Sequence record: LR746137
DNA: 64,000 bases
Reading direction: 5' to 3' (one strand)
Source of the DNA: Escherichia phage vB_EcoM_UP17
The first letter of the stretch is position 1, and every line of letters begins with the position of its first letter. Positions 1 through 64,000 of this stretch are shown here, piece after piece. The translations under genes and the position numbers were made by a program. The notes under the pieces are model-generated. The model worked only from the letters and a program-made list of their open reading frames with translations, had not been told where the DNA came from and searched no databases.

Positions 1-126
1 CTAGATGCGTCTTATGGAGCACTAAATGATACAGAAATAGCAACTACTGCTAACGCAGTAACAATTTTGCAATTAACGTATCCTGGTGTGGGTGATATCG
101 TGGACATGGTTGTTGTAACACGATAA
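1..126 (+). CDS. 3' end of upstream gene (partial), unknown product
   Basis: Open frame 1 ending TAA 124-126, followed by terminator hairpin and T-run. Confidence 0.3.
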   Translation, partial: LDASYGALNDTEIATTANAVTILQLTYPGVGDIVDMVVVTR

Positions 127-128
127 CA

Positions 129-155
129 GAAGCCCCGAAAGGGGCTTTCTTTTTA
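129..155 (+). terminator. Rho-independent terminator
   Basis: AGCCCC-GAAA-GGGGCT hairpin 131-146 followed by TTCTTTTT. Confidence 0.6.
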
Positions 156-167
156 TGGAGGGTTTAA

Positions 168-2843
168 ATGTTTCCAATTCCAATATTTACTATTATGACC
201 AGCACTGGTGTCGTTCCTCTGCCAGCAGGTATTGTTAAAAAAGTAATCACTTTAGATTACCCAGATAATGCTGGTAATTCTAACAGCAGTTTAGCAATTT
301 TGCTTAATGATGGTAGATTGTTTACTCAAGGCGCAAACCTTTTTGGTGAGATTGCAGATGGAACTCGTAGTGCACGATTCAATAATTTCCACTTAGCTTC
401 TACTGTAGTAGCGGATGTGTTTACCGCAGATCGTTGTTTTGTTATTAAAACTAACAGTGGGGGATGGCAATATTCAGGATTGACAGCAGGATTGGTAGGA
501 TCTATAGCAGCAGGTGGTACGGACGCATGTGTAACTACTTGGACCAGCTTTCCATCTGTAATAACAGGGACTATCTCTTTAGCCAATCTTAAAGAGGTTA
601 AGGGAGGATATAACAACACTCTCTGGTTAATGAATAGTGGTGTTCTTTACGGATCTGGTCAAAACACAGTAGGCAGTTTAGGTGCAAGTACTACTAACGA
701 AGTTTCTACTCCTCGTCAGATAACAAGTGCAGCAGTTGCTTTTGATGCAGGTTACAACCAATGCTCTTATGTCAACAATGTGGGAACCTTGCGTGTTTGT
801 GGAGCTAGTAAAGGTTTAGCAGGTAATAATAACACAACAACAGCTTTTGTCAATGCCAAGATATCCGCTACTGAAACAGTGTATGTCAAAGATTACATCA
901 ATACAGTTTCCCAGACAATAGTTGTAGGAGATACCTCCGGTGGCACGGGTGCAGTAAACTACTTATATGTTAGATCTAATACAGAAACAACCTACACTAA
1001 ACTGGATACCTTTGCAGCAGGTTTCTCAACATGGAAATTTCCACCAAGCCGCCACTCTTTTTTCGTTGGGATCAATAATTCCTTGTGGGCTATTGGTAAG
1101 AACTACACTGCAAACTTAGGTTTGGGGTATGATTCTGCGAGCGGAGATCCACTTCAAGTGGGAAAACCAGTTAAACCTGAAGGAGTGGGTTCCTGGGATA
1201 TAAACAAGCTCACAAGCGTTCATACGCTGAATATGGATGTTACTAACCAATTAGGTTATCAAGGAACCTTTTTCGTTTATAATGGAGATATGTATTATTC
1301 CGGTATTTGGAAAGATGGAAAAGCCTCGTATCTGTTCAATAGTGGTCTAAACTATAATAAATTCACACCAATAGCAAGCTCCGTGATTACGGGTGATATT
1401 CTGGCAACTGGCTTAACTACGGATTCTTTAGGAATTTGTATTGTAGGTGGAACTAAACAGTTGACACATTCTGTTAGCCCAGAAGGAGGTAAACTTTTCA
1501 ATATTAAATATACTTCTTCTGCCCCTGCAAACATGACAATATCGTCTACTGGTTTAATGACTTTCCATGCAGAAGGTGGTTTTGATGCAGGTATGACAGC
1601 CTTAAACGCTGAAGGAACAACTTTATCAGATACCTCTGGAGGATATGCTTCAACATTGAGTGTTTACACCCCTAGCTTATCTGCGATGGATGTAGGAACA
1701 ACACAAACAATGGTAGCAGAAATAACGCCAACAGGAGCAGCAAGCTTACCTGGCATGGTTGTTGAGTATTTCTCTAATGACCCTACGGTAGCAACAGTTG
1801 ACCCCGTTACAGGCGTTATTACAGCGGTTGCTGATGGAGGTTGTCGTATCGGTTGTAGAGCAACTTATCAAGGTGTGGTAACTGCCGAAGATAGTTCTTA
1901 TCTCACAGTGAATGCTGTGGTGATTGTGATGGATTATGATTTGACGCAAGAAACTATTCCGGCGGATGTAAAGGTCAACAGGAGTAACCGTTATGCCAGG
2001 GCTTCTGGAGATATCCTTGTACCTACAGAGAGTTCTGCTCCCGTAGCACCTTTAGAATATGTTGGTACAACTCCACAAGGTAGACGTGTTGTAGCAGCCA
2101 ACCGTACACATATCTTTATCAACAATAACTTGACAACAGCTTCCCCGTGGTTGAAGACGAACTTGACAGTCACAGCATCAACAATCAACTCTCCGGTTGG
2201 AACTACGGCTAACACTTACAAGTTAACACCTTCTACAACTTCAGGACAACATATTTTATCAGCAGTGAATACAGCTTCTGATATTACAGCAGGTAAGCAC
2301 TGGGCGGCATCCGTATTCTTGAAGCCAGATGGGATCACTAAAGTGAAACTCAAATTGACTTCAGGAGATGAGATTAACGAAGGGACTTATGATCTTGTAG
2401 CTGGAACATTTACAGGTGCAGATGCAAACATAATCGATATGGGGAATGGTTGGTATCGTGTAATTCTACACAAAGTGACAGTTGCCAAACAAGCATCTAT
2501 AACCTATGAGATTATAGCTTTGAATGCAAGTGGATCAGACACTTTCGCAGGAGATGGTACGGCAGGTCTTATTGCTTGGGTTCCACAGCTTGAGATGGGG
2601 GATATGACAAATCCAGTTTGGGCGGGGACACCATTTGTTTGTTCTTATGCACGAGACACTACCAGTGCTGTTACCTTCACTATTCCTAAGAATGGACATA
2701 CTGGCGTGGACATTTACCACACTGATGGTACTGTGCAACGAGAGGTCTTCACTGGTACAGCTACAACTTGGATGTTGACGTTCACCGCCGCAAGTGCGGA
2801 TTGGGGATCGAAGTTCATTACAGGTTTGAAATATTACGACTAA
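168..2843 (+). CDS. Tail fibre / receptor-binding protein with Ig-like (Big_2-type) segment
   Basis: 891 aa, Gly/Ser/Thr-rich repeats, Ig-like stretch (VTAEDSSYLTVNAV), SD GGAGGG before ATG; only rightward gene in the left arm. Confidence 0.55.
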   Translation: MFPIPIFTIMTSTGVVPLPAGIVKKVITLDYPDNAGNSNSSLAILLNDGRLFTQGANLFGEIADGTRSARFNNFHLASTVVADVFTADRCFVIKTNSGGWQYSGLTAGLVGSIAAGGTDACVTTWTSFPSVITGTISLANLKEVKGGYNNTLWLMNSGVLYGSGQNTVGSLGASTTNEVSTPRQITSAAVAFDAGYNQCSYVNNVGTLRVCGASKGLAGNNNTTTAFVNAKISATETVYVKDYINTVSQTIVVGDTSGGTGAVNYLYVRSNTETTYTKLDTFAAGFSTWKFPPSRHSFFVGINNSLWAIGKNYTANLGLGYDSASGDPLQVGKPVKPEGVGSWDINKLTSVHTLNMDVTNQLGYQGTFFVYNGDMYYSGIWKDGKASYLFNSGLNYNKFTPIASSVITGDILATGLTTDSLGICIVGGTKQLTHSVSPEGGKLFNIKYTSSAPANMTISSTGLMTFHAEGGFDAGMTALNAEGTTLSDTSGGYASTLSVYTPSLSAMDVGTTQTMVAEITPTGAASLPGMVVEYFSNDPTVATVDPVTGVITAVADGGCRIGCRATYQGVVTAEDSSYLTVNAVVIVMDYDLTQETIPADVKVNRSNRYARASGDILVPTESSAPVAPLEYVGTTPQGRRVVAANRTHIFINNNLTTASPWLKTNLTVTASTINSPVGTTANTYKLTPSTTSGQHILSAVNTASDITAGKHWAASVFLKPDGITKVKLKLTSGDEINEGTYDLVAGTFTGADANIIDMGNGWYRVILHKVTVAKQASITYEIIALNASGSDTFAGDGTAGLIAWVPQLEMGDMTNPVWAGTPFVCSYARDTTSAVTFTIPKNGHTGVDIYHTDGTVQREVFTGTATTWMLTFTAASADWGSKFITGLKYYD

Positions 2844-2850
2844 TAAAAAA

Positions 2851-2879
2851 GGGAACCCGCAAAGGTTCCCTTTTCTTTT
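2851..2879. terminator. Bidirectional terminator between convergent genes
   Basis: GGGAACC-CGCAAA-GGTTCCC hairpin flanked by A-run and T-run. Confidence 0.6.
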
Positions 2880-2906
2880 ATAAAAACTCTTTATAAATCA
2901 ATAAGA

Positions 2907-3794
2907 TTAGAATGGGATATCATCGTCGAAGTCCATTGGAGGTTCTTCTTGATTGCTTGGAGTTGGTTCTGGTTGTGGTTCAGGTTTCTTCTCTTCTTTC
3001 TTCTCTTCTTTCTTAGGTTGTTCTGCGGAACCACGAATGGCAGCAGCAACTTTATCAGACAGAGCCAGAACTTTACGAGCAGAGTCAATCAGATCTTCTA
3101 CAGATACAGTCTTAATGGTATGGTCTTTACAAGCATTGAGAATAGCGTGACCAACAGATGCCCCAAGATCATAATCATTAATATCAACGCCACGAGATTC
3201 AGCAATTTCAGATTTCAGCGTGACAGTTGCAGATTGAACAACCCCAGCGATATCGAAAGCATCGCCTTTAACACCATTACGAATCAGTTCCAGTGCACCA
3301 TTTACTGCGTGACCAGTTTCCAGACCTACAGTATCACGTTTTTTATAGGACTGCTTAGGAGCAGCATCGTTGGAACCTTTATTGCCAGAAGATTTGTTAG
3401 ACTTCTGAACACCATCGGTAGACAATACTGTAATACGAGATTTTTTAGTATTGTAGTAAGTCTTACCGCCTTTATTATCAACGCGATCAATATCAATACT
3501 TACTTCTACACCTTTTTCAATAGTGATCCAATTATCACCTTCTTTGACTTGCAGGTTTTCATAACCTTCTTTCAGTTCAATGTCACCAAGAGAAATCCAA
3601 ACACCTTTCTCATCTGGTTTAGCACCTTTCTCTTTCAGAACAAGAGAAGCTCGGTGAGTTGAAACAATCGTTTTCCCTTCCCAATGAAAAGTTTTAGGTT
3701 CAGCGAATTTATCCAGTTTAACGTAGTCTACGATACCAGTTGCATAAGTTACGGTTTTGCCTTTACGATCAGTTTCAGTATTAATTACGGACAT
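2907..3794 (-). CDS. Single-stranded DNA-binding protein-like
   Basis: 295 aa, Gly/Lys-rich linker, acidic tail ending MDFDDDIPF (identical to bacterial SSB tip). Confidence 0.55.
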   Translation of the reverse strand: MSVINTETDRKGKTVTYATGIVDYVKLDKFAEPKTFHWEGKTIVSTHRASLVLKEKGAKPDEKGVWISLGDIELKEGYENLQVKEGDNWITIEKGVEVSIDIDRVDNKGGKTYYNTKKSRITVLSTDGVQKSNKSSGNKGSNDAAPKQSYKKRDTVGLETGHAVNGALELIRNGVKGDAFDIAGVVQSATVTLKSEIAESRGVDINDYDLGASVGHAILNACKDHTIKTVSVEDLIDSARKVLALSDKVAAAIRGSAEQPKKEEKKEEKKPEPQPEPTPSNQEEPPMDFDDDIPF

Positions 3795-3810
3795 TATTAT
3801 CTCCTCTACA

Positions 3811-4203
3811 TTACATTAATTTTGCACAGAAAGAGCGGAGTCTTTCCATATCATCTTGCTCTAACAGGTATTTACCTTTACCTATTCCAACTCCAATTTC
3901 ACCATTAGGAAAATGAACTATTTGCACTGGGAAACCTCCGAGTTTAATTGTGGCAGCTTTGCCTTCTTCGTCTATAACGTTTCGGATTGTATCTTGCAGT
4001 GAAATGAATTCTTTGTTTGTAACAGTGGTTTCAATTATTTCAGATGTTTCGACACGAGCAGTTAGCTTCTTGTTTCCACCTTGAATAACCAAAATTTGAA
4101 AATAAAAAGAGTTGTCAAGACCTACAACATTTTTCTCAACTAGTGTCAAACTGGTATAGTTTCCATAAACAGTTTCAACAGCTATCTTAGAACGTTCAGT
4201 CAT
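3811..4203 (-). CDS. Hypothetical protein
   Basis: 130 aa ORF in co-directional gene string. Confidence 0.45.
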   Translation of the reverse strand: MTERSKIAVETVYGNYTSLTLVEKNVVGLDNSFYFQILVIQGGNKKLTARVETSEIIETTVTNKEFISLQDTIRNVIDEEGKAATIKLGGFPVQIVHFPNGEIGVGIGKGKYLLEQDDMERLRSFCAKLM

Positions 4204-4248
4204 TGAATGCTATCCTATCATAAAATGTTTAATATTGTCAAGCTTTAA

Positions 4249-4842
4249 TTACCAAGGAATATCATCTTCTTCCAATCTGGTATCTACTTGAGGTGGACGT
4301 GGAACCTTAACCTCTTTCACAAAACGAAGATATGGGAAACGTGTAGCAATTTTAATAACATGTTTGGCATCTTCTCTAACATCTTTGTGCAAGAAGCAGA
4401 TCCCTGTTTCCAAGGTTGTTTCAAAATCTTTAGAATAATAACAGTCCTTCCCATCAAATGCAGCCTGGCAGATGGAAAGATCAAACTCATTTAGAAAGGT
4501 TGTCATTACATTTGGGTCCATGATCATAAGGTTGCAAAGCTGACCGTCACGTTCAAACTCAAAAACGTGTTTAAGACCAGTGCCACCTTCATAACTATCA
4601 GAAGCCTCTTTGTTTCCTAGTTTACGAATATTGGTTCCCATTAAAGCAGATGCAATTAATCCTTGTATTTGTTCTTCAGTCCGATGTGCAGGAAGGGATG
4701 TATAGAAATCCAGATCACGTCCAGCAATATCAAGAATACGCCAATCACGAACAGCACCGCCAGCCAAGACAGAATTAGGATCAGCGATCTTTAATACGGT
4801 AAGAATTTCTTTGGCAATATTGATTTGTTTTGATTTAGTCAT
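4249..4842 (-). CDS. Hypothetical protein with SSB-tip-like acidic C-terminus
   Basis: 197 aa, ends LEEDDIPW. Confidence 0.5.
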   Translation of the reverse strand: MTKSKQINIAKEILTVLKIADPNSVLAGGAVRDWRILDIAGRDLDFYTSLPAHRTEEQIQGLIASALMGTNIRKLGNKEASDSYEGGTGLKHVFEFERDGQLCNLMIMDPNVMTTFLNEFDLSICQAAFDGKDCYYSKDFETTLETGICFLHKDVREDAKHVIKIATRFPYLRFVKEVKVPRPPQVDTRLEEDDIPW

Positions 4843-5053
4843 TGATACGCTCCACAGTTACTTTTACAACATCGTCCATATTAATCTCATCCCCCAAGAC
4901 CTCAATAACACCTTCCTCATAAAGTCGAGCACATTCTTCCCACACTTCAGCTTCCGTCATTCCACCTGCAATCTTATTTGCAAGACCTTTAATAACATCT
5001 TCATTTTGTTCATCAACAAGAATTGAAACATTAAAGCTCACTAATTTACGCAT
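4835..5053 (-). CDS. Hypothetical small acidic protein
   Basis: 72 aa, SD AAGGAG upstream, 8 nt overlap with next gene. Confidence 0.45.
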   Translation of the reverse strand: MRKLVSFNVSILVDEQNEDVIKGLANKIAGGMTEAEVWEECARLYEEGVIEVLGDEINMDDVVKVTVERIND

Positions 5054-5063
5054 TGTTTTCTCC

Positions 5064-5216
5064 TTATACTTCTAAACGGAAAGTTTCTTTAGATACAAAA
5101 TCGTATCCACCTTTTTCAAGCCAGTCATTATAAACCTCATCGGCTTGAGACTCTATCATAAAATACCGAGTGGTAATTTCGTCTCCGACAATACGCACAA
5201 TTTTATAGCAAATCAT
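5064..5216 (-). CDS. Small ORF (50 aa), not in ORF track
   Basis: ATG 5216, TAA 5066-5064, stop overlaps SD of next gene; hand-translated without internal stop. Confidence 0.25.
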   Translation of the reverse strand: MICYKIVRIVGDEITTRYFMIESQADEVYNDWLEKGGYDFVSKETFRLEV

Positions 5217-5230
5217 GATACCATTTCCCA

Positions 5231-5443
5231 TTAATCTTCCTCCAGATCAATTTCATTATAACAATGTATGCAGAAACCATCATTGTGCATATGTTGTTCA
5301 TAAGACATATCTTTACCACAAGACCAACAACGGATATCCCCATCGTCCCATTCACGTTCTTCTTCGCCTTCAAATTCATCTGGTAGGTAAGGCATACCAA
5401 AGTAGTCTAAATCGTAACTCATATCTTCTCCTACCGAGTCCAC
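5231..5443 (-). CDS. Small zinc-ribbon-like acidic protein
   Basis: 70 aa, CxxC...CxxC, acidic termini. Confidence 0.4.
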   Translation of the reverse strand: MDSVGEDMSYDLDYFGMPYLPDEFEGEEEREWDDGDIRCWSCGKDMSYEQHMHNDGFCIHCYNEIDLEED

Positions 5444-6009
5444 TCCTTACGTTGTTCAATATGTTCGAGCATATCGTTATACAATGTTTTAAGATGTGGA
5501 ACAACTCTTTGATCTTCTGTTTCAAAAAACTTTGTAAGCTGTTCTGCTTTAGCTTTCAACCAACAAAGATGTGCTTGGAGTTCCGTATCGAAACGACCGA
5601 GTGTTATGATACGTCCTCCGATTTTAATATGGGCCTTATACTTCTTACGATCCTTCTCATAATTACATCCTACCATTTGACCTGACTTTTTTCTGTAGGC
5701 TAAAAACTTATTAAGATTTCCAGAAATCATTAAGCAAGTATCAGGGGAGTAGACTCCCCCTCCCATAAGATCCTTATCAAGTTCCGAGTTTTCCCAGTCG
5801 TCCCAAGTTTCCAACCAAGAGTAGAAGTTGGAAAACAGCTTCCACTCTTCACAAACCGTCACTCCATGGTAAACGACATCTCTTGCCTGTTGGCAAGATG
5901 AATAACACCTTCCCAACATTGCCATCCATTTCATATAAGCAGGGTGCATAACCCCTTCAGGAGATCTTGCAGTAATGCTCCCATCAAAAACACCGTGACC
6001 ATAAACCAT
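5431..6009 (-). CDS. AP2-domain DNA-binding protein, homing-endonuclease-like
   Basis: YMKWMAMLGRCY...VTVCEEW motif plus AP2-like YKAHIKIGGRIITLGRFDTELQAH; sits next to polymerase gene. Confidence 0.45.
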   Translation of the reverse strand: MVYGHGVFDGSITARSPEGVMHPAYMKWMAMLGRCYSSCQQARDVVYHGVTVCEEWKLFSNFYSWLETWDDWENSELDKDLMGGGVYSPDTCLMISGNLNKFLAYRKKSGQMVGCNYEKDRKKYKAHIKIGGRIITLGRFDTELQAHLCWLKAKAEQLTKFFETEDQRVVPHLKTLYNDMLEHIEQRKEWTR

Positions 6010-6038
6010 AAAAACTCCTTAATAAGTAATAGGTTAGA

Positions 6039-8636
6039 CTAATGGCAACTCGCCCAGGAATTACCCACATCATATCCAGCAGTAAGCTGAACATTAAGAT
6101 TGTAAAATTCTCCAGCCTTAGTAACAGCTAAGGCAGCAAGTTCACCTGCCCGACTATAGGCTGTAAACCATCCACCTTTGGGAGATTCATGAATGTTAGC
6201 CCAAATTTGTCCCGTCTCTTTTTCCTTATTATGCTTCCATTCTTCAACTTTAGCAAGGCATTCTTTATCAATTTTCTTTTGTTCTTCAGGATCGTCTACT
6301 TTCTTCCAACCTAATGATTCAGGTGAAAACCATTTGAATTCTACAAGGTTACGAGAAACTTCAAGCTGGGCTTCATCGTGATATGCAATCATTTGTTGCA
6401 CGAAGTCTTTATTCTTCCAGTCATCTTTAAAGAAGTCAACACTTAGCCCTTCTTCTTCGATCATGTCATCATAAATAACCATTGCACGTTTAGCACAGAT
6501 AACCCCACCACTTTGGAACAGAGAGTTAAGAATCGCGTGAGCAGAACGAGTAGGAACCTTACGACCGTCAATACCCAAAACATATTGTTTACCAGTCTTA
6601 ACCCAAAAATCGTTTAAACGTTCTTTAAGACGCGCCAATGGGAATGCAGCTTCCCAGAAAGCATCGAACACCAATTGACCTGTAAACTTGTCGCTACCAA
6701 TTGTTTTAGCAACCTTGTCGGCTTGTGCACCATAGGTAATACCATACTTAACAGATTTAGCAGGACTACGTTCAAATTTACGTCCAATAGTTTCAGTGAT
6801 ACGTTTTGCCATCATTGTGTGAACATCGTTAGGTTTCTCTAACAACAGAGCGTTACAATATTCGTGTGGCTCCGGCTCGTACCGCCAACAGTAGTGTGAT
6901 TCAATTTTTGCTTCCAAAGAGTCGAAGTCGTAGCCGATCTGGAAGTATTTAGGAACCTCTACACCAAACAAGTTACGCATCTCCCACCCAAACAAAGATG
7001 TGACACGAGGAATATTAGCTACAGATCTATGCTTCATACGAGAGGTTGCAGCATCACATGTAGCGGCTGGGGTAGGAATACGCCCATCCGCCCTTACTGC
7101 GGCTAAGAAACCTTTATCGTATTCTTGATCTTCTTCATCTTCTTCCCAATCAGCACCGCCACCTAAAATAGAGTTCCTACGATGCTTATACGTTAAGTAT
7201 TCTACAATCTGTGTAGCATAAGGGAATTTCTCACCTAAAGCTTGCAGGTTAGGACAGATTTCTTTTTCCTGACCTTTGGTAAAACATGGGTTAGTCAATA
7301 CTTTAAGACCGCGACCTTTACCTTTTGCTATACGCTCTTGAATCTTCCTTTCCAGGGTTTCCGGTGTGCACTCCAGATGATCACAACGATCCTGACAAAA
7401 ATTAGAAGATAGGGTTTGCTCAACGTAAGCTCGAATACCTTTCTGAAGTTCTTCCTCGCTCTTTTTAATCTTGGTGCCAGATTTAAGAGTCAAGTCTTTA
7501 TCTTTATATTCAGACGGTACCCAACCTAATCCTACAAGCCAGTTTTTAATATGGGTTGTATCGTTCAATGTTGCAGGAATGTTAGGATCACATAGAGGCT
7601 CATCTGCTGCAACTGGCAGTTTCCACTCTTTCCCCAACATAACTAACCACCAATCGCCATCCCTCTCTTCCAAATGACCATCATGTTTCTTAGCAAAATT
7701 GATCATATGGTTAGTTGGCTCTAAGTTCTTTTTAATTTGCAACTTAGGTGGAATAAAAGCCTTAAGATAACCTTTTGTTGCTGGTTTAGGTGGCAAAATA
7801 GGCTCAACAAGTAAACGAAGACGCTCCATTTCTGCATCCAAAAAAGCAAGGTTCTCTTCTGCTTGTTTCATGTTAAAAGCAAACCCACGGTGTTCCTGGC
7901 GTGTAATAATGTCTGCTACACGTTGTTCAAGTTCAAATGGACCTTCCCATTTATCATAATCACCCCATTCTTCCATAAGGTAATTATATACGCTCGTATT
8001 GGCTTTGTTGTCATAGATACAGTAATAAAGCATATCCGCAGCAAAAGTCTTAAATCGATCTTCTTCTGGAATCTCTTTACGGAAATCTATTTTTACATCA
8101 CCACCTGCTTTTCGAGAAAGTGCTGCCAAGCTATGTCCTGATTTGCCCTCAATCTTTCGATCTGGGTTTAACACTTTACTCAAAATCAAGGAGTCAATAA
8201 GTTTTACCTTATTTTTGCCCCACGTATTATATTTAACACTGTAATCTAATCCATAAAACAGTTTTGTAGCCAACCAGTCGTAGTTGATACCGTTGTGAGC
8301 CACAGCCATTTCAACCAGATATTCAGGCTTGTCTTTAAAATAACCTTCATGATTAATAAAATCTGGGAAATCTTTTAGTTGAAAATGTGTGTAATCTTGC
8401 GCCACATACTCTTTAAGAACATATGTGTATTTACCATCTGACTCTTCATAAGGACGCCCATCAAAGATGTATTTAGGGCCATCGTGGAAAGCTACTATTT
8501 CTCCTGTTTCATGGTTCTCTAAGACAATACAGTGCATTTGAAATGTGTCTTTGAGACGATAAGGACTAGCTAAATAATCAATAGTGTCATTATTCAACAA
8601 TCCGTTTGCTTCAATATCCCATGTAAACTTACTCAC
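6039..8636 (-). CDS. DNA polymerase, family A, with 3'-5' exonuclease domain
   Basis: 865 aa, Exo I-like WDIEANGL, motif B-like KYGITYGAQ, motif C-like YHDEAQLEV. Confidence 0.85.
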   Translation of the reverse strand: MSKFTWDIEANGLLNNDTIDYLASPYRLKDTFQMHCIVLENHETGEIVAFHDGPKYIFDGRPYEESDGKYTYVLKEYVAQDYTHFQLKDFPDFINHEGYFKDKPEYLVEMAVAHNGINYDWLATKLFYGLDYSVKYNTWGKNKVKLIDSLILSKVLNPDRKIEGKSGHSLAALSRKAGGDVKIDFRKEIPEEDRFKTFAADMLYYCIYDNKANTSVYNYLMEEWGDYDKWEGPFELEQRVADIITRQEHRGFAFNMKQAEENLAFLDAEMERLRLLVEPILPPKPATKGYLKAFIPPKLQIKKNLEPTNHMINFAKKHDGHLEERDGDWWLVMLGKEWKLPVAADEPLCDPNIPATLNDTTHIKNWLVGLGWVPSEYKDKDLTLKSGTKIKKSEEELQKGIRAYVEQTLSSNFCQDRCDHLECTPETLERKIQERIAKGKGRGLKVLTNPCFTKGQEKEICPNLQALGEKFPYATQIVEYLTYKHRRNSILGGGADWEEDEEDQEYDKGFLAAVRADGRIPTPAATCDAATSRMKHRSVANIPRVTSLFGWEMRNLFGVEVPKYFQIGYDFDSLEAKIESHYCWRYEPEPHEYCNALLLEKPNDVHTMMAKRITETIGRKFERSPAKSVKYGITYGAQADKVAKTIGSDKFTGQLVFDAFWEAAFPLARLKERLNDFWVKTGKQYVLGIDGRKVPTRSAHAILNSLFQSGGVICAKRAMVIYDDMIEEEGLSVDFFKDDWKNKDFVQQMIAYHDEAQLEVSRNLVEFKWFSPESLGWKKVDDPEEQKKIDKECLAKVEEWKHNKEKETGQIWANIHESPKGGWFTAYSRAGELAALAVTKAGEFYNLNVQLTAGYDVGNSWASCH

Positions 8637-9430
8637 TATTCCTCCTTTCTAATGTTCTCCAGAACCCACTGAAGTTCTTTTAAACTTAAACTTCTTACTC
8701 CCGCAGTTTTACTAGCTTCAGCTTTAAGTAACGGGTAAGCCTCAATGATACGCGTTTTAAGATCAGAAGTCAAGGCTTTTAAAAAATAGGTAGATGCTTC
8801 AGATAAAGAATCTTCTTCTGATAACACTTTACCTGCACTTGCCCCCGCTCTCCTAACGGCTATATCGTAGTCTTTACTGTTACCTAATACGAATAGTCGA
8901 TTCTCTCCTAAAACAACGGGAGAACGCTTCTCGTTGCGTTTAATCCATATCTGGAATACACAAGGAACATCCCAAGGTTCTCCATGAAGAATAAAAGACC
9001 CTTTTGGACATTCTTCTTCGTAAAGAAGATGCATATGGGGATTTAGTTTGTGTGCAAAAAAGATTTTTTGAAATGTGCGAGGCAAGATAAAACAAATACC
9101 ACCTTCGTTATCCAGCATTTCAGCACAATGGTTAAAGAACTTAATGGCAAGACTAGCATTTTTTCCAAATGGAGGATTACCGACAAAAGCAGTTACACTA
9201 CCAACAGACTCAACAGATTGAGCTAAAAAATCTGCCTCAATACAATCTTCAAACTTAGGGTCAATATCAAAAGAAGTTATGTTTTTAAAACAAGAAGAGA
9301 AAGCTCCTTCTCCCGCAGATGGTTCTACGTAGTTAGCTTCCTCTCCAAAAATTTCTTTGATCTTATCACATAAGAACCCCGCATAAGCGGGGTTAGTGTA
9401 ATATTGATCAAGTGTGTTCAACTTGCTCAA
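8636..9430 (-). CDS. DNA N6-adenine methyltransferase (M.TaqI-like)
   Basis: SAM motif EPSAGEGAF, catalytic NPPF (VGNPPFGKN). Confidence 0.65.
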   Translation of the reverse strand: MSKLNTLDQYYTNPAYAGFLCDKIKEIFGEEANYVEPSAGEGAFSSCFKNITSFDIDPKFEDCIEADFLAQSVESVGSVTAFVGNPPFGKNASLAIKFFNHCAEMLDNEGGICFILPRTFQKIFFAHKLNPHMHLLYEEECPKGSFILHGEPWDVPCVFQIWIKRNEKRSPVVLGENRLFVLGNSKDYDIAVRRAGASAGKVLSEEDSLSEASTYFLKALTSDLKTRIIEAYPLLKAEASKTAGVRSLSLKELQWVLENIRKEE

Positions 9431-9439
9431 TAGTCCTCC

Positions 9440-9871
9440 TTAGTTGTTAGCGAACTCAATAGTGAGGTCAACTTTACCATCGTCAGAAATAACCATGTTT
9501 TTGGTATTTTTAAAGATGATATCTACTTTACCTTCACTTACACGACAGAATGCAACACCATCTGCAACTTTATCAATATAATATTTGTAAGAAAGAATAC
9601 CCACTTTACTACGACCAGCACCTTTTGTGAAAGAAGGGCTTACATCGAAACGGAAACCTTTAGAAGAAACAACACGGTAAGAACGTCCAGTTGGAAGATG
9701 TTCAATAACAGAGACATTGTTCTCAACAACTTTTACAGCAAACTCTTCAGGATGATCCTCAACAATCATATGTGGGATGGCAAATGCCAACGCTTGTTTG
9801 TGTTTAATAACACCAGCACCCAGAGCACCAGCAGCTTTAACTTTTGCATTCAGATTGATTGTCATACGCAT
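9440..9871 (-). CDS. Hypothetical protein
   Basis: 143 aa, SD GAGGAG, own promoter upstream. Confidence 0.5.
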   Translation of the reverse strand: MRMTINLNAKVKAAGALGAGVIKHKQALAFAIPHMIVEDHPEEFAVKVVENNVSVIEHLPTGRSYRVVSSKGFRFDVSPSFTKGAGRSKVGILSYKYYIDKVADGVAFCRVSEGKVDIIFKNTKNMVISDDGKVDLTIEFANN

Positions 9872-9904
9872 TTTTACTTCTCCTCTTGTTTGGTTGATGA
9901 GACA

Positions 9905-9933
9905 AGTATAAGTCCCTTCCGTAAAGTTGTCAA
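9905..9933 (-). promoter_or_regulatory. Sigma70-like promoter
   Basis: Minus strand TTGACA (9933-9928), 17 nt spacer, TATACT (9910-9905). Confidence 0.5.
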
Positions 9934-9949
9934 CAGGTATTTTTAATAA

Positions 9950-9965
9950 AAGGGCCGAAGCCCTT
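9950..9965 (-). terminator. Stem-loop at 3' end of primase-helicase gene, possible weak terminator
   Basis: AAGGGC-CGAA-GCCCTT overlapping stop codon, short T-stretch. Confidence 0.3.
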
Positions 9966-11742
9966 AATAGTTGCTATCCGTAGGCAAATTAGCAGGATTG
10001 TTGAAATACTGCTCTTTGTCATGCAGAGTTGCAGTTCTAATGTCATAGTAAAACTGCCCTGCCGGACCAGTTTCCGAGAACTCACGGTTTTTTAGGATAA
10101 AGCAATGAGTCGTATTGCGTTCTACAGGGTCTTCAGCGGCTTTATCTCGTTCCAGAGCCAAGGTAATACCAGCACCTTTAGCCAAGAAACTACTACCCAT
10201 TGCATCGTCCTCTGTTAAGTGTTCATTGCCACCATTAGCCGATTTCTTAACGTGTGAGATGACGATAATAGTTATAGCATACTCTTTCATGATGCGCTTC
10301 AACCATGTTGCTAACTCTTCCTGGGCTTGAACATCCATACCAGAAAGCAAATCAGAATAAGGGTCGATAACAAGAATTGTTACTCCAAAATAGATGATCA
10401 TCTCCAAAACTTTTTCTTTGATAGACTCCACATCTGCTCCACGATCATCACACACATAAAAACGTGGTGATCCATCTTCTCTTTCGTAAAAATCTAGGAT
10501 TTTTTCTTTATTCTCTTCCAAGATTTGAAATTTCTCTTCCGGTGTTTTCCTGTGTAGAGGAATATGCAGGAACGAGGACAACAGGTTACGAGAATATTTC
10601 TTATAAGTTGCTTCCAAGGACAGAATACCTAGGGTATGTTCTGGGTGCGCAACAATAATATGTTTGGTGATCTCGTTCACCATCAAAGTTTTACCGATAC
10701 TGGTCTTTGCCAGGATAACTGTAATCTCTTCCTCTACTAAACCACCACCCAGCATGTTTGCAGCTACACGCATAAAAGGAGGCAAGGTAATCATCTTGGA
10801 TTCCAAGCATTCTAATGCGGCTTCATACAAGACATTAGAAGCATAAACACCTGCTGGGGTGTATAGACGAGCACTCCAAAAAGCTTTTACGAAATCTTTT
10901 GCACGACCTTCTTCCAGATACTGATTGGCATCCTTAAGATCCATCTGCATACGGTAGACTTTGTTACGAGGCAGCACCTTAACAATATTTTCAAATGCCT
11001 CATTACCTGCTTTGTCATTATCCATGCAAACAATAATCTTCTTAAATTTTTCAAAGAAAGGGTATTGTGCCTGAACTTGTTTATACATACTGGTTTCACC
11101 AGTTGTGCCACTAACTACTGCTGGGAGTTCATATTTGTTGTCCAAGTTTTCAGACAGCATTTGATAAGCTGCCAGAGCATCGTGTTCACCACCTGTAATT
11201 ACCACAGTGTGAGAACGGTCTGCAAAACGAATTTGTCCAAAAAGATCTACATCTTTACCTACTTGACCAATAGGTTTACTGAAATCTTTAGGATGAATAC
11301 GACGCTTAAAACCAACCAATTCTTTACCGATGGTAGTTGGATATAAACAACTTTCTACTACCATCTGGTCCCCTTCCTGACGGTATTCATAACGAACACC
11401 ATAGAAAGATGAAACTTTTTCTTTAATGCCTCGATAACCACGTGGGTTGGTTGATGTTTCTTGAACAATTTTACGATGAATCTGTTTATTAAATTCCGAA
11501 CCCACAATCTCCTCCTCTTCTTCTAAAACTTCACCATTTTCTCGTAACCATTCTACGCTAGGAATAGTGTATTCACACGCAAAGCACTTAGCACCTTTAT
11601 GCTCTCCATTAGAATCTAATCCATAAACCATCAGGTTATTACGAGAGCGATCCTTGCCATTTTTCATGCAGCGCGGACAACCTGTATGCCCTTCCTTGCT
11701 AAGATCAACATCAAATCCATATTTAGTTATAATGTGCGACAC
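9964..11742 (-). CDS. Primase-helicase (T7 gp4-like)
   Basis: N-terminal Zn ribbon CPRC...CFAC, TOPRIM (GGEHD...MDNDKAGN), Walker A AKTSIGKT. Confidence 0.85.
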   Translation of the reverse strand: MSHIITKYGFDVDLSKEGHTGCPRCMKNGKDRSRNNLMVYGLDSNGEHKGAKCFACEYTIPSVEWLRENGEVLEEEEEIVGSEFNKQIHRKIVQETSTNPRGYRGIKEKVSSFYGVRYEYRQEGDQMVVESCLYPTTIGKELVGFKRRIHPKDFSKPIGQVGKDVDLFGQIRFADRSHTVVITGGEHDALAAYQMLSENLDNKYELPAVVSGTTGETSMYKQVQAQYPFFEKFKKIIVCMDNDKAGNEAFENIVKVLPRNKVYRMQMDLKDANQYLEEGRAKDFVKAFWSARLYTPAGVYASNVLYEAALECLESKMITLPPFMRVAANMLGGGLVEEEITVILAKTSIGKTLMVNEITKHIIVAHPEHTLGILSLEATYKKYSRNLLSSFLHIPLHRKTPEEKFQILEENKEKILDFYEREDGSPRFYVCDDRGADVESIKEKVLEMIIYFGVTILVIDPYSDLLSGMDVQAQEELATWLKRIMKEYAITIIVISHVKKSANGGNEHLTEDDAMGSSFLAKGAGITLALERDKAAEDPVERNTTHCFILKNREFSETGPAGQFYYDIRTATLHDKEQYFNNPANLPTDSNY

Positions 11743-11754
11743 TTTGTTCTCCTG

Positions 11755-12033
11755 TTAAAATGGTTCGTTAGTCTCCATCATATATTCTGCTTCTAGTTCT
11801 TCCATGTGCTTTCTAAATTGGAAAGCAATTTCTGCTACAGTTACATTTAAATCTTTTTCAAAAACTTCTGTAGAGCCTTCGTAAAAACGAATACCGTCAA
11901 TTAAAAGCCCTCCGTGGTAATCCCAATCACTTTCACGAGAAAGCGGGTTAGGCTCTTCATAATAGTAATCCACCTCCACGACTAAGGCTTTCCCGTTACG
12001 AGTGGTGTATTCAAAATCAAAAGTGTTAATCAT
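11755..12033 (-). CDS. Hypothetical protein
   Basis: 92 aa acidic ORF. Confidence 0.45.
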   Translation of the reverse strand: MINTFDFEYTTRNGKALVVEVDYYYEEPNPLSRESDWDYHGGLLIDGIRFYEGSTEVFEKDLNVTVAEIAFQFRKHMEELEAEYMMETNEPF

Positions 12034-12977
12034 TATAGCTCCTCAAATAAAAGTCTACGACGCTCATTCAACACATCAATGTGATAATGAGTCCTGACAT
12101 ACTTAGCTAATGCTAATCCTTTCTCCATGCAAACATCGGGAGCACTTAATAAGTATTCCGTAATATCTTTCCACTCGGAAGGTGTTTCAGCAAAGAATAG
12201 CAGATCTTTAAACTCTTGTGTATGATAATTCTCACGAGGAGAACAGATCAAAGGTAAACCCTTAGCACCTGCCTCAAGAATTTTAAGATTGCTTTTTGCA
12301 TTGTTAAACACGTTATCAATCAATGGCGCAAGACTGATTTGATGACCATCGTAAGATTCCATGTAGTTGGCATATGGTCTTACACCTTCATAAACACAAG
12401 TTGGTGCTACATTTTCTCTGATCACAGACCATTCACGACTACTTAAAACTTCAGAATCCCTACGAAAACCACATATTGTAAGATCTTTACCAAAATCGGG
12501 CAAGATAGCCAAATCTTGTTTATGTGTTTCACTTCCAGCCCAGACTAATGGAGTTTTGGAGTAGCGATCACGGGTCAACACAAATTGGCCTTCATCGTAA
12601 GGAAGTCCATTAGGGATTATGTGCACATTATCATTGTATTGTGAAAGTTCAACTTGCAAAGCAGGTGTCGTAGTTGTAACAAGATCGCTGTGCTCTAAAA
12701 ACCATTTTAAATGTTCACGAATACCTGATTCAAAAATACCTTCTAACATGTGTCCTTTTGGAATAACTAAAGAGTCATCCAAATCCATAACCATTTTAAA
12801 GCCTAGGTTTTTAAGGGCTAAAAAGCCCTCTTTACCTTTTGTTGGCACCCCGTTAAAAACGAAAACGTTGTGTTTAGGTTGTGAAGAGAACTGCCTTGAG
12901 TAAGGCAGCACTACCCTATGGAAATCGCAGACACTATAATTGATTCCGTTACGATTGTCAAGAATTATTTGTCCCAT
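12033..12977 (-). CDS. Glycosyltransferase, GT-B fold (paralog A)
   Basis: IIPNGLPYDEGQF and KILEAGAKGLPLICS motifs; paralog of 12985-13932. Confidence 0.5.
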   Translation of the reverse strand: MGQIILDNRNGINYSVCDFHRVVLPYSRQFSSQPKHNVFVFNGVPTKGKEGFLALKNLGFKMVMDLDDSLVIPKGHMLEGIFESGIREHLKWFLEHSDLVTTTTPALQVELSQYNDNVHIIPNGLPYDEGQFVLTRDRYSKTPLVWAGSETHKQDLAILPDFGKDLTICGFRRDSEVLSSREWSVIRENVAPTCVYEGVRPYANYMESYDGHQISLAPLIDNVFNNAKSNLKILEAGAKGLPLICSPRENYHTQEFKDLLFFAETPSEWKDITEYLLSAPDVCMEKGLALAKYVRTHYHIDVLNERRRLLFEEL

Positions 12978-12984
12978 ACTTCAC

Positions 12985-13932
12985 CTACAAACTTTCAATA
13001 ACCTGGCGTCGCAACTCGTTTGCATCTGCCAGATTATAATGTGTTCGAACATGTTCAGCCAAGAACAAGCCACGATCTTCCCGATAGTTTGGATTGCGAA
13101 GAAGCTTAACAATTTCGTAATGCCATTCTGCTTTATTCTCTGCGTAAGCAACAGCGCGAGCATCTACAGGGTTAAAATAAGGTAATACCTTAGAACAAAC
13201 AATTGGAATACCTTTTGCTCCAGCTTCCAGGATTTTGAGATTACTTTTACAATTATTAAAATCATTATCTACCAAAGGAGCTATAGCAATAGCATGACTT
13301 TCGTAAACACTCATGTAATTATCTAAATCTTTTACAGCGGCTTTATATTTGGCATTTGGTAAATTTCTGCGAATCTTAATCCACTCTTGTCCTGTGATGC
13401 TTTGTGATGCTTCATATCCCGCAATAGTAAGAAGTTCATCATCGAAAGTATTAGAGACTAGTCGTAAGTCTGGTTCGTGACTAGCACCGCCAGCCCATAC
13501 AACAGGGGTACCGGATGAACGATCATTTGACAAAGTGAATTGTCCACTATCAAAAGGAAGTGCATTTCGGATCACAACAACATTCCTATTTAAGTGACGG
13601 ATCTTATATGCCAAATATTCCGTGGTTACAATAACCACATCCGCAAGCTTAACCATAGCTACAATAGCATGAGTGTTTGACTCGTATAGACTTGCTAAAT
13701 AATGTTCTGGATTGAGTTGGTAGAAATCATCTAAATCTACAACAATCTTAACACCTTGACGTTTCAAAGATAAAACGTATTCTGCACCTTTAGAGTGGAT
13801 ACGGTTAAACACAACAACATCTTTCTTAGGTTGAATATTATTGTTGTTAAAGGGCATAACAATACGATGATAGTCACAACCGCTATGAGGTTTTGCATCA
13901 ATTTTTAGTTTAGACCATTTTTTATTTGACAT
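12985..13932 (-). CDS. Glycosyltransferase, GT-B fold (paralog B)
   Basis: VIRNALPFDSGQF and KILEAGAKGIPIVCS motifs. Confidence 0.5.
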   Translation of the reverse strand: MSNKKWSKLKIDAKPHSGCDYHRIVMPFNNNNIQPKKDVVVFNRIHSKGAEYVLSLKRQGVKIVVDLDDFYQLNPEHYLASLYESNTHAIVAMVKLADVVIVTTEYLAYKIRHLNRNVVVIRNALPFDSGQFTLSNDRSSGTPVVWAGGASHEPDLRLVSNTFDDELLTIAGYEASQSITGQEWIKIRRNLPNAKYKAAVKDLDNYMSVYESHAIAIAPLVDNDFNNCKSNLKILEAGAKGIPIVCSKVLPYFNPVDARAVAYAENKAEWHYEIVKLLRNPNYREDRGLFLAEHVRTHYNLADANELRRQVIESL

Positions 13933-14605
13933 GTGCTAGTGCCTCCTCATAGGAAATTCGGATTTTCCCATTTTTAATATCCTCTAAAGATGCTTTATAT
14001 TCTTCCCAGTTAATCCCAATAGCAGCTTCTTTCTCTTCTTTTGTCAGATTAGCAAAAGGCATAGGATTGTTTCCAAAAACATCGTCTGGGTGGATATAAG
14101 CCATGATACGAAGTGGACAAGGTGTTGCCTGAATACCATGATTCAAACCAGCAGCTTGCAAACGGTGTCCCCATTCAGCATCTTCAAAACCATAACCGTG
14201 AGTGTAAGGACGGAAATAACCCATCTTCTCAACAACGGCACGAGAATACATTGCAAATTGACACATTGCAAGTTCCCAGAGAATAACTTCTCCTTTGCTT
14301 CCAACAACTTTATCTTTGAAATACTCCGGCATACCAAAGAAATCCCATCCTCCAGAGACAGCTTGATCTACAAAGTATGTTTCCCATCCCTCCATGACTG
14401 GGTAGCAATCGTCGTCAAAAATAAACCAATAATCATAACCTTCTTCATAAAACTGGTGCATAAGTTCATTCCTGGCATAAGCTACACCTTTACGATCTGG
14501 ATCGTTGAATACTCGAAAATCTGCACGTGGATCTGTTACAAGGTAGTCTTTAAGTGGACGGACACCTACAGTGATAACACCCACTCCGATTTTAATATTT
14601 TCCAT
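13922..14605 (-). CDS. Glycosyltransferase-like, GT-A fold
   Basis: DxD-type FIFDDDCYP, GYGFEDAEWGHR. Confidence 0.4.
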   Translation of the reverse strand: MENIKIGVGVITVGVRPLKDYLVTDPRADFRVFNDPDRKGVAYARNELMHQFYEEGYDYWFIFDDDCYPVMEGWETYFVDQAVSGGWDFFGMPEYFKDKVVGSKGEVILWELAMCQFAMYSRAVVEKMGYFRPYTHGYGFEDAEWGHRLQAAGLNHGIQATPCPLRIMAYIHPDDVFGNNPMPFANLTKEEKEAAIGINWEEYKASLEDIKNGKIRISYEEALAHVK

Positions 14606-14613
14606 TTTCTCTC

Positions 14614-15177
14614 CTAAATAGTTTTACTGTGATCATGACAGTGTAATAAATGATGTATAGACCGTTGAGGATTTGTTTGACCTAATCTGTAAATGTGAAA
14701 CAGATACATTCCCCGCATCAATCCTAACCTCTTTCCTTTTTCATGTAAAGTGCGAGAGAAAATTAAGTCGAATTGGATAGATTTTTCTTCGAAAGGAATT
14801 TCATTCCACAATGATTTTCTAAAAAGCAAAAAGAAACCTGCCAGAGGTGTTCCGAAAGGAACTTCTTCAACATTTACTTTATGATATTCTCTTGCAATCT
14901 TAGCATATTCTATATGGTTTAGAATATCGGGATCATCGTTAATTTGGTTAGAGAAAAGCTGATAACCACTACCTAACCTGTTACAAGTTGCACCTATTAC
15001 ATCAAAAGGCGGGTTTGACATAACAAGCTCTTCAAGCAAAGATGGTTGATCAGGTAGGAGGAACATCGTATCGGTATCTCTTAAACACACCCAACTATCA
15101 TCTGGAAGAACGGCAATGGCTTCATTGATAGCCTTGCCGATATTTCCTGTCAGATAGGGAGTAATATAATAAATCAT
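14614..15177 (-). CDS. Glycosyltransferase-like, GT-A fold (tentative)
   Basis: LRDTDTMF DxD-like motif. Confidence 0.3.
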   Translation of the reverse strand: MIYYITPYLTGNIGKAINEAIAVLPDDSWVCLRDTDTMFLLPDQPSLLEELVMSNPPFDVIGATCNRLGSGYQLFSNQINDDPDILNHIEYAKIAREYHKVNVEEVPFGTPLAGFFLLFRKSLWNEIPFEEKSIQFDLIFSRTLHEKGKRLGLMRGMYLFHIYRLGQTNPQRSIHHLLHCHDHSKTI

Positions 15178-15193
15178 TCTCCCCTCCGTTATA

Positions 15194-15385
15194 TTAACTG
15201 TCGGCTACAATCCCACGTTTAATCATTTCCTGTTGGATCTGGATCACACGATCTCGTGCTTCCATGTATTCTTTAAAAGATTCTTGGAGATGATCACGAG
15301 CTACATCCCGTAGTTTAATCAGTTTGTCGTTTGTCACTTCTTGAAGAGAGATCTCGCCAGTTTCATTGGTCCCAAGCGTTTTCAT
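15194..15385 (-). CDS. Hypothetical small protein
   Basis: 63 aa ORF. Confidence 0.4.
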   Translation of the reverse strand: MKTLGTNETGEISLQEVTNDKLIKLRDVARDHLQESFKEYMEARDRVIQIQQEMIKRGIVADS

Positions 15386-15641
15386 TTACAACCTCCTTAA
15401 TAGCTACTGCACAGTTCTTACAAATACATTGACCTTTGTTCTTAGAAATTTCAATGTAAGGTTCATTTTCGTTTTCTCCGCGTCGTGAGTCGTATATTAC
15501 TGTATTGAAGCAGACAACGCAAATGTTTTTAATAACGACATATTTTTGCACTTTTTGTTTAGTGCGAAAATTGACTTCAATGACTTCTCCCATCAGTGAA
15601 TCTCCCCTAAAATGTTGTTTTGAGACATTACTGCGGAGCAT
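15363..15641 (-). CDS. Small Cys-rich zinc-finger-like protein
   Basis: CVVCF...CICKNC. Confidence 0.4.
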   Translation of the reverse strand: MLRSNVSKQHFRGDSLMGEVIEVNFRTKQKVQKYVVIKNICVVCFNTVIYDSRRGENENEPYIEISKNKGQCICKNCAVAIKEVVNENAWDQ

Positions 15642-15940
15642 TCTACAGCATCATGAGTCCTTGCAAAACGCTCCCACAACACAGCATCTACTTTAAGGAC
15701 CATACAAGGATAAATACTGTCGTTAATCATGTCAATGCTATATTTATCTACATCCTTTTCATCTTCCATAAACAGAGTAGCATATGCTTCCAAATGTTTA
15801 CGGGTGTAGTATACATCCTCTTCGGTAAGACCAACAACCAGGTAACTTGCTACAACAACAGTATTATCTTCTTGCATTTTAACTCCCCTTTGGTAGATAG
15901 AAACCATGCACTTTATCTCGATAAACAAGACGCATATCAC
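15593..15940 (-). CDS. Hypothetical protein
   Basis: 115 aa ORF; start may lie downstream of the overlap. Confidence 0.4.
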   Translation of the reverse strand: MICVLFIEIKCMVSIYQRGVKMQEDNTVVVASYLVVGLTEEDVYYTRKHLEAYATLFMEDEKDVDKYSIDMINDSIYPCMVLKVDAVLWERFARTHDAVECSAVMSQNNILGEIH

Positions 15941-16400
15941 GTTCCCAGTGTGTCCTTATATTCCGTTTCTTGAAGTATAGCGCACCTTTAGTAACATCTA
16001 AAACAGATCGCAATTCAGGAAAATGTTTCTCTAAATAAAGTAAACGCTCCGCTATTGCTTTTGCTTCCTGCCACTTATCTTTCTCTGTTACGTTAAAAGT
16101 TTTCGCATATGAGAATTGCCCTTTCTGGAACAAGACTCCTCTGACTGTGTTAGGGAAATAAGCATCATTTCTTCTGTTGATCACTACATTCCCAACGGCA
16201 TTCATTCCTTTTTTACCCAGACCGCGACCTTCTGCGTAAATTGCACAAGCTAATAGAATTTTATCATTATATTGCTTTGTACATTTGTGAACTACTTTAG
16301 CGGTTTTTACGTTTGCAGCTTCGGCTTTCGCCATAACAGGTGTAAATGTAAAAGCAGTTAAGGATAGTAACGCAACTGTTACAAAGTTTTTTATCAGCAA
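15879..16400 (-). CDS. Secreted cell wall hydrolase (SleB-like)
   Basis: N-terminal signal peptide, CAIYAEGRG...VGNVVINR motif. Confidence 0.55.
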   Translation of the reverse strand: MLIKNFVTVALLSLTAFTFTPVMAKAEAANVKTAKVVHKCTKQYNDKILLACAIYAEGRGLGKKGMNAVGNVVINRRNDAYFPNTVRGVLFQKGQFSYAKTFNVTEKDKWQEAKAIAERLLYLEKHFPELRSVLDVTKGALYFKKRNIRTHWERDMRLVYRDKVHGFYLPKGS

Positions 16401-16500
16401 ATTTTGCCTCCTTTTTAAGTTAACGAACTTCTAGTATAACACGATAGAGGCTTTATTGCAAGAGGGGGATTTCTCCCCCCTCAAAATCATTTGTTAATTA

Positions 16501-17103
16501 TTATGGACATTCATACCATTCTTTTTTACCACCGAAGGCCATCACCACATCGCAAATATCCAGACCAGCTTTACCTACACCATATGCTTTCAGCTTCCAT
16601 TCCCCATCTTCACGAACCAGCGAAGCCACGTGGCAGATTGTGTTGCCAGCTACTTCAGGAGCCAGGAAGTCAAAATCCAGAATTTCCACATTGCGCTCGG
16701 AGTCGAAGATTTTAAGCATACCTTCAGAAGCATGACCAAAACGTTTCAGACCTGTATCATCATCAATGGTCAGAACAAAGGCAATCTCTTGTGCATCAGG
16801 AGAGATTTTAGCCAGAGTAATATCAATCTGCTCCATGCTGCCAGTTCCATCACGAACATCGTCACCAGCGAAGGTAGAACGTTCAGGATCAAACTTGTTA
16901 GCATAGCAAACCAGATGACGTGCAGACAGCATTTCAGGATTGCCAGCGGCATTATGACGACAAACCAGTGCACTTACATCCAGATCCAGTTTAGAATCAG
17001 ATTTCCAAGAGAATTCCAGGCGCAGTTCTTTCAGAGCCGGAGCAACTTTCTTCAGGGAAATTTTTTCGCTAGAACCTTTTTTCAGGGAAATTTTATCAGT
17101 CAT
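16501..17103 (-). CDS. terD: TerD-family protein
   Basis: 200 aa, ISLKK N-terminus, LDLDVSA, Ca-binding-like GDDVRDGTGSMEQI. Confidence 0.7.
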   Translation of the reverse strand: MTDKISLKKGSSEKISLKKVAPALKELRLEFSWKSDSKLDLDVSALVCRHNAAGNPEMLSARHLVCYANKFDPERSTFAGDDVRDGTGSMEQIDITLAKISPDAQEIAFVLTIDDDTGLKRFGHASEGMLKIFDSERNVEILDFDFLAPEVAGNTICHVASLVREDGEWKLKAYGVGKAGLDICDVVMAFGGKKEWYECP

Positions 17104-17118
17104 CTTTTGTCTCCTCTA

Positions 17119-17388
17119 TTATTTAAGTGTAATACCAGTTACAGTCAATTCTACTTCCAAAAGCTTAGATGTGTTTTGGATTGATACTAATTGTGCATGA
17201 TGGTTTAGTTCTACAGCAGAATAATCATTTTCCCCATCATCTACTTTTAAATAAACAATGATTTCACTAAGGTCTAAACCATTTTCGTCAAATGCATTTT
17301 CATAGACGAAAGTATCTCCTACATCCAAATCTTTAATGGTAAGGCATCGTTTATTTACTTTTTGCTCATCAATTTCGAAGTTTAACAC
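17119..17388 (-). CDS. Hypothetical protein, paralog of 18410-18688
   Basis: Shared DLDVGxTF...GLD...TxITLK with 18410 ORF. Confidence 0.45.
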   Translation of the reverse strand: MLNFEIDEQKVNKRCLTIKDLDVGDTFVYENAFDENGLDLSEIIVYLKVDDGENDYSAVELNHHAQLVSIQNTSKLLEVELTVTGITLK

Positions 17389-17617
17389 TTCTTCCTCCTA
17401 ATGTTATCTCCGGTTTGTATATACGAAGAATTATAGCATTTTCATTTTCTTTGTCAACCCATTCTTCATAATCGGGCCATACATGAATCTCTACTCTACT
17501 TACAATATCTTCCATTCGCACAGTCCCAATGAAATACTCTTTGAGACTGCGCATAATGAAAGCTTCTCTCTCGCGCCAATAATTTTCTACGACTTGAGAG
17601 GCAAGCTCGTCGATCAT
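17369..17617 (-). CDS. Hypothetical protein
   Basis: 82 aa ORF. Confidence 0.4.
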   Translation of the reverse strand: MIDELASQVVENYWREREAFIMRSLKEYFIGTVRMEDIVSRVEIHVWPDYEEWVDKENENAIILRIYKPEITLGGRSVKLRN

Positions 17618-18408
17618 TTTTTAGCACCTACTTTAACAACCCACTCTCCGAACTCTTCAGATAAGAGTTTGTCATAAAGCTCTGAATCTGTCAAGTCTAA
17701 ATCTTTAATGCCAATAAAACCAACATTATCATAAGCATTTGCCAGTTCTTTCAGGAAGCCAAACTTCTCATTACCAACGCCAACCATGAACCAATAAATA
17801 GGTTTATTCTTATTCTCTTCAATAAGACGACGAACAGCACTAGGATCACCATTCTCACCATCCGTTTGGAAGAATACAACACCAGGGGTAACGTCAGCAC
17901 CTGGTTCAGATACAGCTACAACCTTTTCACGCTCTACAGATACTGTTTCAGTTTTACCAAGCAGACGATTAAAGAAGCCTTTCTTTGGAGCCTCCTCTTG
18001 TACCACTTGTTTAGTGGTAATATATTTGGTAACAGTGCCAAAATACTCGTCGTAGATATCTGCCATTACAGGGGCGTAGTTTGTTCCACCTCCGATACGA
18101 ACATTACGCATACATTTACCAACATAATCATCGTAAACGTCTGCTGTTGCTGGGGTAAGCTCTTGAGAACTCGTATTGAAGGCCCACATATCAATTTGTT
18201 CATTATCGTCGAACAGCATACCAAAAGGAAGCAGTTTACCTACAAAATCACTCACTACCCCACTAGAATATAGACCATGCATACTACCAGAAATATCTAG
18301 AGCACATGCTACACGAAGAACAATCTTACCTTCATTCAGGTTCTTATTCTTTTTCAGAGAGAAAGCAAGGTTTTCTTGACGTTTTTTCAGGCTGATTTTC
18401 TCGGACAT
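17614..18408 (-). CDS. vWA-domain protein (TerY-like)
   Basis: MIDAS motif DISGSM, ISLKK N-terminus like TerD. Confidence 0.55.
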   Translation of the reverse strand: MSEKISLKKRQENLAFSLKKNKNLNEGKIVLRVACALDISGSMHGLYSSGVVSDFVGKLLPFGMLFDDNEQIDMWAFNTSSQELTPATADVYDDYVGKCMRNVRIGGGTNYAPVMADIYDEYFGTVTKYITTKQVVQEEAPKKGFFNRLLGKTETVSVEREKVVAVSEPGADVTPGVVFFQTDGENGDPSAVRRLIEENKNKPIYWFMVGVGNEKFGFLKELANAYDNVGFIGIKDLDLTDSELYDKLLSEEFGEWVVKVGAKK

Positions 18409-18409
18409 A

Positions 18410-18688
18410 TTATTTCTCCTTCTTAAGTGTAATATTGGTAACTTCTAAATCTACTTCCACCATATTTGTATCTGGTGGGATGCAATGAGTATAGCCTCGT
18501 TGTGCTAGTGATCCATTAATACAGATCGCACTGTTTGTGGAATTTTTAATGAACACCAAGTTACGGTAGGTATCCAACCCTGCGTCTTCATAGGCATCAT
18601 AATACATGAATGTGGCCCCTACGTCAAGATCTTCGAAAGCAATAGGTAAATCCTGACCTTTTTCTTCTTGAATATTGAATCTAAACAC
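18410..18688 (-). CDS. Hypothetical protein, paralog of 17119-17388 (start revised to GTG)
   Basis: GTG at 18688 sits 5 nt after GAGGAGG and removes the 74 nt overlap with upstream gene. Confidence 0.4.
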   Translation of the reverse strand: MFRFNIQEEKGQDLPIAFEDLDVGATFMYYDAYEDAGLDTYRNLVFIKNSTNSAICINGSLAQRGYTHCIPPDTNMVEVDLEVTNITLKKEK

Positions 18689-19244
18689 GCATACCTCCTC
18701 TACCAATTTTGAAGCCCAAATCGTAAGCTTCCTTAGTGATCTTTTGTAACTCACTTATAGGAAGTGTTACAAGAGGATCATCTTCTTCAATTTCCATCTT
18801 GTCATCTTCTGTTTCAATGAGAGTATTATGCACTTTGTGATAAGGGTTGTCAACACGTTTAAACTTATTCTTTTCTGTGCTGAAAAAACAATCTGGATCT
18901 TCTTCACCATCACCCCAACCTTGATTAGGATCTCCGTCAGATTGTTCTGTAGGGATTTCACCTGTAAAGTACTCTTCCAGCACCATAGCAATACCGTCCC
19001 TTGGATTTGAGGAATGCATTAAATCACAAACCTTACCCCAATCCATAGCCCATTCGAACCGTTCACGAACGCCATTTTCATCCTCTTTTCCAGAGAAAAC
19101 ACAACCATAACTATCATAGTTGCCATACATCTCTTCAATAACAACACCGTCTTTCAAAAGAAAGAGGTAGCAAGGTGATCCGTCGAAAGAAGTAGAAAGG
19201 GCAGCTTTGCCCGATTCTTTGCACAAAAAACTAAAACAACCCAT
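18681..19244 (-). CDS. Hypothetical protein
   Basis: 187 aa, acidic C-terminal half. Confidence 0.45.
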   Translation of the reverse strand: MGCFSFLCKESGKAALSTSFDGSPCYLFLLKDGVVIEEMYGNYDSYGCVFSGKEDENGVRERFEWAMDWGKVCDLMHSSNPRDGIAMVLEEYFTGEIPTEQSDGDPNQGWGDGEEDPDCFFSTEKNKFKRVDNPYHKVHNTLIETEDDKMEIEEDDPLVTLPISELQKITKEAYDLGFKIGRGGMRV

Positions 19245-19441
19245 TACAAACCCTCCTTCAGATTATCAAGAGCTACAGTGGTTTCACAAAATTCTCCATA
19301 AGCTTTATGATGTTCCAGAAAAGCTTCGGGTCCACCCCAGTCATTATCTTGTGTATTCCAGCCATCAATAAAAGCATCTTCAATGATTGTGATCAGTTCC
19401 TGTCGAGTCAACGTAATGGTATCAGGCTTTGGATTATGCAT
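19244..19441 (-). CDS. Hypothetical small protein
   Basis: 65 aa ORF. Confidence 0.4.
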   Translation of the reverse strand: MHNPKPDTITLTRQELITIIEDAFIDGWNTQDNDWGGPEAFLEHHKAYGEFCETTVALDNLKEGL

Positions 19442-19607
19442 CTTCTTCCTCCTCTAAAATATGAAACCCATAGCTACAATAGTCCTGAAAGGTTTCGTGT
19501 GCAAGATCTTCTATATCCTCTTGAGACATATCATCTTCAATTTCGATATCCACAACCTCATTGCATCCACACCAAGCAGTTTCAATATTCACCCGTAATA
19601 TTTTCAT
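19434..19607 (-). CDS. Small acidic ORF (57 aa), not in ORF track
   Basis: ATG 19607 overlaps upstream stop (TAATG), GGAGGAG SD, hand-translated codon by codon. Confidence 0.35.
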   Translation of the reverse strand: MKILRVNIETAWCGCNEVVDIEIEDDMSQEDIEDLAHETFQDYCSYGFHILEEEEDA

Positions 19608-19804
19608 TACTCCTCCTCCTCATTGAAGTCAATATCTGCAAGGAGTTGGAATTTACGGAAGTTACGACAACCTTCATAAATATAACAATCACGACAAACT
19701 GCTAGAACACTTGGGGGATATATGCCTCCCATCGGTGCGAATCGTTTTTCGTCATCATAACGGACACCAATGTCTTCATCAATTATATAGATACGGATTC
19801 TCAT
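19607..19804 (-). CDS. Small Cys-rich protein
   Basis: 65 aa ORF. Confidence 0.4.
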   Translation of the reverse strand: MRIRIYIIDEDIGVRYDDEKRFAPMGGIYPPSVLAVCRDCYIYEGCRNFRKFQLLADIDFNEEEE

Positions 19805-20913
19805 TTACCAAGCCCTCGTTTCACAGCAGCTACCATCCCGTCTTCCAGAGATTGAACTTCATTAATATAATCAACACGAGCAGCACGGGCTTCCGTATTG
19901 ATGCGGTTAGTTTCTTCCAACATCTTAACCAAGTTTTCCTGATCGTGACGCAGAGTTTCAATATCCAACACTTGACGGTTAGCCAGTGCTGCTGCTTCGA
20001 TCTGATTCTGTGTAGCAAGATCGCTACCCAGTTTAATTGCCAGGTTAAATTCATCAAGAACGTTATTCTGCGTCTCTGCTGCTTTCATTTGACGTAAGCT
20101 CTCGATATACATTGAGAAGTTAGCAGAGTAAGCAGGAATAACATTATTTACTATGTTACGCGCAGATCGCATTAAGCTTGCAGAAACTTTTTGCATACCT
20201 TGTACACGCGGTCCCATTTGGACACACAGTAGGCGCAATGCCTTTAAATCTGCAATACGAATCTCCAGAAGATCCAAAGTGTCTCGGATCACTTGTCGCT
20301 GTTCTACTGCATCTTCTGGAAGAGCAGCCAAAGCTTGTTCTTCTTTTTCATAGGTTGCTGTTAGAAGCTGCATATCTCGGTTCAAACTTGCAGCATATTG
20401 TCCAATAGCTTGATGCAGTTTTTCAAGATATACCAAGGAATCTTCTTCTTTGCGAATATCCATTTGAAGGTTCTTTACCAACTCTTCAATACGGTTATTA
20501 ACATTATCAAACTCCCCAAACAGGTCTTCTTTCATACCCATAACTTTTTTAATGAGTTTAGTAATACCTTTGCTTTGTTTAATAGAGTTTGGATCAAGTT
20601 GTTTTGCCTGTTTAATCAAAGCTGTGAGTCGTTCACTCATCTGATCGCCTTGATTACTACGTTGATGTTTTAATACCTCGGCATTCAAGGAACGCAAGGT
20701 TGTTCCTGCCTCTGCCCCAATCTCTTCGATCTCTTGTCGGGTCATAGAAGGCAAAACTGGAACGTCTTGTGGTGCCGCTGGTGCATAAACAGGACTGGCA
20801 TCTAACACGCTTGGAGCGAATACAGATTTACTTGCATCTGTTGTTGCAGCAAATACGCTCATTTCAGGCTTCTTCTGACCACCAGTAGCTGCTTTTAAAA
20901 ATGGACTTGTCAT
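19801..20913 (-). CDS. TelA-like coiled-coil protein (tentative)
   Basis: 370 aa, size and coiled-coil character fit TelA; sits with TerD/TerC. Confidence 0.4.
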   Translation of the reverse strand: MTSPFLKAATGGQKKPEMSVFAATTDASKSVFAPSVLDASPVYAPAAPQDVPVLPSMTRQEIEEIGAEAGTTLRSLNAEVLKHQRSNQGDQMSERLTALIKQAKQLDPNSIKQSKGITKLIKKVMGMKEDLFGEFDNVNNRIEELVKNLQMDIRKEEDSLVYLEKLHQAIGQYAASLNRDMQLLTATYEKEEQALAALPEDAVEQRQVIRDTLDLLEIRIADLKALRLLCVQMGPRVQGMQKVSASLMRSARNIVNNVIPAYSANFSMYIESLRQMKAAETQNNVLDEFNLAIKLGSDLATQNQIEAAALANRQVLDIETLRHDQENLVKMLEETNRINTEARAARVDYINEVQSLEDGMVAAVKRGLGK

Positions 20914-21500
20914 TCTTCATTCTCCTCTTCTGCATCTCTTATATATGGTGAAACACCGTACTCTTTAGCTACTTTAACCCAATCGTCCCATTTATACAAC
21001 CATAATTTTCCTTCGGTCCCTTCTTTATCTGATTTCAACCACATATTCGGTTGCTTACCTGGGTACATGCGATTAGGTTTACGATTATAACCTCTAACAC
21101 ATCTTGTCGCAAACCTATCTACCAGAACAAGAACATATTTATATTCGTGGTTCAACGGCTCTTTGGAAGTGGCTTTAGGATTAGCCCCTAATTCTGCTGC
21201 CAGTTTTTGCCAATGAGCACCGTGCCTACTAAACTTACCCATACAACCATCAATAGCATGAGCAATTTCGTGCTTCATTGTATCCACGATCATATCTCTT
21301 GTGGAGTTCTTATGCAAGTGCCAATTTACAACAACAATTTTATCTCGGTAGTTGCACCAACCGAAAGAGTTATTCACTTTGTTTCTAACACAAGCTTTAT
21401 ATCCTGCTTCACGTAACATGTTGTAGTAAACAGGAAAATCTTCTTTTATTTCCTGCATCACTTCCCACCACAAGAGTTGCAAGTCTCTCTCGGTATGCAT
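20910..21500 (-). CDS. SprT-like zinc metallopeptidase
   Basis: HExxH (MKHEIAHAIDG). Confidence 0.5.
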   Translation of the reverse strand: MHTERDLQLLWWEVMQEIKEDFPVYYNMLREAGYKACVRNKVNNSFGWCNYRDKIVVVNWHLHKNSTRDMIVDTMKHEIAHAIDGCMGKFSRHGAHWQKLAAELGANPKATSKEPLNHEYKYVLVLVDRFATRCVRGYNRKPNRMYPGKQPNMWLKSDKEGTEGKLWLYKWDDWVKVAKEYGVSPYIRDAEEENEE

Positions 21501-21503
21501 AAC

Positions 21504-22097
21504 TTACACCTTAAAAGCGAAATGCGTGGTCGTGGCTTCAAAATCAGGGCCAGATAAACTTGCACTGAAATCTGAAATATTTGTAATTAAAAAGCTTTTA
21601 TGCATACCTAACACAGCCACGCTTTCAATATCTTCTACTAACATTTCAATCATGTTAGAAACATGGCTGAACGTAGAGTTTTGTTTTTTGATGGTGTAGA
21701 AAGAAAGATTCCCACCTGCTATATAAGATACCTCTTCAAAATCTTTAATCGTATATTGTGTGCCATCAGTAAAGAAAATGGTAGCTTTATTAGTAGCACG
21801 TTTCTTGTTTTTTGGTCCTTTTTTACGTTTACTGCGAGTAGGCAAACCGTTTGGAAATACCGTAGCTACAAATTCTTCAGGAGAAACCTCCTTACCGAAA
21901 TCATAACCGTAAGAAACAGCGTCTATAAACTCGTCGTCTTCATTTTTAAAATAATGAAAATAGGGCCAATTTGAGAGATTATCAAGCATCTTATGCTCAT
22001 CCACAGCAGAGAACGTATCCCTCAAAGCCCGTGTGATTTGCAAAGCATTAGGCAAACTTTTAACACCTGTAATGGAAGTACGAATAGAAATTGTCAT
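21504..22097 (-). CDS. Hypothetical protein
   Basis: 197 aa ORF. Confidence 0.45.
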   Translation of the reverse strand: MTISIRTSITGVKSLPNALQITRALRDTFSAVDEHKMLDNLSNWPYFHYFKNEDDEFIDAVSYGYDFGKEVSPEEFVATVFPNGLPTRSKRKKGPKNKKRATNKATIFFTDGTQYTIKDFEEVSYIAGGNLSFYTIKKQNSTFSHVSNMIEMLVEDIESVAVLGMHKSFLITNISDFSASLSGPDFEATTTHFAFKV

Positions 22098-22111
22098 TGT
22101 TTTTCTCCTTA

Positions 22112-22549
22112 TTAACGTCGCTTGCTACGAGATGAACTCTTTTTACTTAAAGGGCTATTGTAAGATTTACGAGTTGTATAGCTACTATTTGTTTTAAAAG
22201 TTTGTCTCGGCTTTTCATAAGTTTTTATCTCTTGTTTAGGCTTACTATAAAAATTAGTTTTCGGTTTAGGTGTATTATAATGCTTATTAATAATCGTTCT
22301 GTTATCGTTATAATCCCCACTGCTACGATTACTACCGCCACTCATCATATGCCCTAACAACATACCTGTAGCAAACTCACCAACACCGCTACTACTAGAA
22401 CCGCCACCATTGTTGATAATAGTTGTATCTCCGTCAGATCCTTGTTGAGCGTATTGTTGAGGAGGTTGTTGGTATTGTGCAGGATTTGTTTCATCCTCGC
22501 AAGCTGTTAAAAAGATACAACCAATTAAAATCAGGGCTAGTTTTTTCAT
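22112..22549 (-). CDS. Lipoprotein, Gly/Ser-rich (start revised)
   Basis: MKKLALILIGCIFLTAC signal peptide with lipobox; ATG 22549. Confidence 0.5.
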   Translation of the reverse strand: MKKLALILIGCIFLTACEDETNPAQYQQPPQQYAQQGSDGDTTIINNGGGSSSSGVGEFATGMLLGHMMSGGSNRSSGDYNDNRTIINKHYNTPKPKTNFYSKPKQEIKTYEKPRQTFKTNSSYTTRKSYNSPLSKKSSSRSKRR

Positions 22550-22736
22550 ATTTGCTTTCCTCGTTTTGGCTATTAATACATCTGTGTTTGAAATCTCCAG
22601 AGAAGCAATAAAGTTGCTCTCCATCTCGGTATAAACTCACTTTACTGCCGTTGATTACGCTTGTCAATACAAAAATTACAACAAACAACCCTATTGCAAA
22701 ACAAATATTTTCAAACACAATCAACAAGTATTTCAT
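22491..22736 (-). CDS. Small membrane protein (tentative)
   Basis: 81 aa with hydrophobic helix; overlaps lipoprotein start. Confidence 0.3.
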   Translation of the reverse strand: MKYLLIVFENICFAIGLFVVIFVLTSVINGSKVSLYRDGEQLYCFSGDFKHRCINSQNEESKYEKTSPDFNWLYLFNSLRG

Positions 22737-23083
22737 TTTAAAAATACCTCATCATCAGTTTCATTATCCCAGAAGAACAAATCCCAACCATTAGGATCAT
22801 TCCACTTGGCTGCTGGAGAAGTCCAGAGTTGTTCGATATCAATATTCAAAACTTCACCGTTTCGTTTTGAAACAGCTTTAGTTAATTCCCAACGAGATAC
22901 AGGTTCTACCTCTCCTGAACCACTTCCACAACAAGCTACTACGTTAGGAGGAAGGTTAATTGGATCTTTGGTCACAATCATAACGCTTACCCCAGGGTAA
23001 ACTTTTGAAAGATAATCTGAAACGTAATCCACATCACCACATAAGTCCCAAACAAGTTCTTGAATTTCATCAAAATTGCTCAT
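22733..23083 (-). CDS. Hypothetical protein
   Basis: 116 aa ORF. Confidence 0.45.
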   Translation of the reverse strand: MSNFDEIQELVWDLCGDVDYVSDYLSKVYPGVSVMIVTKDPINLPPNVVACCGSGSGEVEPVSRWELTKAVSKRNGEVLNIDIEQLWTSPAAKWNDPNGWDLFFWDNETDDEVFLK

Positions 23084-23125
23084 AAGTCTCTCCTATAAAA
23101 TAGCCTCCCGAAGGAGGCTCATCTA

Positions 23126-24100
23126 TTAAACAGCAGCTTCTTCTTTTTCAGGGAAGATAAAGCTTGCAATAACACCAAGAGCTAATGTGCCTAGAACAAT
23201 CATCAAACTTACGTTAGGGGAAATATCATGCGGGAGGAATGACCACTTGGCATGAAGTGTTTCACCGAACGGGTGATACATAAGTTTAGCACCAACAAAC
23301 ACCAGAACCACAGCAACAGCTTTCTCTAAGTGAACCAAATATTTCACAGCAACACTTAACACAAAGAAAAGTGCACGTAAACCAAGAACAGCCATCAGCA
23401 TTGCAGAATAAACTAGCAGAGGTTCTTGTGTCACACCGATCACAGCCGGAACTGAATCAAAAGAGAAGACAATATCTGTAAGCTCAATAACAAACACACA
23501 AAGAAGAGCAGGAGTTGCATATTTAATACCATTCTTAATGGTAATGAACTTTTCACCATCCAGCGCATTGTGCACAGGCAGAACTTTACCTACTAAACGA
23601 ACAGCCCAATGCTTAGAGTAATCAATATCCTCTTCTTCGTCACCACCTTTGATGATAGCCACGGCAGACCAAGCTACAATCAAACCGAACAACACTTGGA
23701 CCGACCAATGAAGGTTAAACAAAGCGGTCCCTGCTGCAACAAAAATACCTCGGAAGACAATGGCTCCTGCAATCCCCCAAAGTAGAATTTTATGTTGGAG
23801 ATGTGTGCTCTTAATTCCAAAGCTTGCAAAAATTGCCATGAACACCATCAGGTTATCTACAGAAAGACTCTTTTCCAACACATAACCACTTAGGAAAAGC
23901 GCGGCAAACTCTTTACCATGTTCTACCCAAATGAATGCGTAATATCCTAAAGCTAAAGCAATCCAAAAAACAGACCAAAGCAAAGCAGATTTAATTCCAA
24001 TTTCTTTATTCTCTTTATGACCAAAGAAATCGATACCAATAGACAATGCCAAAATACTAATTAAAACAACTACATCAATAATTGGGAAACCGAGTTGCAT
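23126..24100 (-). CDS. terC: TerC-family integral membrane protein
   Basis: Multiple TM helices, duplicated motifs SVDNLMVF and FSFDSVPAVIGV. Confidence 0.8.
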   Translation of the reverse strand: MQLGFPIIDVVVLISILALSIGIDFFGHKENKEIGIKSALLWSVFWIALALGYYAFIWVEHGKEFAALFLSGYVLEKSLSVDNLMVFMAIFASFGIKSTHLQHKILLWGIAGAIVFRGIFVAAGTALFNLHWSVQVLFGLIVAWSAVAIIKGGDEEEDIDYSKHWAVRLVGKVLPVHNALDGEKFITIKNGIKYATPALLCVFVIELTDIVFSFDSVPAVIGVTQEPLLVYSAMLMAVLGLRALFFVLSVAVKYLVHLEKAVAVVLVFVGAKLMYHPFGETLHAKWSFLPHDISPNVSLMIVLGTLALGVIASFIFPEKEEAAV

Positions 24101-24179
24101 TCTTTTCTCCTCTCTTTGCGGGGAACTATTCCCCGCTTCATGTGATATATCTTACTCTTTTTAAGAATTATGTCAACAC

Positions 24180-24407
24180 TTATTTTGTTGAATGAGAGGA
24201 AAAGATTCCTCGTAATACCGCCAGAATAAACGAAACACAAACCACGGTCCAGAAGGTTACTGGGACAGTGATATCTGCATGACCCATAACTTCAGCAACA
24301 TAGTTGTAAGCCAGCAACAGTAACCAAGCTGGAATCAAACTAAGCATAAAAGCAATAACAAAAAAGCTTACCACTGCAACAATACCTGCAAAAACACCCA
24401 TACTCAT
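24180..24407 (-). CDS. Small membrane protein
   Basis: 75 aa, two hydrophobic helices. Confidence 0.45.
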   Translation of the reverse strand: MSMGVFAGIVAVVSFFVIAFMLSLIPAWLLLLAYNYVAEVMGHADITVPVTFWTVVCVSFILAVLRGIFSSHSTK

Positions 24408-24413
24408 CTCCTC

Positions 24414-24887
24414 TTAAAGTTTATAAATAGTCACATCGTGACCTGTTTTTACTAAAGTTTCTTCAATCATCACTTGGATGATAGCCCAATTGCCTCCAGC
24501 ATATCCAGCGCCAATCATAGGTAAGCCGATCTTACATTTTTGGTCACGGAGAAGCAAATCATTAGCCATAGCTATTAGTGCATCGTAAAGTGCATCATAG
24601 TCCAACTGACGACCTTTAGCATTGTATCCGTAACGGTATTGCCCGTATAGATTATATACCAAAGGGTCTGATTGTTCGTCTGGCACCCCTAAACTAAAAC
24701 AACCTAGTTTACTTTGATCACCAGCCATTGTGTCTAAGTCTGCTGCATATGCGTAAGGAAATGCTTGTTTGATTTGTGGGGCAATACCTGCCCCCATATT
24801 ACACATACAGTTGCAACAATGAGCAATAACAGTTACTTCACCTGCTTTAGCGGCATCAATAAGATTACCTGTTTTCATTTTAAGCAT
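24414..24887 (-). CDS. Macro-domain protein
   Basis: VIAHCCNCMCNMGAGIA matches macro-domain signature. Confidence 0.55.
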   Translation of the reverse strand: MLKMKTGNLIDAAKAGEVTVIAHCCNCMCNMGAGIAPQIKQAFPYAYAADLDTMAGDQSKLGCFSLGVPDEQSDPLVYNLYGQYRYGYNAKGRQLDYDALYDALIAMANDLLLRDQKCKIGLPMIGAGYAGGNWAIIQVMIEETLVKTGHDVTIYKL

Positions 24888-24899
24888 TTTAGCTCCTTA

Positions 24900-25727
24900 T
24901 TACAGAATGTGTTGTTTTGTGTAACGATCCAAGAATTCAAAGTTTTCAGCATACTTTGAAATTCGGTTGTAACCTTCTCCCAAACATCCGAAGAAAAGTT
25001 GCTCTACATAGTAGTGTGGCAATTGGCTAAGAATGATTTTGAAGTCTTCGTGATTTTGGCCCATAAGATACTTAATAGGACGAACAAGGCACTGTGCATC
25101 ACGTTCTTCATTAATCATTTTAACAAACGCTTCTGGTGTATTAATGTAGTTAAAATTCAGTTTAGCTTCGGTATCTGCTTGATTACCTTCATATTTTGCA
25201 AAATACAAGAAGTAAACATCATTTTTAACTTGATTTTCATCAAGGATCTCAATCAGTTTGTCTTCATGCGTTCCAGTGATATTTACATCATCAATGAATA
25301 CAAGCTTCTTATCACCCCAGAATTCTTTGTTGCAGTAGAATGTATCCCCATCAATAAGTTTCTTACGACTAGCTTTATCCAAGAAACCATAATCGTTGAT
25401 ATAGCTAACTTTACGATGAATAATGTCCAGTTCTGCTGAACGACCTTGATCATATTGTGATTGCAACATGTTAAAGTAATTAATAAAATGATCTGTCATC
25501 ATTGTTGCAGCATTATGCACATGGTTGTAAGGAGAAGGAATGATAACAAATTGTTCCCCAATATGTTTCATTGCCACTTGAGCAAAAAACTGAAGTGCCA
25601 ATTCTTTACCCATACGACGCGCGGCTTGGTTACTACCAAATTTCAATTTTGAATAATCTTGGATATCAAAAGTAGCAGTTTCCAGGTCATCAAATTTATT
25701 TGCAAAAATTTGAGTTTGATTACGCAT
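24900..25727 (-). CDS. Phosphoribosyltransferase-like protein
   Basis: PRPP-binding-like KKLVFIDDVNITGTHE. Confidence 0.45.
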   Translation of the reverse strand: MRNQTQIFANKFDDLETATFDIQDYSKLKFGSNQAARRMGKELALQFFAQVAMKHIGEQFVIIPSPYNHVHNAATMMTDHFINYFNMLQSQYDQGRSAELDIIHRKVSYINDYGFLDKASRKKLIDGDTFYCNKEFWGDKKLVFIDDVNITGTHEDKLIEILDENQVKNDVYFLYFAKYEGNQADTEAKLNFNYINTPEAFVKMINEERDAQCLVRPIKYLMGQNHEDFKIILSQLPHYYVEQLFFGCLGEGYNRISKYAENFEFLDRYTKQHIL

Positions 25728-26376
25728 TTACAATTTCTCCTCTTTTAAGTTTCTCTAGTAAGTCATTAGGGTTCTTAATATGACAGAAGTTAAATCCTAA
25801 GTCAACACATTTTCCATCATATTCTTCACTATCGCCTACGTGCAATACTTCGTGCCCTAACAGAGGGATCGGAGAATACGTGAGCGTGCGAGCAAAGAAT
25901 CGCGGATCTGGTTTACAAAGTAAAGCTTCATCCGAGAAATGGGTGAACTCAAAACAATTCCAACTATCAAACTTACAAGCACGACGCAGGATATCCCCTG
26001 ATATGAAGTTGGTATTGCTCTTAATACTCAAATCATAACGTCCCGAAAGATACAGCAAGTACATCGGCAGATCCACGGCTACGTGTGGTGGAAACTTAAG
26101 GAACCACTGTTCACACTCGAAACGAAGCTTTGCAGACTTCCAAGGTGTTATCCCAAGTTCAGAACCAAGTCTTTCCCAGGCGTATGCTGCACACTCGGCT
26201 TTGCCTTGAAGTGCTGCATTATCCAGTTCCTTTTTGATCTTCTTATAAGCTGCTCTTGCTTCCACTTCCGTAATATCTCCATATTTTGCGATAGTCCAGG
26301 CTCGCATGTCTGCGTAATTGGAGTTTGCTGTGATCAGTGTGTTCCATACATCAAAAGAGATATGTTTAATAGTCAT
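25720..26376 (-). CDS. HAD-superfamily hydrolase-like
   Basis: N-terminal FDVWNTL, C-terminal HVGDSEEYD. Confidence 0.4.
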   Translation of the reverse strand: MTIKHISFDVWNTLITANSNYADMRAWTIAKYGDITEVEARAAYKKIKKELDNAALQGKAECAAYAWERLGSELGITPWKSAKLRFECEQWFLKFPPHVAVDLPMYLLYLSGRYDLSIKSNTNFISGDILRRACKFDSWNCFEFTHFSDEALLCKPDPRFFARTLTYSPIPLLGHEVLHVGDSEEYDGKCVDLGFNFCHIKNPNDLLEKLKRGEIVNA

Positions 26377-26377
26377 A

Positions 26378-26983
26378 TTAAGCCCACCATGCGTCTAAGT
26401 TAAGATTACTGTCCACTACCACTTGTTCTATGTGGTAGCCTTTTATCTGTATCCCACTGTTCAAGAGCATATCATACGCTTCATTGAAACGCAACTTATC
26501 TTCTGCGGAATATAAGCGAGCATTATAAAATCGGTAATCAACTTCTTCAGCATTAGAAGAAATACGGAAGAAGTTTGTTTCTACTTCGGGATCACTTGCT
26601 GAAGTCTTAATGTGAACTTCTCCGTAATTTTCTTTACTTAGATCCATGAAAAGAACACAGGCAACATGTTTAAACATTCGTTCCAGTTTGTAACGAACAA
26701 CATTGAAACCTGCATTCTCAAGTTTTTCTACACACTGCAACATTAAAGTAGTGTCGAGATCGCTTTGATACTTTGTTAACATACGATCACGTTGAGACTT
26801 TGTATCCCGATGTAAATCAATTGTTGTGCATTTGGCACCAATAATCTTAGCTGCTTTCATCAACTCTTCAGAACTAACGTTAGATAAAGTAAGATGAAAA
26901 TGGGCTTTCCACACTTTTTTAGCAGGGACACCAAAAGATTTATCCCCACTATTCGGCATGTTGACTACTACACTATGTTGCAT
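26378..26983 (-). CDS. Hypothetical protein
   Basis: 201 aa, one HxTx motif. Confidence 0.45.
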   Translation of the reverse strand: MQHSVVVNMPNSGDKSFGVPAKKVWKAHFHLTLSNVSSEELMKAAKIIGAKCTTIDLHRDTKSQRDRMLTKYQSDLDTTLMLQCVEKLENAGFNVVRYKLERMFKHVACVLFMDLSKENYGEVHIKTSASDPEVETNFFRISSNAEEVDYRFYNARLYSAEDKLRFNEAYDMLLNSGIQIKGYHIEQVVVDSNLNLDAWWA

Positions 26984-26998
26984 TACTTATCTCCTCAC

Positions 26999-27190
26999 TT
27001 AAAATGGAAGTCTTTGAAGTTCATCTCCTCCGATATCAAGTAATTTAGCAACATCTCGATCAGAAAGCAACTCTTTTCTTTGTAAAATATCCACAAGGGT
27101 TGCAAGAATGTCCTTAACGTCCCGATCACTGTTCTTCAAAAGTTCTCCTGCCGTCCCTACTCTATCTCCTACAGCAAAATATGTAACCAT
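26999..27190 (-). CDS. Hypothetical small protein (start revised)
   Basis: Internal ATG 27190 preceded by GGAGG; removes overlap with nrdG. Confidence 0.35.
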   Translation of the reverse strand: MVTYFAVGDRVGTAGELLKNSDRDVKDILATLVDILQRKELLSDRDVAKLLDIGGDELQRLPF

Positions 27191-27203
27191 GAAACCTCCT
27201 AAG

Positions 27204-27674
27204 TTAATCTGATTGCCAACCACTTGCCGTTTTGGTCCATAATCTTTGATTATCTGACCCTCTGAAAGGTTTTGTAGTTGGATTGTTTATTTCATACTTT
27301 CCGTCTACAATAATGTCAACAAGATTTTTAATATACAAAGGCACTTCCTCAAAAGTATATCCTGTATACACCATTATATCTTTGCTTGACCCATAAACGT
27401 CTCTAACCTTTTCTATAAGGTTTTTAACATTGTAAATATTCTGCGGATCTAATGGCTCCCCTCCTAAAATTGTTAAACCTTTTACAAACGGTCTTGACAA
27501 ATCTTTTAAAACTTGCTCTACATTTTCGTGAGTGAACGGTTTCCCATAAGAATAAGACCAGGCTTTTTGGTTAAAACAGCCACGACAACCGTGGCTACAA
27601 CCACTAACCCAGAGGGAGCACCTAACTCCCTCACCATTAATAAGATCTACAGGTTCATATCCTGCAAAATTCAA
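27204..27674 (-). CDS. nrdG: Anaerobic ribonucleotide reductase activating protein (radical SAM)
   Basis: CSHGCRGC (Cx3Cx2C) cluster, directly downstream of nrdD. Confidence 0.8.
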   Translation of the reverse strand: MNFAGYEPVDLINGEGVRCSLWVSGCSHGCRGCFNQKAWSYSYGKPFTHENVEQVLKDLSRPFVKGLTILGGEPLDPQNIYNVKNLIEKVRDVYGSSKDIMVYTGYTFEEVPLYIKNLVDIIVDGKYEINNPTTKPFRGSDNQRLWTKTASGWQSD

Positions 27675-29485
27675 AGATGTTTCTCCCTTTGCAAAACTTC
27701 CTGCATTTTACCTTTGTTGTAAGGCCGTGAATTAGGGGCAGAAAGATACCCTGATACACGTCTAACTACAGAAATAGTTTCTTCTTCATGGTTGCCACAA
27801 TCAGGACACTCAAACCCTTTAGCCGTTGCCTTAAATTCTCCATGAAAACCACACTTAAAGCATTGATCCACGGGCTGATTAATACCAAAATAGTGAATAT
27901 GTTCATAAGCGTAGTCTACTAAAGTCTCCAAAGCTTCTAAGTTATTCTTTAAGTTTGGTGTTTCGACATAACTTATGTTACCACCATTACTAATCTGTGC
28001 AAAACCTGCTTCATAATCCCATTTTTCAAAAGGATTTGTTACCAACCACACAGGTTGATGAAAAGAGTTAGTAAGATAGTCTCTTTCTACCAAACCTGGG
28101 TATTTTTCATTTAAAGCTGTTGCAAACTTATAGCACAAAGATTCTGCTGGAGTTCCATAGAGACTAAACGCCAGCTTAGATCGTTCTTTAAACACAGCAC
28201 ACACATCTTTCATATGTTGCAGAATGCTTTTACCAAGTTCCTTTTTATCTTTTTCTTCTGGATAAAGGATTTCCAAAGCTTCGGCAAGACCTACATAACC
28301 AATACTAATAGAAGCATAACCACCTTCAAACAAAACACCAATTTCATCATTGGCATTTAAACGCGCTAAAGCCCCTTCCATGAAAAGAATAGGGTTTTCA
28401 GATGCTTTGGTATGTCTGATACGGTTTACACGTAGCATGTGAGCATCGTAGGCTATCTCCATATGTTTATTAAGAAGATCGGTGAAAGATTCTCCTTTAC
28501 TTCTCGCTTCCGCAGCGATCAGAGGTAAGTTGATAGAAACTACTCCAAGGTTGAATCGTCCATCGTATTTTTCTCCTTGTTCGGTGGCATAGTACGACAA
28601 AAAGGAACGACAACCCATACTCGTAACAGTACCATCTGCTGATCCCGTAACTTCTTTGTTCAAAGGAACAGAAATAAAATCTGGATAAATACGATCAGCA
28701 CAACATGCCAAAGCTTGTTGCTTAAGGTCATAGTTAGGATCACTAGGTTTCATGTTAACACCTTCTTGTAAAAAGAAAATAACTTTAGGGAATACAGGCG
28801 TTACATGATCTTTGCCTAGACCGTTACTATGCACTTTAAGATAGTTAGCTGTAATCATTCTGCCAAAAACAGAGGTATCCAGACCCATACTGATTGTAAT
28901 AAAAGGAGATTGTCCATTAACACTCATTAAAGTATTAACCTGATACAAGAGAGTTTGCATAGCATCATATACATCTTGTTCGGTCATTTCTAGGGCTTCT
29001 TTCCTTGCATAACAACCGTAGCGACGTTTGGTTATCTCCATGTTTTTAAGGAAACTAGCTTCAACATAAGGACTAAGACCTTTATCAATGTGCGCACACG
29101 TCTGACCTCCATACTGACTGGAGGCAACAGCTTGGATAATTTGAGTTAGCACTGTGGTAGCTACCCCAATAGATTTTGGTTTTTCTATCTGTGCGGCTCC
29201 GATCTTAAAACCATTCTCTAACATATCTTGATAATTAACAAGACAACAGTTTGTAAGAGGAGAGAGTAGATAATCCAAGTCGTGAATATGTCCAAAACCT
29301 TCTGTATGCCACTCTGACAAGTTTTTTGGCAGTATCTGTGTCATTGCCATATGTTTGCTTAAAATCCCCGCCAAGAGATCCCTATGCGTGTTAACGAGGT
29401 GGGAAGGTTTGTTTGCATTCTCTCTAGTGTATGTTTCTGAAGTGCGATCTAAAAAAGAAAAAACATCTTGGTACAAATCTTTCAT
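27671..29485 (-). CDS. nrdD: Anaerobic ribonucleoside-triphosphate reductase
   Basis: 604 aa, C-terminal Zn ribbon CFKC...CPDC, glycyl-radical RVSGY. Confidence 0.85.
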   Translation of the reverse strand: MKDLYQDVFSFLDRTSETYTRENANKPSHLVNTHRDLLAGILSKHMAMTQILPKNLSEWHTEGFGHIHDLDYLLSPLTNCCLVNYQDMLENGFKIGAAQIEKPKSIGVATTVLTQIIQAVASSQYGGQTCAHIDKGLSPYVEASFLKNMEITKRRYGCYARKEALEMTEQDVYDAMQTLLYQVNTLMSVNGQSPFITISMGLDTSVFGRMITANYLKVHSNGLGKDHVTPVFPKVIFFLQEGVNMKPSDPNYDLKQQALACCADRIYPDFISVPLNKEVTGSADGTVTSMGCRSFLSYYATEQGEKYDGRFNLGVVSINLPLIAAEARSKGESFTDLLNKHMEIAYDAHMLRVNRIRHTKASENPILFMEGALARLNANDEIGVLFEGGYASISIGYVGLAEALEILYPEEKDKKELGKSILQHMKDVCAVFKERSKLAFSLYGTPAESLCYKFATALNEKYPGLVERDYLTNSFHQPVWLVTNPFEKWDYEAGFAQISNGGNISYVETPNLKNNLEALETLVDYAYEHIHYFGINQPVDQCFKCGFHGEFKATAKGFECPDCGNHEEETISVVRRVSGYLSAPNSRPYNKGKMQEVLQREKHL

Positions 29486-29585
29486 TATTAATCCTTATTT
29501 TGTGAGTAGAACTATTATTCTACCTCTTCCAACCGAAAAAAGCTTTGAGGAAAATCAAAAAAGGCGCAAAGTGCGCCTTTAAGTT

Positions 29586-30932
29586 TTATCGTTTGGAGAG
29601 GAATTGTCTTCCCATGATCTTACCGTTCTTTACAGCGGTCCCATCGTGTCCATTATAATCCCAAGTTCCATCAATGTTACGCAAGAAGCTATCACGAACA
29701 GTGTAGGCTTTACCGTTCTCTACTTTACTTTCTTCCACAATGATTGCCATAACAAGCTTATTTTCAATTTCGGTAGTAACCGATTCTTTAATACCTTCTG
29801 TAACTTCACGATCATATTGGATATAAACTCGCTCCTCGGTCACTTGCACGTCTACCACATTTTTAAATGTGTATGTCTGCTGTGTAGTGTAAAGGACACG
29901 AACAACACTCTTCTTACCTACTGGCGGCTTCTGACGACGCTTGCGGTAACGTGGAGACGGGTTAAGTTCAATATAACCTACAATATCTGATCCATCTCCA
30001 GAGTGGCTCCAATAAAACGTCTCTGCCAAACCTTTTCCTTGGTCCCCATTTCGAAAAAGAACATTAACAGGACCATCACAAGGGCGTCTACCTCCAATGT
30101 GGGCTTGGTATTTTGCTGTTCTTGGGAGAACAAAATATTCTTCAATCTGCCATTCACTATCGTATTTCTCCCATTCAAAGTGGTTGGCTTTGCATACTTC
30201 TAAAACACCATTTTTGTAACGGACTTGAACAAAGTCCTCACAAGGTTGAATACCTGTATTAGGAATATAGGTAGGCTCTGTGTCTTCTGGTTCAAAAGTC
30301 TCTTTTTGTTGTTCCACATCTTCCACTTTTCTTACATGCTTAGTATAAAACATATCTTTAAACTCCTGTGCTTCAACCTCAACTGCAAATTCATGTTCTC
30401 TGATAGCCGGAGGCACAAGGCTTCCACACTCAAGATGTAGAGCATCCAGACCTGCCATTTTATCGTAAAAGATAACTTTTCGATACTTCTTACCGTCTTC
30501 TGGAATAGCAGGGTCTACTCGTTTAAGACGGGAAGCATCGCTTTTAGTCCAAAAACTCTTCCCTGTCGTATTATTGAAAGTAGTAATCATTTCTCCAATT
30601 TCTTCTTCAGAAAGGTTACTAGTGTCTGTGTAAACATCTTCAATTTTTAGCATTTTAGTTTTCTTAAGAATTAAATCTAGCATTGCATCTCCTGTAAAAC
30701 GTAGCTCATTATCTCCTACTGTCGGCTCTCCAGAAAATTCATTGGTCCCGACTGTGTGACAGACGTATGGAAAATTTGTGCAACCGTGTAAAAGAGCATA
30801 TTGTCCTGTAAGTTGAGGATCTGTCTCTTTAGTCCAACCATATGCAATTTCAATAGCTTTGCAAAGCCTATCGAACAAGCCCCGATTGTTTGCCGCTGTT
30901 ACCAAATCTTGCTTATGTGTATATACATTCAT
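29586..30932 (-). CDS. Hypothetical protein
   Basis: 448 aa ORF. Confidence 0.5.
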   Translation of the reverse strand: MNVYTHKQDLVTAANNRGLFDRLCKAIEIAYGWTKETDPQLTGQYALLHGCTNFPYVCHTVGTNEFSGEPTVGDNELRFTGDAMLDLILKKTKMLKIEDVYTDTSNLSEEEIGEMITTFNNTTGKSFWTKSDASRLKRVDPAIPEDGKKYRKVIFYDKMAGLDALHLECGSLVPPAIREHEFAVEVEAQEFKDMFYTKHVRKVEDVEQQKETFEPEDTEPTYIPNTGIQPCEDFVQVRYKNGVLEVCKANHFEWEKYDSEWQIEEYFVLPRTAKYQAHIGGRRPCDGPVNVLFRNGDQGKGLAETFYWSHSGDGSDIVGYIELNPSPRYRKRRQKPPVGKKSVVRVLYTTQQTYTFKNVVDVQVTEERVYIQYDREVTEGIKESVTTEIENKLVMAIIVEESKVENGKAYTVRDSFLRNIDGTWDYNGHDGTAVKNGKIMGRQFLSKR

Positions 30933-31483
30933 AATAACCCTCCTCGTTTTATTGCAATAGATGCCCTAGGCTCTGCGATACCAGTGGCGTATAAATACGG
31001 ATGACCTTGTGGAGAAGTTCTCATCCCAAACGAACCTAATTCTAACCCATACATATCTTCCACGTCAAGACCAATATCTGTCTCTATGATTTGAGTTTGA
31101 ACTTTGTAATACGTCCAAAAGAAATAGCGCATAGTTTCGGCATATTCTTTGATGGATGCTCCTGGATAAAACTCAATAATCTCTAACTTCAAGAAAATGT
31201 TAAAATGAACATCATCTAACTCTTCCTCTGTTCGGTAGCAAGGTGTTAGAGCCATGTAAGGATGGTCTGTTGAAAATTCAAACCCATCCTTCTCCATCTG
31301 GAGGAAAGATTGTTCCGCACTTGCGACATAATATTTACCATTAGGATGCCCCAAGGGGCGATCCTCTTTACCTTCTGGTAATGTGTATGCAAGGATATCC
31401 GCATCTACAAGATAAGGGACTTCCAACATCTCTGCAAATCGCCCGTAGTAATCAATAGCTTGAGCAATAACAGCTACGTTCAT
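30929..31483 (-). CDS. Hypothetical protein
   Basis: 184 aa ORF. Confidence 0.5.
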   Translation of the reverse strand: MNVAVIAQAIDYYGRFAEMLEVPYLVDADILAYTLPEGKEDRPLGHPNGKYYVASAEQSFLQMEKDGFEFSTDHPYMALTPCYRTEEELDDVHFNIFLKLEIIEFYPGASIKEYAETMRYFFWTYYKVQTQIIETDIGLDVEDMYGLELGSFGMRTSPQGHPYLYATGIAEPRASIAIKRGGLL

Positions 31484-31731
31484 GATCTTCCTCCTGTGCG
31501 GAAAGCGCGTTTAGTAATGTTGGACATAATGATCAAATCTTGTAAAGTCATGTCTGGGAACTGTTGTTCTAAAACTCCTTCGACAGCACCTACAATATCT
31601 GATAATTCCACAAGTTGCATTATTTTGCAATCCTGTTCAACAGCATCAAAAAGTTCTTCTACTTCCTCTTTAATCTTTTCTATGCTGCCATAAGGTTGTT
31701 TCTTAATGTCTGTTATGTGATACCCTGCCAT
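31480..31731 (-). CDS. MazG-like nucleotide pyrophosphohydrolase (tentative)
   Basis: EEVEELFDAVEQ ... ELSDIVGAVEGV. Confidence 0.35.
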   Translation of the reverse strand: MAGYHITDIKKQPYGSIEKIKEEVEELFDAVEQDCKIMQLVELSDIVGAVEGVLEQQFPDMTLQDLIIMSNITKRAFRTGGRS

Positions 31732-33324
31732 TTAACGATCCTCTCTGATTTGATTAATCTTACGAGCAAGGGCAGCTATAAGCTTATCTTCTTCGGATAC
31801 AGGAGCCGTGCTCTTACCTAAACGATGCATGTCTAAAATCTCTTGAACAGTCCGGTTCCATTGAAGACATTTAATACAACGGGTATGTGCAACATACAGA
31901 AGATTTCGTTCTGATTCTTCAAGACCTACCCACTCACCCTTCTTATCATAGTTGGAAGGGAAGTCATTTGCAACAATAACCTGATCCCACTCCAAACCTT
32001 TTGATTTGTGGGCTGTAGTTAAAGTAACTTTAGCCGTTGGAGAGTTACGGTGCATACGTAAAGTGTATGCAATGTTATTAGCTTTACCAGAAACAACAAT
32101 GTTTAAAAGTCGTTTTGCATCAGGATCTGATTCTGCACACTCTACAAACTCTTCCCAAGAAGTGTAAGGTAGAACTGTCTCATGTTTAACTTTGTCCAAA
32201 TCACCTCTACGTAAAGCATTAACACTGTCAACCATAGAAATGAAATCTTTGGTATCTACGTTAATAATAATCTCTTCTCCGTTAGCGATTCGGTCCATAG
32301 CTTCGAGCAACAAAGTCAAATTCTTACGGAAAATAATGGTATAAGGTTTACTATAATCTACCACATCAGAATGAAAACTTCCAGTGACAGTATCATAACC
32401 TTTGCCTACCAACGGATGCTTCAGAGGTGAGCGATCAGAAAGGATCGCATTAGCAATATCCGCAACTTTAGGACCGAAACGGAAACAAGCTGTCAGAGGC
32501 AACTCAATACCATATGTAGCCGTTTGTTTCATCATATTCTGACTTCCACGGAACTGATAAATACTCTGAAATTCATCACCCACAACAACAATACGTTTAG
32601 CAGATTTAGCATTTCGAAGAATAGACAGAAATGCAGGGTTAACATCCTGGAATTCATCTCCGAAAATAATATCATACCCTAAATCTTCTTTACTTAACTC
32701 AAAGAGTTTCACATAAGTGTCATGAGTCATAATGGTTTCTGATTTAGGATCAATGCGCTCACGCCAAAGTTGCTTCGCATATTTAACAACTTCGTTAATA
32801 AGTTTTTGTTCGTTGATGTTTTTACGTTTAAGATCTGACATGTGCACTTTAGGAAAATGTTTATGTCCAATATGTTCATCGTCAGAAAACTCATATTTAG
32901 CTAAAGTTTGTTTTACCATTAACCCGATCATCGCACGAGTCAGTAGCACTTTACCATTTTTATCAATCAAGTTCTGAATTTTGAATTTCTTGGCAATCTC
33001 ACTGCCAGTTCCAGCTACGTTAACATATTGCCCTTCTGGTCGAGACAATTTGTGTCGAAGGTTTTGTGGAAGACGCTGGTAACAAATCGAATGTAGTGTT
33101 CGGCACATAACGTTAGGAGGCATTTTACGTCGAGCTTCCTCTGCCATACTTTTGTTAAATGCCAAGTATAGAATACTATCGTTTGTGCCATTAGCCAACA
33201 TATACAGTGTTGACGTTTTACCTGATCCAGATTTAGCTTGAATTGTAACGAAACGATTTTCTTTATACCCGCTTTCAATAGCATATTGTTCATCGGTAGG
33301 TGTAAAACTCAATTGTGTAGACAC
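31732..33324 (-). CDS. SF1 DNA helicase (UvrD/Dda-like)
   Basis: Walker A AKSGSGKTS, Walker B-like IIFGDEFQD, motif VI-like TAHKSKGLEWD. Confidence 0.6.
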   Translation of the reverse strand: MSTQLSFTPTDEQYAIESGYKENRFVTIQAKSGSGKTSTLYMLANGTNDSILYLAFNKSMAEEARRKMPPNVMCRTLHSICYQRLPQNLRHKLSRPEGQYVNVAGTGSEIAKKFKIQNLIDKNGKVLLTRAMIGLMVKQTLAKYEFSDDEHIGHKHFPKVHMSDLKRKNINEQKLINEVVKYAKQLWRERIDPKSETIMTHDTYVKLFELSKEDLGYDIIFGDEFQDVNPAFLSILRNAKSAKRIVVVGDEFQSIYQFRGSQNMMKQTATYGIELPLTACFRFGPKVADIANAILSDRSPLKHPLVGKGYDTVTGSFHSDVVDYSKPYTIIFRKNLTLLLEAMDRIANGEEIIINVDTKDFISMVDSVNALRRGDLDKVKHETVLPYTSWEEFVECAESDPDAKRLLNIVVSGKANNIAYTLRMHRNSPTAKVTLTTAHKSKGLEWDQVIVANDFPSNYDKKGEWVGLEESERNLLYVAHTRCIKCLQWNRTVQEILDMHRLGKSTAPVSEEDKLIAALARKINQIREDR

Positions 33325-33338
33325 GTATTTCTCCTCTC

Positions 33339-33854
33339 TTAATAAAAACTCTTGACAATCCTCATCATTTCCTTAGCTCTGCTGGCGTAAGGTTCTTTTA
33401 GATTAGGTGGCAAATGTGCATTAATGTATCCCATTTGTTTTTCCCATGTCCATTTATCTTTAAATCTTGGCATGGTGTCTCCTGCTAAACTGTTTTCTTT
33501 TCGTGTTTGAATAATCCAATTACATGGAAAATGCACACCACCTTTACGGAAGGGAATATAATGTCCCAATGTGAATGCCTTATTGTTCTTTAAACGTCCA
33601 GCTAAATTAAGATTAACAATAAGACTACGAAACACGTAGTATTGATAAAGATTGTCAACAGTATATACAGAGTAGTATGCTCTAAGTGCATTATCTCTAC
33701 TAAGATTACCAACATCCAAACTGCACCAGTTTAAATTACTTGGATCGTAGTTGTGATTATCAATCCATTCTTCTCTTTCCTCAAATTCTGCATTAACAGC
33801 AGATTGCCCTGCTGTAGATACAAAAAGAGAATTTGCATCAAAGAACATACTCAC
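33339..33854 (-). CDS. Hypothetical protein
   Basis: 171 aa ORF. Confidence 0.45.
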   Translation of the reverse strand: MSMFFDANSLFVSTAGQSAVNAEFEEREEWIDNHNYDPSNLNWCSLDVGNLSRDNALRAYYSVYTVDNLYQYYVFRSLIVNLNLAGRLKNNKAFTLGHYIPFRKGGVHFPCNWIIQTRKENSLAGDTMPRFKDKWTWEKQMGYINAHLPPNLKEPYASRAKEMMRIVKSFY

Positions 33855-33861
33855 TCCCCCT

Positions 33862-34272
33862 TTAGTTTACATCATTTAGAGCATTACCAATCTTTAAGAT
33901 AATAACATCGTTAAGAGCTTCTTCTCCATTAAGGCCAGAGAAAGCAGGAGTAACGAAAGTTACCATATAATAATGGTCTTCTTGTAGGATTGCGATAACG
34001 CCGTCTAGTTTAACATCTCCTGTGAAACGAAAAACTTTCAACTTTTGTTCTAAAGGAAGATCTCCTTCAACATTTAAAACCATATCTCCGACACCAAACT
34101 TTTCTGCCCCGATGTAGATGTAAGCTTGGTCCTCTTTTTTATGATAATACAATGTTGCTTGTTTGTCTTGTAGTGTTGTGATACCAAACACATCTACATC
34201 AATAATATTTTTCAAAAATTCTCCTCCCAAATCCAATAATTGTCTACATAAGTAGGATGCCTTTTGTCCCAC
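33862..34272 (-). CDS. Hypothetical protein
   Basis: 136 aa ORF; true start may be downstream. Confidence 0.4.
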   Translation of the reverse strand: MGQKASYLCRQLLDLGGEFLKNIIDVDVFGITTLQDKQATLYYHKKEDQAYIYIGAEKFGVGDMVLNVEGDLPLEQKLKVFRFTGDVKLDGVIAILQEDHYYMVTFVTPAFSGLNGEEALNDVIILKIGNALNDVN

Positions 34273-34580
34273 TCTTTTCTAGCCCAAGCCACGGCTGCTA
34301 CCAATACATCTCCATGACAAGGTTGAGGGGAGCAGAAGCAAACTAAATCTTTCCCTTCTAACTCTAATAAATCTTCAAGAGTGATCTTACCACAACGAAT
34401 TTGCTCCCACAACCACTCTTTATACCTTTGTATGGTTGATCCTCGTGGTTCATCATCTTTTAACTTAAAAGGGTTTGCAAACTTAGAGGCTTTTAGTCCC
34501 ATGTGTGGCATTGCTCTACCAATATAAACAGCACCTTCTGGAATTGTTTTGCCTAAATGGTAAAAGTTTAATACCTTCAT
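34212..34580 (-). CDS. Hypothetical protein with Cys/His motif
   Basis: CFCSPQPCHGDVL. Confidence 0.4.
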   Translation of the reverse strand: MKVLNFYHLGKTIPEGAVYIGRAMPHMGLKASKFANPFKLKDDEPRGSTIQRYKEWLWEQIRCGKITLEDLLELEGKDLVCFCSPQPCHGDVLVAAVAWARKEWDKRHPTYVDNYWIWEENF

Positions 34581-34581
34581 A

Positions 34582-34944
34582 TTAACCTAAACACATACGT
34601 GCGATCAGACCCTGGATGAGTTTATCTGCTTCTTCACGATCATAGTCGGTATCTTCTATACCACCATCTTCGTCACGATAAACTTTACCTTCCAAGTAGC
34701 CAGCATCGATCAAACCAATAATCAAATCGAACTGCCAGCAAGAGTTACCGAAAGGGCGTTTTCCACTGAAACTATCTTCTTCTTCCCAAAGTGTAGAGAG
34801 CAGTCGTCTGAAATATTCACGCACAGTAACAGTTCCAAGATCATCGTCTTCAAAAACAACATCTAAAGCATCTGGTTCAGCTTTCTCTACAACAGGCACA
34901 TAACGTTGACCATTAATAACAACATCTACAATCGTTTCTCTCAT
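34582..34944 (-). CDS. Hypothetical acidic protein
   Basis: 120 aa ORF. Confidence 0.45.
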   Translation of the reverse strand: MRETIVDVVINGQRYVPVVEKAEPDALDVVFEDDDLGTVTVREYFRRLLSTLWEEEDSFSGKRPFGNSCWQFDLIIGLIDAGYLEGKVYRDEDGGIEDTDYDREEADKLIQGLIARMCLG

Positions 34945-35303
34945 TTTTCCTCCTTCTTGTATTCTAAGAACATGTCAACTTCATAAGCTGTCCGTTCATC
35001 AAATTTACTAGGATCTACTAAAATAAAAAGTTGTTTGTTTATATCTTGAAACTCTTTTACTACAATGTAAAGGTGTTTCTTACACGAGAAGCCTGTTGCT
35101 TGATAAGCATCACCCCAATCATCCACACCTTTTAATGTTTCTACATACTTACATTTTATTTTATCTTTACCGTCTTGGTAAAGTGCTTCACCTCCGAACC
35201 ATGTGAAGAATTTAGTGCGATCTGCCCCAACCTTAAAGCCGTCACGAGCAAAAACACCAGTAGAGGCTAATAACAGCAAGGCAAACAGCACTTTTCTCAT
35301 CAC
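34941..35303 (-). CDS. Secreted protein
   Basis: Signal peptide MMRKVLFALLLLASTGVFA. Confidence 0.45.
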   Translation of the reverse strand: MMRKVLFALLLLASTGVFARDGFKVGADRTKFFTWFGGEALYQDGKDKIKCKYVETLKGVDDWGDAYQATGFSCKKHLYIVVKEFQDINKQLFILVDPSKFDERTAYEVDMFLEYKKEEK

Positions 35304-35608
35304 ATCTCCTCGTCGGACTTCAAGGCTTTAGAGAATACCACATTAAACATTTCACCGCAACCATTATTAACGTAATACATGATATAATTATCATCTTCGT
35401 CTACAGGCGCACGGTACTCAAGTTCATAACTGTATAGGTTAGAATTACTTGTGCAACCTTGTGGATACCAAAAATAAAGTTCATCACCGGATTCTACCCA
35501 TTTAAGACCCGTCCGATCTTCAAACACCAATGTAGAAGGATTTTCTGAATCTTTCACAGCTTCTTCGTAATACTGATGAACCGTAACTGCTAATGATAAT
35601 GTACTCAT
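35300..35608 (-). CDS. Hypothetical protein
   Basis: 102 aa ORF. Confidence 0.45.
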   Translation of the reverse strand: MSTLSLAVTVHQYYEEAVKDSENPSTLVFEDRTGLKWVESGDELYFWYPQGCTSNSNLYSYELEYRAPVDEDDNYIMYYVNNGCGEMFNVVFSKALKSDEEM

Positions 35609-35778
35609 ATAACCTCCTCATAGCCTTTGCAGACAACTAAACGCCAAGTCTTTTTATAGTGCTCTCGGATCTCAAGAGCAGCGTGATAAGATGGAATGTG
35701 TTGTGCTAAAAGCATCCATTCACAGTCCACACCCATACGTCCGTAAAGTGCATACTTGATTACTTTGTTTTTAGTCAC
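35605..35778 (-). CDS. Small ORF (57 aa, GTG start), not in ORF track
   Basis: GTG 35778 six nt after AGGAGA, TGA overlaps next ATG; hand-translated without stops. Confidence 0.3.
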   Translation of the reverse strand: MTKNKVIKYALYGRMGVDCEWMLLAQHIPSYHAALEIREHYKKTWRLVVCKGYEEVI

Positions 35779-35797
35779 AACACTTCTCCTTAGTTAA

Positions 35798-35995
35798 TTA
35801 AACTTTTTCCCAAGTACCAAAAGCACAGGAAGGATAGATCCCAACTTGAGGGTTTCCGTTATCATCTTTGAAAGTAAAACTGTTGTTGTCTTTATCAAGA
35901 ACTGTAGAATAAATCTTACCAACAGTAACGCAGTTGGAAGCTTGACCTAGTTCGGTAAGGGTAAGACATTTCATTTTCTGTTTCTTTGTAGCCAT
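35798..35995 (-). CDS. Hypothetical small protein
   Basis: 65 aa, SD AGGAGAT, promoter upstream. Confidence 0.45.
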   Translation of the reverse strand: MATKKQKMKCLTLTELGQASNCVTVGKIYSTVLDKDNNSFTFKDDNGNPQVGIYPSCAFGTWEKV

Positions 35996-36025
35996 TTATA
36001 AAATCTCCTTAGTAAGTGAATCTTT

Positions 36026-36055
36026 ATTCTACACAAAGAACTCTGCACATGTCAA
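36026..36055 (-). promoter_or_regulatory. Sigma70-like promoter
   Basis: Minus strand TTGACA, 18 nt spacer, TAGAAT. Confidence 0.45.
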
Positions 36056-36077
36056 GTAACTCTTTGTCAGATTAGTC

Positions 36078-36347
36078 TTAATGATTGGTGATGTTGATGA
36101 CAATCTTAGTTTCAACCTTAGCCCAACAGGAGTCTGCTTCATTAAAACGACTATTCACAATATATTCTCCTGCACGAGAACCTGTTAAGCACACTGCACC
36201 TGTATCTGTAGCCAAATAGTATTCCCGTTCTTGTTCATCTACTTCTGCAATGTAATAGTAGAAAACAGACATAGGTTCAATTTCAGCTAAACGGTATAAC
36301 TTTGGAACAGGGGATTTCTCGATAAACTCAACAGAAGTTTTACTCAT
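36078..36347 (-). CDS. Hypothetical protein
   Basis: 89 aa ORF. Confidence 0.45.
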   Translation of the reverse strand: MSKTSVEFIEKSPVPKLYRLAEIEPMSVFYYYIAEVDEQEREYYLATDTGAVCLTGSRAGEYIVNSRFNEADSCWAKVETKIVINITNH

Positions 36348-36580
36348 TTGTTTTCTCCTAGATCTAAACTAATTAAGAAGTCACGAAGGATGATCATTTG
36401 TTCTGTAGACAATGATAATACACCTTCTCCATAAATATCACCAGACCATTCAGCAGTTAGATCTAGTGTACCAGTACCAGGAAACCAATCAATAGTGATC
36501 TGATTACCATTAGAGTCAGGTAGTATTTCACTGACTAACATAACACACTCTCCTATTATTGTTCTTGATCTTACGATCAT
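36344..36580 (-). CDS. Hypothetical protein
   Basis: 78 aa ORF with long structured leader. Confidence 0.45.
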   Translation of the reverse strand: MIVRSRTIIGECVMLVSEILPDSNGNQITIDWFPGTGTLDLTAEWSGDIYGEGVLSLSTEQMIILRDFLISLDLGENK

Positions 36581-36710
36581 CTACCGATAAGAACAAGTAC
36601 TTAAATCTCTGTTCTTCGAACATCTAACGATAGAGATTAATCTATTACATAATCTATACTCGCTATCGCTCGACCCTTCGGGGTTAGGGTAGCATATTTT
36701 TTGAAAAAAG

Positions 36711-37067
36711 TCAACACTTATTTTTGGTAAGTAGATAAATCAATTGTTCACCTGCTTCTGGTGCATATAGTGCTTTAGTATCGAAGTCAAAGAAGTGAGT
36801 GACCCCTGTTACTTTGGATGCCTGAATAGATAATCGTGCAAGCTTAAGCAGATTATCCATTTCCGCAATCTTTGCACGAAACACCGCACGTGTAGCGTCA
36901 AAAGCTGCATGTGGCATGTATTTACGATTTAGACTACTACGTTTAAATTTACGATAATCTGCAATGATCCTGTTACGTTCTTTGTTCAAGTGCTTTACCA
37001 GTGCAGTATATACATGTGGTTCTTTGTTAGCCATTGTTAATCTCCTCTTCATATGTTGGTAGTGCAT
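36711..37067 (-). CDS. Hypothetical basic protein
   Basis: 118 aa ORF. Confidence 0.45.
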   Translation of the reverse strand: MHYQHMKRRLTMANKEPHVYTALVKHLNKERNRIIADYRKFKRSSLNRKYMPHAAFDATRAVFRAKIAEMDNLLKLARLSIQASKVTGVTHFFDFDTKALYAPEAGEQLIYLLTKNKC

Positions 37068-37239
37068 GGTATGCGATCACAGGTGCCAAGTCAAAATAAA
37101 AATGACCATTGATAACAGCTATCGTGCCATTGCGTGTTTTGTTAACTTCACAGAATCCCTTCTTGCCATTTGCCATGATTACAAGCCACTCTCCGATAGG
37201 AACATCCTCGGTACCAGATACTTTAATCCATCCACTCAC
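37027..37239 (-). CDS. Hypothetical protein
   Basis: 70 aa ORF. Confidence 0.4.
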   Translation of the reverse strand: MSGWIKVSGTEDVPIGEWLVIMANGKKGFCEVNKTRNGTIAVINGHFYFDLAPVIAYHALPTYEEEINNG

Positions 37240-37496
37240 TTTACCTCCCCTTTGTAATCGGACACTATACCAGGTCTTACTTTTGCCTTAAGATGTTTCA
37301 ACTCTGCCATAGGAGTTGCCACTTGTATAAGGTTAATAATTTCAACCTCGTAGATAGTATACTCATAACCCGCATACTTCCCGATGGAATGCAGGTACTT
37401 GATAGCATGTTCAGGTGAATCTGCTTCAACATACCCCAAATCTTTTGTAGTGCGGCCTTCACAGTCGCCTTCTGTAGTTACGTGATAAAGTGTCAT
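37236..37496 (-). CDS. Hypothetical protein
   Basis: 86 aa, SD GAGGAGG. Confidence 0.45.
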   Translation of the reverse strand: MTLYHVTTEGDCEGRTTKDLGYVEADSPEHAIKYLHSIGKYAGYEYTIYEVEIINLIQVATPMAELKHLKAKVRPGIVSDYKGEVK

Positions 37497-37642
37497 AAAA
37501 CCTCCTCATAGTAAGGTAAAGCCTTGATCAGTTGTTCTGAAGTGCCATTTTGCACCCACGTAACACCCTTGTCAAGAGAAACATACCCTTTCTTATTGAT
37601 AAATTTACGGAGACAACCAGTGAACTTGTTTTTGTAGATCAT
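37493..37642 (-). CDS. Small ORF (49 aa), not in ORF track
   Basis: ATGA overlaps at both ends; hand-translated without stops. Confidence 0.3.
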   Translation of the reverse strand: MIYKNKFTGCLRKFINKKGYVSLDKGVTWVQNGTSEQLIKALPYYEEVL

Positions 37643-38073
37643 TTCTTCTTTCCTTTCTTTAATTTGTTGTGACCTTTACCCTTATAAAGCTTGTGATTAC
37701 GAGCAGACGGGTTATTTTGGTTCTCCAGTCGGCTAACAGGTGTATTCCAAAGGTTTCCTGCTACAAAAGATGCTGCCACAAGTTCTTCCAGGTATACAAA
37801 ATCCAAAGCAGGTATCTTTGTTCCCCTCATCTCGCGTTCTACATTAGACAACACTCCTTCTTCCTTACTGTCTTCTTTTTCAATTACAGACCAACCCTCT
37901 TCCTGCCAAGCTTCCCCTCTGAACCAAGTTTCCATGTTACAACCTTGTTCGTCGAGAATAACACCATCTCGCATCTCAAACCATTCACCACCGCAAAAAT
38001 AGCTGTGTTCAACACGCCTACCTTCCTTCATTGCTTCTTTAGCTTCGGTCCAAGTCAGTTTGATGTTTTGCAT
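37639..38073 (-). CDS. Hypothetical protein, first gene of leftward arm
   Basis: 144 aa, SD GAGGAG. Confidence 0.5.
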   Translation of the reverse strand: MQNIKLTWTEAKEAMKEGRRVEHSYFCGGEWFEMRDGVILDEQGCNMETWFRGEAWQEEGWSVIEKEDSKEEGVLSNVEREMRGTKIPALDFVYLEELVAASFVAGNLWNTPVSRLENQNNPSARNHKLYKGKGHNKLKKGKKK

Positions 38074-38103
38074 TTATTTTCTCCTCTCGTTTTGTATGAG
38101 TTG

Positions 38104-38131
38104 ATCTTAACAGGACTAAAAAGCATGTCAA
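38104..38131 (-). promoter_or_regulatory. Leftward promoter of divergent pair
   Basis: Minus strand TTGACA (38131-38126), 16 nt spacer, TAAGAT. Confidence 0.45.
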
Positions 38132-38134
38132 TAC

Positions 38135-38163
38135 TTGATCTGAAATTATTTTCAGGTATCATA
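38135..38163 (+). promoter_or_regulatory. Rightward promoter of divergent pair with palindromic spacer
   Basis: TTGATC, spacer containing CTGAAATTATTTTCAG palindrome, then TATCAT/ATCATA. Confidence 0.45.
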
Positions 38164-38187
38164 TATGAATATTAACAAGAGAGGTAG

Positions 38188-38481
38188 ATGATGAACATTA
38201 CTTTAGCAACTAAGAATATTTCTGAAACAATTAACGGTTTTGGTGTTATTGTAGCCTTGCACGGTAACAACGAGAAATGGTTGGCTTCTTTTGAAGAGGA
38301 TCGTCAACACAACATCATTTTAGACGCTCCTATAAAAGTTATGCATATCCTTGGTGAAAACAAAGTGCTCACTTCCTCCCGTTCAAAGGAACAAATTACA
38401 AACGAACTAGTAAAACTGCTTGACAATGTTCTTAATATGTTTGATAATGCCCCCATCGACACAAAACGTGTCTTAATGTGA
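38188..38481 (+). CDS. Hypothetical protein
   Basis: 97 aa, SD GAGAGG. Confidence 0.5.
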   Translation: MMNITLATKNISETINGFGVIVALHGNNEKWLASFEEDRQHNIILDAPIKVMHILGENKVLTSSRSKEQITNELVKLLDNVLNMFDNAPIDTKRVLM

Positions 38482-38493
38482 GAGGAGAACCAA

Positions 38494-38781
38494 ATGTATT
38501 ATTCACAAAATGAAGTAGCAAACATTAAACTGGCAGTGGGCGATCTTATTGTGTCACCTAACTACTATTGGGATAACACAGATTTGGTTGAAGTAGTAAC
38601 CCATGTTGGAGTTGAAGGTATTGTGCTCTACACACTAGGTGGAGGTGTTGTTGGGGAAATGGAACGTTATACGACAACGAAGAAACTGGTAAGCTCTTAT
38701 CACATGTTTTTACACCAAGGTTCGGAAGAGTATACAGCTTTCTTGTTGAAATTAGATGCAGATCGGGAGAAGGCACGATGA
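38494..38781 (+). CDS. Hypothetical protein
   Basis: 95 aa, SD GAGGAG. Confidence 0.5.
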   Translation: MYYSQNEVANIKLAVGDLIVSPNYYWDNTDLVEVVTHVGVEGIVLYTLGGGVVGEMERYTTTKKLVSSYHMFLHQGSEEYTAFLLKLDADREKAR

Positions 38782-39134
38782 AAATTGTACACGATGAAAT
38801 TCAAATAGAAGAAAGTGACCTGATGGATTTGGATGCAGCTTTGGGGAAGGTAATCTATGCAGGAATTAAAGCCTTCCGTGAGAAGGCAAACAATAGCACG
38901 TTTGTCATGATCCCCACTAAACTGATGCGTGTTTTGTATCCAAATAGAAGTGCGCCGTATACAGATGAAGAAGAGGATACAGGTAGAAGAGAGTGGTTAA
39001 ATATTTTAGAAAAGATGGAGAATGCTTTTATTGATAGCGGTAATCCAGAAATCGTGTATGCTGAAGATCAAAGGAAGGCACGGTTAGAGGGCCGTCTTTT
39101 ATTCGCTAGTTATTTTGATAATCTTTGGAGCTAA
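38778..39134 (+). CDS. Hypothetical protein
   Basis: 118 aa, ATGA overlap with upstream gene. Confidence 0.5.
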   Translation: MKIVHDEIQIEESDLMDLDAALGKVIYAGIKAFREKANNSTFVMIPTKLMRVLYPNRSAPYTDEEEDTGRREWLNILEKMENAFIDSGNPEIVYAEDQRKARLEGRLLFASYFDNLWS

Positions 39135-39136
39135 AT

Positions 39137-39313
39137 ATGTCTGAATTCTTCACAATGGCTTTCTTAGGGATCTATCTGATTATTAGTGCTGTTGGCTTAA
39201 TCATGTCTCTAATAGAGGAAATGGGAATTAAGTGGAATTGTGCATTCGGTATAGCTCTTATGCTCACTCCAGTTTGGATTTACATTTGCAAATCGGTTGA
39301 ACTAATTGGTTAA
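39137..39313 (+). CDS. Small membrane protein
   Basis: 58 aa, two hydrophobic helices; ATG 39137 preferred over track TTG. Confidence 0.45.
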   Translation: MSEFFTMAFLGIYLIISAVGLIMSLIEEMGIKWNCAFGIALMLTPVWIYICKSVELIG

Positions 39314-39323
39314 TGGAGGTAAT

Positions 39324-39662
39324 ATGTTTAGTAAAGAAATGAGAGAGGTAATCGCTACTCTGGTAGTTGATCATGGTGTTGAAGTTGAGCGTCACGTTTG
39401 GAAAGATGAGCCTCCTTTCTTTGATTTGGCATCACGGGCTAAAAGTCACATGTATCTCCTTGAAGATGATAAGGATTTTATTCTGCGTATGCGTTATGAT
39501 CGAGAGTTTAGAATTCCTCTTGACACAGATCCTGGTGATGTAGTATTGTGGTTGGCAGAGCATTTCGCATTTAACGCTCTACATGGAAGAAGTTTTGGTA
39601 ATGAACGTTGGGATACCATTTGTCGTAAACATAATATTGAACCAGAATACGGGAGTATGTAA
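39324..39662 (+). CDS. Hypothetical protein
   Basis: ATG 39324 after GGAGG. Confidence 0.5.
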   Translation: MFSKEMREVIATLVVDHGVEVERHVWKDEPPFFDLASRAKSHMYLLEDDKDFILRMRYDREFRIPLDTDPGDVVLWLAEHFAFNALHGRSFGNERWDTICRKHNIEPEYGSM

Positions 39663-39913
39663 TGTTAAGCGTTAAGCCTAAGATGATCAGTGAAGACCAG
39701 AAAGATTTCATTTACAAGTGTGGACGAATCTGGAGAGAGTATACCAAGGGTAACGAGGTCGTGGTGGTTACTGAACACCAGATTGAAATCTCTGATCTTT
39801 TCGGTGATTATTTGCAAGTGATCAAATTAGGCATTGACAGAGGTTTGGTGCAGGTGTTAACATTATCCCAAGTTGAAGCAGAACACTTAGACAAAATCAT
39901 TGTCGAGTTCTAA
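39662..39913 (+). CDS. Hypothetical protein
   Basis: 83 aa, TAATG overlap. Confidence 0.5.
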   Translation: MLSVKPKMISEDQKDFIYKCGRIWREYTKGNEVVVVTEHQIEISDLFGDYLQVIKLGIDRGLVQVLTLSQVEAEHLDKIIVEF

Positions 39914-39926
39914 GAGGAGAAAGAAT

Positions 39927-40091
39927 ATGATCTCTTTAGAATCAATAGCTTTTAAGAAAGGGTATACCGCAGGGTTCAAGTTTGGTATGTTTAATAAAGT
40001 AAATCCATATTGTCCAAAGACACACAAAAAGGAATTCGAAGAATGGGAAGATGGATTTTCTAAAGGCTACCAGGCAAAGGGTTGGTTGTAA
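39927..40091 (+). CDS. Hypothetical small protein
   Basis: ATG 39927 after AGAGGAG. Confidence 0.45.
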   Translation: MISLESIAFKKGYTAGFKFGMFNKVNPYCPKTHKKEFEEWEDGFSKGYQAKGWL

Positions 40092-40100
40092 GGAGAGAAT

Positions 40101-40265
40101 ATGATTTTAAACTTCATCATCAATTTGTGTTTGACATTGGGACTACTTTGTGCAATAGTATCCCCTCTGGTTGGTGAATATTGTTCAGAACTGGCGATGT
40201 TTATAGTTCTTGGTGCGGCTATTGCTAATATGTTTGTCGCTGCGATTTGTATGTTGTGGGAATAG
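40101..40265 (+). CDS. Small membrane peptide (54 aa), not in ORF track
   Basis: ATG 40101 after AGGAGAG, hydrophobic throughout. Confidence 0.4.
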   Translation: MILNFIINLCLTLGLLCAIVSPLVGEYCSELAMFIVLGAAIANMFVAAICMLWE

Positions 40266-40276
40266 GAGGGAAGTTT

Positions 40277-40633
40277 ATGAAAAAATTAATCTTAGCCACA
40301 TTGCTGGCTACCGTAAGCTTCACCACTTACGCTCAAAAATTTGTAGCAGTTAAAACGGATATTGGTAAAGATGTTGTGATCACAGGCAACAAATTTTACT
40401 ATACACCTGGAAATGGTGTTCTGGAAGAGTGCCAAGATGTTGAGGCATATACAGGAAAAGAAGATAACACGGAACGTCCTTTTTATTCGATTATAGCTAC
40501 TTGCAAAAATGAAATAGTAGCTATTAAACAATACAAAGATGCTCCTGGAGGAGAGTACTTATTAGTCAAGAATATTAAGAGTGAAAAAACTGCAAAGTTT
40601 ACAGTAATTATTTTAAAAGGAGAAACGTTCTAA
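40277..40633 (+). CDS. Secreted protein
   Basis: ATG 40277 after GGAGGG, signal peptide MKKLILATLLATVSFTTYA. Confidence 0.5.
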   Translation: MKKLILATLLATVSFTTYAQKFVAVKTDIGKDVVITGNKFYYTPGNGVLEECQDVEAYTGKEDNTERPFYSIIATCKNEIVAIKQYKDAPGGEYLLVKNIKSEKTAKFTVIILKGETF

Positions 40634-41772
40634 TGAAATACACTATTTTTGGAGATGTAGCTGTTGTAAATAAGGAATATGGCGTTGAAGCTAATAAACT
40701 TCCTGCTGGAGTTTGGGTTGTCAACTGCGATCCGCACGGTAACTACTCTTTAGTGCGTGGCGAAAGTTTCTCTCTTCCGAACACTCTTTATGGGGAAACT
40801 AAAGACCGCGCCGCACATGTTATTAAAACATTTGCTCGTCGTAGTAAAGAAGGTAAAAATACCGGGGTGTTACTGACAGGGACAAAGGGCAGTGGTAAGA
40901 CGATGTTAGCTAAACTGATTAGCATGTCCCTAATGTCCACAGAAGGTTTAGGTATTCCAACCATTTTGGTGACACAGCCTTACACAGATGCTGGATTCTT
41001 AGAATTTATGAGTAAAATTACAGATCGTGCTGTTGTTTTATTTGACGAGTTTGATAAAGTGTACGCTAAGAAAGAAGATCAGGAAGCACTGTTGACCTTG
41101 TTGGATGGAACAGGAAGTGGAAATAAACTTTACATCCTCACTAAAAATAGTGGCTATATCTCGGAATATTTTGTAAACCGTCCTAGTCGTATCTACTACA
41201 GTTTCAATTACGATAAACTGTCTAGTGAAACTATGTTAGATTACTTGGATAAGAACTTGGTAAATAAAAAGCACGTAGATAACTTCCAACGTTTATGGGA
41301 TGTTAGCACAGAGTTGTCTTTCGATGTTATTCAAGGCATTGTAGAAGAATTGAATTTCTATCCAAAAATGACTTTTAAAGAATGTCTTGAAATGATGGGT
41401 ATTTCTTTAGGGAACGATGCTAAATGGAATGTGGCTTCTATCGTAGCTAATGGCAAAACCTTGAAGGTGAATTGGATCAATAACTGGCACGACTTCACCC
41501 CTACTAAGTTTTTGTCGGGTGCTTGTTCCCTGAACATCTATCTACAAAGTTTGAAAGATGATGAAGTGGAAGCAATGGAAACCAACAGTTATGTTATCCT
41601 GGATGAAGATGGTGATCCACATATTGATCTATGTGCAACGGCTGATGGTCTAACTTGTGATCTGATTGAAGGTGGTAAGATTCTGGTTATGAGCACTACA
41701 CCAGGAAACACTCTGCGAGTGGTGCTGGAGCCTGTAACACAACGTTCCACCACACTGGGTAGCGTGTTCTAA
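40633..41772 (+). CDS. P-loop ATPase (AAA+-like)
   Basis: Walker A GTKGSGKT, Walker B VVLFDEFD. Confidence 0.5.
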   Translation: MKYTIFGDVAVVNKEYGVEANKLPAGVWVVNCDPHGNYSLVRGESFSLPNTLYGETKDRAAHVIKTFARRSKEGKNTGVLLTGTKGSGKTMLAKLISMSLMSTEGLGIPTILVTQPYTDAGFLEFMSKITDRAVVLFDEFDKVYAKKEDQEALLTLLDGTGSGNKLYILTKNSGYISEYFVNRPSRIYYSFNYDKLSSETMLDYLDKNLVNKKHVDNFQRLWDVSTELSFDVIQGIVEELNFYPKMTFKECLEMMGISLGNDAKWNVASIVANGKTLKVNWINNWHDFTPTKFLSGACSLNIYLQSLKDDEVEAMETNSYVILDEDGDPHIDLCATADGLTCDLIEGGKILVMSTTPGNTLRVVLEPVTQRSTTLGSVF

Positions 41773-41788
41773 TAAGGCTCCCTTATTA

Positions 41789-41811
41789 AACCCGCTTCGG
41801 CGGGTTTTGTT
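41789..41811 (+). terminator. Rho-independent terminator
   Basis: AACCCGC-TTCG-GCGGGTT then TTTGTT. Confidence 0.55.
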
Positions 41812-41851
41812 ATATTGACTTCAGACTTATAGGGAGAGAGGATAGATATAG

Positions 41852-43054
41852 ATGGCGAAGACGTTAGAACAGTATATAGGAGAATGTAAACCAATAGCGG
41901 AAGCTAAAGGATATGAGATTATAGGGATTGTAGAGCCATTTAAAGGTGTGCACACGAAGATGATCAACTTCTGCCCTAATCATGGGGAGTGGAGAACATC
42001 CACATTTGCCAATTTTAAACGTGGTAAGTCTGGTTGCCCTAGGTGCAAAAATGAGAAAGCAAGACAAGACAACAGTAAAAACCTAGATTATTACCTTTCG
42101 GAATGTAAGCCTATTGCTGAAGCTAAGGGAATCGAGATTTTAGGCATTAATGGAGAGTTTATAGGTGTACATACAAAGATGATCAACCTTTGTCCTGAGC
42201 ACGGGGAATGGCGAACATTAACATTTCATAATCTTAAGGGTGGTAGTGGTTGTCCTAAATGCGGTAACAAAAGATCTAGGAATTCTAAAATACTTCCAGA
42301 CGATCAGCACATACAAGACTTCATTAATACAGGAAAGTTTAAAGAGGGTACAATCTTCACTAAAACAGATAAAAAACGAGGCCGCGATTCTTTATGGTGT
42401 GTAGAGTGTCCTGCCTGCTCTCACGATGAGTATGTGCAAGCTGGGGTGTGTGATGGTAAGTTTTATGTCGCAGGGAATGACCTTAAACAAGGGAAGATTC
42501 CTTGCCGTTGTGCAACTAACTGTCATTACACAGAAGCACAGATTACCTATAGGGTAAAAAAGGCAGTAGAAAGGAAAGGGTATATCTGGGTAGGTTGGAT
42601 CGGGAAACCGTCTGTAAGATTAGGTAAGTTTAAATATGGATGTAAGAAACATGGGGTACAAATAGGACGTGCCAGTGGTTTGTTAAATCATGGCACTGGT
42701 TGTCCGCAATGTGCTAACCAGACACAACAACAATGTTACATTAACCACATTCATGATGAACAAGGTATTCTCTGTGCTTTGAAATTTGGAATTGCCAATA
42801 ATAGTGATCGCCGTATCAAAAAACAAAATAGTCGTAATGTGTTTACTATGAAACAGGTCCAAGTGTGGCACTTCCCTACTGTGAAGCAATGCAAAGATGC
42901 AGAAAAGCGTTGTAAGCGTGTCCTTCACACGGAAGCAGTGAGCAAATATTCTATGCCAGATGGCTACACAGAGACAGTGGAGTTATCTTGCATGGCATCA
43001 ATACAAAATATTTATAAACTTTATGGTGGAACATTACAGGAGGAAACATGTTAG
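41852..43054 (+). CDS. Zn-ribbon repeat protein, possible nuclease-like C-terminal domain
   Basis: Duplicated HTKMINxCPxHGEWRTxTF...GCPxC module; C-terminal ALKFGIANNSDRR. Confidence 0.4.
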   Translation: MAKTLEQYIGECKPIAEAKGYEIIGIVEPFKGVHTKMINFCPNHGEWRTSTFANFKRGKSGCPRCKNEKARQDNSKNLDYYLSECKPIAEAKGIEILGINGEFIGVHTKMINLCPEHGEWRTLTFHNLKGGSGCPKCGNKRSRNSKILPDDQHIQDFINTGKFKEGTIFTKTDKKRGRDSLWCVECPACSHDEYVQAGVCDGKFYVAGNDLKQGKIPCRCATNCHYTEAQITYRVKKAVERKGYIWVGWIGKPSVRLGKFKYGCKKHGVQIGRASGLLNHGTGCPQCANQTQQQCYINHIHDEQGILCALKFGIANNSDRRIKKQNSRNVFTMKQVQVWHFPTVKQCKDAEKRCKRVLHTEAVSKYSMPDGYTETVELSCMASIQNIYKLYGGTLQEETC

Positions 43055-43413
43055 TTGACGTTCAAATTATGCGCAACGAAAGAATGGACTTCTTTGAAGC
43101 AGTAGAGAAACATCTGATCCGATGGGACTATGAATTTGTTCCTGCTGGATGTGGACCAGTAGAGCATTTAGCGGAAGACGACGATGTATACATGATCATT
43201 CGTCAAGTGTACCAGACAGACCAGTGTGAAGAAACTCCCGAACTGATTTTGTTTGAGTGTAAAGATCTTGCAAAATATTTTGACTATGGCGGAAAAGAGG
43301 GTCATAATCTCTCCAGATACAATAAACGTCTACTTATCTTAGACTACATGCGGAACAACAAACACAAACTCATCGACGCAGACGCAGTTTATGGCTACTG
43401 GTGGATGGACTAA
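43048..43413 (+). CDS. Hypothetical protein
   Basis: 121 aa ORF. Confidence 0.5.
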   Translation: MLVDVQIMRNERMDFFEAVEKHLIRWDYEFVPAGCGPVEHLAEDDDVYMIIRQVYQTDQCEETPELILFECKDLAKYFDYGGKEGHNLSRYNKRLLILDYMRNNKHKLIDADAVYGYWWMD

Positions 43414-43426
43414 CAAAGGAGAAACT

Positions 43427-43606
43427 ATGGCACGTTTAGCAGATCATGAAATCTTTAAACCTATTCTGAACCACTATGATGAACTTAAAGCAGTGTTGGA
43501 TTGTTATAGAGAGGATGAAGAACGTTTGGAAGTCAATCTTAAGATAGTTCTGATGAAAGCTTTTCAAGACGGGCAAGCTAAAGTTTTAGAAGGCATGAAA
43601 AAATGA
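43427..43606 (+). CDS. Hypothetical small protein
   Basis: ATG 43427 after AAGGAG. Confidence 0.45.
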   Translation: MARLADHEIFKPILNHYDELKAVLDCYREDEERLEVNLKIVLMKAFQDGQAKVLEGMKK

Positions 43607-44145
43607 GAATAACTGATGAATATGTATTCTTCTTTTCACATAAAGATGTGTTTAGTAATTGGTATATTGCACCCTTTACAGAAACTGAACCAGGTTACAA
43701 TGAGACTTTCTGTTGTGTTGAGCAATATATGATGTGGCGTAAGGCTTTGCTGTTCAAGGATCATGCGATTGCAGCAGCTATCCTTGATCACTCAACTATA
43801 CGTGACAACGAGAGGAAACAAGCATACTACAAACGTATGGGTCGAGCGGTATCTGGTTTTAATAATGATATGTGGGAAGAGAACCGTGAGCGTATTGTTA
43901 TGCGAGGCTTATGCTTGAAATATGTACAGAATCCAGATTTGTATGCAGACTTACACCTTTACCAATACAAAACGTTTGTTGAAGCAAGCCCCTACGATAA
44001 GGTTTACGGAATTGGAATGGGGATGTATGAACCAGGGGTGCTAAACCCTGCTACCTGGAAAGGGCAGAATCTTTTAGGCAAATATCATAATAAACTGATC
44101 GAAATACTTTTCCCAGACAAAATACCGCAAAGACGATATTTGTGA
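43603..44145 (+). CDS. NADAR / YbiA-like domain protein
   Basis: VFFFSHKDVFSNWY...CCVEQYMMWRKALLF. Confidence 0.5.
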   Translation: MRITDEYVFFFSHKDVFSNWYIAPFTETEPGYNETFCCVEQYMMWRKALLFKDHAIAAAILDHSTIRDNERKQAYYKRMGRAVSGFNNDMWEENRERIVMRGLCLKYVQNPDLYADLHLYQYKTFVEASPYDKVYGIGMGMYEPGVLNPATWKGQNLLGKYHNKLIEILFPDKIPQRRYL

Positions 44146-44200
44146 TATTTTAACTTTTTTCATTTTTAGAACAAAGGTGTCACTTTGTAGCACAGAAATA

Positions 44201-44235
44201 AGGCTCCTACAGCACCGTAGAGAGCCTGTTATTTT
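44201..44235 (+). terminator. Rho-independent terminator after NADAR gene
   Basis: AGGCTCCTAC...GTAGAGAGCCT stem-loop then GTTATTTT. Confidence 0.45.
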
Positions 44236-44390
44236 GTCCTATACAAACCCTTGTCTTTTTCAGTTTGCATCACTAGGATTCGATCTGAGTGGGTTCCTGA
44301 AGGTCTGCCAATAAGATTAAAGGTTATCTCAAATTCCCACTACCTATTATCTCAAAAATCCCTCAAATTATTTAAACTTTTTAAGAATTT

Positions 44391-44565
44391 ACAAAAGTGA
44401 AAGTTGAAAACCAAAATTTAAAGTTTAGGAAAATTATCTTAAAATGTTAGATACAAAACAAAACTCAAAAGTCAAGGAAAATTTTAAAAATTTTGCGCGC
44501 CCACAGTATTTAAAGTTTTTTTGCTTTTACAAAAATGAAAGTACAAAAGCAAAATTTAAAGTTTA
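44391..44565. repeat. Two AT-rich ~37 bp direct repeats 138 bp apart
   Basis: ACAAAAGTGAAAGTTGAAAACCAAAATTTAAAGTTTA vs ACAAAAATGAAAGTACAAAAGCAAAATTTAAAGTTTA. Confidence 0.5.
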
Positions 44566-44613
44566 CAAAAATTTTTATGCAGGTGAAAATGAGAAGAGTT
44601 CTCATATGGAAAT

Positions 44614-44635
44614 GCAAATGATAATGATTCGCATT
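44614..44635. promoter_or_regulatory. Fur-box-like motif 1
   Basis: GCAAATGATAATGATTCGCAT, 14/19 to GATAATGATAATCATTATC. Confidence 0.35.
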
Positions 44636-44670
44636 TAAGTTTATAAATGAGATTGATTCTTATTTAATAA

Positions 44671-44693
44671 GGTAAATGATAATCATTCTCATT
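44671..44693. promoter_or_regulatory. Fur-box-like motif 2
   Basis: GGTAAATGATAATCATTCTCATT, 16/19 to Fur consensus; 14-mer identical to motif 3. Confidence 0.4.
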
Positions 44694-44923
44694 TAGAGAA
44701 TGACGCGCAGGGGCGGTGTTTGTCTCGCGCTCCCGTGTCCCCTCGCCATGTAATAAGAATAACAGATCCAGCCAGGAAAGCAAGCGATTATTTTATCTTT
44801 ACATTTCTTTACAAATATATAGCGCCCAGCCTACCGGCGATCAACCTTCCAACCAGTGCCCCCCTGGTATGTTAGCCCCGCCTTTACGCCGTGGGGTGGC
44901 GCTTCCTCTTCTGTATGTAAAAC

Positions 44924-44952
44924 AGTATAAGCCCGATCCCTGGGCTTGTCAA
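44924..44952 (-). promoter_or_regulatory. Near-consensus promoter abutting stop of 88-aa gene
   Basis: Minus strand TTGACA, 17 nt spacer, TATACT; no ORF with SD in the downstream ~250 nt. Confidence 0.4.
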
Positions 44953-44954
44953 GA

Positions 44955-45221
44955 TTATTTTTTGTTTTCTTGCCAGGATAGGACACCTAACCAAAAATAC
45001 ATATCGCCCCGCGCCCCTGGTGGTATCTTGCTTTCCCCGCCGCCACTGCAAGCCCATAGATAACCATTTGCGAACGTATCAAAATGATCTATCTCTTCCA
45101 CCTTATGATCGCCCAGGTTGAGAACGGTTTCAACCTTTAAGCCCGTTGCGCTTGCTACCTGGTGCACCGTGCCGCCTTGCCAGCCCAATGAGTGCATAAG
45201 GTGTAATGTAGTATTTGTCAT
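44955..45221 (-). CDS. Hypothetical protein in GC-rich island
   Basis: 88 aa non-repetitive ORF, own promoter, opposite strand to surrounding genes. Confidence 0.35.
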   Translation of the reverse strand: MTNTTLHLMHSLGWQGGTVHQVASATGLKVETVLNLGDHKVEEIDHFDTFANGYLWACSGGGESKIPPGARGDMYFWLGVLSWQENKK

Positions 45222-45268
45222 GGTATCGCCCTTTCTTTGATGTGCGCCCTGGTTGGCGCGGTAGAAAG

Positions 45269-45297
45269 ATGATAGCCCTTTCTTTTATATATAGCAA
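45269..45297 (-). promoter_or_regulatory. Promoter for 88-aa island gene
   Basis: Minus strand TTGCTA, 17 nt spacer, TATCAT. Confidence 0.4.
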
Positions 45298-45330
45298 GTA
45301 AAAAGAAAATAAAAAAGATTGAAAAAGTGA

Positions 45331-45389
45331 TTGACGTTCGCCAGGTGGCGGCATAATATTTACCACGTAGGGCGGCAATGGTGCCGCTC
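45331..45389 (+). promoter_or_regulatory. Promoter-hairpin unit
   Basis: TTGACG-17-TAATAT, then 10 nt, then hairpin GGGCGGCA-ATGG-TGCCGCTC (45370-45389). Confidence 0.55.
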
Positions 45390-45408
45390 ATTATTTGGAG
45401 TTAAAATC

Positions 45409-45606
45409 ATGGCAACATTGCACATTGTGGCGAAAGCTGGACAAATAAACGTGGTAGTAAACGGTTTTACTGAGTTCAGTCATCCCCAGGATGATCATGA
45501 AACGGTTTTATCTTTCATTGATTCACTGTTAGAAATGGGAGTAATTACAGAAGACCAGCACGCTACAAAATGCAAACGCGTTAATCAGATTGCAGGAATA
45601 GAATAA
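45409..45606 (+). CDS. Early small protein
   Basis: ATG 45409 after GGAG; track start 45331 is TTG inside -35. Confidence 0.5.
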   Translation: MATLHIVAKAGQINVVVNGFTEFSHPQDDHETVLSFIDSLLEMGVITEDQHATKCKRVNQIAGIE

Positions 45607-45612
45607 AAAGTA

Positions 45613-45675
45613 TTGACAACAACCAACAACCTGATAAGATGTATCACATAGGGCGGCGGAATGGTCCAGCCGCTC
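45613..45675 (+). promoter_or_regulatory. Promoter-hairpin unit
   Basis: TTGACA-16-TAAGAT, hairpin 45651-45675 with AATGGT loop. Confidence 0.5.
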
Positions 45676-45698
45676 ACAACAGAAGAGAGATTATAATC

Positions 45699-45971
45699 AT
45701 GGCATCATATAGCGCAACAATGATCGTAGCTGGCACCACTGGTAAACCTATGAGCGGTGGCGGATCTTTCGCAAATATCAACATCGACGGGCGTTTATCC
45801 CTGGACGCAGCGATCACCGTGGCGCGGGAAACATTTAAGAAAGAATGTAAATTCAATAAACAAGATTATCTCGGTTTTGCTATTGAAAAAACCGCGCGCT
45901 TTGTTGATTATAAAAGCCCGAAAATGGTTGATACTACACTAAAAGCGCAAGATGTAGCATTTTTGCTTTAA
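45699..45971 (+). CDS. Early small protein
   Basis: ATG 45699 downstream of hairpin. Confidence 0.5.
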   Translation: MASYSATMIVAGTTGKPMSGGGSFANINIDGRLSLDAAITVARETFKKECKFNKQDYLGFAIEKTARFVDYKSPKMVDTTLKAQDVAFLL

Positions 45972-45974
45972 GGT

Positions 45975-46030
45975 TTGACATTAGCGAATAATTTACTAAT
46001 ATGTTGCATAAGGCGGGAATAGTTCCCGCT
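45975..46030 (+). promoter_or_regulatory. Promoter-hairpin unit
   Basis: TTGACA-16-TAATAT, hairpin GCGGGAA-TAG-TTCCCGC. Confidence 0.5.
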
Positions 46031-46047
46031 ATTTGTAAGGTGGTAGA

Positions 46048-46305
46048 ATGTTTTACATCAAATTAAAAGGTCACGTGATCGCGTTCAAAGATAACGCTTT
46101 TTACAGATTAGCAAAATATGCGTTAATACATCCCCACTATGTTTATATAAGGGGGCGTGATGAAATAAATATCTTTGATCAAACAACATGCGAGAACATC
46201 GAGATCCGCAAGGTTGGCGTACGTGATTATCGTACATCTTTCTACCCTTGCAAAGATTCCGCAAGTCTTTTTAAAGTATGCCAATTGTTGAAAAAAGGTG
46301 GTTAA
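46048..46305 (+). CDS. Early small protein
   Basis: 85 aa, SD AAGGTGG. Confidence 0.5.
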   Translation: MFYIKLKGHVIAFKDNAFYRLAKYALIHPHYVYIRGRDEINIFDQTTCENIEIRKVGVRDYRTSFYPCKDSASLFKVCQLLKKGG

Positions 46306-46306
46306 T

Positions 46307-46864
46307 ATGGGCCGCGAATATGTGATCCAGTCTTGGGTAAAACATGAAGCAGATGATCCGCGCATCATTCCCGATCATCTTATCGATGAATCCACGGGGT
46401 ATAGCGGTGAGCAAATAGGTAACAGATTAGCACGTAGTAACGGCAACGTAAAAGCGCGTTATTTGCGCCCTGGCTGGCTGGCAAATGGTAACGCTGATTT
46501 ATCCAGTGCGGAAGATGCGAGCGACGGCGCGAAAGATAATCCTTTGTACAAAGTTGATCCGGCTTTTCGTGTCCTGGATGAATACCCCAGCAAGATAGCG
46601 GCGCTTGATGAAGCACTGGAAAGTAAGCGCATCACCTGGACCGCTTACAACATGGCAAAAAACGTACTTGATGGTAAATTGATTCAAGCCGAAAGAAAAT
46701 TAGCCAAAATTGCAGCCATAGCCCAGGAGGAAGACGAGGAGACAACGGAAGAGGAAGAGTACGAAGAGATCCCGCCGTTGTTGTGTGTTGATGCTTTTCC
46801 TGATTATCAGCCGACAGAGGAAGAAAAAAGGATCGCACTAGAAAACTTTGAAAATAGTCTTTGA
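46307..46864 (+). CDS. Early protein with acidic C-terminal region
   Basis: ATG 46307 after AGGTGG; EDEETTEEEEYEE. Confidence 0.5.
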   Translation: MGREYVIQSWVKHEADDPRIIPDHLIDESTGYSGEQIGNRLARSNGNVKARYLRPGWLANGNADLSSAEDASDGAKDNPLYKVDPAFRVLDEYPSKIAALDEALESKRITWTAYNMAKNVLDGKLIQAERKLAKIAAIAQEEDEETTEEEEYEEIPPLLCVDAFPDYQPTEEEKRIALENFENSL

Positions 46865-46919
46865 CATATCGCCGCCACTAGCATAATATTTACCACGTAG
46901 GGCGGCAATGGTGCCGCTC
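46861..46919 (+). promoter_or_regulatory. Promoter-hairpin unit
   Basis: TTGACA overlapping upstream stop, 17 nt, TAATAT, hairpin 46900-46919. Confidence 0.5.
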
Positions 46920-46946
46920 ATAGTGAAATTATACAAGAGGCTTACA

Positions 46947-47042
46947 ATGATTAATAAAGAAAATAGCTTGACGGTTGGAACGATTAACGCTATCATTCTA
47001 GCCGTTCCATTTTGGATTGTAGTGGCGGTTATTATTTTCTAA
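46947..47042 (+). CDS. Hydrophobic micro-peptide (31 aa), not in ORF track
   Basis: ATG after AAGAGG; MINKENSLTVGTINAIILAVPFWIVVAVIIF. Confidence 0.3.
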   Translation: MINKENSLTVGTINAIILAVPFWIVVAVIIF

Positions 47043-47051
47043 AAAATATTC

Positions 47052-47112
47052 TTGACAACGTTTTTTAATCTGATAAGATGTGTCACATAGGGCGGCGGAA
47101 TACTTCCCCGCC
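47052..47112 (+). promoter_or_regulatory. Promoter-hairpin unit
   Basis: TTGACA-16-TAAGAT, imperfect hairpin 47090-47112. Confidence 0.5.
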
Positions 47113-47133
47113 AAAACAAAAAAGGGTAACACA

Positions 47134-47496
47134 ATGAGCAAGCAAATCAATACTATCATGTTTAATCTGGTATCTTTCCGCGATGATATGAAAAATTTAC
47201 CACGTGAAACGGTTGATATTCATGTTTCAGCTTATCGCGCCCTTATTGATATGTTACCGCTAAAACGTGATCAACATGCCGCTAATATGATGCTTAATGC
47301 TATGCTTAAAAAGATGATTCAAACGGATCTTACTCTGGCGTATGAGTATCAAGGGCGCTTATATGCTACTTACAACAAAGCGGTACCTGGTCTGGGAAGT
47401 ACCGAAGAGTTGCACGGCTTAAACCTGGATCAAAACAATTGGGATAGTATGCGCCGCGTTATGGTATGGGCCGAAAGCGGTAAAATTTACGAATAA
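47134..47496 (+). CDS. Early small protein
   Basis: ATG 47134 after AAGGG; track GTG start lies in hairpin. Confidence 0.5.
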   Translation: MSKQINTIMFNLVSFRDDMKNLPRETVDIHVSAYRALIDMLPLKRDQHAANMMLNAMLKKMIQTDLTLAYEYQGRLYATYNKAVPGLGSTEELHGLNLDQNNWDSMRRVMVWAESGKIYE

Positions 47497-47502
47497 AAAC
47501 GG

Positions 47503-47559
47503 TTGACACTGTTTAAAATTCTGGTATAGTTTATCACGTAGGGCGGCAATGGTGCCGCC
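47503..47559 (+). promoter_or_regulatory. Promoter-hairpin unit
   Basis: TTGACA-16-TATAGT, hairpin 47541-47559. Confidence 0.5.
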
Positions 47560-47579
47560 AACAATAAAAGGTTAACATC

Positions 47580-47759
47580 ATGGCTATCATTGCAAAAACT
47601 GAGATTATAGGTTTAGATTCGATCCTCCTGGCTTATGAGGAAACTTTAAAAATGTATGTAGTGACCTATGGTGATTATGTGCGTGAATACGAATACATTG
47701 ATCTTGCTTTCGAATGTTACATTAGCCAGGTCAATAAAGCCTATAACGATTATCGTTAA
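47580..47759 (+). CDS. Early small protein (59 aa), not in ORF track
   Basis: ATG after AAAAGG; frame anchored to flanking track genes. Confidence 0.4.
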   Translation: MAIIAKTEIIGLDSILLAYEETLKMYVVTYGDYVREYEYIDLAFECYISQVNKAYNDYR

Positions 47760-47778
47760 AAGTTTTAGTCTTATACTA

Positions 47779-47830
47779 TTGACAATGAGTGATAGTATAA
47801 GCATAATAACTTTTATCGGGAATACTTCCC
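47779..47830 (+). promoter_or_regulatory. Promoter-hairpin unit
   Basis: TTGACA-17-CATAAT, hairpin GGGAA-TAC-TTCCC. Confidence 0.5.
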
Positions 47831-47856
47831 ACTAACCAAAAAGAGAGAGTGACACC

Positions 47857-48222
47857 ATGGCTATTAATATCAATGTTTCCGCTTATGCTACCCTGGCTGA
47901 CACGGCTAAAATTGAATTATCCAGCATTGAGGCGGTGCATATTAGCGCCCGTCGCTGGTTTCAACAGTCCTACGGTAACACATATTTTTCTTTAAGCGTG
48001 GACGTTGAGATCGGCGGTAAACTGATCGAAGTGGTTAACGTGCCGTTTCAATATGGTTATGGTGATCATTTTGATACCGTCGCTATGGAAGAATTTAGCA
48101 AGGTTGTTGACCTGGAAGGCAAGGAATTTTCACGCGGCGCGTATCTTTCCCGTTTTTGCCGTGACAATGGGATCACTGTATACAGTCATGCAAGCGATGT
48201 TAAACGTAAAAAAGATTTATAA
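47857..48222 (+). CDS. Early small protein
   Basis: 121 aa, SD AGAGAGAG. Confidence 0.5.
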   Translation: MAININVSAYATLADTAKIELSSIEAVHISARRWFQQSYGNTYFSLSVDVEIGGKLIEVVNVPFQYGYGDHFDTVAMEEFSKVVDLEGKEFSRGAYLSRFCRDNGITVYSHASDVKRKKDL

Positions 48223-48228
48223 AAGTAG

Positions 48229-48287
48229 TTGACAGCACGAATAAAAAGCGTAAAATGTTTTATATCGAGAGCGGGAATAGTTCCCGC
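48229..48287 (+). promoter_or_regulatory. Promoter-hairpin unit
   Basis: TTGACA-16-TAAAAT, hairpin GCGGGAA-TAG-TTCCCGC. Confidence 0.5.
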
Positions 48288-48312
48288 CTCACTGAAAAAA
48301 GAGATTAACATC

Positions 48313-48552
48313 ATGGCTAAATCTAAAATGTATAACGGTCACAAAAACAAAACTCATTGGAATGTAAGCCTTTGGATTAATAACGATGAGTCATTATACC
48401 GCACCGCGAAAGAATTTATTAGTTATAATTCTAACCGTAATGATGCGGCGTGTGATATGATGCTATTCCTGGAACAGATTGGACAAGATAAAACACCGGA
48501 CGGATTCAAGTATAGTAAAACTGCAATCCGCGCCGCGATGGTTGGAATGTAA
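48313..48552 (+). CDS. Early small protein
   Basis: ATG 48313 after AAGAGA. Confidence 0.5.
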   Translation: MAKSKMYNGHKNKTHWNVSLWINNDESLYRTAKEFISYNSNRNDAACDMMLFLEQIGQDKTPDGFKYSKTAIRAAMVGM

Positions 48553-48561
48553 TAAAAACAG

Positions 48562-48616
48562 TTGACAACGTTTAAAATTAGTGTAAGATGTATCACATAG
48601 GGGCGACAAGCGCCCC
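48562..48616 (+). promoter_or_regulatory. Promoter-hairpin unit
   Basis: TTGACA-16-TAAGAT, hairpin GGGGCG-ACAAG-CGCCCC. Confidence 0.5.
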
Positions 48617-48638
48617 TCCTAACGAAGAGAGAAAAATC

Positions 48639-48866
48639 ATGGCTATCAATATTGTTCGCGTATCCGGCACCGTTGGCACTTCCCAGGTTATTGCAGTTGT
48701 AACAAACAAAAAGATTAATGATGTATGTGAGATCTTGAATAAGTGGGCTGTTGCTAATTTTGGGGAATATGCAAGCGTCGAGTACATCGAATCCTACCAG
48801 GTGCCAACCATCAGCCTGACCGATCTCAACGTTGATCGCCTGTTATGCCTGGATGAATTAATCTGA
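48639..48866 (+). CDS. Early small protein
   Basis: ATG 48639 after GAAGAGAGA. Confidence 0.5.
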   Translation: MAINIVRVSGTVGTSQVIAVVTNKKINDVCEILNKWAVANFGEYASVEYIESYQVPTISLTDLNVDRLLCLDELI

Positions 48867-48875
48867 AAAAGATTG

Positions 48876-48933
48876 TTGACACCGGAAAGAAAAAGAGTAA
48901 ACTGTATTACGTAGGGCGGCAATGGTGCCGCTC
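48876..48933 (+). promoter_or_regulatory. Promoter-hairpin unit
   Basis: TTGACA-16-TAAACT, hairpin GGGCGGCA-ATGG-TGCCGCTC. Confidence 0.5.
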
Positions 48934-48956
48934 ACAACAGAAGAGAGATTATCACG

Positions 48957-49169
48957 ATGGCTAATATCCGCACACTGTTAAAAAATGCAAGTCAAGTTTT
49001 ATTTTCAGATGACGAGTATTTCAATAAAGACATTACAGGCGTGAAGAATATCAAAGATGTAAAAAGTGTTATGGGTATATATTGCAATGTTAAACGTGTT
49101 GGAACGTTCGGTGATAAAGTATTGTACCAATCAGGTGATTACAATTTTACTTTGACGATTATTTCATAA
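48957..49169 (+). CDS. Early small protein
   Basis: 70 aa, SD AGAAGAGAG. Confidence 0.5.
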   Translation: MANIRTLLKNASQVLFSDDEYFNKDITGVKNIKDVKSVMGIYCNVKRVGTFGDKVLYQSGDYNFTLTIIS

Positions 49170-49174
49170 AACGC

Positions 49175-49235
49175 TTGCAATACTGCAAAATAAAGTAAAC
49201 TGTATTACATCAAGGCGGCGGAATGGTCCACCGCC
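49175..49235 (+). promoter_or_regulatory. Promoter-hairpin unit (weaker promoter)
   Basis: TTGCAA then TAAACT-like, hairpin 49212-49235 with AATGGT loop. Confidence 0.4.
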
Positions 49236-49259
49236 TAACAAAGAGAAGAGGAAAATATC

Positions 49260-49427
49260 ATGATCACTTTCGCTACCCGTGAAGCCGCTCGCAACGTTGC
49301 ACGTAAAGTTAACGCCGCCAACCTGGGCGCTACTTTTAAAGCCCCGGTGAAAGATGAATCAGGCAAATGGATCTTCCCTGGTCTGCGTCACGCTGATAAG
49401 CTAGGCACTTTAAGCCTTAAAAAATAA
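49260..49427 (+). CDS. Early small basic protein (55 aa), not in ORF track
   Basis: ATG after AGAGAAGAGG; begins MITFA like the next gene. Confidence 0.4.
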   Translation: MITFATREAARNVARKVNAANLGATFKAPVKDESGKWIFPGLRHADKLGTLSLKK

Positions 49428-49430
49428 TCG

Positions 49431-49468
49431 TTGACTTTTCGTTATAGCGCCTTATAATGGGCGCTATA
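49431..49468 (+). promoter_or_regulatory. Promoter with -10 hexamer inside a 9-bp hairpin loop
   Basis: TTGACT-16-TATAAT; TATAGCGCC and GGCGCTATA pair around loop TTATAATG. Confidence 0.45.
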
Positions 49469-49501
49469 GAGAAGAGAAACCACTACTGACAAGGAAACAC
49501 C

Positions 49502-49723
49502 ATGATCACTTTCGCTATTGTCGCCGTTGTTGCTGGTCAAGTTTACGTAAACGATACATTCACCACAGAAGACAAGGCCGCAGGAGACATAACCGCCGTT
49601 TACAATGAGTGCAAGGCAGTAGAAAGGATGTTAGCGCCTTGTATGTTAATGAGTGAACGCCAGGACGGGATAACAGTGTTTACTAACATTGAGACAGGGT
49701 ACCAAATGGTAGTAACAAAATAA
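49502..49723 (+). CDS. Early small protein
   Basis: 73 aa, N-terminus MITFA shared with 49260 ORF. Confidence 0.5.
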   Translation: MITFAIVAVVAGQVYVNDTFTTEDKAAGDITAVYNECKAVERMLAPCMLMSERQDGITVFTNIETGYQMVVTK

Positions 49724-49726
49724 AGC

Positions 49727-49784
49727 TTGACACGGATTTAATTTTCAGTAAACTGTTACACGTAGGGCGGGAATAGTTCCCGCT
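49727..49784 (+). promoter_or_regulatory. Promoter-hairpin unit
   Basis: TTGACA-16-TAAACT, hairpin GCGGGAA-TAG-TTCCCGC. Confidence 0.5.
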
Positions 49785-49801
49785 AAAAAGAGAGAAAGAC
49801 C

Positions 49802-50155
49802 ATGAAAGCACAAAATGCAATTAAAGAGTACATCCTTGCCGCTATCGATTTTAATGATTACGGTATTACAACCGAAAAAGAGAAGATCGCGGAATTGATG
49901 CGCCGTTTTAATTCCGAGTACTGGTACCCTGATAACCAATCACGTTTTAATTATAGTATTGTTAAAGCACTTGCATCATGGTTACAAGGTTTGCCATCAG
50001 ATATTAATATCGCTTTCGAATATTGGGAAATTGATCGCTTGTTAACATCCTGGGGATACATTAAAGAGAATAGCAGCGATGATAAAATCCAACGAGAAAG
50101 GGAAAATTATTGGCTTTATATTGCAGGCGTGATCCTTGCTTGCTCTTATGAATGA
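49802..50155 (+). CDS. Early small protein
   Basis: 117 aa, SD AGAGAGAAAG. Confidence 0.5.
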   Translation: MKAQNAIKEYILAAIDFNDYGITTEKEKIAELMRRFNSEYWYPDNQSRFNYSIVKALASWLQGLPSDINIAFEYWEIDRLLTSWGYIKENSSDDKIQRERENYWLYIAGVILACSYE

Positions 50156-50161
50156 TAAACC

Positions 50162-50215
50162 TTGACAATTTTACAAAACAGTTTAAATTAATAATATAGC
50201 GGCAATGGTGCCGCT
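50162..50215 (+). promoter_or_regulatory. Promoter-hairpin unit
   Basis: TTGACA-16-TAAATT, hairpin AGCGGCA-ATGG-TGCCGCT. Confidence 0.5.
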
Positions 50216-50234
50216 CATATAAAGAGGAAACAAA

Positions 50235-50381
50235 ATGAATACATCTAATCGCGCAGAAAAAATTCAATCTTCCAAGATCCGTAAGGCCTGGAATGAGGAA
50301 GTGATCCGCAAAGGCGACAAGCGCAATAAAACAAAGCGCGGGAAGAGTGACAAATATAATTGGATGGATTTAGAGGATTAA
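50235..50381 (+). CDS. Small basic protein (48 aa), not in ORF track
   Basis: ATG after AAGAGG; Lys/Arg-rich. Confidence 0.35.
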   Translation: MNTSNRAEKIQSSKIRKAWNEEVIRKGDKRNKTKRGKSDKYNWMDLED

Positions 50382-50389
50382 CATAACAA

Positions 50390-50415
50390 GGGCGCACCAA
50401 GCGCCCTTTCTTTTT
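50390..50415 (+). terminator. Rho-independent terminator
   Basis: GGGCGC-ACCAA-GCGCCC then TTTCTTTTT. Confidence 0.6.
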
Positions 50416-50436
50416 ACATGTAGAGGATAAACAAAA

Positions 50437-50622
50437 ATGATTTTAAACGAGCTTAAAACAGCCTACAGCGCAACATTAAAAATAGCCGTGCGTTACCGTG
50501 ACGAATACGGTTTTATCGCGCAGGGCGTGATCCTGGGCTTTTCTGACGATGGTTTGATCTATGTTGATGCACATCACAACAAGGTTAAACCTGAAAACGT
50601 CATTAGCATAAAATATCTTTAA
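50437..50622 (+). CDS. Early small protein
   Basis: 61 aa, SD GAGGATAA. Confidence 0.45.
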   Translation: MILNELKTAYSATLKIAVRYRDEYGFIAQGVILGFSDDGLIYVDAHHNKVKPENVISIKYL

Positions 50623-50628
50623 AAGTGG

Positions 50629-50688
50629 TTGACACCATAACCGGACCTGTTAAACTGTATTACATCAGGCGGGGAATAGTTCCCCACC
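50629..50688 (+). promoter_or_regulatory. Promoter-hairpin unit
   Basis: TTGACA-16-TAAACT, hairpin GGGGAA-TAG-TTCCCC. Confidence 0.5.
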
Positions 50689-50707
50689 ATACAAAAAGGT
50701 AAATATT

Positions 50708-50914
50708 ATGATCACCGCAAAACAAGAAAAAATCATTATCGACGTTGCAGCCGTTGCCGCTATTGCTATTATTGGATCTTATTATGATACCCGTTTCCCG
50801 TCGGCTATGCATGAGGTCGCCGCCGTTGCATCAGTTGGCGTGCTGTTTTACGTTGGTAAACGCTATTTATCACCAATGATTAACAAGCTGACACCGTGGA
50901 AAAATAAAGGTTGA
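50708..50914 (+). CDS. Early small membrane protein
   Basis: 68 aa, hydrophobic core. Confidence 0.5.
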   Translation: MITAKQEKIIIDVAAVAAIAIIGSYYDTRFPSAMHEVAAVASVGVLFYVGKRYLSPMINKLTPWKNKG

Positions 50915-50965
50915 TCCTGTTTTACATTGTGTTATAGTTATCGTGTAGGGCGGCAATGGTGCCGC
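50911..50965 (+). promoter_or_regulatory. Promoter-hairpin unit
   Basis: TTGATC-16-TATAGT, hairpin GGCGGCA-ATGG-TGCCGC. Confidence 0.45.
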
Positions 50966-50985
50966 GCCCCTTTGAGGATGCAATC

Positions 50986-51270
50986 ATGAGTAAAGCTAAC
51001 ACCGTGCTAATGTTTTCCCTGGTTAATGATCCCGCTTACTTGTCCAACATGACGCAGGAGGGTGACACATTAACGGCAACATTCACCAATAAGCTTGACC
51101 GAGTGATCATCATCTCACTGAAAACAGTTAGTAAAGGCTTTTACTCGTTAGCTTATCATTGGATCACCGATACCGATGAGACAAGCCAGGACTATAGCGC
51201 CCCTTTCCCTGAATCAATGGCACGGGAGATCATCGCCGCCGTTGTAAATGATGGTTTGTTTACTGCATAA
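50986..51270 (+). CDS. Early small protein
   Basis: ATG 50986 after GAGGATG. Confidence 0.5.
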   Translation: MSKANTVLMFSLVNDPAYLSNMTQEGDTLTATFTNKLDRVIIISLKTVSKGFYSLAYHWITDTDETSQDYSAPFPESMAREIIAAVVNDGLFTA

Positions 51271-51288
51271 AATAATTCAGAAAAAGGC

Positions 51289-51345
51289 TTGCAATCATTT
51301 TGGGATAATGTATATTTAATGCATAGGGCGGCGGGAATAGTTCCC
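51289..51345 (+). promoter_or_regulatory. Promoter-hairpin unit
   Basis: TTGCAA-17-TATATT, hairpin GGGAA-TAG-TTCCC. Confidence 0.45.
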
Positions 51346-51368
51346 AAAGCAAACGAGAGGATTACACG

Positions 51369-51488
51369 ATGAGCAAGTACACAGTAGAATACACGGTAGA
51401 AAATCCGGCAGTATCCGAAGGTAAAAAGATGACATTTGCCATCAGTATAATCGCTTTCGTTGTCACTATCTTATCAATCATCTTATAA
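51369..51488 (+). CDS. Hydrophobic micro-peptide (39 aa), not in ORF track
   Basis: ATG after GAGAGG; C-terminal TM segment. Confidence 0.3.
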   Translation: MSKYTVEYTVENPAVSEGKKMTFAISIIAFVVTILSIIL

Positions 51489-51498
51489 GGTGCACACC

Positions 51499-51678
51499 AT
51501 GAAAACATCAGACGTTATCAAATCATCCAAGATTATTAAAGAGATCGCCCTTGCCACTGGCATTGAGATCGAGGAAGTGATCGCGCTCAATCTTACAGAA
51601 GACAACTTGCGCAGCTATGAAACGGAAAGCGTGAAAGCAAGTGGCGCGATCCTGGCATATAATCCGGCTAACAAATAA
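51499..51678 (+). CDS. Early small protein
   Basis: ATG 51499, 10 nt after previous stop. Confidence 0.45.
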   Translation: MKTSDVIKSSKIIKEIALATGIEIEEVIALNLTEDNLRSYETESVKASGAILAYNPANK

Positions 51679-51679
51679 C

Positions 51680-51734
51680 TTGACAAGCTGAATCAACCTG
51701 ATAAGATGTATCACATAGGGGCGACAAGCGCCCC
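51680..51734 (+). promoter_or_regulatory. Promoter-hairpin unit
   Basis: TTGACA-16-TAAGAT, hairpin GGGGCG-ACAAG-CGCCCC. Confidence 0.5.
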
Positions 51735-51755
51735 GCCTAACAGAGAGATAGAATC

Positions 51756-52034
51756 ATGACCATCACCAAATTATCCACCGAAGAAATCGAACAAGTGCTG
51801 ACTACTAATCTGCAAGATTGGAAGCGTGAAGCAGATTTGCAAGCGGTTTGCAAGCTGAATGCAGAATTAACGGAAAATGATATTGACACTATTGTTAGCC
51901 CCGATTTTTATGATGCTATTCATGATGATTCGATTATCCTTGAAACACTGTTAGATAACACTTGGATCAATCCTGATTTGGCAGCTTATGACCGTAGCGC
52001 CTTTATCACTATCCACAATATTTACAACCGTTAA
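51756..52034 (+). CDS. Early small acidic protein
   Basis: 92 aa, SD AGAGAGATAG. Confidence 0.5.
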   Translation: MTITKLSTEEIEQVLTTNLQDWKREADLQAVCKLNAELTENDIDTIVSPDFYDAIHDDSIILETLLDNTWINPDLAAYDRSAFITIHNIYNR

Positions 52035-52043
52035 GGGGATAAC

Positions 52044-52154
52044 ATGAATCCGAAAGACATGCAAGCCTGGAAAGGGTATGATGATCTAAGCGCCTTGCGC
52101 AATAAGTCAAGCCGTAACCTTAGACGATTGGAAGCAAAGAAAAAGAAAAAATAG
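52044..52154 (+). CDS. Small basic ORF (36 aa), not in ORF track
   Basis: ATG after AAGGGGA; Lys-rich tail. Confidence 0.3.
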   Translation: MNPKDMQAWKGYDDLSALRNKSSRNLRRLEAKKKKK

Positions 52155-52155
52155 T

Positions 52156-52213
52156 TTGACAAGTCCGCGTAGTCTGGTAATATGTATCTTGTAGGGCGGC
52201 AATGGTGCCGCTC
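52156..52213 (+). promoter_or_regulatory. Promoter-hairpin unit
   Basis: TTGACA-16-TAATAT, hairpin GGGCGGCA-ATGG-TGCCGCTC. Confidence 0.5.
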
Positions 52214-52232
52214 ACAAGAAGAGAGAAAAATC

Positions 52233-52517
52233 ATGAAAATCACAAAAAGCCTGACTAATTATGCAGCACGTCGCGGATTATGTTTAACCGTTGAAAACTT
52301 AGGGAAAGAAGACTTTTTGTGTTTTTGGGAGCTTGAGAATGATTGCGAGTGGATGTTTTCTTATTCTATCTGCGAAGATCAAAACGGTTGTTTGTTAACC
52401 TGGCGCGGTAATATCTATTTACCGGAAGAAATTAAAGAAGAGCTACCAGGTACGATCATGACAGAGAGACAGCTTAAGGAAGTGATCAATTTTGTAGGGC
52501 AAAACATTAAAAAATAA
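52233..52517 (+). CDS. Early small protein
   Basis: ATG 52233 after AAGAAGAGAGA. Confidence 0.5.
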   Translation: MKITKSLTNYAARRGLCLTVENLGKEDFLCFWELENDCEWMFSYSICEDQNGCLLTWRGNIYLPEEIKEELPGTIMTERQLKEVINFVGQNIKK

Positions 52518-52518
52518 T

Positions 52519-52581
52519 TTGACAGCAGGCAAACAACGTAGTAAAGTTTATTACATAGAGCGGCGGAATGGTCCACCGCTC
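52519..52581 (+). promoter_or_regulatory. Promoter-hairpin unit
   Basis: TTGACA-17-TAAAGT, hairpin 52558-52581 with AATGGT loop. Confidence 0.5.
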
Positions 52582-52602
52582 ACAACAGAAGAGAAACAAA
52601 TC

Positions 52603-52773
52603 ATGATCCCGACTATGTTTTATGTATCGCGCAAAGGTCACAATATTTTTTGGTCTGAAGATTTAAATGAAGCTATGACGTTTGCCCGTGATCGTGTTGC
52701 TATCGGTGGCGTTAACATCACCGTAACCGATGAAAATGGTATTGAATACTATAACGGCGACGATGAAGAATAA
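52603..52773 (+). CDS. Early small protein
   Basis: ATG 52603 after AGAAGAGAAA. Confidence 0.5.
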   Translation: MIPTMFYVSRKGHNIFWSEDLNEAMTFARDRVAIGGVNITVTDENGIEYYNGDDEE

Positions 52774-52810
52774 TTGACAACCTGAAAGCTGTATTTTTAA
52801 AATACAGCTT
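52774..52810 (+). promoter_or_regulatory. TTGACA followed by perfect 8-bp hairpin
   Basis: AAGCTGTA-TTTTTAAAA-TACAGCTT directly after a -35-like hexamer. Confidence 0.35.
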
Positions 52811-52831
52811 AGAAAATGTAGTAAATAAACC

Positions 52832-52893
52832 TTGACAATGGTTTGTTATCTGGTAAAGTGTACTACGTAGGGCGGGGCAATGGTGCAACGCCC
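52832..52893 (+). promoter_or_regulatory. Promoter-hairpin unit (variant hairpin)
   Basis: TTGACA-16-TAAAGT, hairpin GGGCGGGGCAATGGTGCAACGCCC. Confidence 0.45.
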
Positions 52894-52911
52894 ATTAATG
52901 AGGGTAGAATC

Positions 52912-53016
52912 ATGTTAGAGAAAATTTTCACGGTTGCAGTGGTTGGCCTGGCGTTATCGGTTGGAGTAGTTGCAACTATGGCTAACATGATCCTATCTTC
53001 CCACGGTATCGGTTAA
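52912..53016 (+). CDS. Hydrophobic micro-peptide (34 aa), not in ORF track
   Basis: ATG after GAGGG; single TM-like segment. Confidence 0.3.
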   Translation: MLEKIFTVAVVGLALSVGVVATMANMILSSHGIG

Positions 53017-53026
53017 GGTGAAACAA

Positions 53027-53242
53027 ATGATCACGAACAAAACAGGCAAAACGGAATTTTTACGCGGCTTACAAGTTGGTAAGCCTGAGATCTGGCATTG
53101 CACGAAGTCCGCGCATAATGAAATGAAAGATTTCACCGCTACTTTACAACGTGTTAAAATATCTATTACGCAGAAAAAAGCCTTATTAGTAGTAGAAAAC
53201 GAGATCCCGCAAACTATTATTATTGTCGAGCGTACAGCATGA
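53027..53242 (+). CDS. Early small protein
   Basis: ATG 53027 after AAGGTG. Confidence 0.45.
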   Translation: MITNKTGKTEFLRGLQVGKPEIWHCTKSAHNEMKDFTATLQRVKISITQKKALLVVENEIPQTIIIVERTA

Positions 53243-53625
53243 AAACAGAAATCATTATTGAAATCATCAACGGCTATAAAGAAGCCTTTATTTTTGCTGA
53301 ATCAGCAAGGGATCATGAAGGTAATTTTATTGATAACTTAGACGATTATGATTTTTCTCCTAGTGCGGATCAACGGATCGCCCAGGATGTAACAGTCTTT
53401 ATTAATGCTAATCTTGCCGCTATCTCTGAGGCAATGAGCGACGGCGCAACAGCCAACCAGATCGGGAATGATTTACATTTTACCCGTAACAGTCACGGCG
53501 TAGGCTTTTGGGATCGCCCTGAAATATACACCACTAACACGGCGAACCGCCTAACCAATGCAGCTAAGTTTATGCCGAACGTGTCGGCTTACATTGGTGA
53601 AGATAATTTGATTTATATTGAATAA
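53239..53625 (+). CDS. Early protein
   Basis: 128 aa, ATGA overlap with upstream gene. Confidence 0.5.
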   Translation: MKTEIIIEIINGYKEAFIFAESARDHEGNFIDNLDDYDFSPSADQRIAQDVTVFINANLAAISEAMSDGATANQIGNDLHFTRNSHGVGFWDRPEIYTTNTANRLTNAAKFMPNVSAYIGEDNLIYIE

Positions 53626-53631
53626 AAAGTA

Positions 53632-53689
53632 TTGACACAGATCGCCAGTGTGCTAATATTTACCACGTAGGGCGGCAATGGTGCCGCTC
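53632..53689 (+). promoter_or_regulatory. Promoter-hairpin unit
   Basis: TTGACA-16-TAATAT, hairpin GGGCGGCA-ATGG-TGCCGCTC. Confidence 0.5.
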
Positions 53690-53708
53690 CCCGAAAAAGG
53701 TAAACATT

Positions 53709-53900
53709 ATGAAAACCATCTCCTACCTGGAATCGAATAACATGTTTTTTGCGCCCGTTGATGAAATCATCGAAGCATTAAACAACGAGGAAGGGATCAA
53801 AGGTTTATCTTATAGCCAACTTTTAGGAATGGTTGCAGCAAATGAAGAGCTTGCTTACTATGTTGAAAATTTTGATGAAGCTGTAATCTTTACAAAATAA
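53709..53900 (+). CDS. Early small acidic protein
   Basis: 63 aa, SD AAAAAGG. Confidence 0.5.
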   Translation: MKTISYLESNNMFFAPVDEIIEALNNEEGIKGLSYSQLLGMVAANEELAYYVENFDEAVIFTK

Positions 53901-53903
53901 TCC

Positions 53904-53960
53904 TTGATCTAATCTCTTAGATAACTTATATTTAATGTGTAGGGCGGCAATGGTGCCGCC
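53904..53960 (+). promoter_or_regulatory. Promoter-hairpin unit
   Basis: TTGATC-17-TATATT, hairpin GGGCGGCA-ATGG-TGCCGCC. Confidence 0.5.
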
Positions 53961-53978
53961 GATAACGAGGAAAGTAAA

Positions 53979-54278
53979 ATGGAAACTATCGCTATTGTTA
54001 CCGTAGAAAAGCTGGTTGTTGGTGATGTATTCGCGTTAATGGTGCCTAACAGCAGCAAGCTGGGCGCTTATGAAGTAATGGATCATAAAAATGAATCATT
54101 TGGCGACGGTTGCACAATGGCGGTAAAATCTTTAAAGGATGGAATCATCCGCCAGGCTAACTGGCACAAAGGGAATCAAGTCGGTTTAATATCAGCTAAT
54201 TTCTTGCCAGAAGAGCAAACGTTAGACCAACTATCAGGCGGTAAGACGTTAGCCGAACTACTGGAAACAGCGATCTAA
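53979..54278 (+). CDS. Early small protein
   Basis: 99 aa, SD GAGGAAAG. Confidence 0.5.
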   Translation: METIAIVTVEKLVVGDVFALMVPNSSKLGAYEVMDHKNESFGDGCTMAVKSLKDGIIRQANWHKGNQVGLISANFLPEEQTLDQLSGGKTLAELLETAI

Positions 54279-54286
54279 TCAACAAA

Positions 54287-54302
54287 GGGGCGGCAACGCC
54301 CC
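54287..54302 (+). promoter_or_regulatory. Leader hairpin with GCAA tetraloop, no obvious promoter
   Basis: GGGGCG-GCAA-CGCCCC, 20 nt before ATG 54323. Confidence 0.4.
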
Positions 54303-54322
54303 ACATCAGAAAGGAAAAGATT

Positions 54323-54559
54323 ATGAGTATTGCAACAGTATTAACCGCCGTTAAAACCGCTGAATCATCCGGCTTGCATGTTGAGCTTATAGATCAACCA
54401 GGTGGCGATCTCCTTGTCCAGGTTTACCCGCCGAAAGTAGGGGATGATCATTATTGGTGTTATTCTGATACGTTCGAACAAGTAGACACGAAAGCGATCA
54501 CAACCTTTATTTTAAAAGCCGTTGAAGAAAATAACTTTCATTATAACATCAATCAATAA
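54323..54559 (+). CDS. Early small protein
   Basis: 78 aa, SD AAAGGAAAAG. Confidence 0.5.
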   Translation: MSIATVLTAVKTAESSGLHVELIDQPGGDLLVQVYPPKVGDDHYWCYSDTFEQVDTKAITTFILKAVEENNFHYNINQ

Positions 54560-54569
54560 ACCATAAGCA

Positions 54570-54584
54570 GGGCGGTAACGCCCC
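54570..54584 (+). promoter_or_regulatory. Leader hairpin with GTAA tetraloop
   Basis: GGGCG-GTAA-CGCCC upstream of ATG 54614. Confidence 0.4.
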
Positions 54585-54613
54585 ATTAAACGCAATAGGA
54601 AGAGGATAGACGT

Positions 54614-54898
54614 ATGAAAAAGATGATCGCAGTAGTTGCCCTGGTTGTTGGTATTAACGCGCCTACACTGGCTAATGAGTTGCCAGAATCCATCACGCTA
54701 ACCGACATCAACGCAGTGAATCGGATCGGTGTTAATTATCGCCTATGCCTTGCCGCTAAAACTTTCCAGGACGGCACGACAGAGTACTACGGATTCGAGG
54801 GTATCCGCTGCGGTGAGCTTGCACGCGACCTTAAGGAAGATCCAGACCTTGAGGCCATACCGATGACCGTAAACGGTAAAGCCCACGTAAACCGCTAA
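54614..54898 (+). CDS. Secreted small protein
   Basis: Signal peptide MKKMIAVVALVVGINAPTLA. Confidence 0.5.
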   Translation: MKKMIAVVALVVGINAPTLANELPESITLTDINAVNRIGVNYRLCLAAKTFQDGTTEYYGFEGIRCGELARDLKEDPDLEAIPMTVNGKAHVNR

Positions 54899-54900
54899 CC

Positions 54901-55035
54901 ATGAGAAAGGTAATCATCACAATGGGGATCGTAGTAGCAACGCTGGCGCTTATCCCTTTCATGGTTGAACATGTGCTGATCAGTGTTGTCCTTATAGTCA
55001 GTGACCTATTGGAAACGGTTGGCACCTGGTTTTAA
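54901..55035 (+). CDS. Hydrophobic micro-peptide (44 aa, or 37 aa from internal ATG 54922), not in ORF track
   Basis: Two hydrophobic segments; weak SD; terminator follows. Confidence 0.3.
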   Translation: MRKVIITMGIVVATLALIPFMVEHVLISVVLIVSDLLETVGTWF

Positions 55036-55043
55036 GATAATAA

Positions 55044-55070
55044 ATAGGGCTTGCAATAGTCCTATTTTTT
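55044..55070 (+). terminator. Rho-independent terminator
   Basis: ATAGGGC...GTCCTAT stem then TTTTTT. Confidence 0.5.
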
Positions 55071-55209
55071 GTTATACTTGTTGAACGGGCGGCACCTGGG
55101 AGCAGGGGAAGATAATCACCGGAAGACTCCGCTATATATTGATAACTAACGCCTATCAAACAACAAAACATCAAAGGAACAAACTATCAAATCTTTACAA
55201 TTCCACCTA

Positions 55210-55270
55210 TTGACACCGGATCACGCTTACACTATTATTTATCACGTAGGGCGAGCAATACAGCAAGCCC
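55210..55270 (+). promoter_or_regulatory. Promoter with degenerate hairpin
   Basis: TTGACA-17-TATTAT; GGGC...GCCC short stem at 55249-55270. Confidence 0.45.
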
Positions 55271-55287
55271 ACAAAGAGGAAAATAAA

Positions 55288-55656
55288 ATGAGCAAATCAG
55301 CAATTAAAGCACTTGAAAAAGCACAAAAAGTGATCGCCACTTCCACCACTGGCACAAGTATTAATCTGGTCGCTTACTTGGAAGATGAAACTATCCGTAA
55401 AAATTGGCGTAATGCTGATTTACTGGCTTGCTTATTGATTAATAGTGTCGCTAATGCTTTCCAGTGTGAAACAGCCGAGAGCCTAGAGGAAAACTTGTTT
55501 GATAATATGGATCAAGCCATTGAAACCTATATACAATCAAACCTGGATAACTGGAACAGTAAAACATGGCCCGACAATTTACGCGATACAACTGATCAAC
55601 TGATCCGCCTTGCCCTGATGGTTGAACGCGATAACATTCACAACCGCACAAAGTAA
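55288..55656 (+). CDS. Early protein
   Basis: ATG 55288 after AAGAGGAAAA. Confidence 0.5.
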   Translation: MSKSAIKALEKAQKVIATSTTGTSINLVAYLEDETIRKNWRNADLLACLLINSVANAFQCETAESLEENLFDNMDQAIETYIQSNLDNWNSKTWPDNLRDTTDQLIRLALMVERDNIHNRTK

Positions 55657-55713
55657 GATTATACAAGGGCGCACTAAGCGCCCTTTAACGTAAAGAAATG
55701 TAAATAATGCGCT

Positions 55714-55750
55714 ATCCCCTATTGACAGGGGATCGGCGTTATATTATATT
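55714..55750 (+). promoter_or_regulatory. Promoter whose -35 sits in the loop of a 7-bp inverted repeat
   Basis: ATCCCCT-ATTGAC-AGGGGAT; TTGACA 55722-55727, TATAT-rich -10 about 17 nt on. Confidence 0.4.
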
Positions 55751-55795
55751 TAACTCACTGGCAGCAAACAACGAAACGAAACAAAGGACAACACC

Positions 55796-56215
55796 ATGAA
55801 CATTAAATCAAATAATCCAGCTTACTCCTTCGACAACGCTTTTTGTCACGGTAGCGCCGCTAAAGGATTCGAAATCGATGGTAAATTGGTTATCGTGAAC
55901 GTTGACGGGGAAGAGGTTGCAGTATATCCGGTAAACGATGTTAAAAGCCGTTTACAATGCCGCATGGATGTTACCGCATATCAGCTTGATCCGATCCGTG
56001 TAGTTGCCCTGGTATTAGAGGAAGAGATCAAAGCAATGCATCACAGCAATAAGTTTATTGGTGACGCGCAGGATAATATGAACGTTTGCCGCCATAAAGT
56101 TAATGAAGCCTTGAAAGAGTATGGTTTTAAGGATCTGATGATTAAACGTGATGAAAAATTCCGCTTTCGTAATGACCTGGCAAACCGGATCTACTCAATC
56201 TATGAAGCGTTATAA
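55796..56215 (+). CDS. Early protein
   Basis: 139 aa, SD AAAGGACAA. Confidence 0.5.
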   Translation: MNIKSNNPAYSFDNAFCHGSAAKGFEIDGKLVIVNVDGEEVAVYPVNDVKSRLQCRMDVTAYQLDPIRVVALVLEEEIKAMHHSNKFIGDAQDNMNVCRHKVNEALKEYGFKDLMIKRDEKFRFRNDLANRIYSIYEAL

Positions 56216-56230
56216 TTGACAACAAAACAA

Positions 56231-56257
56231 GGGGCGCACCAAGCGCCCTTTCTTTTT
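56231..56257 (+). terminator. Rho-independent terminator closing the early array
   Basis: GGGGCGC-ACCAA-GCGCCC then TTTCTTTTT. Confidence 0.6.
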
Positions 56258-57028
56258 GCCCGAACAATGTTGATAGCTTTCGCCTATGAAAAACCGACAC
56301 AGAACAAAATTGAATAAATCGCGGTATCGAGCTAATCAACCATTAAACGAATAACCATACCTCCCAGGGTAACAGGCTGTTAGAGAGCCATTTAAAGCGG
56401 TTAAAATCGATCAACAACCAACAACAAACCATCAAAAACACCCTTTTACCTCCTTTCTAGTGCAATGATAACCATTATCATCTATCCATGTTTATCTATG
56501 CAATATAAGTGCATAACTATAATGTTGATAATAGTTCGCAACAACTAACTAACCAACAACCTAAAACAATAAGCAAACTAATCATAATCAAAGGAATAAT
56601 AGCAAGATGATTGATAACGACAAACAATCAAACCATGATGAATACTAAGCAAGATAACGATAACACGACAAAACAACCAACTAACGAACAATAACAAACG
56701 AAACCATTAAAATAACAACTATTAGCAAAATAGTGCCTGAATGAAATCATTACAAAACGAATCATTCACAGAGTCATCATTAGCACGCTATGCCGGACAC
56801 ATAGCGAGCTAATAATAAGCCAACTACACCCCAACAATCATAACCATCGGTGATGGTTATTTCTTGTTACTGCGTAGCTTGCAATAATTGCAAGCGTAAT
56901 TACGCTTACACTTATTGCGCTGGCTTATTATTAGCATTATATGTAATTACTGAGATCATAACATTAGCGCAATAACAATAATCATTGTGGTAATTACGTA
57001 AGGAAACAATTAGCATGGCAATAATTAT

Positions 57029-57176
57029 GGGGGCAATGGGAGGATGATTATCATCATTCCGATACATTGCACACTATGCACATAATGAGATAAAAAGCAA
57101 TACTTTTGGGGGCGAAATGTTACCGCCACAGGCGGGAATGTTGAGCACTAAGAAAAGAGCAAATATTACGGGGGCG
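57029..57176. repeat. Three iteron-like GGGGGC(G/A)A direct repeats
   Basis: GGGGGCA at 57029, GGGGGCG at 57108 and 57170, each in TNNGGGGGCNAAT context. Confidence 0.45.
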
Positions 57177-57275
57177 AATACTATCGCTACGCGATATGTT
57201 AAGCACCTTCTCTTAAACGTAAATAAAATCAGAAAATTCTTGATTTATTTTGGCTTTTATGTTAATAAACGTTTA

Positions 57276-57296
57276 AATAATAATCATTCTCATATA
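57276..57296. promoter_or_regulatory. Fur-box-like motif 3
   Basis: AATAATAATCATTCTCATATA; ATAATCATTCTCAT identical to motif 2. Confidence 0.35.
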
Positions 57297-57453
57297 AATA
57301 ATAGTCTGCTTGTCATGAGCGGGATCAGTTGACAGTGTTCCGTCATATGATGAAGTTGCCAACCCCTTGATAAATAAGTGTTTGTGTGATTTATAATCAA
57401 GTGGCCCACCTTGTCGCTACGTTGGCATGAAGCTTGCATAAGTCATTGAATAC

Positions 57454-57478
57454 GAATGATAATTATTCTCATTCGCAT
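57454..57478. promoter_or_regulatory. Fur-box-like motif 4
   Basis: GAATGATAATTATTCTCATTCGCAT. Confidence 0.35.
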
Positions 57479-57589
57479 GATATTTGGGAATTGTCGCTGC
57501 GTGGACCTGACGGCCCGAAAATTCGCGTTAAGCACTTCTTACGTATACGCCATGATTATTGCCATATCATATTGATTCTATTAGATATT

Positions 57590-57787
57590 CTTGCCATGAT
57601 TGCCATGAAACAGGGTGTGTCGAAATAATCTCTCCCCGTAGATATTTTGGGTTACTTTTTATACAAGAGTAGGGTGTCAAAAATAATCGGTATATATGGG
57701 ATAATTGATAGGAATCCCCTATGATAATTCGATTGTAATTCCCTAAGATTGATCGTATGATGTTGGTGATTGATGATTGCCATGAAA
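57590..57787. repeat. TTGCCATGA-type short repeats
   Basis: CTTGCCATG/ATTGCCATGAAA tandem at 57590-57610, GATTGCCATGAAA again at 57775-57787. Confidence 0.4.
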
Positions 57788-57814
57788 GATGGCTAACGAT
57801 GAGAGGGGATTATC

Positions 57815-58159
57815 ATGCAAGAGAGTAAAAATGTTCCGTTGAGTAGTTTACGTCTAATGAAGTTTTACAAAGCTTGGCTTGCTGGTGAGGTAGAAGGTCA
57901 CACAACGAGTGGTTTGTGCATATGTTTGATTAAGTATGTAGAGGGAACATATCCTGATGAACTGTTACCTCGTCTACAACAGGAGATGAGATCACAATTT
58001 ATTAGTGCAGGGTTGGATTACAATTTCCCGTTTAATGAGGGTGGCTATGAGGAATACACGTTTGAACATAGAGCATGTATTTGCCATAAAAACAAACATC
58101 GTATACAATGGGTGCTAGATAGAATTCAAGATTACGAAGGAGAGAAAAATGACAAATAA
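57815..58159 (+). CDS. Small protein, paralog family A (copy 1)
   Basis: Shared FYKAW...TTSGLCxCL...AGLDYNxPFN...RxQWVxDRI. Confidence 0.5.
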   Translation: MQESKNVPLSSLRLMKFYKAWLAGEVEGHTTSGLCICLIKYVEGTYPDELLPRLQQEMRSQFISAGLDYNFPFNEGGYEEYTFEHRACICHKNKHRIQWVLDRIQDYEGEKNDK

Positions 58160-58517
58160 TATTCCGTTGAGCAGTGCAGAATTGCTTCGCTTCTATAAAG
58201 CATGGATTGCCAACTATCCTGCAATGAATCGCACAACGAGTGGCTTATGTGGTTGTCTGGTAGATTATGTAGATGATTTTGTTGGTGAGACAACTAGAGA
58301 AGAAGATAGAAGATGGCGGGATAGTTTGTTGGACCGCTTGAAATATGAAATGAGGAAACAATTTACATGTGCAGGGCTGGACTACAATCTTCCGTTCAAT
58401 GCAGATTGCATGGATTACCTTTCAGAGTGTATAAACTTGGCGTGTCATACCAACACGTTACGTCTTCAATGGGTAAAAGACAGAATTGAAGATGCAAATA
58501 ATGCTTGCATTGAATAA
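58149..58517 (+). CDS. Small protein, paralog family A (copy 2)
   Basis: Same conserved blocks as 57815 ORF. Confidence 0.5.
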   Translation: MTNNIPLSSAELLRFYKAWIANYPAMNRTTSGLCGCLVDYVDDFVGETTREEDRRWRDSLLDRLKYEMRKQFTCAGLDYNLPFNADCMDYLSECINLACHTNTLRLQWVKDRIEDANNACIE

Positions 58518-58566
58518 AGATGTTTGTATAATGGATGACATAACAGATAGCCAATGAGGAGATGAA

Positions 58567-58788
58567 ATGAAAAAGTTGAAAACTGTCGCAATGTTCCTGA
58601 CTGATCCTACACGTGTGCAAGCACTGGCTAAAGCCAGTCGTGTAGCTGTAGAATTCCAAAACTTTAAGCCGTCCGTTGTGACAGGCAGTGAAACGTGTGT
58701 TATCGATTTCATTAACGAATACTTCCGAGGGAATCCGGTTGGTCGTTACTTCATTAAAAACTTGAAGGATGCGGAGCAGGTACAATGA
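58567..58788 (+). CDS. Hypothetical small protein
   Basis: 73 aa, SD GAGGAG. Confidence 0.5.
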   Translation: MKKLKTVAMFLTDPTRVQALAKASRVAVEFQNFKPSVVTGSETCVIDFINEYFRGNPVGRYFIKNLKDAEQVQ

Positions 58789-59024
58789 TCCTTCCAGTAG
58801 ATAATGAGATAGCTATGAATGTTCTGGATACAGAATACTTCTACAATCACTACTCTGAGACAGAGTGGATGAACACGCAAACTCTAAAAGAGAAGACGCA
58901 AGCTTTGATTAAGTGTGATCGCTACTTGCAACGTGCCGAGGAAGATAATATAACATTAGCATCTCGCGCACGACGCGTTTCTATTTTCAATAAAATGTTA
59001 GCATTATGGGGAGGTAGAAAATGA
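58785..59024 (+). CDS. Hypothetical small protein
   Basis: 79 aa, ATGA overlap. Confidence 0.5.
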   Translation: MILPVDNEIAMNVLDTEYFYNHYSETEWMNTQTLKEKTQALIKCDRYLQRAEEDNITLASRARRVSIFNKMLALWGGRK

Positions 59025-59482
59025 GACAACCATCTATACTGGAAGCGCATGTGCAATGTGTTGTAGATTATGTCAAAGAACACTCAAGTTTGTTGAATGT
59101 AACCTGTGCAGTGCAAAACGATGTAGGTATTGTCTGTGTGCAACATATCTTATCTGAAACTCGTTATGAAGTATTTCGTGCCACGTTGTTTGGATGTGAT
59201 CGAGTGCATGTAAACTTCCTGGACTCCAATTATCGTTATGCTTTAGAAAATATTGATGATTATCTTCCTTGCTCTCCGACCGGATATGTGATGATAGCAG
59301 CAAATGAAATAACACCAAGCAACAGTGAGCGGGAAGCTTTGTTACGGAAGAAAATACGCCAACTGCAAGTGTTGAATGAACTGAAAGAAGAGATCGAAAA
59401 AGAACTAAAAGAAGATTTTGGTATGCTTCCAAAAGATGCTTTGAAATGGTATGATGAGTTAGGAGGAGAAAGTTATGAATAA
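59021..59482 (+). CDS. Hypothetical protein
   Basis: 153 aa, ATGA overlap. Confidence 0.5.
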   Translation: MRQPSILEAHVQCVVDYVKEHSSLLNVTCAVQNDVGIVCVQHILSETRYEVFRATLFGCDRVHVNFLDSNYRYALENIDDYLPCSPTGYVMIAANEITPSNSEREALLRKKIRQLQVLNELKEEIEKELKEDFGMLPKDALKWYDELGGESYE

Positions 59483-59669
59483 AGGAACTACTGTATATTT
59501 AGTGACTAAGAACACCCCAGGTTGGAGTCAGTGCACAACAACTCCATATAAAATCTGTGCAACACTGGAATTAGCACAACGTGCAGAAGCAGAAGTTGAT
59601 GCTATGCGATACAGTTACGGTGAAATCATTCCTTTTACTCTTGAACAAGAAGGAGCACATCATGTTTAA
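59475..59669 (+). CDS. Hypothetical small protein
   Basis: 64 aa, SD GGAGGAG. Confidence 0.45.
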   Translation: MNKGTTVYLVTKNTPGWSQCTTTPYKICATLELAQRAEAEVDAMRYSYGEIIPFTLEQEGAHHV

Positions 59670-60117
59670 AGTAGGGTTTACTTATAAATTCAAAAGCGTT
59701 GCTGACCAAGGAGATATGGCAACACATGACAAAGCAAATATTGCTGTTTGCCAAGTGATTGGAAACGAAGTTTTCAAAGTTATGAATACAGATGATAAGT
59801 ATGGTCATGTTCTTGAGTTTTATATCAATGGTACCCTCTATACAGCAGGTGTTACCCCAGGGTTTAATTCGTATACTTATTTGATTGATAACGAAGAATT
59901 TAAATATTTTGAAGAAGTAAAGGAGGAAACAATGGGTAAAGCAGAACCACAATGGCATGTTGTGATCGTAGGATCAGAGTGTGTAGATGTTTGTTCTAGT
60001 TTTGAAAAAGCTTCTGAAGTCGCTACAAAAGCTAAGAAGGATTATCCGTCGAAGACGGTTGAGATTTACACTCGTGTTGCAGTAGCAAACGCCACAATCA
60101 CTATTGATAAGGAGTAA
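59662..60117 (+). CDS. Protein, paralog family B (copy 1)
   Basis: ATG 59662 after AAGGAG; MFKVGxxYKF start and VEIYTRVAVAN tail shared with 60123 ORF. Confidence 0.5.
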   Translation: MFKVGFTYKFKSVADQGDMATHDKANIAVCQVIGNEVFKVMNTDDKYGHVLEFYINGTLYTAGVTPGFNSYTYLIDNEEFKYFEEVKEETMGKAEPQWHVVIVGSECVDVCSSFEKASEVATKAKKDYPSKTVEIYTRVAVANATITIDKE

Positions 60118-60122
60118 AGCCA

Positions 60123-60581
60123 ATGTTCAAAGAAGGTCATGTCTACCGTTTCCAGGATGAAGATTATATGCGACTATATTCTACCTTTGATAGCAGTATT
60201 GCTGCTATCATTGGAGAGAATTTTTTCGAGGTGTTGAGCACTGATGCAAATGGTAATATCTTGTCAATGGTTGTAATAGGTATGAGAGACGGTATTATCA
60301 CTGCTGGTGATGGGGATCGTTACATAATCAATTCTGCTCATATAGATTATTTTGTTGACGGTGGTGTTCGTGGTGGTCGTGGAAAACCCCAAGAAGAACC
60401 TGTTGATACAACAAAAGAAGAGTGGTATGTTGTAATGACTGATGACACCTGTATTTCTGGATTTGAAAGTTATGAAGAAGCTTTGAAAGAAGCAGCAGAG
60501 CATAAAATGGCTAATCCTACAGAAGAGGTTGAAGTTTATAAACGTTTGGTTGTTGCTACCATCGGCGTATCTTTTGTTTAA
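60123..60581 (+). CDS. Protein, paralog family B (copy 2)
   Basis: MFKEGHVYRF ... VEVYKRLVVAT. Confidence 0.5.
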   Translation: MFKEGHVYRFQDEDYMRLYSTFDSSIAAIIGENFFEVLSTDANGNILSMVVIGMRDGIITAGDGDRYIINSAHIDYFVDGGVRGGRGKPQEEPVDTTKEEWYVVMTDDTCISGFESYEEALKEAAEHKMANPTEEVEVYKRLVVATIGVSFV

Positions 60582-60593
60582 AAGGGGAATGTT

Positions 60594-61031
60594 ATGTTTA
60601 AAGTTAATGCTGTTTACTGTTTCAAAAGCAAAGCTGCATGTGAAGCTTTCTCTATGATCTCTGATGAAAATTTCAAAATGGCAGCTTTGATTGAAGGGTC
60701 TTGTTTCCGCGTCGAAGATGTTAGTGAATCAGGCTCTGTTTGCTCATTGACTTTATTGGACAGCGGAGATATTATTAAAGCTGGACAGTATCCGTTCAGG
60801 AGTTGGGAGATATTGTTAGCTCGCGGAGAGCGTAACTTTTTTATGTGCGTGTCTGCGGGGGAAGTTGTGAAAGAAACTAAGGATGTTTCTGTTTACAATT
60901 CTGAATTTATAAGTTATAGTGAGTATCAACATCTGGAAGGCATTGTTGGTCACTTGTTATCTCTGATTGACGTTGAATGTGACCTGCCTGAATCATTGAA
61001 AGAAGAGTTGAAAGCATTAGATCTGTTATAA
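60594..61031 (+). CDS. Protein, family B-related N-terminus (copy 3)
   Basis: MFKVNAVYCF start. Confidence 0.45.
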   Translation: MFKVNAVYCFKSKAACEAFSMISDENFKMAALIEGSCFRVEDVSESGSVCSLTLLDSGDIIKAGQYPFRSWEILLARGERNFFMCVSAGEVVKETKDVSVYNSEFISYSEYQHLEGIVGHLLSLIDVECDLPESLKEELKALDLL

Positions 61032-61058
61032 TGTTTCGCACAACGAAAGGAGAATAAG

Positions 61059-61358
61059 ATGAATCTGACCGAACAGTTACGCCGTATTGCAAAAGAAGCT
61101 TCCTTCAACTTCCCTGTTGAAGAAGTGATCGAGACATGTTTTGCTGAAGCACGAGCGGGAAACTCTTCAAGAAATTTCACGCCATCTGATTTTGGTCTGG
61201 ATAATTCACCTACCCACCCAGGGGAGATCTACAATCAGGTGAAGTGGATGGATGAAGCAGTAGCAATTCTTCGTGAGCGTGGGCTTATTGTTTATAAAGA
61301 AATGGATCTGAACGGGGCATACGAGTGGATCACTATTGATTGGTCCGAGGTGAAATGA
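61059..61358 (+). CDS. Hypothetical protein
   Basis: 99 aa, SD AAGGAG. Confidence 0.5.
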   Translation: MNLTEQLRRIAKEASFNFPVEEVIETCFAEARAGNSSRNFTPSDFGLDNSPTHPGEIYNQVKWMDEAVAILRERGLIVYKEMDLNGAYEWITIDWSEVK

Positions 61359-61591
61359 TGAAAGGTAATAAGATGAAAGTTAATCAGGCACCGAGCGCAT
61401 ACACTTTGTGGCTTGCGCGAGCGTTACACCAGACGATCAAAAACCCTAAGAAGCCAATGAAGAGCGGGAAGAAGTTTATGTCTAAGGGCAAAACAACCTT
61501 TGGCTTCACTCGTATGTCTGTTAAGATGAAAAGACTGGGGTATAAGCCAAACTACGCTCGTTACCCTTCTGAATACAACTGGTTCGACTAA
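61355..61591 (+). CDS. Hypothetical basic small protein
   Basis: ATG 61355 after GAGGTG, ATGA overlap; alternative starts 61358 or 61373. Confidence 0.4.
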   Translation: MMKGNKMKVNQAPSAYTLWLARALHQTIKNPKKPMKSGKKFMSKGKTTFGFTRMSVKMKRLGYKPNYARYPSEYNWFD

Positions 61592-61606
61592 AAAGGAGAA
61601 CAAAAC

Positions 61607-61825
61607 ATGAAAACATCTATTCGCGTAAAACATGATCCAAACAGCAGTTACCCATACGCATATGTTGAACGTCATGAAGGGGACTATTACACCATAAAAC
61701 GTAAAGTCCCAACTGATACAGGGTTTAACTTTGATGTTATTGCACTGGATGATCAAGGTGTTGATAATCTGGTGAATGCATTACTCGCATTGAAGGAAGT
61801 ACGATATGAAAATCCGACTAATTGA
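61607..61825 (+). CDS. Hypothetical small protein
   Basis: 72 aa, SD AAGGAG. Confidence 0.5.
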   Translation: MKTSIRVKHDPNSSYPYAYVERHEGDYYTIKRKVPTDTGFNFDVIALDDQGVDNLVNALLALKEVRYENPTN

Positions 61826-61997
61826 AAAGGGTGATACCATCTTCGAAACCCGTAAAGGTGAAATCACAGAGATTCCAGAAGAAAGATCAACAATCCTTGT
61901 TGATGGTGTTTTGAAATATTGCTGTAGTGTCTATAAATCTTACGAGAAGGATCAGTATGGCGATCCAGAAATCTGGTTTGTAGGAGATGTGTATTAA
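61806..61997 (+). CDS. Hypothetical small protein
   Basis: 63 aa ORF. Confidence 0.45.
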   Translation: MKIRLIEKGDTIFETRKGEITEIPEERSTILVDGVLKYCCSVYKSYEKDQYGDPEIWFVGDVY

Positions 61998-62006
61998 GGG
62001 GGTAAA

Positions 62007-62366
62007 ATGAGCGGAGAATTTCGTAAAGTAAAAGATATCTCCTTGTTTGAAGGAGATGTTGTTAGGATCAACGGAAGATTGTTAAAATTTCACCAATTGA
62101 TGTATCCAAGCACAACACGCAATGTGATGGTGATCTTCCAGGACGCTTTTGCTGCCAGCGATTACACTCCGTATTCAGCAGAAACTGAAGTATATTTTGA
62201 AGGATATGTTGATCGACCACTTGCAAAAGAGATGTGGGACAAGTATCATATAAACATTACAGATTCACGGGGTGTCTTCTGGAACTACCCTAGCGAAGGT
62301 AAAGTGGCTTTCGATTCTTGTGATCGTTTAGCCGAAGAGATTGCCGAATGGCGTGATGCTAACTAA
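62007..62366 (+). CDS. Hypothetical protein
   Basis: 119 aa, SD AGGGGG. Confidence 0.5.
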   Translation: MSGEFRKVKDISLFEGDVVRINGRLLKFHQLMYPSTTRNVMVIFQDAFAASDYTPYSAETEVYFEGYVDRPLAKEMWDKYHINITDSRGVFWNYPSEGKVAFDSCDRLAEEIAEWRDAN

Positions 62367-62381
62367 AACAGGAGAAAGATT

Positions 62382-62558
62382 ATGGCTACTTTTCAACAAC
62401 TAAAAGACGTTTCACGTCTAGTAAGAAAAATCCGAGAGGCAGACGCTGCTGTGCGGAATGCACTAACGCCAGCAGAGCGTGAAGATCTTGAAGATGAGGT
62501 GAAAACAGCCGAGAATGCTTTTGCTGCGTATCTTTCAACACTGTATACAGGAGGTTAA
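62382..62558 (+). CDS. Small protein (58 aa), not in ORF track
   Basis: ATG after CAGGAG, stop overlaps next ATG (TAAATG). Confidence 0.45.
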   Translation: MATFQQLKDVSRLVRKIREADAAVRNALTPAEREDLEDEVKTAENAFAAYLSTLYTGG

Positions 62559-62873
62559 ATGTCAGAGGAACTTAAAGAATTTTATCAGGCATATCATAAC
62601 TGGCTATTAGCTGGTGCTCCAGATAATAATCCTTTCTGGCATGATAAAGGTTTGTGCAGTTGCCTCTATCTTTGGTCTGGTGGCTATGATGATCTAAATT
62701 ATGAAATGCAAATGCAATTTCGAGAAGCAGGGTTGTCTGAAGAATACCCGTTTGATGACGGAGACTGGTTTAAATATGATTTTGCACAAAGAAACGGGCT
62801 ATTGCATTTGAATGCCGCCCGTATAAAATGGGTAAAAGACCATGCTACACAGGAGGATGTGCAATGCCAATAG
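62559..62873 (+). CDS. Small protein, paralog family A (copy 3)
   Basis: FYQAY...KGLCSCL...AGLSEEYPFD...RIKWVKD. Confidence 0.5.
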   Translation: MSEELKEFYQAYHNWLLAGAPDNNPFWHDKGLCSCLYLWSGGYDDLNYEMQMQFREAGLSEEYPFDDGDWFKYDFAQRNGLLHLNAARIKWVKDHATQEDVQCQ

Positions 62874-63064
62874 TGTTTAGTTTCTTAGTAATTGTTATGG
62901 TTGTTCTTTTCGCGGCATGGCTTTGGGATTTTGACCCAGGAGCAGCGCAGCAAAGAGCTACAGACTGGAAAGAACAATGTATTGTGCTCAAACATGAACG
63001 AAATGCGGAGAAATTTCTTGACCTGGAGTGTGATCGCCTTGTAAGATACAAGCAAGATAAATAA
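62864..63064 (+). CDS. Small membrane protein
   Basis: ATG 62864 after GGAGG; TM helix. Confidence 0.45.
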   Translation: MPIVFSFLVIVMVVLFAAWLWDFDPGAAQQRATDWKEQCIVLKHERNAEKFLDLECDRLVRYKQDK

Positions 63065-63078
63065 CCTTGAGGTGCAAA

Positions 63079-63267
63079 ATGGTAATTGAGATTAAACTTG
63101 AATATGCTGGGGCTGTTGCTCTGATCGCACAAATGCTTGGAGCAAAGATTGAAGAAGTGTATATCAATGCCTGGAGCGTAGAGATTGATGTTCCTATGGA
63201 CAACATTGCTAATCGCTTGCTGGTGGCAGAGTGTGAACGCACCAACATAATCTACAAAGGAGCATAA
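63079..63267 (+). CDS. Hypothetical small protein
   Basis: ATG 63079 after GAGGTG. Confidence 0.45.
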   Translation: MVIEIKLEYAGAVALIAQMLGAKIEEVYINAWSVEIDVPMDNIANRLLVAECERTNIIYKGA

Positions 63268-63268
63268 T

Positions 63269-63490
63269 ATGAAAATTAGAGTTTGTGATGTATTGGGTTA
63301 TGTTGGTTTTGAGAATGTTCAGATTCCTTTTGTTGTTGAAGCGCATCTTGTTAGCGATGATATGACAACATTCTTTGTTACGATAGAAGAAATGTCCAAA
63401 GTTGAGGGATGGGAGTGGTTTGAAGAAGATGTTTGGGAAGGTTGTGATTACGTATTTTTCTCTGACGAAGTGAATGTTCTTTCGGAGTAG
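63269..63490 (+). CDS. Hypothetical small acidic protein
   Basis: 73 aa, SD AAGGAG. Confidence 0.5.
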   Translation: MKIRVCDVLGYVGFENVQIPFVVEAHLVSDDMTTFFVTIEEMSKVEGWEWFEEDVWEGCDYVFFSDEVNVLSE

Positions 63491-63492
63491 GT

Positions 63493-63699
63493 ATGTCTTG
63501 TTTTACAAAAGCAGTGTCCATATGTAAGAAACAGTATGAAAGTGATTACGGAATATTTAATATTCCAGCAGATCATACAGAGTATTGTTCATGTGGTGGC
63601 AGAATGAAGAAAACAGTGATTTATGCGGATAATGGAGATGAACTTGTTCCAGTTATGGTTTGCAAAGCTTGTCATTCTGTTAAAACATTAAAAGCGTAA
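63493..63699 (+). CDS. Small zinc-ribbon protein
   Basis: CSCGG ... CKAC. Confidence 0.45.
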   Translation: MSCFTKAVSICKKQYESDYGIFNIPADHTEYCSCGGRMKKTVIYADNGDELVPVMVCKACHSVKTLKA

Positions 63700-63702
63700 G
63701 GA

Positions 63703-63775
63703 GTCGGGACACCCGACGATTGGAGCTAAAAATTTTGCGTACAACCCTTTCCGCCCAACAGGGGCGCGTCGGGTA
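63703..63775 (+). promoter_or_regulatory. GC-rich structured intergenic element
   Basis: GTCGGG-ACA-CCCGAC hairpin; ACCCGACG pairs with CGTCGGGT about 50 nt on. Confidence 0.3.
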
Positions 63776-63794
63776 AATAAAGAGGAGAGTTTAT

Positions 63795-64000
63795 ATGAAA
63801 AAGATCATCGTAGGTTTATTGTTACTCATTGCATCACTCGGAACAGCAAATGCGTCTCAAGTTTATGAGTGTGTGTCAGATGTGGTTGTTAAAAATCTGA
63901 AAGGTGAAGTGATTTCTGGTCCTAAGAAAATGGCTTCTGTTGTCATTAATAAAGATAACTCCTTTATCCTTAAAAATTCAGGTGGTGCTTTGATGAGTGG
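63795..64000 (+). CDS. Secreted protein (5' partial, runs off window)
   Basis: ATG after AGAGGAGAG; signal peptide MKKIIVGLLLLIASLGTANA. Confidence 0.45.
   Translation, partial: MKKIIVGLLLLIASLGTANASQVYECVSDVVVKNLKGEVISGPKKMASVVINKDNSFILKNSGGALMS

Follow-up and report, generated by a model that had tools for sequence, protein, structure and literature searches.

The window, the whole 64-kb stretch of DNA that was analysed, was found to belong to a Phapecoctavirus (a phAPEC8-like E. coli phage). The region from 45.4 to 56.2 kb contained 34 likely genes, and 23 near-consensus sigma-70 promoters were found between 45.3 and 55.3 kb, each followed by the presence of a GC-rich hairpin 3′ of the -10 hexamer, an RBS and then a small gene with no known function (Table 1). 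Together with four promoters whose -10 or -35 box was enclosed by a hairpin (49431, 52774, 55042 and 55714), about 27 of the 34 genes had their own unit, in line with the figure of about 25 in the initial annotation. The block was 95% identical to that of Escherichia phage Mt1B1_P17 across 97% of its length, and further matches were found in phAPEC8, ZCKP1 and others. The motif was already annotated in GenBank records, either as 'PHIRE promoter' or as opposite-strand terminators. The vB_Ec-G1 record gives two of the downstream genes the label 'goF mRNA metabolism modulator'; in a PHROG scan they matched only families of unknown function.

The units were about 75-90 nt long and contained an A/T-rich tract with the stop codon of the upstream gene and the sigma-70 promoter, followed by the presence of a conserved initial sequence (G/T)TA(T/C)CAC(G/A)TA, the hairpin (6-11 bp, GC-rich), an unpaired leader that is rich in purines and contains the Shine-Dalgarno sequence, and the start codon. 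The TTGACA-16/17 promoters reported previously were recovered, with an exact TTGACA in 17 of the 23 units and a spacer of 16 or 17 nt. The hairpins were of several sequence types (A, A′, A′′, B, C and others), and only two of the 23 (47779 and 51289) were weak or decayed. The outermost base pair was found 8-11 nt from the -10 hexamer (mean 10.0, sd 0.75), whereas the distance from the hairpin to the start codon was looser (20.6 +/- 2.7 nt), so the position of the hairpin is tied to the promoter. The gap of 9-14 nt given in the initial annotation applies to the perfect stem core.

Table 1. Promoter-hairpin units, other promoters, hairpins and terminators of the window (promoters as -35, spacer, -10; gap in nt)
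Feature	Coordinates	Strand	Promoter	Hairpin	Gene or remark
Unit 1	45331..45389	+	TTGACG-17-TAATAT, gap 10	A, GGGCGGCA-ATGG-TGCCGCTC	45409-45606
Unit 2	45613..45675	+	TTGACA-16-TAAGAT	A′, GGGCGGCGGA-ATGG-TCC(A)GCCGCTC	45699-45971
Unit 3	45975..46030	+	TTGACA-16-TAATAT	B, GGCGGGAA-TAG-TTCCCGCT	46048-46305
Unit 4	46861..46919	+	TTGACA-17-TAATAT	A	46948-47042
Unit 5	47052..47112	+	TTGACA-16-TAAGAT	GGCGG(C)GGAA-TAC-TTCCCCGCC	47134-47496
Unit 6	47503..47559	+	TTGACA-16-TATAGT	A, GGCGGCA-ATGG-TGCCGCC	47580-47759
Unit 7	47779..47831	+	TTGACA-17-CATAAT	weak, 5 bp, GGGAA-TAC-TTCCC	47857-48222
Unit 8	48229..48290	+	TTGACA-16-TAAAAT	B, GAG(A)GCGGGAA-TAG-TTCCCGCCTC	48313-48552
Unit 9	48562..48617	+	TTGACA-16-TAAGAT	C, AGGGGCG-ACAAG-CGCCCCT	48639-48866
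Unit 10	48876..48933	+	TTGACA-16-TAAACT	A	48957-49169
Unit 11	49174..49236	+	weaker -35, CTTGCA-16-TAAACT	A′, AGGCGGCGGA-ATGG-TCCACCGCCT, C.A mismatch	49260-49427
Unit 12	49727..49784	+	TTGACA-16-TAAACT	B	49802-50155
Unit 13	50162..50215	+	TTGACA-16-TAAATT, gap 8	A, AGCGGCA-ATGG-TGCCGCT	50235-50381
Unit 14	50629..50688	+	TTGACA-16-TAAACT	B, GG(C)GGGGAA-TAG-TTCCCC(A)CC	50708-50914
Unit 15	50911..50965	+	TTGATC-16-TATAGT	A	50986-51270
Unit 16	51289..51345	+	TTGCAA-16-TATATT	decayed, 5′ GGGCGGC kept, 5 bp, GGGAA-TAG-TTCCC	51369-51488
Unit 17	51680..51734	+	TTGACA-16-TAAGAT	C	51756-52034
Unit 18	52156..52213	+	TTGACA-16-TAATAT	A, CTTGT/ACAAG stem extension	52233-52517
Unit 19	52519..52581	+	TTGACA-17-TAAAGT	A′, GAGCGGCGGA-ATGG-TCCACCGCTC	52603-52773
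Unit 20	52832..52893	+	TTGACA-16-TAAAGT	GGGCG(GG)GCA-ATGG-TGC(AA)CGCCC	52912-53016
Unit 21	53632..53689	+	TTGACA-16-TAATAT	A	53709-53900
Unit 22	53904..53960	+	TTGATC-17-TATATT	A	53979-54278
Unit 23	55210..55270	+	TTGACA-17-TATTAT	GGGC(GA)GC-AATACA-GC(AA)GCCC	55288-55656
Promoter, -10 in hairpin loop	49431..49470	+	TTGACT-16-TATAAT	9 bp, TATAGCGCC...GGCGCTATA	49502-49723
Promoter overlapped by hairpin	52774..52810	+	TTGACA-18-TAAAAT	AT-rich, AAGCTGTATTT...AAATACAGCTT	
Combined terminator/promoter	55042..55078	+	-35 TTGCAA in loop, -10 TATACT after	AAATAGGGCTTGCAATAGTCCTATTT + T-run	
Promoter, -35 in hairpin loop	55714..55750	+	TTGACA-17-TATATT	ATCCCC...GGGGAT	55796-56215
Canonical intrinsic terminator	50388..50408	+		AAGGGCGCACCAAGCGCCCTT, then TCTTTTT	
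Canonical terminator	56229..56251	+		AAGGGGCGCACCAAGCGCCCTTT, then CTTTTT	end of block
Terminator-family hairpin	55664..55687	+		AAGGGCGCACTAAGCGCCCTT	left junction of vB_Ec-G1 deletion
Promoterless hairpin	54285..54304	+		GGGGCGGCAACGCCCC, no T-run	20 nt 5′ of 54323-54559
Promoterless hairpin	54568..54586	+		GGGCGGTAACGCCC	27 nt 5′ of 54614-54898
Opposite-strand unit outside block	24118..24176	-	TTGACA-16-TAAGAT, gap 12	GCGGGGAA-TAG-TTCCCCGC	
Divergent unit	45244..45297	-	TTGCTA-17-TATCAT, gap 9	GCGCC-AACCAG-GGCGC	44955-45221

The association of promoter and hairpin exceeds chance. The 16-mer GCGGCAATGGTGCCGC, listed nine times in the initial annotation, was found at exactly those nine places and on the + strand only, and no copy was present in 100 dinucleotide-preserving shuffles. 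The other stems named there were also recovered, with GCGGGAATAGTTCCCGC at three sites (46013, 48271, 49767) and GGGGCGACAAGCGCCCC at two (48600, 51718). Perfect GC-rich hairpins numbered 29 in the whole window as compared with about 1.1 in Markov simulations, and 16 of the 29 were placed 8-14 nt 3′ of a -10 hexamer. Covariance-model matches in the window were confined to this block and to the + strand, as was also the case in phAPEC8, and no Rfam family was matched by the unit hairpins even at E<=1. The minus-strand unit at 24118 is predicted to drive the gene of a 324-aa membrane protein (23126-24100), which ends at a terminator (23102-23119), and the divergent unit at 45244 was kept in all four relatives that cover the site.

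Folding of each predicted 5′ UTR gave one 5′ hairpin (-11.5 to -17.6 kcal/mol, z-scores -2.2 to -4.4) followed by an RBS that was predicted to be unpaired. If transcription starts, as is normal, about 7 nt 3′ of the -10, the hairpin would begin 2-5 nt from the RNA 5′ end, and every cassette mRNA would therefore open with a stable stem-loop. The proposal that the hairpins sit at the extreme 5′ end of each mRNA was borne out by the constant gap as far as the sequence allows, with the start sites themselves predicted; no mapping data on transcription start sites of this phage or any relative were found. In the covariance-model alignment (48 distinct sequences, fitted to its own model and mutually related) pairing was found in 95.5% of cells. 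One stem pair alternated between C-G (27) and G-C (11), and another between G-U (25), G-C (15) and A-U (5). The covariation check suggested earlier gave a score of 0.152 as compared with 0.083 in shuffles, none of 500 of which scored as high. As judged from the aligned sequences and from the hairpin types of orthologous genes described below, it is the structure and not the sequence that is maintained. In a strand-folding test, the stems of types A and B contained G-U pairs, favouring the sense RNA, whereas the A′ family and the unit at 50629 contained C.A mismatches, which are G-U on the antisense strand.

The evolutionary side of the units was not touched upon in the initial annotation. Orthologous genes of sister phages were about 74-99% identical, yet were found behind different hairpin types: the hairpin of the unit at 45613 was A′ in this phage, GGGCGGGAAGTGGTTTCCCGCTC in ZCKP1 and GGGCGGCAATAGTGCCGCTC in Paula, and that of the unit at 48562 was type C in this phage and GGCGGGAAATGGTTTCCCGC in three relatives. 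The gene of unit 21 was missing from phAPEC8, Mt1B1_P17 and vB_Ec-G1, with the junction within the two type A units, which share 35-66 nt of sequence. Hairpin-to-hairpin deletion joins were found at 54302|54570 and 55687|56227; the two promoterless hairpins formed the left (54285) and right (54568) junctions of a deletion found in both ZCKP1 and vB_Ec-G1, and ZCKP1 contained an insertion at 55042..55078. Of 24 junction ends, 17 were located in a unit, an enrichment over the whole region (P about 7e-10) that was not significant against non-coding DNA alone (59% expected, P = 0.17). On the evidence of these genome comparisons, it is at the units that sister phages have gained, lost and replaced genes, and gene-sized insertions and deletions are joined within them.

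The closest known counterpart is the promoter-early stem-loop (PeSL) cassette of T4-like phages, reported from coliphages RB49 and phi1 (PMC2839356) as well as other T4-like phages (PMC4122927), so the precedent mentioned in the initial annotation does exist. In a lacZ reporter of Arbiol et al., an RB49 PeSL stem-loop was found to reduce expression to the same degree as the rrnB T1 terminator (PMC2839356). A classical PeSL role, in which the stem-loop terminates or attenuates upstream transcription, insulating genes and preventing the build-up of read-through, would be in keeping with that reporter result, with the location of the hairpins directly 3′ of the preceding gene's stop codon and with the RB49-type placement of the hairpin, across the -10 or -35 box, in four units of the window, of which the promoter at 49431 falls in the RB49-like subclass with the -10 in the hairpin loop. 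When RB49 was checked directly, however, its stem-loops were found between the -35 and -10 or enclosing the -10, and stopped either 5 or 6 nt short of the end of the -10 or 5 or 6 nt past it; owing to this position within the promoter they lie outside the transcript of their own cassette, whereas in the present phage the hairpin lies in the predicted transcript, where an efficient terminator would abort its own transcript too. The 8 nt 3′ of the hairpin contained no more than three T in 20 of the 23 units, as against 5-6 T in the true terminators of the same block (50388 and 56229), so the unit hairpins do not resemble terminators of that kind, and the classical role is considered unlikely. 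Recognition of the hairpin RNA by a phage or host protein, for antitermination (as in lambda N/boxB), translational activation or repression, or cleavage by a processing nuclease that sets early timing, would fit the nine identical copies, the AAUGGU loop that recurs in types A, A′ and A′′, the uniform leader position and the two genes with the goF label. This is judged decidedly unlikely, since the loops vary in length and sequence (ATGG, ATAG, ACGG, ATGA, TAG, TGG, TGT, TAC, CAC, ACAAG and AATAAG), an own promoter for each gene makes antitermination unnecessary, no Rfam family was matched, and the genes with the goF label matched only PHROG families of unknown function. The phage-factor recognition element proposed initially is likewise disfavoured, in view of the free variation of loops and stems and of their exchange at orthologous sites.

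The palindrome at about +3 to +22 could also act in the DNA, as an operator or roadblock shutting the early promoters or as a cruciform or hairpin affecting promoter escape, replication or recombination. The palindromes are near-perfect and lie immediately 3′ of the predicted start, a frequent location of repressor binding, the outer half-sites GGGCGG/CCGCTC are conserved, palindromes coincide with recombination junctions, and the strand-asymmetry signals point both ways (G-U in A and B, C.A in A′). The separation of the half-sites, however, ranges between about 8 and 14 nt, type C has no half-site in common with A and B, one stem pair is most often G-U, which pairs in sense RNA only, and the same register is occupied by other sequences in rV5, a phage of another subfamily with hairpins 10 nt 3′ of the -10 at several promoters; a DNA-level role is therefore rated very unlikely. 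The least probable reading is that the hairpin has no part in expression and is a hitch-hiker in a repeat spread or homogenised by recombination or gene conversion, comparable to REP-like or selfish intergenic repeats. The identical copies within one genome, the type swaps beside conserved coding sequences and the two decayed copies would suit it, but the exact register to the -10 is retained across subfamilies, hairpin potential survives sequence replacement, and the hairpins are found only behind promoters and in the transcribed orientation.

On balance, the units are likely to be modular early-expression cassettes, a variant of the PeSL, with a 5′ hairpin that would shield and insulate the mRNA and repeats that would drive gene shuffling. 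The promoter would be read by unmodified host RNA polymerase, and the hairpin would conceal the 5′ end from RppH and 5′-end-dependent RNase E. Both enzymes require a single-stranded 5′ end, and E. coli mRNAs are stabilised by structure at that end (PMC3997798); with 3-5 unpaired 5′ nucleotides, the shielding might be incomplete. Position at the 5′ end cannot be the whole story, because like hairpins were found at 54285 and 54568 without a promoter. In read-through transcripts that come from cassettes further upstream, the hairpin would form an intercistronic barrier against nuclease scanning and 3′ trimming, and it would prevent the RBS from pairing with whichever coding sequence comes next. 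These roles combined would give uniform, strong early expression to any inserted gene. A second property is shown by the genome comparisons: present in about 25 copies that all face the same way, the unit is a substrate for homologous recombination and gene conversion, by which genes are deleted, inserted or swapped and one unit acquires the hairpin type of another.

The early-gene block of the window, at about 45.3-56.2 kb, was read and scanned with our own scripts and was found to contain 23 units on the plus strand between 45331 and 55270, each named here by its start coordinate. The units contained a TTGACA-like element, 16 or 17 nt, TAnnnT and a short gap, followed by the presence of a GC-rich hairpin, a purine-rich leader and ATG. 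An exact TTGACA was present in 17 of the 23 units and a TGn extension at several of the promoters. The hairpin was strong in 21 units and weak or decayed in two (47779 and 51289), and at four more promoters (49431, 52774, 55042 and 55714) a hairpin was found to enclose the -10 or the -35 box. The block contained 34 likely genes with sizes of 34-185 aa, and about 27 of them were found to own a unit, which is close to the approximately 25 genes proposed in the initial annotation. The nine copies of the 16-mer GCGGCAATGGTGCCGC counted there were all recovered on the plus strand with exactly the same coordinates, and no copy was found across 100 dinucleotide-preserving shuffles. Perfect GC-rich hairpins numbered 29 in the 64-kb window against about 1.1 in Markov simulations; 16 of the 29 were located 8-14 nt past a -10 hexamer and the remaining 13 were mostly ordinary, terminator-like hairpins with A-runs and T-runs at the flanks. 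The promoter-hairpin feature is real and statistically robust.

The 25 nt upstream of the -35 box were found to contain 73% A+T against 59% for the block, and the stop codon of the preceding gene was located within this A/T-rich tract, 3-12 nt before the -35 box. The -10 box was directly followed by the presence of conserved (G/T)TA(T/C)CAC(G/A)TA nucleotides and then by the stem. The distance from the end of the -10 box to the outermost base pair was 10.0 +/- 0.75 nt (range 8-11, 23 units), whereas the start codon was located 20.6 +/- 2.7 nt (range 17-28) from the hairpin, and the tighter gap to the -10 box indicates that the hairpin is placed relative to the promoter and not to the ribosome-binding site. 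In E. coli, transcription usually starts about 7 nt past the -10 box. Such a start, together with the C-A/C-R steps conserved at positions 5-8, would place the 5' end of the transcript 2-5 nt before the stem; with a start at position 6-8, the gap of 10.0 +/- 0.75 nt corresponds to 2-5 unpaired 5' nucleotides. On folding, each of the predicted leaders formed a single hairpin at its 5' end, the energies ranging from -11.5 to -17.6 kcal/mol and the z-scores from -2.2 to -4.4, and the ribosome-binding site was left unpaired. The 8 nt after the hairpin were found to contain three or fewer T nucleotides in 20 of the 23 units; the canonical terminators at 50388 and 56229 of the same block contained five or six T nucleotides in that position.

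All the hairpins were intergenic, which rules out a coding repeat. RNase III sites were ruled out by stems of just 6-11 bp, and antisense terminators by the finding that neither strand contains a T-run after the hairpin. Rfam 15 gave no match at the gathering score in the whole window and none at E<=1 in 44-58 kb, and no tRNAs were found. The ribosome-binding site and start context ATCATGGCT (Met-Ala) was common to many of the cassette genes, for example at 47580-47590 and 47853-47862. Units were also found on the minus strand (table), and one of them belongs to a self-contained moron-like cassette (23102-24176, minus strand) within the replication/nucleotide-metabolism module. This cassette contained a promoter, a type B leader hairpin, a membrane-protein gene and its own terminator (23102-23119), and the membrane protein was found to belong to phrog_7180, annotated as 'moron, auxiliary metabolic gene and host takeover'.

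Hairpin types, individual units and rV5 sites referred to in the text
Feature	Coordinates	Strand	Sequence or remark
Type A hairpin			GGGCGGCA-ATGG-TGCCGCTC
Type A' hairpin			GCGGCGGA-ATGG-TCCACCGC
Type B hairpin			GCGGGAA-TAG-TTCCCGC
Type C hairpin			GGGGCG-ACAAG-CGCCCC
Unit on minus strand	24176	-	drives 324-aa membrane-protein gene
Unit on minus strand	45297	-	drives divergent gene 44955-45221
Unit 21	53632	+	
Unit 22	53904	+	
Unit 23	55210	+	
rV5_ev147 promoter-hairpin sites	7222, 9766, 13598, 15118		stems include GGCGGGAATGTTTCCCGCC and GGGGCAAGCCCC

The block was found to match Escherichia phage Mt1B1_P17 with 95% identity over 97% of its length, and it also matched phAPEC8, ZCKP1, vB_Ec-G1 and ESCO5 (Phapecoctavirus, Stephanstirmvirinae). 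It was about 85% identical to Justusliebigvirus phages, and rV5-like phages matched more weakly. In phAPEC8, the counterpart of the block is divided between the two ends of the linear record. It adjoins a plus-strand cluster with ATPase and endonuclease, and past this cluster are the genes for replication and nucleotide metabolism, on the minus strand. A separate terminator family, AAGGGCGCAC(C/T)AAGCGCCCTT, was found in three copies (50388-50408, 55664-55687 and 56229-56251), and the phAPEC8 linear record starts within the counterpart of the terminator at 50388.

One-off hairpin variants were also present in the window, and an extra form, GCGGGAAA-TGG-TTTCCCGC, was found in the sister phages. 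Upstream of orthologous genes (about 74-99% identity over the first 150 nt) the place of the hairpin was kept and its type differed between phages. Unit 45613 contained a type A' hairpin here, GGGCGGGAAGTGGTTTCCCGCTC in ZCKP1 and GGGCGGCAATAGTGCCGCTC in Paula, and unit 48562 contained a type C hairpin here and GGCGGGAA(A/G)TGGTTTCCCGC in three relatives; a switch of type was also found at units 48876 and 52519. The type A hairpin of unit 45331 (window 45360-45388) was found to be swapped for a leader containing ...GGTGAGGATCTCCATAATCCACCGT... in Mt1B1_P17 and ZCKP1, the counterparts being located at about 3880-3992 of the Mt1B1_P17 stretch and about 5880-5992 of the ZCKP1 stretch. The GGTGAGGATCTCCATAATCCACCGT leader contained a -10-like CATAAT flanked by inverted repeats, and in Paula the orthologue of gene 46948 was found to be preceded by this leader as well.

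A covariance model seeded on the type A hairpins gave 14 matches at E<0.01 in the window, all in the block and on the plus strand, and 80 matches over ten sources. An N-padded, hand-made structural alignment of 82 distinct units was dropped because the register between types was ambiguous (GGGCGG or GGCGG) and spurious outer bulges were introduced. In 48 distinct sequences, which are related and were aligned by fitting to the model, standard pairs were found in 95.5% of the cells. Most of the stem pairs were invariant in these 48 sequences, one pair contained C-G (27) or G-C (11), and another contained G-U (25), G-C (15) or A-U (5). The covariation score of this model-fitted alignment of related sequences was 0.152 against 0.083 in shuffles, and none of 500 shuffles scored as high. 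By folding energy, 16 hairpins were more stable in the sense and four in the antisense direction, the copies not being independent; the G-U pairs speak for folding of the sense RNA, whereas the C.A mismatches found in the A' family speak for the antisense strand. The loops were found to contain ATGG, ATAG, ACGG, ATGA, TAG, TGG, TGT, TAC, CAC, ACAAG or AATAAG nucleotides, and this wide variation argues against a loop-reading protein. In IMG/VR, the exact 21-mer of the motif was found in seven stretches on five contigs only, so that the type A sequence itself is narrow in distribution. The hairpin potential is maintained through sequence replacement.

The initial annotation had referred to similar promoter-stem-loop arrangements in some virulent enterobacterial phages, and a precedent was indeed found in the promoter-early stem-loop (PeSL) cassettes, described in the T4-like coliphages RB49 and phi1 (Arbiol et al. 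2010, PMC2839356) and later reported in T4/PST and KVP40/nt-1 (Comeau et al. 2014, PMC4122927). The PeSLs contain an AT-rich tract with a stop codon, followed by a sigma-70 promoter, a stem-loop, a Shine-Dalgarno sequence (SD) and a start codon, and they cluster before ORFans in hyperplastic regions, where they are associated with indels (PMC2839356, PMC4122927). Mini-circle formation also counts among the traits ascribed to PeSL cassettes. The units of the block were found to be alike in the AT-rich tract with the upstream stop, the near-consensus sigma-70 promoter, the GC-rich stem-loop, the SD and the small ORFan, as well as in their clustering in a hyperplastic block, and they may also be alike in the indels and replacements of sister phages that meet at the cassettes.

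The position of the stem-loop was found to differ. In the 49 kb of RB49 that were checked, some stem-loops were situated in the spacer separating the -35 box from the -10 box, as in TTGAC-AGGGGATCACGTATCCCCT-ATACT, and extended from 24 nt ahead of the last -10 base to 5 or 6 nt ahead of it, whereas others enclosed the -10 box, as in GGGAGTAG-TAAGAT-ACTCCC, and spanned from about 14 nt before its end to 6 nt after it. A stem-loop over or between the promoter boxes lies outside the transcript of its own cassette; the PST and nt-1 stem-loops are located upstream of the promoter (PMC4122927), and a stem-loop within or upstream of the promoter is read only by polymerases arriving from upstream. The four units with a stem-loop over the -10 or -35 box resemble RB49, whereas 23 of the 27 units contain the hairpin 8-11 nt past the -10 box, in their own predicted transcript and without a T-run. 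The type A covariance model gave no match in the 49 kb of RB49, and the hairpin sequences are unrelated. PeSLs are found in T4-like myoviruses, of the Straboviridae, whereas the units were found in Stephanstirmvirinae (Phapecoctavirus, for the window) and also in rV5 (Vequintavirinae). The units are PeSL-like cassettes, present in an unrelated lineage of phages and differing in the prevailing geometry. Since Arbiol et al. list a minor PeSL subclass 'downstream of the -10' (PMC2839356), the units and the PeSLs differ in degree and in lineage and not in kind, and the units are best filed as a PeSL variant in rV5/phAPEC8-like phages and not as a new category.

In rV5, of a different subfamily, several consensus promoters were found to keep the register of the units, the hairpin starting 10 nt past the -10 box but having other stem sequences (table), and other rV5 promoters were without a hairpin. 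No paper on the promoter-hairpin unit in this phage group was found in the literature, and neither start-site data nor transcriptomes were found for Stephanstirmvirinae or Vequintavirinae. Two database records were found to label the hairpin otherwise. In the phAPEC8 record (NC_020079), GTAGGGCGGCAATGGTGCCG and related 20-mers are annotated at 10 sites, all in the block, as 'putative promoter determined with PHIRE'; this label is misfiled, as the 20-mer is the hairpin and the promoter lies just upstream. In the Paula record (LR865361), the same leader hairpins are called minus-strand terminators; this label is misfiled as well, having been called on the non-transcribed strand where no T-run is present.

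The block was compared with four close relatives for insertions and deletions. The gene at 53709-53900 was missing from phAPEC8, Mt1B1_P17 and vB_Ec-G1, and the deletion junction was located inside the two flanking type A units, which had 35-66 nt of sequence in common; phAPEC8 contained the unit 21 promoter joined to the downstream half of unit 22. The gene at 54323-54559 was lost in ZCKP1 and vB_Ec-G1 between two promoterless hairpins, and 55688-56226 was lost in vB_Ec-G1 exactly between two terminator-hairpin copies (55664-55687 and 56229-56251). Unit 23 and the interval from unit 52774 to unit 52832 contained insertions in Mt1B1_P17, and ZCKP1 contained an insertion at hairpin 55042 and a replacement from unit 23 through to the closing terminator. 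A ZCKP1 deletion joining 47587 to 47853 was located in the shared start region and not at the hairpin, so the recombining repeat extends through the start codon. Junction ends were located within 5 nt of a unit in 17 of 24 cases (P about 7e-10 against the whole region), and against the 59% expected for non-coding DNA alone the same 17 of 24 were not significant (P = 0.17). Homologous recombination and type-swapping demonstrably act on the units, and no hotspot is claimed beyond ordinary homology between intergenic repeats.

All 10 of the cassette genes scanned were found to fall in PHROGs of unknown function, as did all the PHROG matches near the block. No Srd-like, goF-like or RNA-binding protein was found by PHROG scan of the cassette genes and of the ORFs at 36.7-43.4 and 57.8-61 kb. 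At about 59580-61030, three adjacent paralogous genes (145-178 aa) were found to have phrog_3710/622/5347, families of unknown function, in common; their counterparts are labelled 'goF mRNA metabolism modulator' in the vB_Ec-G1 record, and the PHROG scan of the three paralogues gave no support for any named function. The closing terminator was followed by about 1.5 kb (56260-57800) with almost no ORFs, which contained direct and inverted copies of the motif ATGGCAATAAT(T)ATGG / CATGGCAATAAT at 57013, 57550, 57596 and 57773 and three spaced copies of GCAATA..T...GGGGGC.A. CDS-free gaps of about 1.5-1.7 kb each were found at the corresponding place in phAPEC8, ZCKP1, vB_Ec-G1 and Paula. Rfam gave no match for 56260-57800, which may serve as an origin or in regulation or may encode a non-coding RNA.

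The block contains a repeated cassette of promoter, leader hairpin and open ribosome-binding site, with a fixed hairpin-promoter register and no terminator tail. To judge by this layout, the cassette is probably, by a narrow measure of confidence, a modular one in which a 5'-proximal hairpin shields and insulates the early mRNA. Host RNA polymerase would start 2-5 nt before the stem, so that the early mRNA would begin with a stable stem-loop, and this stem-loop would make the 5' end less accessible to RppH and 5'-end-dependent RNase E. Both enzymes need single-stranded 5' ends, and 5' structures therefore stabilise E. coli mRNAs, as in the 5'-terminal stem-loops of the ompA and papA leaders (Belasco and colleagues, reviewed in PMC3997798). 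The units resemble these leaders in the stable hairpin located a few nucleotides from the (predicted) 5' end and followed by an accessible ribosome-binding site, a layout by which RppH and 5'-end-dependent RNase E should be blocked; the ompA and papA leaders are single and gene-specific with a measured effect on half-life, whereas here one design is present on about 23 phage mRNAs with predicted 5' ends. In read-through transcripts from upstream cassettes, the hairpins may act as intercistronic barriers, a role that would also account for the promoterless hairpins at 54285 and 54568. The hairpin may further prevent the leader from pairing with arbitrary coding sequence, and any gene dropped into the cassette would then be expressed alike.

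In classical PeSLs the stem-loop acted as a terminator in a reporter and was so interpreted (PMC2839356), and the hairpins of the block could likewise be terminators or attenuators. This is unlikely, as the lack of a T-run argues against canonical termination, 20 of the 23 hairpins are without the U-tract that follows the hairpin of an intrinsic terminator, and the hairpin would abort its own transcript; placement within the transcribed leader, in a fixed register, implies for the hairpin a different job from that of the PeSL terminator. The lambdoid nut boxB and HK022 put sites also contain a small GC-stem hairpin in the leader just past an early promoter, and an RNA site for a phage or host protein would be a comparable arrangement. 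In boxB, a conserved loop preceded by boxA is recognised by N, and the site serves one or two operons in which terminators must be overcome. The units differ in their loops, which are variable and swapped at orthologous sites, in the absence of a boxA before the hairpin and in the presence of a promoter for each gene; with both loops and stems variable, a protein site is rather less likely still. The inverted repeats could instead act in the DNA, as an operator or a cruciform, which is improbable given that the half-site spacing is variable and that type C is unrelated. A repeat without a role in expression is the least probable of these explanations, as the register is exact and the pairing is maintained.

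Beyond shielding and insulation, the hairpin might be a uniform 5' 'self' mark or a protein-read timer of early expression, which is a speculative and on balance unlikely extension. As a 'self' mark, it would selectively protect about 25 early mRNAs of the phage against a 5'-end-dependent decay turned on host transcripts, and this decay could proceed through RppH and RNase E, possibly boosted by a phage factor. An Srd-like protein, reportedly present in rV5, would be an example of such a factor. Alternatively, a phage protein would read the hairpin and thereby time early expression. Either would constitute a genome-wide, previously unrecognised layer of post-transcriptional control in rV5-like phages, and would be more than a generic stabiliser or a by-product of recombination.

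The phAPEC8 'PHIRE promoters' and the Paula minus-strand 'terminators' are corrected here to one leader hairpin. On the evidence of sequence, the units predict a uniform 5'-hairpin leader for about two dozen early mRNAs, with a function that is proposed from this arrangement. If transcription starts as predicted, the rV5-/phAPEC8-like phages would supply almost all accessory early genes with one and the same 5' end, through a natural, evolution-tested module of promoter, 5' hairpin and open ribosome-binding site that is like the insulated parts of synthetic biology. The units provide a direct handle on the survival of early phage mRNA in a host where RNA decay begins at the 5' end, and they explain the gain, loss and swap of small host-takeover or anti-defence genes in phAPEC8, ESCO5, Mt1B1_P17 and ZCKP1, which are therapeutic-candidate phages.

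Follow-up and report, generated by a model that had tools for sequence, protein, structure and literature searches.

What does a phage do with 1.5 kb of DNA that holds no credible gene and is dense in non-random motifs? This question is raised by positions 56258-57814 of a 64,000-nucleotide stretch of Escherichia phage vB_EcoM_UP17 (record LR746137), referred to here as the window. In total, 73 phage records match the window, most with 95-98% identity and nearly all of them phAPEC8-like (Phapecoctavirus), so that by sequence identity its source is assigned to this genus, as a phAPEC8-like myovirus of ~150 kb. An earlier note, made from the sequence alone, had proposed a replication origin, a packaging site or a DNA-injection pause signal, and possibly an unstructured RNA. 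All of the sequence features it listed are present at or near the positions it gave. Among its interpretations, the packaging site is upheld by the present analysis, the origin and the pause signal are not, and the unstructured RNA is retained only in part.

The absence of genes is borne out, as 56258-57814 contains only small ORFs of 41-71 aa. These carry stops or frameshifts in close relatives or are gone outside the genus, and none of them matches a PHROG family. A decayed or frameshifted protein-coding gene would have these mechanical ORFs in its favor and nothing further, while amino-acid identity is lower than nucleotide identity and curated records leave the region unannotated. The coding hypothesis was dropped because the ORFs are not conserved and have zero PHROG matches, and we consider its probability practically negligible. 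No tRNA or tmRNA genes were found. Searches against Rfam gave no match at the gathering score in the whole window, and with E-values up to 10 only chance-level matches (E of at least 1.2) within the region.

The right part of the region and the sequence that follows it contain the following features (the slash marks the break in the cut motif):

57092-57153, plus strand: cut-site-like module 1, with GGGGGCGAA at 57108, the hairpin CCGCC-ACA-GGCGG at 57123-57135 and GTTGAGCAC at 57140-57148
57154-57206 (57154-57215 when counted as a ~62-nt module), plus strand: module 2, with the putative left cut, GGGGGCGAA at 57170 and the hairpin ATCGC-TAC-GCGAT at 57183-57195
57198-57206, plus strand: left cut motif GTTA/AGCAC within module 2, cut after 57201
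57202-57530, no strand: direct terminal repeat (DTR) of 329 bp, a single copy in the collapsed window
57278-57292, no strand: Fur-box-like palindrome D1, TAATAATCATTCTCA
57360-57372, minus strand: IHF core consensus CAACCCCTTGATA (WATCAANNNNTTR on the minus strand), centered at 57366.0
57457-57471, no strand: Fur-box-like palindrome D2, TGATAATTATTCTCA
57527-57535, plus strand: right cut motif GTTA/AGCAC, cut after 57530, with GGCCCGAAAATTCGC just before it
57531-57814, plus strand: leader from the DTR to the first gene, conserved within the genus only
57591, 57600 and 57777: TTGCCATGA repeats
57600-57629, plus strand: sigma70-like site TTGCCA-18-AATAAT
57700-57749: 24-bp tandem repeat in the leader
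57815-58159: ATG ORF, the first gene to the right, homologous to phAPEC8_0018

The genome termini of the phAPEC8-like phage group are already known, and they fall inside this region. The Schickermooser record (MK373788) carries an exact 329-bp repeat at both ends, which maps to 57202 and 57530. Altogether, 12 GenBank records of relatives have their start or their end at precisely these positions, with the repeat present at both ends in 7 of them; since some may have been re-oriented to conform to a previous record, the 12 are not all independent determinations. In phi92 (FR775895.2), a 343-bp repeat is annotated as DTR-L (1-343) and DTR-R (148270-148612) in the homologous place and with the same neighbors. 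In these relatives, the linear virion DNA thus begins and ends with the same sequence, as in phages with a short DTR. The ends are a 329-bp duplex repeat and not the short cohesive ends left by a single nicking site of the lambda cos type. PhageTerm results have been published for BME3 and LL12, while the O177-phage paper contains no information on termini. Placed by homology, the ends of the UP17 genome would lie at 57202 and 57530, although the left cut could instead be at 57143/57144, as two full modules are present in the window.

The sequence at the two edges supports this placement, as the proposed packaging site proved to contain a DTR with a common recognition or cut sequence at both boundaries. 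GTTR/AGCAC, conserved across the subfamily, occurs at 57198-57206 and 57527-57535, and GTTAAGCAC stands at each DTR edge. In both the window and phi92, GTTR/AGC is found at both edges with the break at the same base, so that the position of the ends within the motif is identical in two genera, and homology places both motif and break point in another 19 homologues. The window contains 5 copies of GTTRAGCAC where 0.84 would be expected, and 3 of them lie in the region. At the right edge, GAAAAT(T)CGCGTTA/AGCA is kept in every relative in which this edge is covered, with one-base variants in L021 and L025.

On the left, the cut motif is embedded in a larger unit. The earlier note had read three GGGGGCRA copies (57029, 57108 and 57170) as iterons; the repeats are there, belonging to a 25-nt repeat family, but rather than simple iterons they are parts of ~62-nt modules that end in the cut motif. 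Only one other copy exists in the 64 kb on both strands, and since 9 of 100 shuffles reach this total of 4, the count alone is weak. Most of the close relatives aligned do not have 57150-57199, the bulk of module 2, and therefore have one module fewer. The hairpin preceding the left motif keeps its pairing while its sequence differs between clades and between modules, and in phi92-like phages the left edge has no hairpin, so that it is not essential to cutting. Such hairpin-linked cut modules appear to be undescribed, and a role in cutting remains putative. Between these modules and the folded element described below lie ATTAGC direct repeats on the plus strand at 56963 and 57009 (56963-57014), with more copies at 56721, 56779 and 56930, the last of which falls inside helix P1 of that element; their number between the folded element and the DTR ranges from 2 to 8 among relatives.

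Within the repeat, the sites resembling those of host proteins hold fixed positions. The center of the IHF core, 57366.0, is the exact DTR midpoint. The consensus was found in 20 of the 21 homologues compared, all but L020; relative to the right cut, it stands at -171 to -175 in 19 of these and at -152 in Tr1. Its four unspecified bases vary among the homologues while the specified bases of WATCAANNNNTTR are conserved, and the whole window contains only 4 core matches. The IHF consensus is flanked by two Fur-like palindromes whose positions are kept in nearly all of the 21 homologues. In most of the 21, a box corresponding to D1 is found about -240 to -277 relative to the right cut, and in phi92-like phages it is a perfect TGATAATCATTATCA; a box corresponding to D2 lies at about -70 in most homologues. 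The earlier note had pointed out two Fur-box-like motifs, and there are in fact more: 10 of the 29 window matches (at least 14 of 19 positions of the 19-bp consensus GATAATGATAATCATTATC) fall in the region, which makes up 2.4% of the window, against 0.3 expected from shuffles of the region. With the 7-1-7 core TGATAATNATTATCA and at most 2 mismatches, 3 of 6 window matches are in the region, at 56466, 57278 and 57457, with 1, 2 and 1 mismatches, respectively. Boxes in this phage group resemble the E. coli Fur operator in having 0-2 core mismatches and conserved positions, and are considered candidate boxes. This motif is also found at 44.6 kb, within the spacer of a conserved promoter, and in unrelated T5-like coliphages. 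The layout of D2 resembles that of the 44.6 kb Fur-box promoter, and D2 may be an operator for a weak promoter directed rightward (ACGAAT, 17-18 nt, CATGAT), with a predicted start near 57490. A literature search on Fur boxes in lytic phages or T5 returned nothing relevant, nor was a precedent found for a Fur-like box inside a phage terminal repeat. The Fur/IHF layout appears to be undescribed, and the functions suggested for it are provisional.

Combined, these observations make it very probable that the region is the concatemer junction, or genome-end region, of a phage with a short direct terminal repeat in its virion DNA, and its best reading is a T7/phi92-type region where terminase recognizes and cuts the DNA. 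During packaging, terminase would assemble on the left modules (GGGGGCGAA, short hairpin, GTTRAGCAC) and on the related sequence at the right edge, and nick opposite strands at the two GTTR/AGC sites, 329 bp apart. Strand-displacement synthesis would then duplicate the DTR, so that both daughter ends carry the repeat, as proposed for T7. IHF bound at the DTR midpoint would fold the repeat and bring both cut sites side by side, while the two flanking palindromes may be bound by a host protein, with Fur as the likeliest candidate. The right one, at least, may double as operator of a rightward promoter feeding the first genes. We infer the binding of terminase, IHF and Fur, as well as the nick-and-displace scheme, from the arrangement of these sites. 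The leader to the right contains the TTGCCATGA repeats already pointed out in the earlier note, a sequence present in 6 copies in the window against 0.84 expected, a number reached by 0 of 100 shuffles.

In comparison with known systems, phi92 and Schickermooser share the order seen in UP17 (last early operon, terminator, ~1 kb of non-coding DNA, DTR, ~0.3 kb, first gene), the cut motif with the same break, the IHF/Fur-like layout in the repeat and the folded element to its left. In contrast to UP17, phi92 has a 343-bp repeat and no GGGGGCGAA-hairpin module at the left edge; its spacer contains four 16-nt repeats, and a hairpin insertion of 21 nt enlarges its folded element. The T7/T3 concatemer junction has a terminal repeat of 160-230 bp and flanking short-repeat arrays, and its duplication is explained by a hairpin-primed model. 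UP17 resembles it in the short, presumably non-permuted repeat with adjacent short-repeat arrays, in a palindrome to the left of the repeat copy at the genome's right end and in the need to duplicate the repeat during packaging. It differs from T7/T3, compared here by description, in having no phage RNA polymerase promoter or pause site, in the host IHF and Fur-like sites within the repeat and in a much longer non-coding flank. The lambda cos site consists of cosQ, cosN and cosB with the IHF site I1, and a single nicking site yields 12-nt cohesive ends. It shares with UP17 an IHF site within the terminase recognition region and repeated terminase-binding elements beside the cut, whereas UP17 has two cut-motif copies 329 bp apart, giving a terminal repeat. 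In the V5-like phage LL12, of the sister subfamily, a 459-bp terminal redundancy lies inside a 2.5-kb non-coding region (PMC6658697), which is likewise a short non-permuted repeat in an unusually long gene-free stretch. However, its non-coding region and the flanks covered here contain neither GTTRAGC nor a covariance-model match to the folded element, and no comparable Fur-like cluster, the single two-mismatch match lying outside the repeat.

The non-coding DNA left of the DTR amounts to ~950 bp, far above the needs of known terminase sites, so that some of the region must have another function. The features of this flank are the following:

56229-56261, plus strand: intrinsic terminator, with a stem-loop at 56229-56251 (9-bp stem with 6 G-C pairs) followed by a T-tract
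56311-56337, no strand: conserved block TGAATAAATCGCGGTATCGAGCTAATC, resembling the right-edge AAAATTCGCGTTAAGCAC
56340-56768, plus strand: AT-rich, G-poor spacer with an A+C-rich top strand and no conserved secondary structure or ORF
56466-56480, no strand: Fur-box-like palindrome S1, TGATAACCATTATCA, one mismatch to the 7-1-7 core
56769-56939, minus strand: conserved folded element of ~170 nt, ~260 bp left of the DTR
56786-56793 with 56799-56806: helix H1
56808-56822 with 56921-56935: helix P1
56825-56829 with 56872-56876: helix P2
56840-56848 with 56852-56860: helix H2
56877-56884 with 56888-56895: H3, an invariant palindrome
56881-56918: alternative long hairpin

The terminator at 56229-56261 is predicted to end the upstream plus-strand early operon and to be unidirectional. 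Of the 14 relatives aligned, 12 retain its GGGCGC-N5-GCGCCCTTT, whereas the tail on the minus strand is variable, and a minus-strand terminator reading of the 56232-56248 hairpin was rejected as the U-tract is not conserved. The TGAATAAATCGCGGTATCGAGCTAATC block is the second-best conserved stretch with distant relatives, at 0.79 identity in a 25-nt bin. Boxes equivalent to S1 occur in Phapecoctavirus, Justusliebigvirus (two copies) and FKP3/KP13-26.

The A+C-rich top strand described in the earlier note is real: 56400-56760 has 0.47 A, 0.21 C, 0.10 G and 0.22 T, compared with 0.31, 0.20, 0.19 and 0.30 for the whole window. G depletion is found in 14 of 14 relatives, with a C/G ratio of 1.2-2.1 over 470-650 nt. 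Conserved RNA structure in 56258-56780 was rejected, as the helices show 5-20% incompatible pairs. As for the CA-rich unstructured RNA proposed for this tract, the plus strand indeed folds poorly, but the sole conserved structure is that of 56769-56939, whose pairing suggests the minus strand. The spacer may separate the last operon from the genome end, as a buffer without genes. Another function would be that of a Rho-loading (rut-like) insulator, which halts plus-strand read-through past 56229-56261 across the junction. The conserved C/G ratio, the nearly unstructured predicted plus-strand RNA and the ~20 strong early promoters directly upstream are consistent with this. However, C reaches only ~21%, the enrichment being chiefly that of A in Phapecoctavirus and of A+T in the other clades, and the spacer already follows a strong intrinsic terminator, which makes this function rather unlikely.

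The folded element accommodates both palindromes that had been noted before, GCTTGCAATAATTGCAAGC at 56877-56895 and AAGCGTAATTACGCTT at 56892-56907. With 48 pairs in 6 helices, the minus strand shows standard pairing in all 912 cells (100%) from 19 distinct homologues; compensatory double changes occur in 12 pairs, and 0 of 500 shuffles reach any of these measures. The G.U pairs do not vary. The helices are fully paired on the minus strand only: 53 cells are G.U on this strand (A.C on the plus strand), with none reversed. In 19 of 19 homologues, the minus strand folds better by 13-24 kcal/mol. A covariance model gives a 195-bit match to the element, the only full-length copy in the window, and homologues were found neither in E. 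coli and GTDB genomes nor in the LL12 terminal region. Two metagenome matches (L023 and L026), restricted to the palindrome, were dismissed as chance matches. The element appears to be undescribed; it would act as a single strand of minus polarity, either as a small non-coding RNA or as a DNA fold for end replication or processing.

It is conceivable that this element, perhaps with the downstream GU-rich sequence, is a minus-strand non-coding RNA gene, and that the left two thirds of the region mainly provide such an RNA rather than serving packaging. This is what the minus-strand pairing, the one-sided wobble cells and the folding energies would predict; moreover, the sign of the local GC skew is that seen in transcription units on the minus strand, and a C-poor RNA would escape Rho. 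On the other hand, no positionally conserved minus-strand sigma70 promoter common to the different clades was found upstream, there is no conserved minus-strand terminator, the spacer lacks conserved structure and no Rfam family matches. In addition, the A+C bias of the top strand by itself favors A.C over G.T mismatches and could mimic the strand signal. We regard such a gene as plausible, leaning slightly against it. A replication origin in the region or its left part, with an AT-rich unwinding stretch, initiator-bound repeats, an IHF site and the folded element priming on single-stranded DNA, is distinctly less likely. The AT-rich, G-poor spacer, the ATTAGC direct repeats (or the four 16-nt repeats of phi92-like phages) and the IHF site would suit it; strand-specific folds are typical of single-strand initiation signals, such as those of the G4 and phiX174 type, and in T7 secondary origins adjoin the genome ends. 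Iteron-type origins, however, have at least three regularly spaced direct repeats of ~17-22 bp, an AT-rich unwinding element and usually DnaA boxes with an adjacent initiator gene. Here, an AT-rich stretch is found; the repeats show no regular spacing or number and, unlike initiator iterons, contain the cut motif, the region contains neither DnaA boxes nor Chi sites, and no initiator gene was identified nearby. An IHF site midway between two cut sites also fits packaging better than an origin. The GC-skew check suggested earlier is uninformative as an origin marker, since the skew shows no inflection beyond the effect of transcription direction, which it follows, as in the rV5 paper.

In T5, the stop signal is located within a terminal repeat of ~10 kb, which is the first DNA to enter, and has the pre-early genes upstream of it. 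The many repeats and palindromes near a genome end give the UP17 region a general likeness to it. In contrast to T5, the DTR has 329 bp and is gene-free, its motifs are explained by the cut sites, and neither our data nor the literature examined indicates two-step transfer in this group. A T5-type injection stop signal is therefore very improbable here.

For a region that we read as a terminase recognition and cutting site, the practical value lies in knowing the true ends, which tells annotators where the genome should start and explains the arbitrary opening points in assemblies of these widely used therapeutic coliphages. With the conserved cut motif, the ends of any Stephanstirmvirinae genome can be placed by a simple rule from the sequence, with no need for read analysis. 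Beyond this, we suggest tentatively that the folded element represents a new class of phage structured RNA, or a functional single-stranded DNA fold for genome-end replication or processing, and that the DTR is a host IHF/Fur nucleoprotein switch by which packaging or first-gene expression would sense host iron; boxes on the replicating genome could also titrate Fur. If confirmed, a covarying single-strand fold beside the repeat and host IHF and Fur-like sites at fixed positions within it would be new for large lytic myoviruses, and both features would tie DNA packaging or early expression to host physiology.

The gene-free stretch 56258–57814 is very probably the genome-end and packaging region of this phage, a concatemer junction of the T7/phi92 type. 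A terminal repeat of 328 bp has been given for the phapecoctavirus Schickermooser (Korf et al., PMC6563267), and in its GenBank record both termini bear an exact 329-bp repeat whose left and right edges map to positions 57202 and 57530, respectively. With the 329-bp segment as query, 12 records were found to start or end exactly at these positions (13 entries including a RefSeq duplicate; Mt1B1_P17, BI-EHEC, WPEC1, WPEC2, WPEC4, WPEC6, three O177 phages, Ro121lw, Schickermooser and KKP 3954), seven of them with the repeat at both ends. The record of phi92, from a sister genus, has an annotated left and right direct terminal repeat of 343 bp with the same neighbours as here (last operon, 1.1 kb of non-coding DNA, repeat, 0.35 kb, first gene). 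Furthermore, the repeat of BME3 is 342 bp by PhageTerm (PMC12210895), and a 2025 paper gives direct terminal repeats as the ends of Stephanstirmvirinae genomes (PMC12695924). Therefore, among the roles offered in the earlier note, the packaging site was right. Since the terminal repeat of the phAPEC8-like group is already published and deposited, this main identity is ordinary. The V5-like phage LL12, from a sister subfamily, has a 459-bp terminal redundancy within a 2.5-kb non-coding stretch (PMC6658697), but its gene-free region (MH491969.1, 1499–4017) contains no GTTRAGC motif, Fur-like box cluster or homologue of the folded element at 56769–56939. Thus, the long non-coding terminus is common to both phages, while its content differs.

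The stretch 56200–57850 is matched by 73 phage records, most at 95–98% identity and nearly all phAPEC8-like myoviruses of ~150 kb (genus Phapecoctavirus, subfamily Stephanstirmvirinae). The homologous stretch is gene-free in the curated records of phAPEC8, ESCO13 and Schickermooser; one automatically annotated record has small minus-strand ORFs placed across it. The mechanical ORFs of 41–71 aa are interrupted in close relatives by stops or frameshifts, or are missing in phiWec179 and other genera, and none matched a PHROG family, in line with the earlier claim that the gap holds no credible ORF. The other features claimed there were also recovered: the terminator and next gene, an A+C-rich top strand (A 0.47, C 0.21 and G 0.10 at 56400–56760), palindromes (two perfect, overlapping, at 56877–56907), GGGGGCRA repeats (57029, 57108 and 57170), TTGCCATGA repeats (57591, 57600 and 57777; six in the window against 0.84 expected), and Fur-box-like palindromes, in greater number than was given. 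The region is truly non-coding, with a motif density beyond chance. Its features are the following.

56229–56251: terminator stem, then a T-tract
56466: conserved Fur-like box in the spacer
56786–56806, minus strand: hairpin H1 of the folded element
56808–56822 with 56921–56935, minus strand: closing helix P1, 15 bp
56825–56829 with 56872–56876, minus strand: helix P2
56840–56860, minus strand: hairpin H2
56877–56895, minus strand: invariant palindrome H3, which competes with a longer hairpin at 56881–56918
57029: degenerate GGGGGCAA
57092–57153 and 57154–57206: full modules
57198–57206: GTTA/AGCAC, left edge of the repeat (the slash marks the break)
57527–57535: GTTA/AGCAC, right edge of the repeat
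57531–57814: leader with TTGCCATGA repeats, a 24-bp tandem repeat and one sigma70-like site
57815–58159: first downstream gene

The independently annotated edges of phi92 read GTTG/AGCC and GTTA/AGCAC and break at the same base as in the window. At the right edge, GAAAAT(T)CGCGTTA/AGCA is kept, apart from one-base variants in two metagenomic contigs, in every clade with this edge covered (Phapecoctavirus, Justusliebigvirus, Citrobacter phage Tr1, Klebsiella phages FKP3 and KP13-26, and metagenomic relatives). Of the five copies of GTTRAGCAC in 64 kb (expected number, 0.84), three fall in the region. The left-edge motif is the terminal part of a module, present in one to three tandem copies per genome and ordered as GGGG(G)CGAA, 4–8 nt, a hairpin (5–9 bp, loop of 3–4 nt), 2–4 nt and GTTG/AGC. 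The hairpin sequence varies between clades and between modules of one genome, while its pairing is always kept. However, phi92-like phages have a left edge without the hairpin, which is thus not indispensable. The three GGGGGC repeats noted earlier as lying 60–80 bp apart are real; their spacing is explained by the two tandem modules and the degenerate copy at 57029. The segment 57150–57199 is missing from most of the close relatives aligned, which hence have one module fewer. Given two full modules in the window, 57143/57144 is another possible position of the left cut. Directly past the terminator, a block TGAATAAATCGCGGTATCGAGCTAATC (56311–56337) is conserved across genera, resembles the right-edge AAAATTCGCGTTAAGCAC and is the second-best conserved stretch against distant relatives; it may be a third terminase-related site. 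We found no published description of the cross-genus cut motif with its hairpin-linked modules.

In 21 homologues, which represent at least six clades, the repeat interior has a fixed layout. The predicted length of the repeat is 321–353 bp in 20 of them and 412 bp in locus L019, where the left-edge rule probably took an upstream module. An IHF core consensus, which has only four matches in the whole window, lies −171 to −175 from the right cut in 19 homologues and at −152 in Tr1, whereas locus L020 lacks it; the centre of the consensus in the window, 57366.0, is the exact midpoint of 57202–57530. The specified bases are retained, while the four unspecified ones vary freely (CCCC, ACCA, GTAG, GCCA, CCGA and others). 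This pattern is the signature of a used site, which suggests that the candidate IHF site is in use.

Most of the 21 homologues also carry a Fur-like 7-1-7 palindrome ~240–277 bp from the right cut and a second one at about −70. The region, 2.4% of the window, contains 10 of the 29 Fur-box matches that the window has at ≥14/19, compared with 0.3 in region shuffles. The boxes differ from TGATAATNATTATCA by one or two mismatches in the window and are perfect in phi92-like phages; only six matches at that level occur in 64 kb, of which three fall in the region and two at 44.6 kb, the sixth lying elsewhere. Many V5-like phages, as well as the 44.6-kb locus, have a conserved sigma70-like promoter in which the box forms the spacer (TTGAAT, GATAATCATTCTCATTT, (G)CAGAAT). 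Since the layout of box D2 (57457–57471, inside the repeat) is alike (ACGAAT, GATAATTATTCTCATTC, (G)CATGAT), it may be a weak promoter that reads rightward into the first genes. Arrays of Fur-like motifs, reading AATGATAATGATTCGCATT plus repeated AATGATTCTCATTT, were also seen in the T5-like siphovirus VAH1 (MK373792.1, ~1170–1330) and Pectobacterium phage phiTE (1201–1280), so the motif is common to unrelated lytic enterobacterial phages. Its occurrence in arrays of a T5-like phage favours a host protein over a phage-specific one as the candidate binder, Fur being the simplest choice. We found neither literature on Fur-like boxes of this kind nor a published description of the IHF/Fur layout in a terminal repeat.

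A second large gene-free region, 44146–45330, contains an AT-rich repeat part and Fur boxes, followed by a GC-rich part of ~250 nt, and is matched by 395 phage records. Of its two near-consensus Fur 7-1-7 boxes (44619 and 44677), the second is the spacer of a sigma70-like promoter conserved in relatives. The core (~44615–44965) has ~70–86% identity in other genera of the V5/phi92 supergroup (Justusliebigvirus, Avunavirus, Certrevirus, Mydovirus, Seunavirus and Henunavirus). The region 44146–45330 has no Rfam match. It may encode a conserved non-coding RNA under the control of Fur. On the plus strand of 45330–55800, ~20 strong sigma70 promoters (TTGACA, 16–17 nt, TAAnnT) lie within 10 kb, and the hairpin GTAGGGCGGCAATGGTGCCGC follows eight of them in an exact copy. 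This hairpin, labelled 'PHIRE promoter' in the phAPEC8 record, looks like the 5′ stem-loop of early transcripts.

The folded element was aligned in 19 distinct homologues of 56769–56939. Its minus strand forms standard pairs in all 912 cells (48 pairs, 19 homologues), with compensatory double changes at 12 pairs; on each of five measures, none of 500 shuffles matched the observed value, and pairing falls to 26–54% when partners are slid by 1–3 columns. At the same positions, the plus strand has 53 A·C mismatches and no G·U pairs, and the minus strand is more stable in all 19 homologues, by 13–24 kcal/mol with RNA and 3–8.5 kcal/mol with DNA parameters. From the pairing, the A·C versus G·U pattern and these energies, the minus strand appears to be the folding strand; the A+C bias of the top strand alone would favour A·C mismatches. 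Outside 56786–56935, every helix has incompatible pairs. The covariance model scores 195 bits at the element and nothing comparable elsewhere in the window, indicating a single copy; it has no match in the LL12 terminal region. Searches of E. coli and GTDB genomes gave no homologue of the element, it matches no Rfam family, and no published description of it was found.

It is conceivable, at somewhat less than even chances, that the element is a small RNA transcribed from a non-sigma70 promoter; no upstream minus-strand promoter conserved between clades and no conserved minus-strand terminator were found. The alternative is a fold of the DNA itself. In T7, a minus-strand fold-back has been proposed to prime terminal-repeat duplication, and a DNA fold here would resemble that primer.

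The spacer (56340–56768) is AT-rich and G-poor in all relatives (C/G ratio 1.2–2.1), while its A-richness is specific to Phapecoctavirus. Copies of ATTAGC and AATCATT are scattered through it, and phi92-like phages carry four 16-nt repeats at the corresponding position. The spacer may act as a Rho-loading insulator or as an unwinding region, or may just be buffer DNA at the genome end. The leader is conserved within the genus only and probably carries regulation of the first genes. Within it, 57652–57783 is 92% identical over 39 codons (tblastn) to Justusliebigvirus muut, with flanks at only ~50–70%, suggesting that the two genera recently exchanged DNA at the left end of the genome. The first two genes past the repeat (57815–58159 and 58149–58517) are tandem paralogues, both starting ...(V/I)PLSS...(F)YKAW(L/I)A...TTSGLC.CL as read from the sequence.

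The position of the repeat, the shared edge motif and the common break point are shown; the cut motif as such, the hairpin-linked modules, the IHF/Fur layout and the covarying element are inferences at the sequence level, and confidence in each step of the following model is much lower than in the genome-end identity. The terminase would assemble on the modules and nick opposite strands at the two GTTR/AGC sites, and strand displacement would then duplicate the repeat. IHF, which has a role in lambda cosB, would comparably fold the repeat at its midpoint into a U-turn that sets the two cut sites side by side, while Fur may occupy the flanking palindromes.

Follow-up and report, generated by a model that had tools for sequence, protein, structure and literature searches.

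The repeated small genes of Escherichia phage vB_EcoM_UP17 (LR746137) belong to three phage-only families, here termed A, B, and C. Their copies are ancient and well conserved, and such families are commonplace in large virulent phages, not the outcome of a recent duplication burst. In the reading that we favor and consider fairly probable, selection has kept intact three old families of paralogues that encode small acidic proteins, of which A and B would be non-enzymatic binding modules. The analysis covered a stretch of 64,000 nucleotides, referred to as the window. Small early or accessory proteins are encoded by multigene families in large virulent phages such as T4 and T5. The families described here share with these the packing of small ORFs on one strand, probable dispensability, and a mosaic content among close relatives, whereas families A and C show no sequence or fold relationship to the characterized families of the T4/T5 type.

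Genomic setting of the small genes

The window originates from a Phapecoctavirus (phAPEC8-like E. coli myovirus) and shows 95–97% nucleotide identity to many Phapecoctavirus records. The phage belongs to the subfamily Stephanstirmvirinae, not to the Tevenvirinae. The genes of families A and B are part of a block of small, tightly packed genes on the plus strand, the first of which is A1. Between A1 and a terminator detected in a terminator scan (positions 56229–56251), the ORF list contains no credible ORF along a stretch of 1.56 kb (56252..57814). This stretch, which is presumably the control region of the A/B block, is 94–97% identical at the nucleotide level in two relatives (L010 and L012). 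Rfam gave no match in it or anywhere else in the region from 55.5 to 64 kb, and a search for tRNA genes found none. All copies of the families are acidic (pI 4.3–5.8).

Similarity within the three families

The eight ORFs named in the original prediction are all present at the coordinates that it gave, and the relatedness it claimed within each family was confirmed when Smith–Waterman scores were compared with those of 1000 shuffles per pair. The z-scores within families A, B, and C ranged from 6.5 to 50, and for every within-family pair, none of the 1000 shuffles equalled the observed score. A1 and A2 are 47% identical across 115 amino acids (z = 49.6), and A3 is related to both of them (z = 23.3 with A1 and 16.0 with A2). 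For C1 and C2, a z-score of 19.3 was obtained. B1 and B2 are similar in both halves (z = 23.4 in total, 11.7 and 12.3 for the halves). The likeness of B3 to B1 and B2 (z = 7.1 and 6.5) is limited to the first approximately 90 amino acids (z = 9.2 and 8.0), and its C-terminal half is unrelated to theirs (z about 0). Family B had been described as at least two full copies and a related N-terminus at position 60594. The cross-family control A1/B1 gave a z-score of 0.5. The same pairs were recovered by an all-against-all BLASTP of the 404 ORFs of the window, and an HMM search of these ORFs detected no copies of A or B beyond three of each. The count of three holds for family A within the window, but the family is larger, since the colinear phage anhysbys possesses seven copies, four of them located just past the right end of the window.

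The similarities might be put down to chance or to sequence composition in ORFs that are not real genes; the sole point in favor of this is that the ORFs are short and lack annotation. The probability of such an artefact is practically negligible. It is ruled out by the shuffle z-scores, by PHROG HMM matches with E-values as low as 1e-99, and by the purifying selection seen in the orthologues; the confident AF2 model also argues against it.

Age and selection

According to the original prediction, the copies arose by recent duplication. This is not supported because synonymous sites are saturated between the paralogues (pS 0.62–0.78), the orthologues of each copy are conserved (94–100% amino acid identity in other genus members), and A3 is placed far from its paralogues. 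In the tree of family A, A1 and A2 fall within one clade of 19 out of 216 domains, and A3 is connected to them no closer than the root. The nearest non-orthologue of A3 is a protein of the Drexlerviridae (47.5%), which is closer than A1 or A2. Orthologue dN/dS values, obtained by a simple Nei–Gojobori count on short genes from only four relatives, are mostly between 0.0 and 0.3 (0–0.04 for A3) and point to purifying selection. In the dN/dS check proposed earlier, values between paralogues were dropped as uninformative because dS is saturated. A1/A2 as well as anhysbys_133/136 would be derived from old local tandem duplication, and A3 and other family A copies may go back to ancient divergence or horizontal acquisition. 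In total, family A would comprise about seven copies in the plus-strand arm of small genes.

The A1/A2 position is a variable accessory locus. In near-identical phages, it is occupied by one, two, or three copies between flanks that are 94–100% identical. In L010, A1 and A2 have given way to one chimeric gene (P0001), three tandem copies are found in L015, and in L012 the conserved flanks enclose alleles that are only about 50% identical. Orthologues of A1 with at least 80% identity occur in only 37 phage records, about one third of the related records, and those of A2 in 76 records. For A3, 61 records show an identity of 95% or more. These patterns are best explained by a reshaping of the A1/A2 array via recombination between copies and allele replacement, with A3 being fixed in the genus.

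The varying copy number, the divergent alleles between near-identical flanks, the restriction of A1 orthologues to a third of the related records, and the presence of small acidic proteins in an accessory-looking arm would also fit the original proposal of recent duplicates that diverge in an arms race and serve as anti-defence or host-takeover effectors. We consider this proposal unlikely, because the saturation between paralogues is accompanied by purifying selection inside each allele lineage and because A3, B2, and B3 are almost invariant across the genus. None of the eight proteins matched a family at E ≤ 0.1 in PADLOC, which comprises defence-system models only, and no support for the arms race was found in the literature.

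Family A

A1 (57815..58159, plus strand) encodes 114 amino acids, and its 3′ end overlaps the start of its tandem sister A2 (58149..58517, plus strand, 122 amino acids) by 11 nt. The deep-branching, genus-conserved A3 (62559..62873, plus strand) encodes 104 amino acids. All three belong to PHROG 2510, with HMM matches across most of the protein (E 1e-24, 2.8e-25, and 8.9e-29 for A1, A2, and A3, respectively), and their orthologues in anhysbys bear the label pVOG 7392. The acidic domain has a length of approximately 100 amino acids and was modeled by AF2 for A1 as five helices (pLDDT 90). An exhaustive HMMER search retrieved 1323 representatives at E ≤ 1e-3, of which 474 reached E ≤ 1e-10. The family thereby extends to about 1,300 clusters (50% identity), and all named ones are from phages. 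A scan of a genome-contig collection with the motif HLNP[KA]RI[QK]W gave no relative, and a scan of a viral-contig collection returned a single locus. Apart from one stray match to ZorA2 (E 0.009), Pfam and NCBIfam gave no match for 64 family A members; PDB sequence searches with three profiles yielded noise only, and the structural neighbors in BFVD were exclusively uncharacterized phage proteins. The clusters PHROG 2510 and pVOG 7392 carry no function, fold, or name, and their entries do not record the extent of about 1,300 clusters, the multi-copy arrays, the tandem fusions, or the variable locus with which the block begins. Nothing relevant was found in the literature under these cluster numbers. 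Elsewhere, family A domains occur in two-domain and three-domain proteins and in a fusion with DUF551, a domain also described from early accessory proteins of lambdoid phages.

Seven polar positions are nearly invariant in family A: C35, E57, Q61, E84, H91, N93, and R96. Among 216 domains, C35 is present in 200, Q61 and N93 in 199 each, H91 in 162, and R96 in all, with Cys35 following an invariant Gly-Leu where helix 2 starts. Such conservation would suit an enzyme of small size or a domain that binds a ligand or a metal, for example, one with a thiol-dependent activity or acting as a small-molecule sponge. This assignment appears quite improbable to us, and a site formed by Cys35 at the helix N-terminus together with Glu57, Gln61, His91, Asn93, and Arg96 is just as doubtful: two of the seven anhysbys paralogues have lost both E57 and Q61, one each lacks H91 or N93, Lys replaces the Cys in one cluster of 211 members, and an all-helical protein of 100 amino acids is small for a catalytic fold. 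The fit of the near-invariant polar residues to a catalytic or ligand-binding site nevertheless speaks against a pure docking module.

It is conceivable, albeit with low probability, that family A constitutes an undescribed, phage-restricted helical superfamily whose copies form a modular arsenal, each neutralizing a different host or immune protein. If so, a hypervariable cassette of varying copy number at the head of the block would be combined with fixed copies further along the operon, the targets would be neutralized via a shared surface with the conserved Cys and Arg, and tandem genes of the A1/A2 type would encode the partners of a heterodimer that corresponds to the fused two-domain proteins found elsewhere.

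Family B and its relation to T4 GoF

B1 (59662..60117, plus strand, 151 amino acids) and B2 (60123..60581, plus strand, 152 amino acids) are GoF-like proteins composed of an N-terminal barrel, a linker, and a small C-terminal domain. B3 (60594..61031, plus strand, 145 amino acids) combines the B-type N-domain with its unrelated C-terminal half. B1 matches PHROG 3710, and B3 matches PHROGs 22975, 622, and 3710. B1 is accessory, being absent in ev052, ESCO13, L010, and L012; the counterpart of B3 in LR597654 is annotated as "RNA metabolism moderator of RB51." As judged from profile comparison, the family B N-domain is homologous to the LSm/SH3-like barrel of T4 GoF: hhalign aligned residues 2–85 of the B profile with residues 5–89 of GoF (84% probability, E 7.6e-6), and the goF PHROGs 13003 and 2980 gave weak matches (E 6e-4 and 5e-3). 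The alignment with MotB.1 was not significant (7% probability). In Pfam, the scores of B1 for FRD2 (PF03197, 15.3) and DUF2782 (PF11191, 22.6) were below the cut-offs of 29 and 26.8, respectively, and B2 and B3 matched neither.

In the structural model, the N-terminal 80–90 amino acids form a bent sheet of five antiparallel strands, followed by a linker (residues 84–97) with a pLDDT below 50; the C-domain common to B1 and B2 is a small β-β-α-β unit. [quoted passage not shown] Both groups display a flexible acidic linker, a variable C-terminal domain, and several paralogues per genome, and their structural neighbors overlap, including FeoA and IdeR. The GoF family, however, was described from Tevenvirinae, and relatives with a doubled N-domain, such as one of 261 amino acids, distinguish family B from it. 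Family B is best explained as the counterpart, in Phapecoctavirus, of the GoF family of T4, with an exchangeable C-terminal domain.

The homology to GoF, together with the five-stranded bent sheet, raises the question of whether family B comprises LSm-type RNA-binding chaperones that alter mRNA stability, as the mutant GoF(D25Y) does by stabilizing a gene 41 reporter RNA (PMC12152347). Such a role is rather unlikely in our view. Wild-type GoF, which has no known function, and MotB.1 do not exert this effect (PMC12152347), and B1–B3 are strongly acidic (net charge −7 to −15), which is unfavorable to RNA binding.

Family C and the Ter-type genes

C1 (17119..17388, 89 amino acids) and C2 (18410..18688, 92 amino acids) are encoded on the minus strand, and their GTG start codons are preceded by good Shine–Dalgarno sequences. 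Both match PHROG 11278 over their full length (E 7e-45 and 2e-50). The pair is lineage-specific, with no members of the family found outside this phage group. It had been described as following the TerD and vWA genes, which is true in plus coordinates; as the pair is on the minus strand, however, each copy is located 5′ of a Ter-type gene. C1 immediately precedes the TerD gene (16501–17103) and C2 the vWA-TerF-like gene (17614–18408), both identified via Pfam. The gaps of 1 nt and 15 nt suggest that the C copies are co-expressed with the Ter-type genes.

Timing and function

We infer early expression of the A/B block from its position, from an N4-like contig whose early region places a family A member between the RNA polymerase gene and a homologue of N4 gp2, and from T4 GoF, which is expressed early (PMC12152347). 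The 13 consensus sigma-70 promoter cassettes seen in the neighboring block are missing from the A/B block. An early, host-directed or anti-defence role of the small-gene families may be considered; for such functions, no annotated match for the proteins was obtained in PADLOC, the PDB, or, above threshold, in Pfam and NCBIfam, and literature searches for Phapecoctavirus early genes and Stephanstirmvirinae paralogues gave nothing relevant. According to the favored reading as binding modules, the A and B proteins would be made before replication and would dock, non-enzymatically, onto host or defence macromolecules, with separate targets for separate paralogues. Joint action of A1 and A2 is probable in view of the fused two-domain relatives.

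In large virulent phages, small genes of unknown function take up tens of kilobases. One such arm is separated here into three kinds of unit: a GoF-type family, a widespread helical domain, and a pair tied to Ter-type genes. Family B extends the T4 GoF family to another phage subfamily. Family A, very widespread and without a structural relative, deserves inclusion in Pfam as well as a first experiment, and the A1/A2 position offers a concrete and cheap target for host-range or counter-defence screens. The current understanding of such phages is not overturned by these findings.

Paralogous families and their surroundings

The eight ORFs of the original prediction were all found: A1, A2 and A3 (57815–58159, 58149–58517 and 62559–62873, plus strand), B1, B2 and B3 (59662–60117, 60123–60581 and 60594–61031, plus strand), and C1 and C2 (17119–17388 and 18410–18688, minus strand). 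Similarity within the families exceeded that of shuffled controls. Smith–Waterman scores against 1000 shuffles gave z values of 6.5 to 49.6 for every pair (A1/A2 49.6, A1/A3 23.3, A2/A3 16.0, B1/B2 23.4, B1/B3 7.1, B2/B3 6.5, C1/C2 19.3), compared with 0.5 for the cross-family control A1/B1, and the same pairs emerged from an all-against-all BLASTP of 404 window ORFs. As predicted, B1 and B2 are related over their full length, and B3 resembles them in the first ~90 residues only. HMM searches detected no additional A or B copies inside the window. The count of three for family A thus holds within the window, but the colinear relative anhysbys (offset ~1.7 kb) carries seven A-family genes at 55.4–68.7 kb, and four more copies are therefore expected directly beyond the window's right end.

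The GC skew divides the window into two arms, a minus-strand arm reaching ~38 kb with replication, glycosyltransferase and Ter-type genes, and a plus-strand arm of small genes thereafter. The region from 57.0 to 64.0 kb shares 95–97% identity with many Phapecoctavirus genomes, among them phAPEC8-like E. coli myoviruses (Stephanstirmvirinae). Each neighboring gene at 58.5–63.5 kb belongs to a PHROG without known function or to no PHROG. A 37%-identical relative of gene g19 (63269–63490) lies directly downstream of the A array in the related phages L010, L012, and L015. BLASTP also revealed a tandem pair on the minus strand (12033–12977 and 12985–13932, 314 and 315 amino acids, sharing 41% identity) whose products weakly match glycosyltransferase group 1, next to a protein (13922–14605) with a faint TET-associated glycosyltransferase match; these could be DNA-modification or sugar-transfer enzymes. 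Two plus-strand ORFs (45331–45606 and 52182–52517) displayed weak paralogy (32% identity over 77 amino acids, E 1e-4).

Family C lies beside the TerD and vWA genes as described, but on the minus strand, so that C2 and C1 precede these genes rather than follow them. The Ter-type cluster (16501–20913, minus strand) encodes TelA (19801–20913), a vWA-TerF-like protein (17614–18408), and TerD (16501–17103), and adjoins a SleB-type cell-wall hydrolase gene (15879–16400). In anhysbys, TerC is annotated further along. C1 and C2 start with GTG after AGGAGG-type ribosome-binding sites; C2 ends 1 nt ahead of the vWA-TerF-like gene and C1 15 nt ahead of the TerD gene. Such short gaps point to co-expression of the C proteins with the vWA-TerF-like and TerD proteins, perhaps as their partners. 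Family C matches PHROG 11278 (no known function), and the search for homologues detected them in this phage group only.

Promoters and timing of expression

The plus-strand block at 45613–55251 contains 13 promoter cassettes, each ahead of a small gene (0.03 expected from shuffles). They consist of a perfect TTGACA, a 16–17 nt spacer, a TAnnnT −10 element, ~8 nt, a conserved GC hairpin (TAGGGCGGCAATGGTGCCGCC), and a ribosome-binding site, and resemble a series of strong promoters for the host RNA polymerase that share a 5′-UTR stem-loop. No cassette of this type occurs in the A/B block. The latter is preceded by a strong terminator (56229–56251) and 1.56 kb without a credible ORF (56252–57814), A/C-rich in its first third, 94–97% conserved among relatives, and without a match in Rfam. 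The numbering of several public records begins in this stretch. Three copies of a 29-nt motif (TAAATRATAATCATTCTCAT...) lie at 44673–44701, 57274–57302, and 57453–57481, each in a non-coding gap that precedes a gene block; the first of them differs from the E. coli Fur-box consensus at three positions, a match equaled in 6 of 100 shuffles. Given a cassette-free block behind a terminator and an ORF-free gap, the predicted early timing of families A and B is plausible only.

Age and variability of family A

The duplications had been considered recent. This was rejected, because synonymous differences between paralogues are saturated (0.62–0.78), and the duplications are accordingly old. The orthologues are under purifying selection, with dN/dS values against four relatives of 0.08–0.28 (A1), 0.08–0.19 (A2), 0–0.04 (A3), 0.06–0.25 (B3), and 0.05–0.13 (B2, apart from a single 0.53 at very low divergence). 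The tree of 216 domains places A1 and A2 in one clade of 19; the node that first unites A3 with them spans 199 domains. The nearest non-orthologue of A3 is a Drexlerviridae protein (47.5%), all paralogues in its own genome being more distant. Another local pair, at 52% identity, consists of anhysbys_133 and anhysbys_136. Family A therefore owes its multiplicity partly to old tandem duplication and partly to ancient divergence or acquisition by horizontal transfer.

The head of the A/B block is variable among relatives. L010 carries in place of A1 and A2 a single 124-amino-acid gene (P0001, 198 member sequences), in which the A1 N-terminus is joined to the A2 body; both A1 and A2 carry a 21-nt repeat at the 5′ end, the likely crossover site. 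L015 has three tandem copies. In L012, the genes at the A1/A2 positions are only 48–51% identical to those of the window, despite conserved surroundings (upstream non-coding region 94.6%, g10–g20 95–100%, A3 99%). Orthologues with at least 80% identity were present in 37 (A1) and 76 (A2) records of the phage collection, and A3 was at least 95% identical in 61. The 155-kb records PV682947 (WPEC4) and PV763039 (WPEC6) each showed 12 separate match places in tblastn with A1 or A2, compared with 2–5 in other relatives, which may reflect real expansion or an assembly artefact. Among A2 relatives (alignment A4) with bodies only 40–50% identical, the last 12 residues are identical (DRIEDANNACIE); possible reasons are a recombination junction fixed at the 3′ end of the gene, or overlap of that end with a conserved signal belonging to the following gene.

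Breadth and fold of family A

A1, A2, and A3 match PHROG 2510 (no known function), and their anhysbys orthologues are labeled pVOG 7392; like family C, family A is already catalogued, yet uncharacterised. A word-indexed search returned only 27 relatives, and exhaustive HMMER over 1.84 billion representatives returned 1323 (E ≤ 1e-3) or, with the cut-off at E ≤ 1e-10, 474. Pfam and NCBIfam gave no match for any of 64 diverse members, and no sequence match was found in the PDB. By tblastn, the family was detected in Phapecoctavirus, Justusliebigvirus (phi92 gp006), N4-like, Drexlerviridae, and other phages, and in only one plasmid record. In an N4-like metagenomic contig, a member sits between an N4 gp2 homologue and the phage RNA polymerase gene, a site taken to be the early region. 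Two- and three-domain fusions exist (e.g., Citrobacter phage Tr1 and Burkholderia phage BcepSaruman), and one large cluster, from phage Av-05, is fused to DUF551.

AlphaFold2 gave a confident five-helix model (pLDDT 90, pTM 0.83), whose structural matches in BFVD were solely uncharacterised proteins from phages of Escherichia, Achromobacter, Rhizobium, Burkholderia, Pectobacterium, Klebsiella, and Delftia. Every copy is acidic. Near-invariant positions comprise L14, F17, Y18, W21, G33-L34-C35, E57, Q61-F62, P72-F73, Y81, H91, N93, R96, and W99-V100. A catalytic or ligand-binding site among them is a rival reading, weakened by the loss of several such residues in two paralogues.

Family B and T4 GoF

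The B array is variable, too. B1 is missing in ev052, ESCO13, L010, and L012, and many phapecoctaviruses, but not the window, carry between B2 and B3 a 261-amino-acid gene that combines two N-domains of B type with a single B-type C-domain (L001 4520–5305, L004 4850–5635, L010 5220–6005). Family B matches PHROGs 3710, 622, and 5347 and, weakly, two goF PHROGs; Pfam FRD2 and DUF2782 scored below thresholds. With hhalign, the B profile matched T4 GoF over the entire N-domain (84% probability, E 7.6e-6), and the match to MotB.1 was not significant. Orthologues in one public record already bear the label "goF mRNA metabolism modulator". Family B is a new member of an already described family. In its AlphaFold2 model (pLDDT 73), a disordered linker connects the five-strand N-domain to a small C-domain of beta-beta-alpha-beta type. 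GoF-type T4 proteins are described as abundant, dispensable, and early (2025, PMC12152347). RNA-chaperone activity would be an alternative role for family B, weakened by its strongly negative charge and by the negative result for wild-type GoF, as only the GoF(D25Y) mutant stabilised an mRNA (PMC12152347).

Possible roles

Beyond the homology, fold class, acidity, purifying selection, locus variability, and fused forms observed here, the A and B proteins may be modules that bind macromolecules of the host or of defence systems, with the host-takeover or anti-defence functions originally suggested as candidates, and each paralogue would have a distinct target. A1 and A2 probably act jointly, given the 11-nt overlap of their genes and the existence of fused relatives. 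Of modest interest overall, the families are most worth pursuing for the variable A1/A2 locus and for how widely family A is spread.
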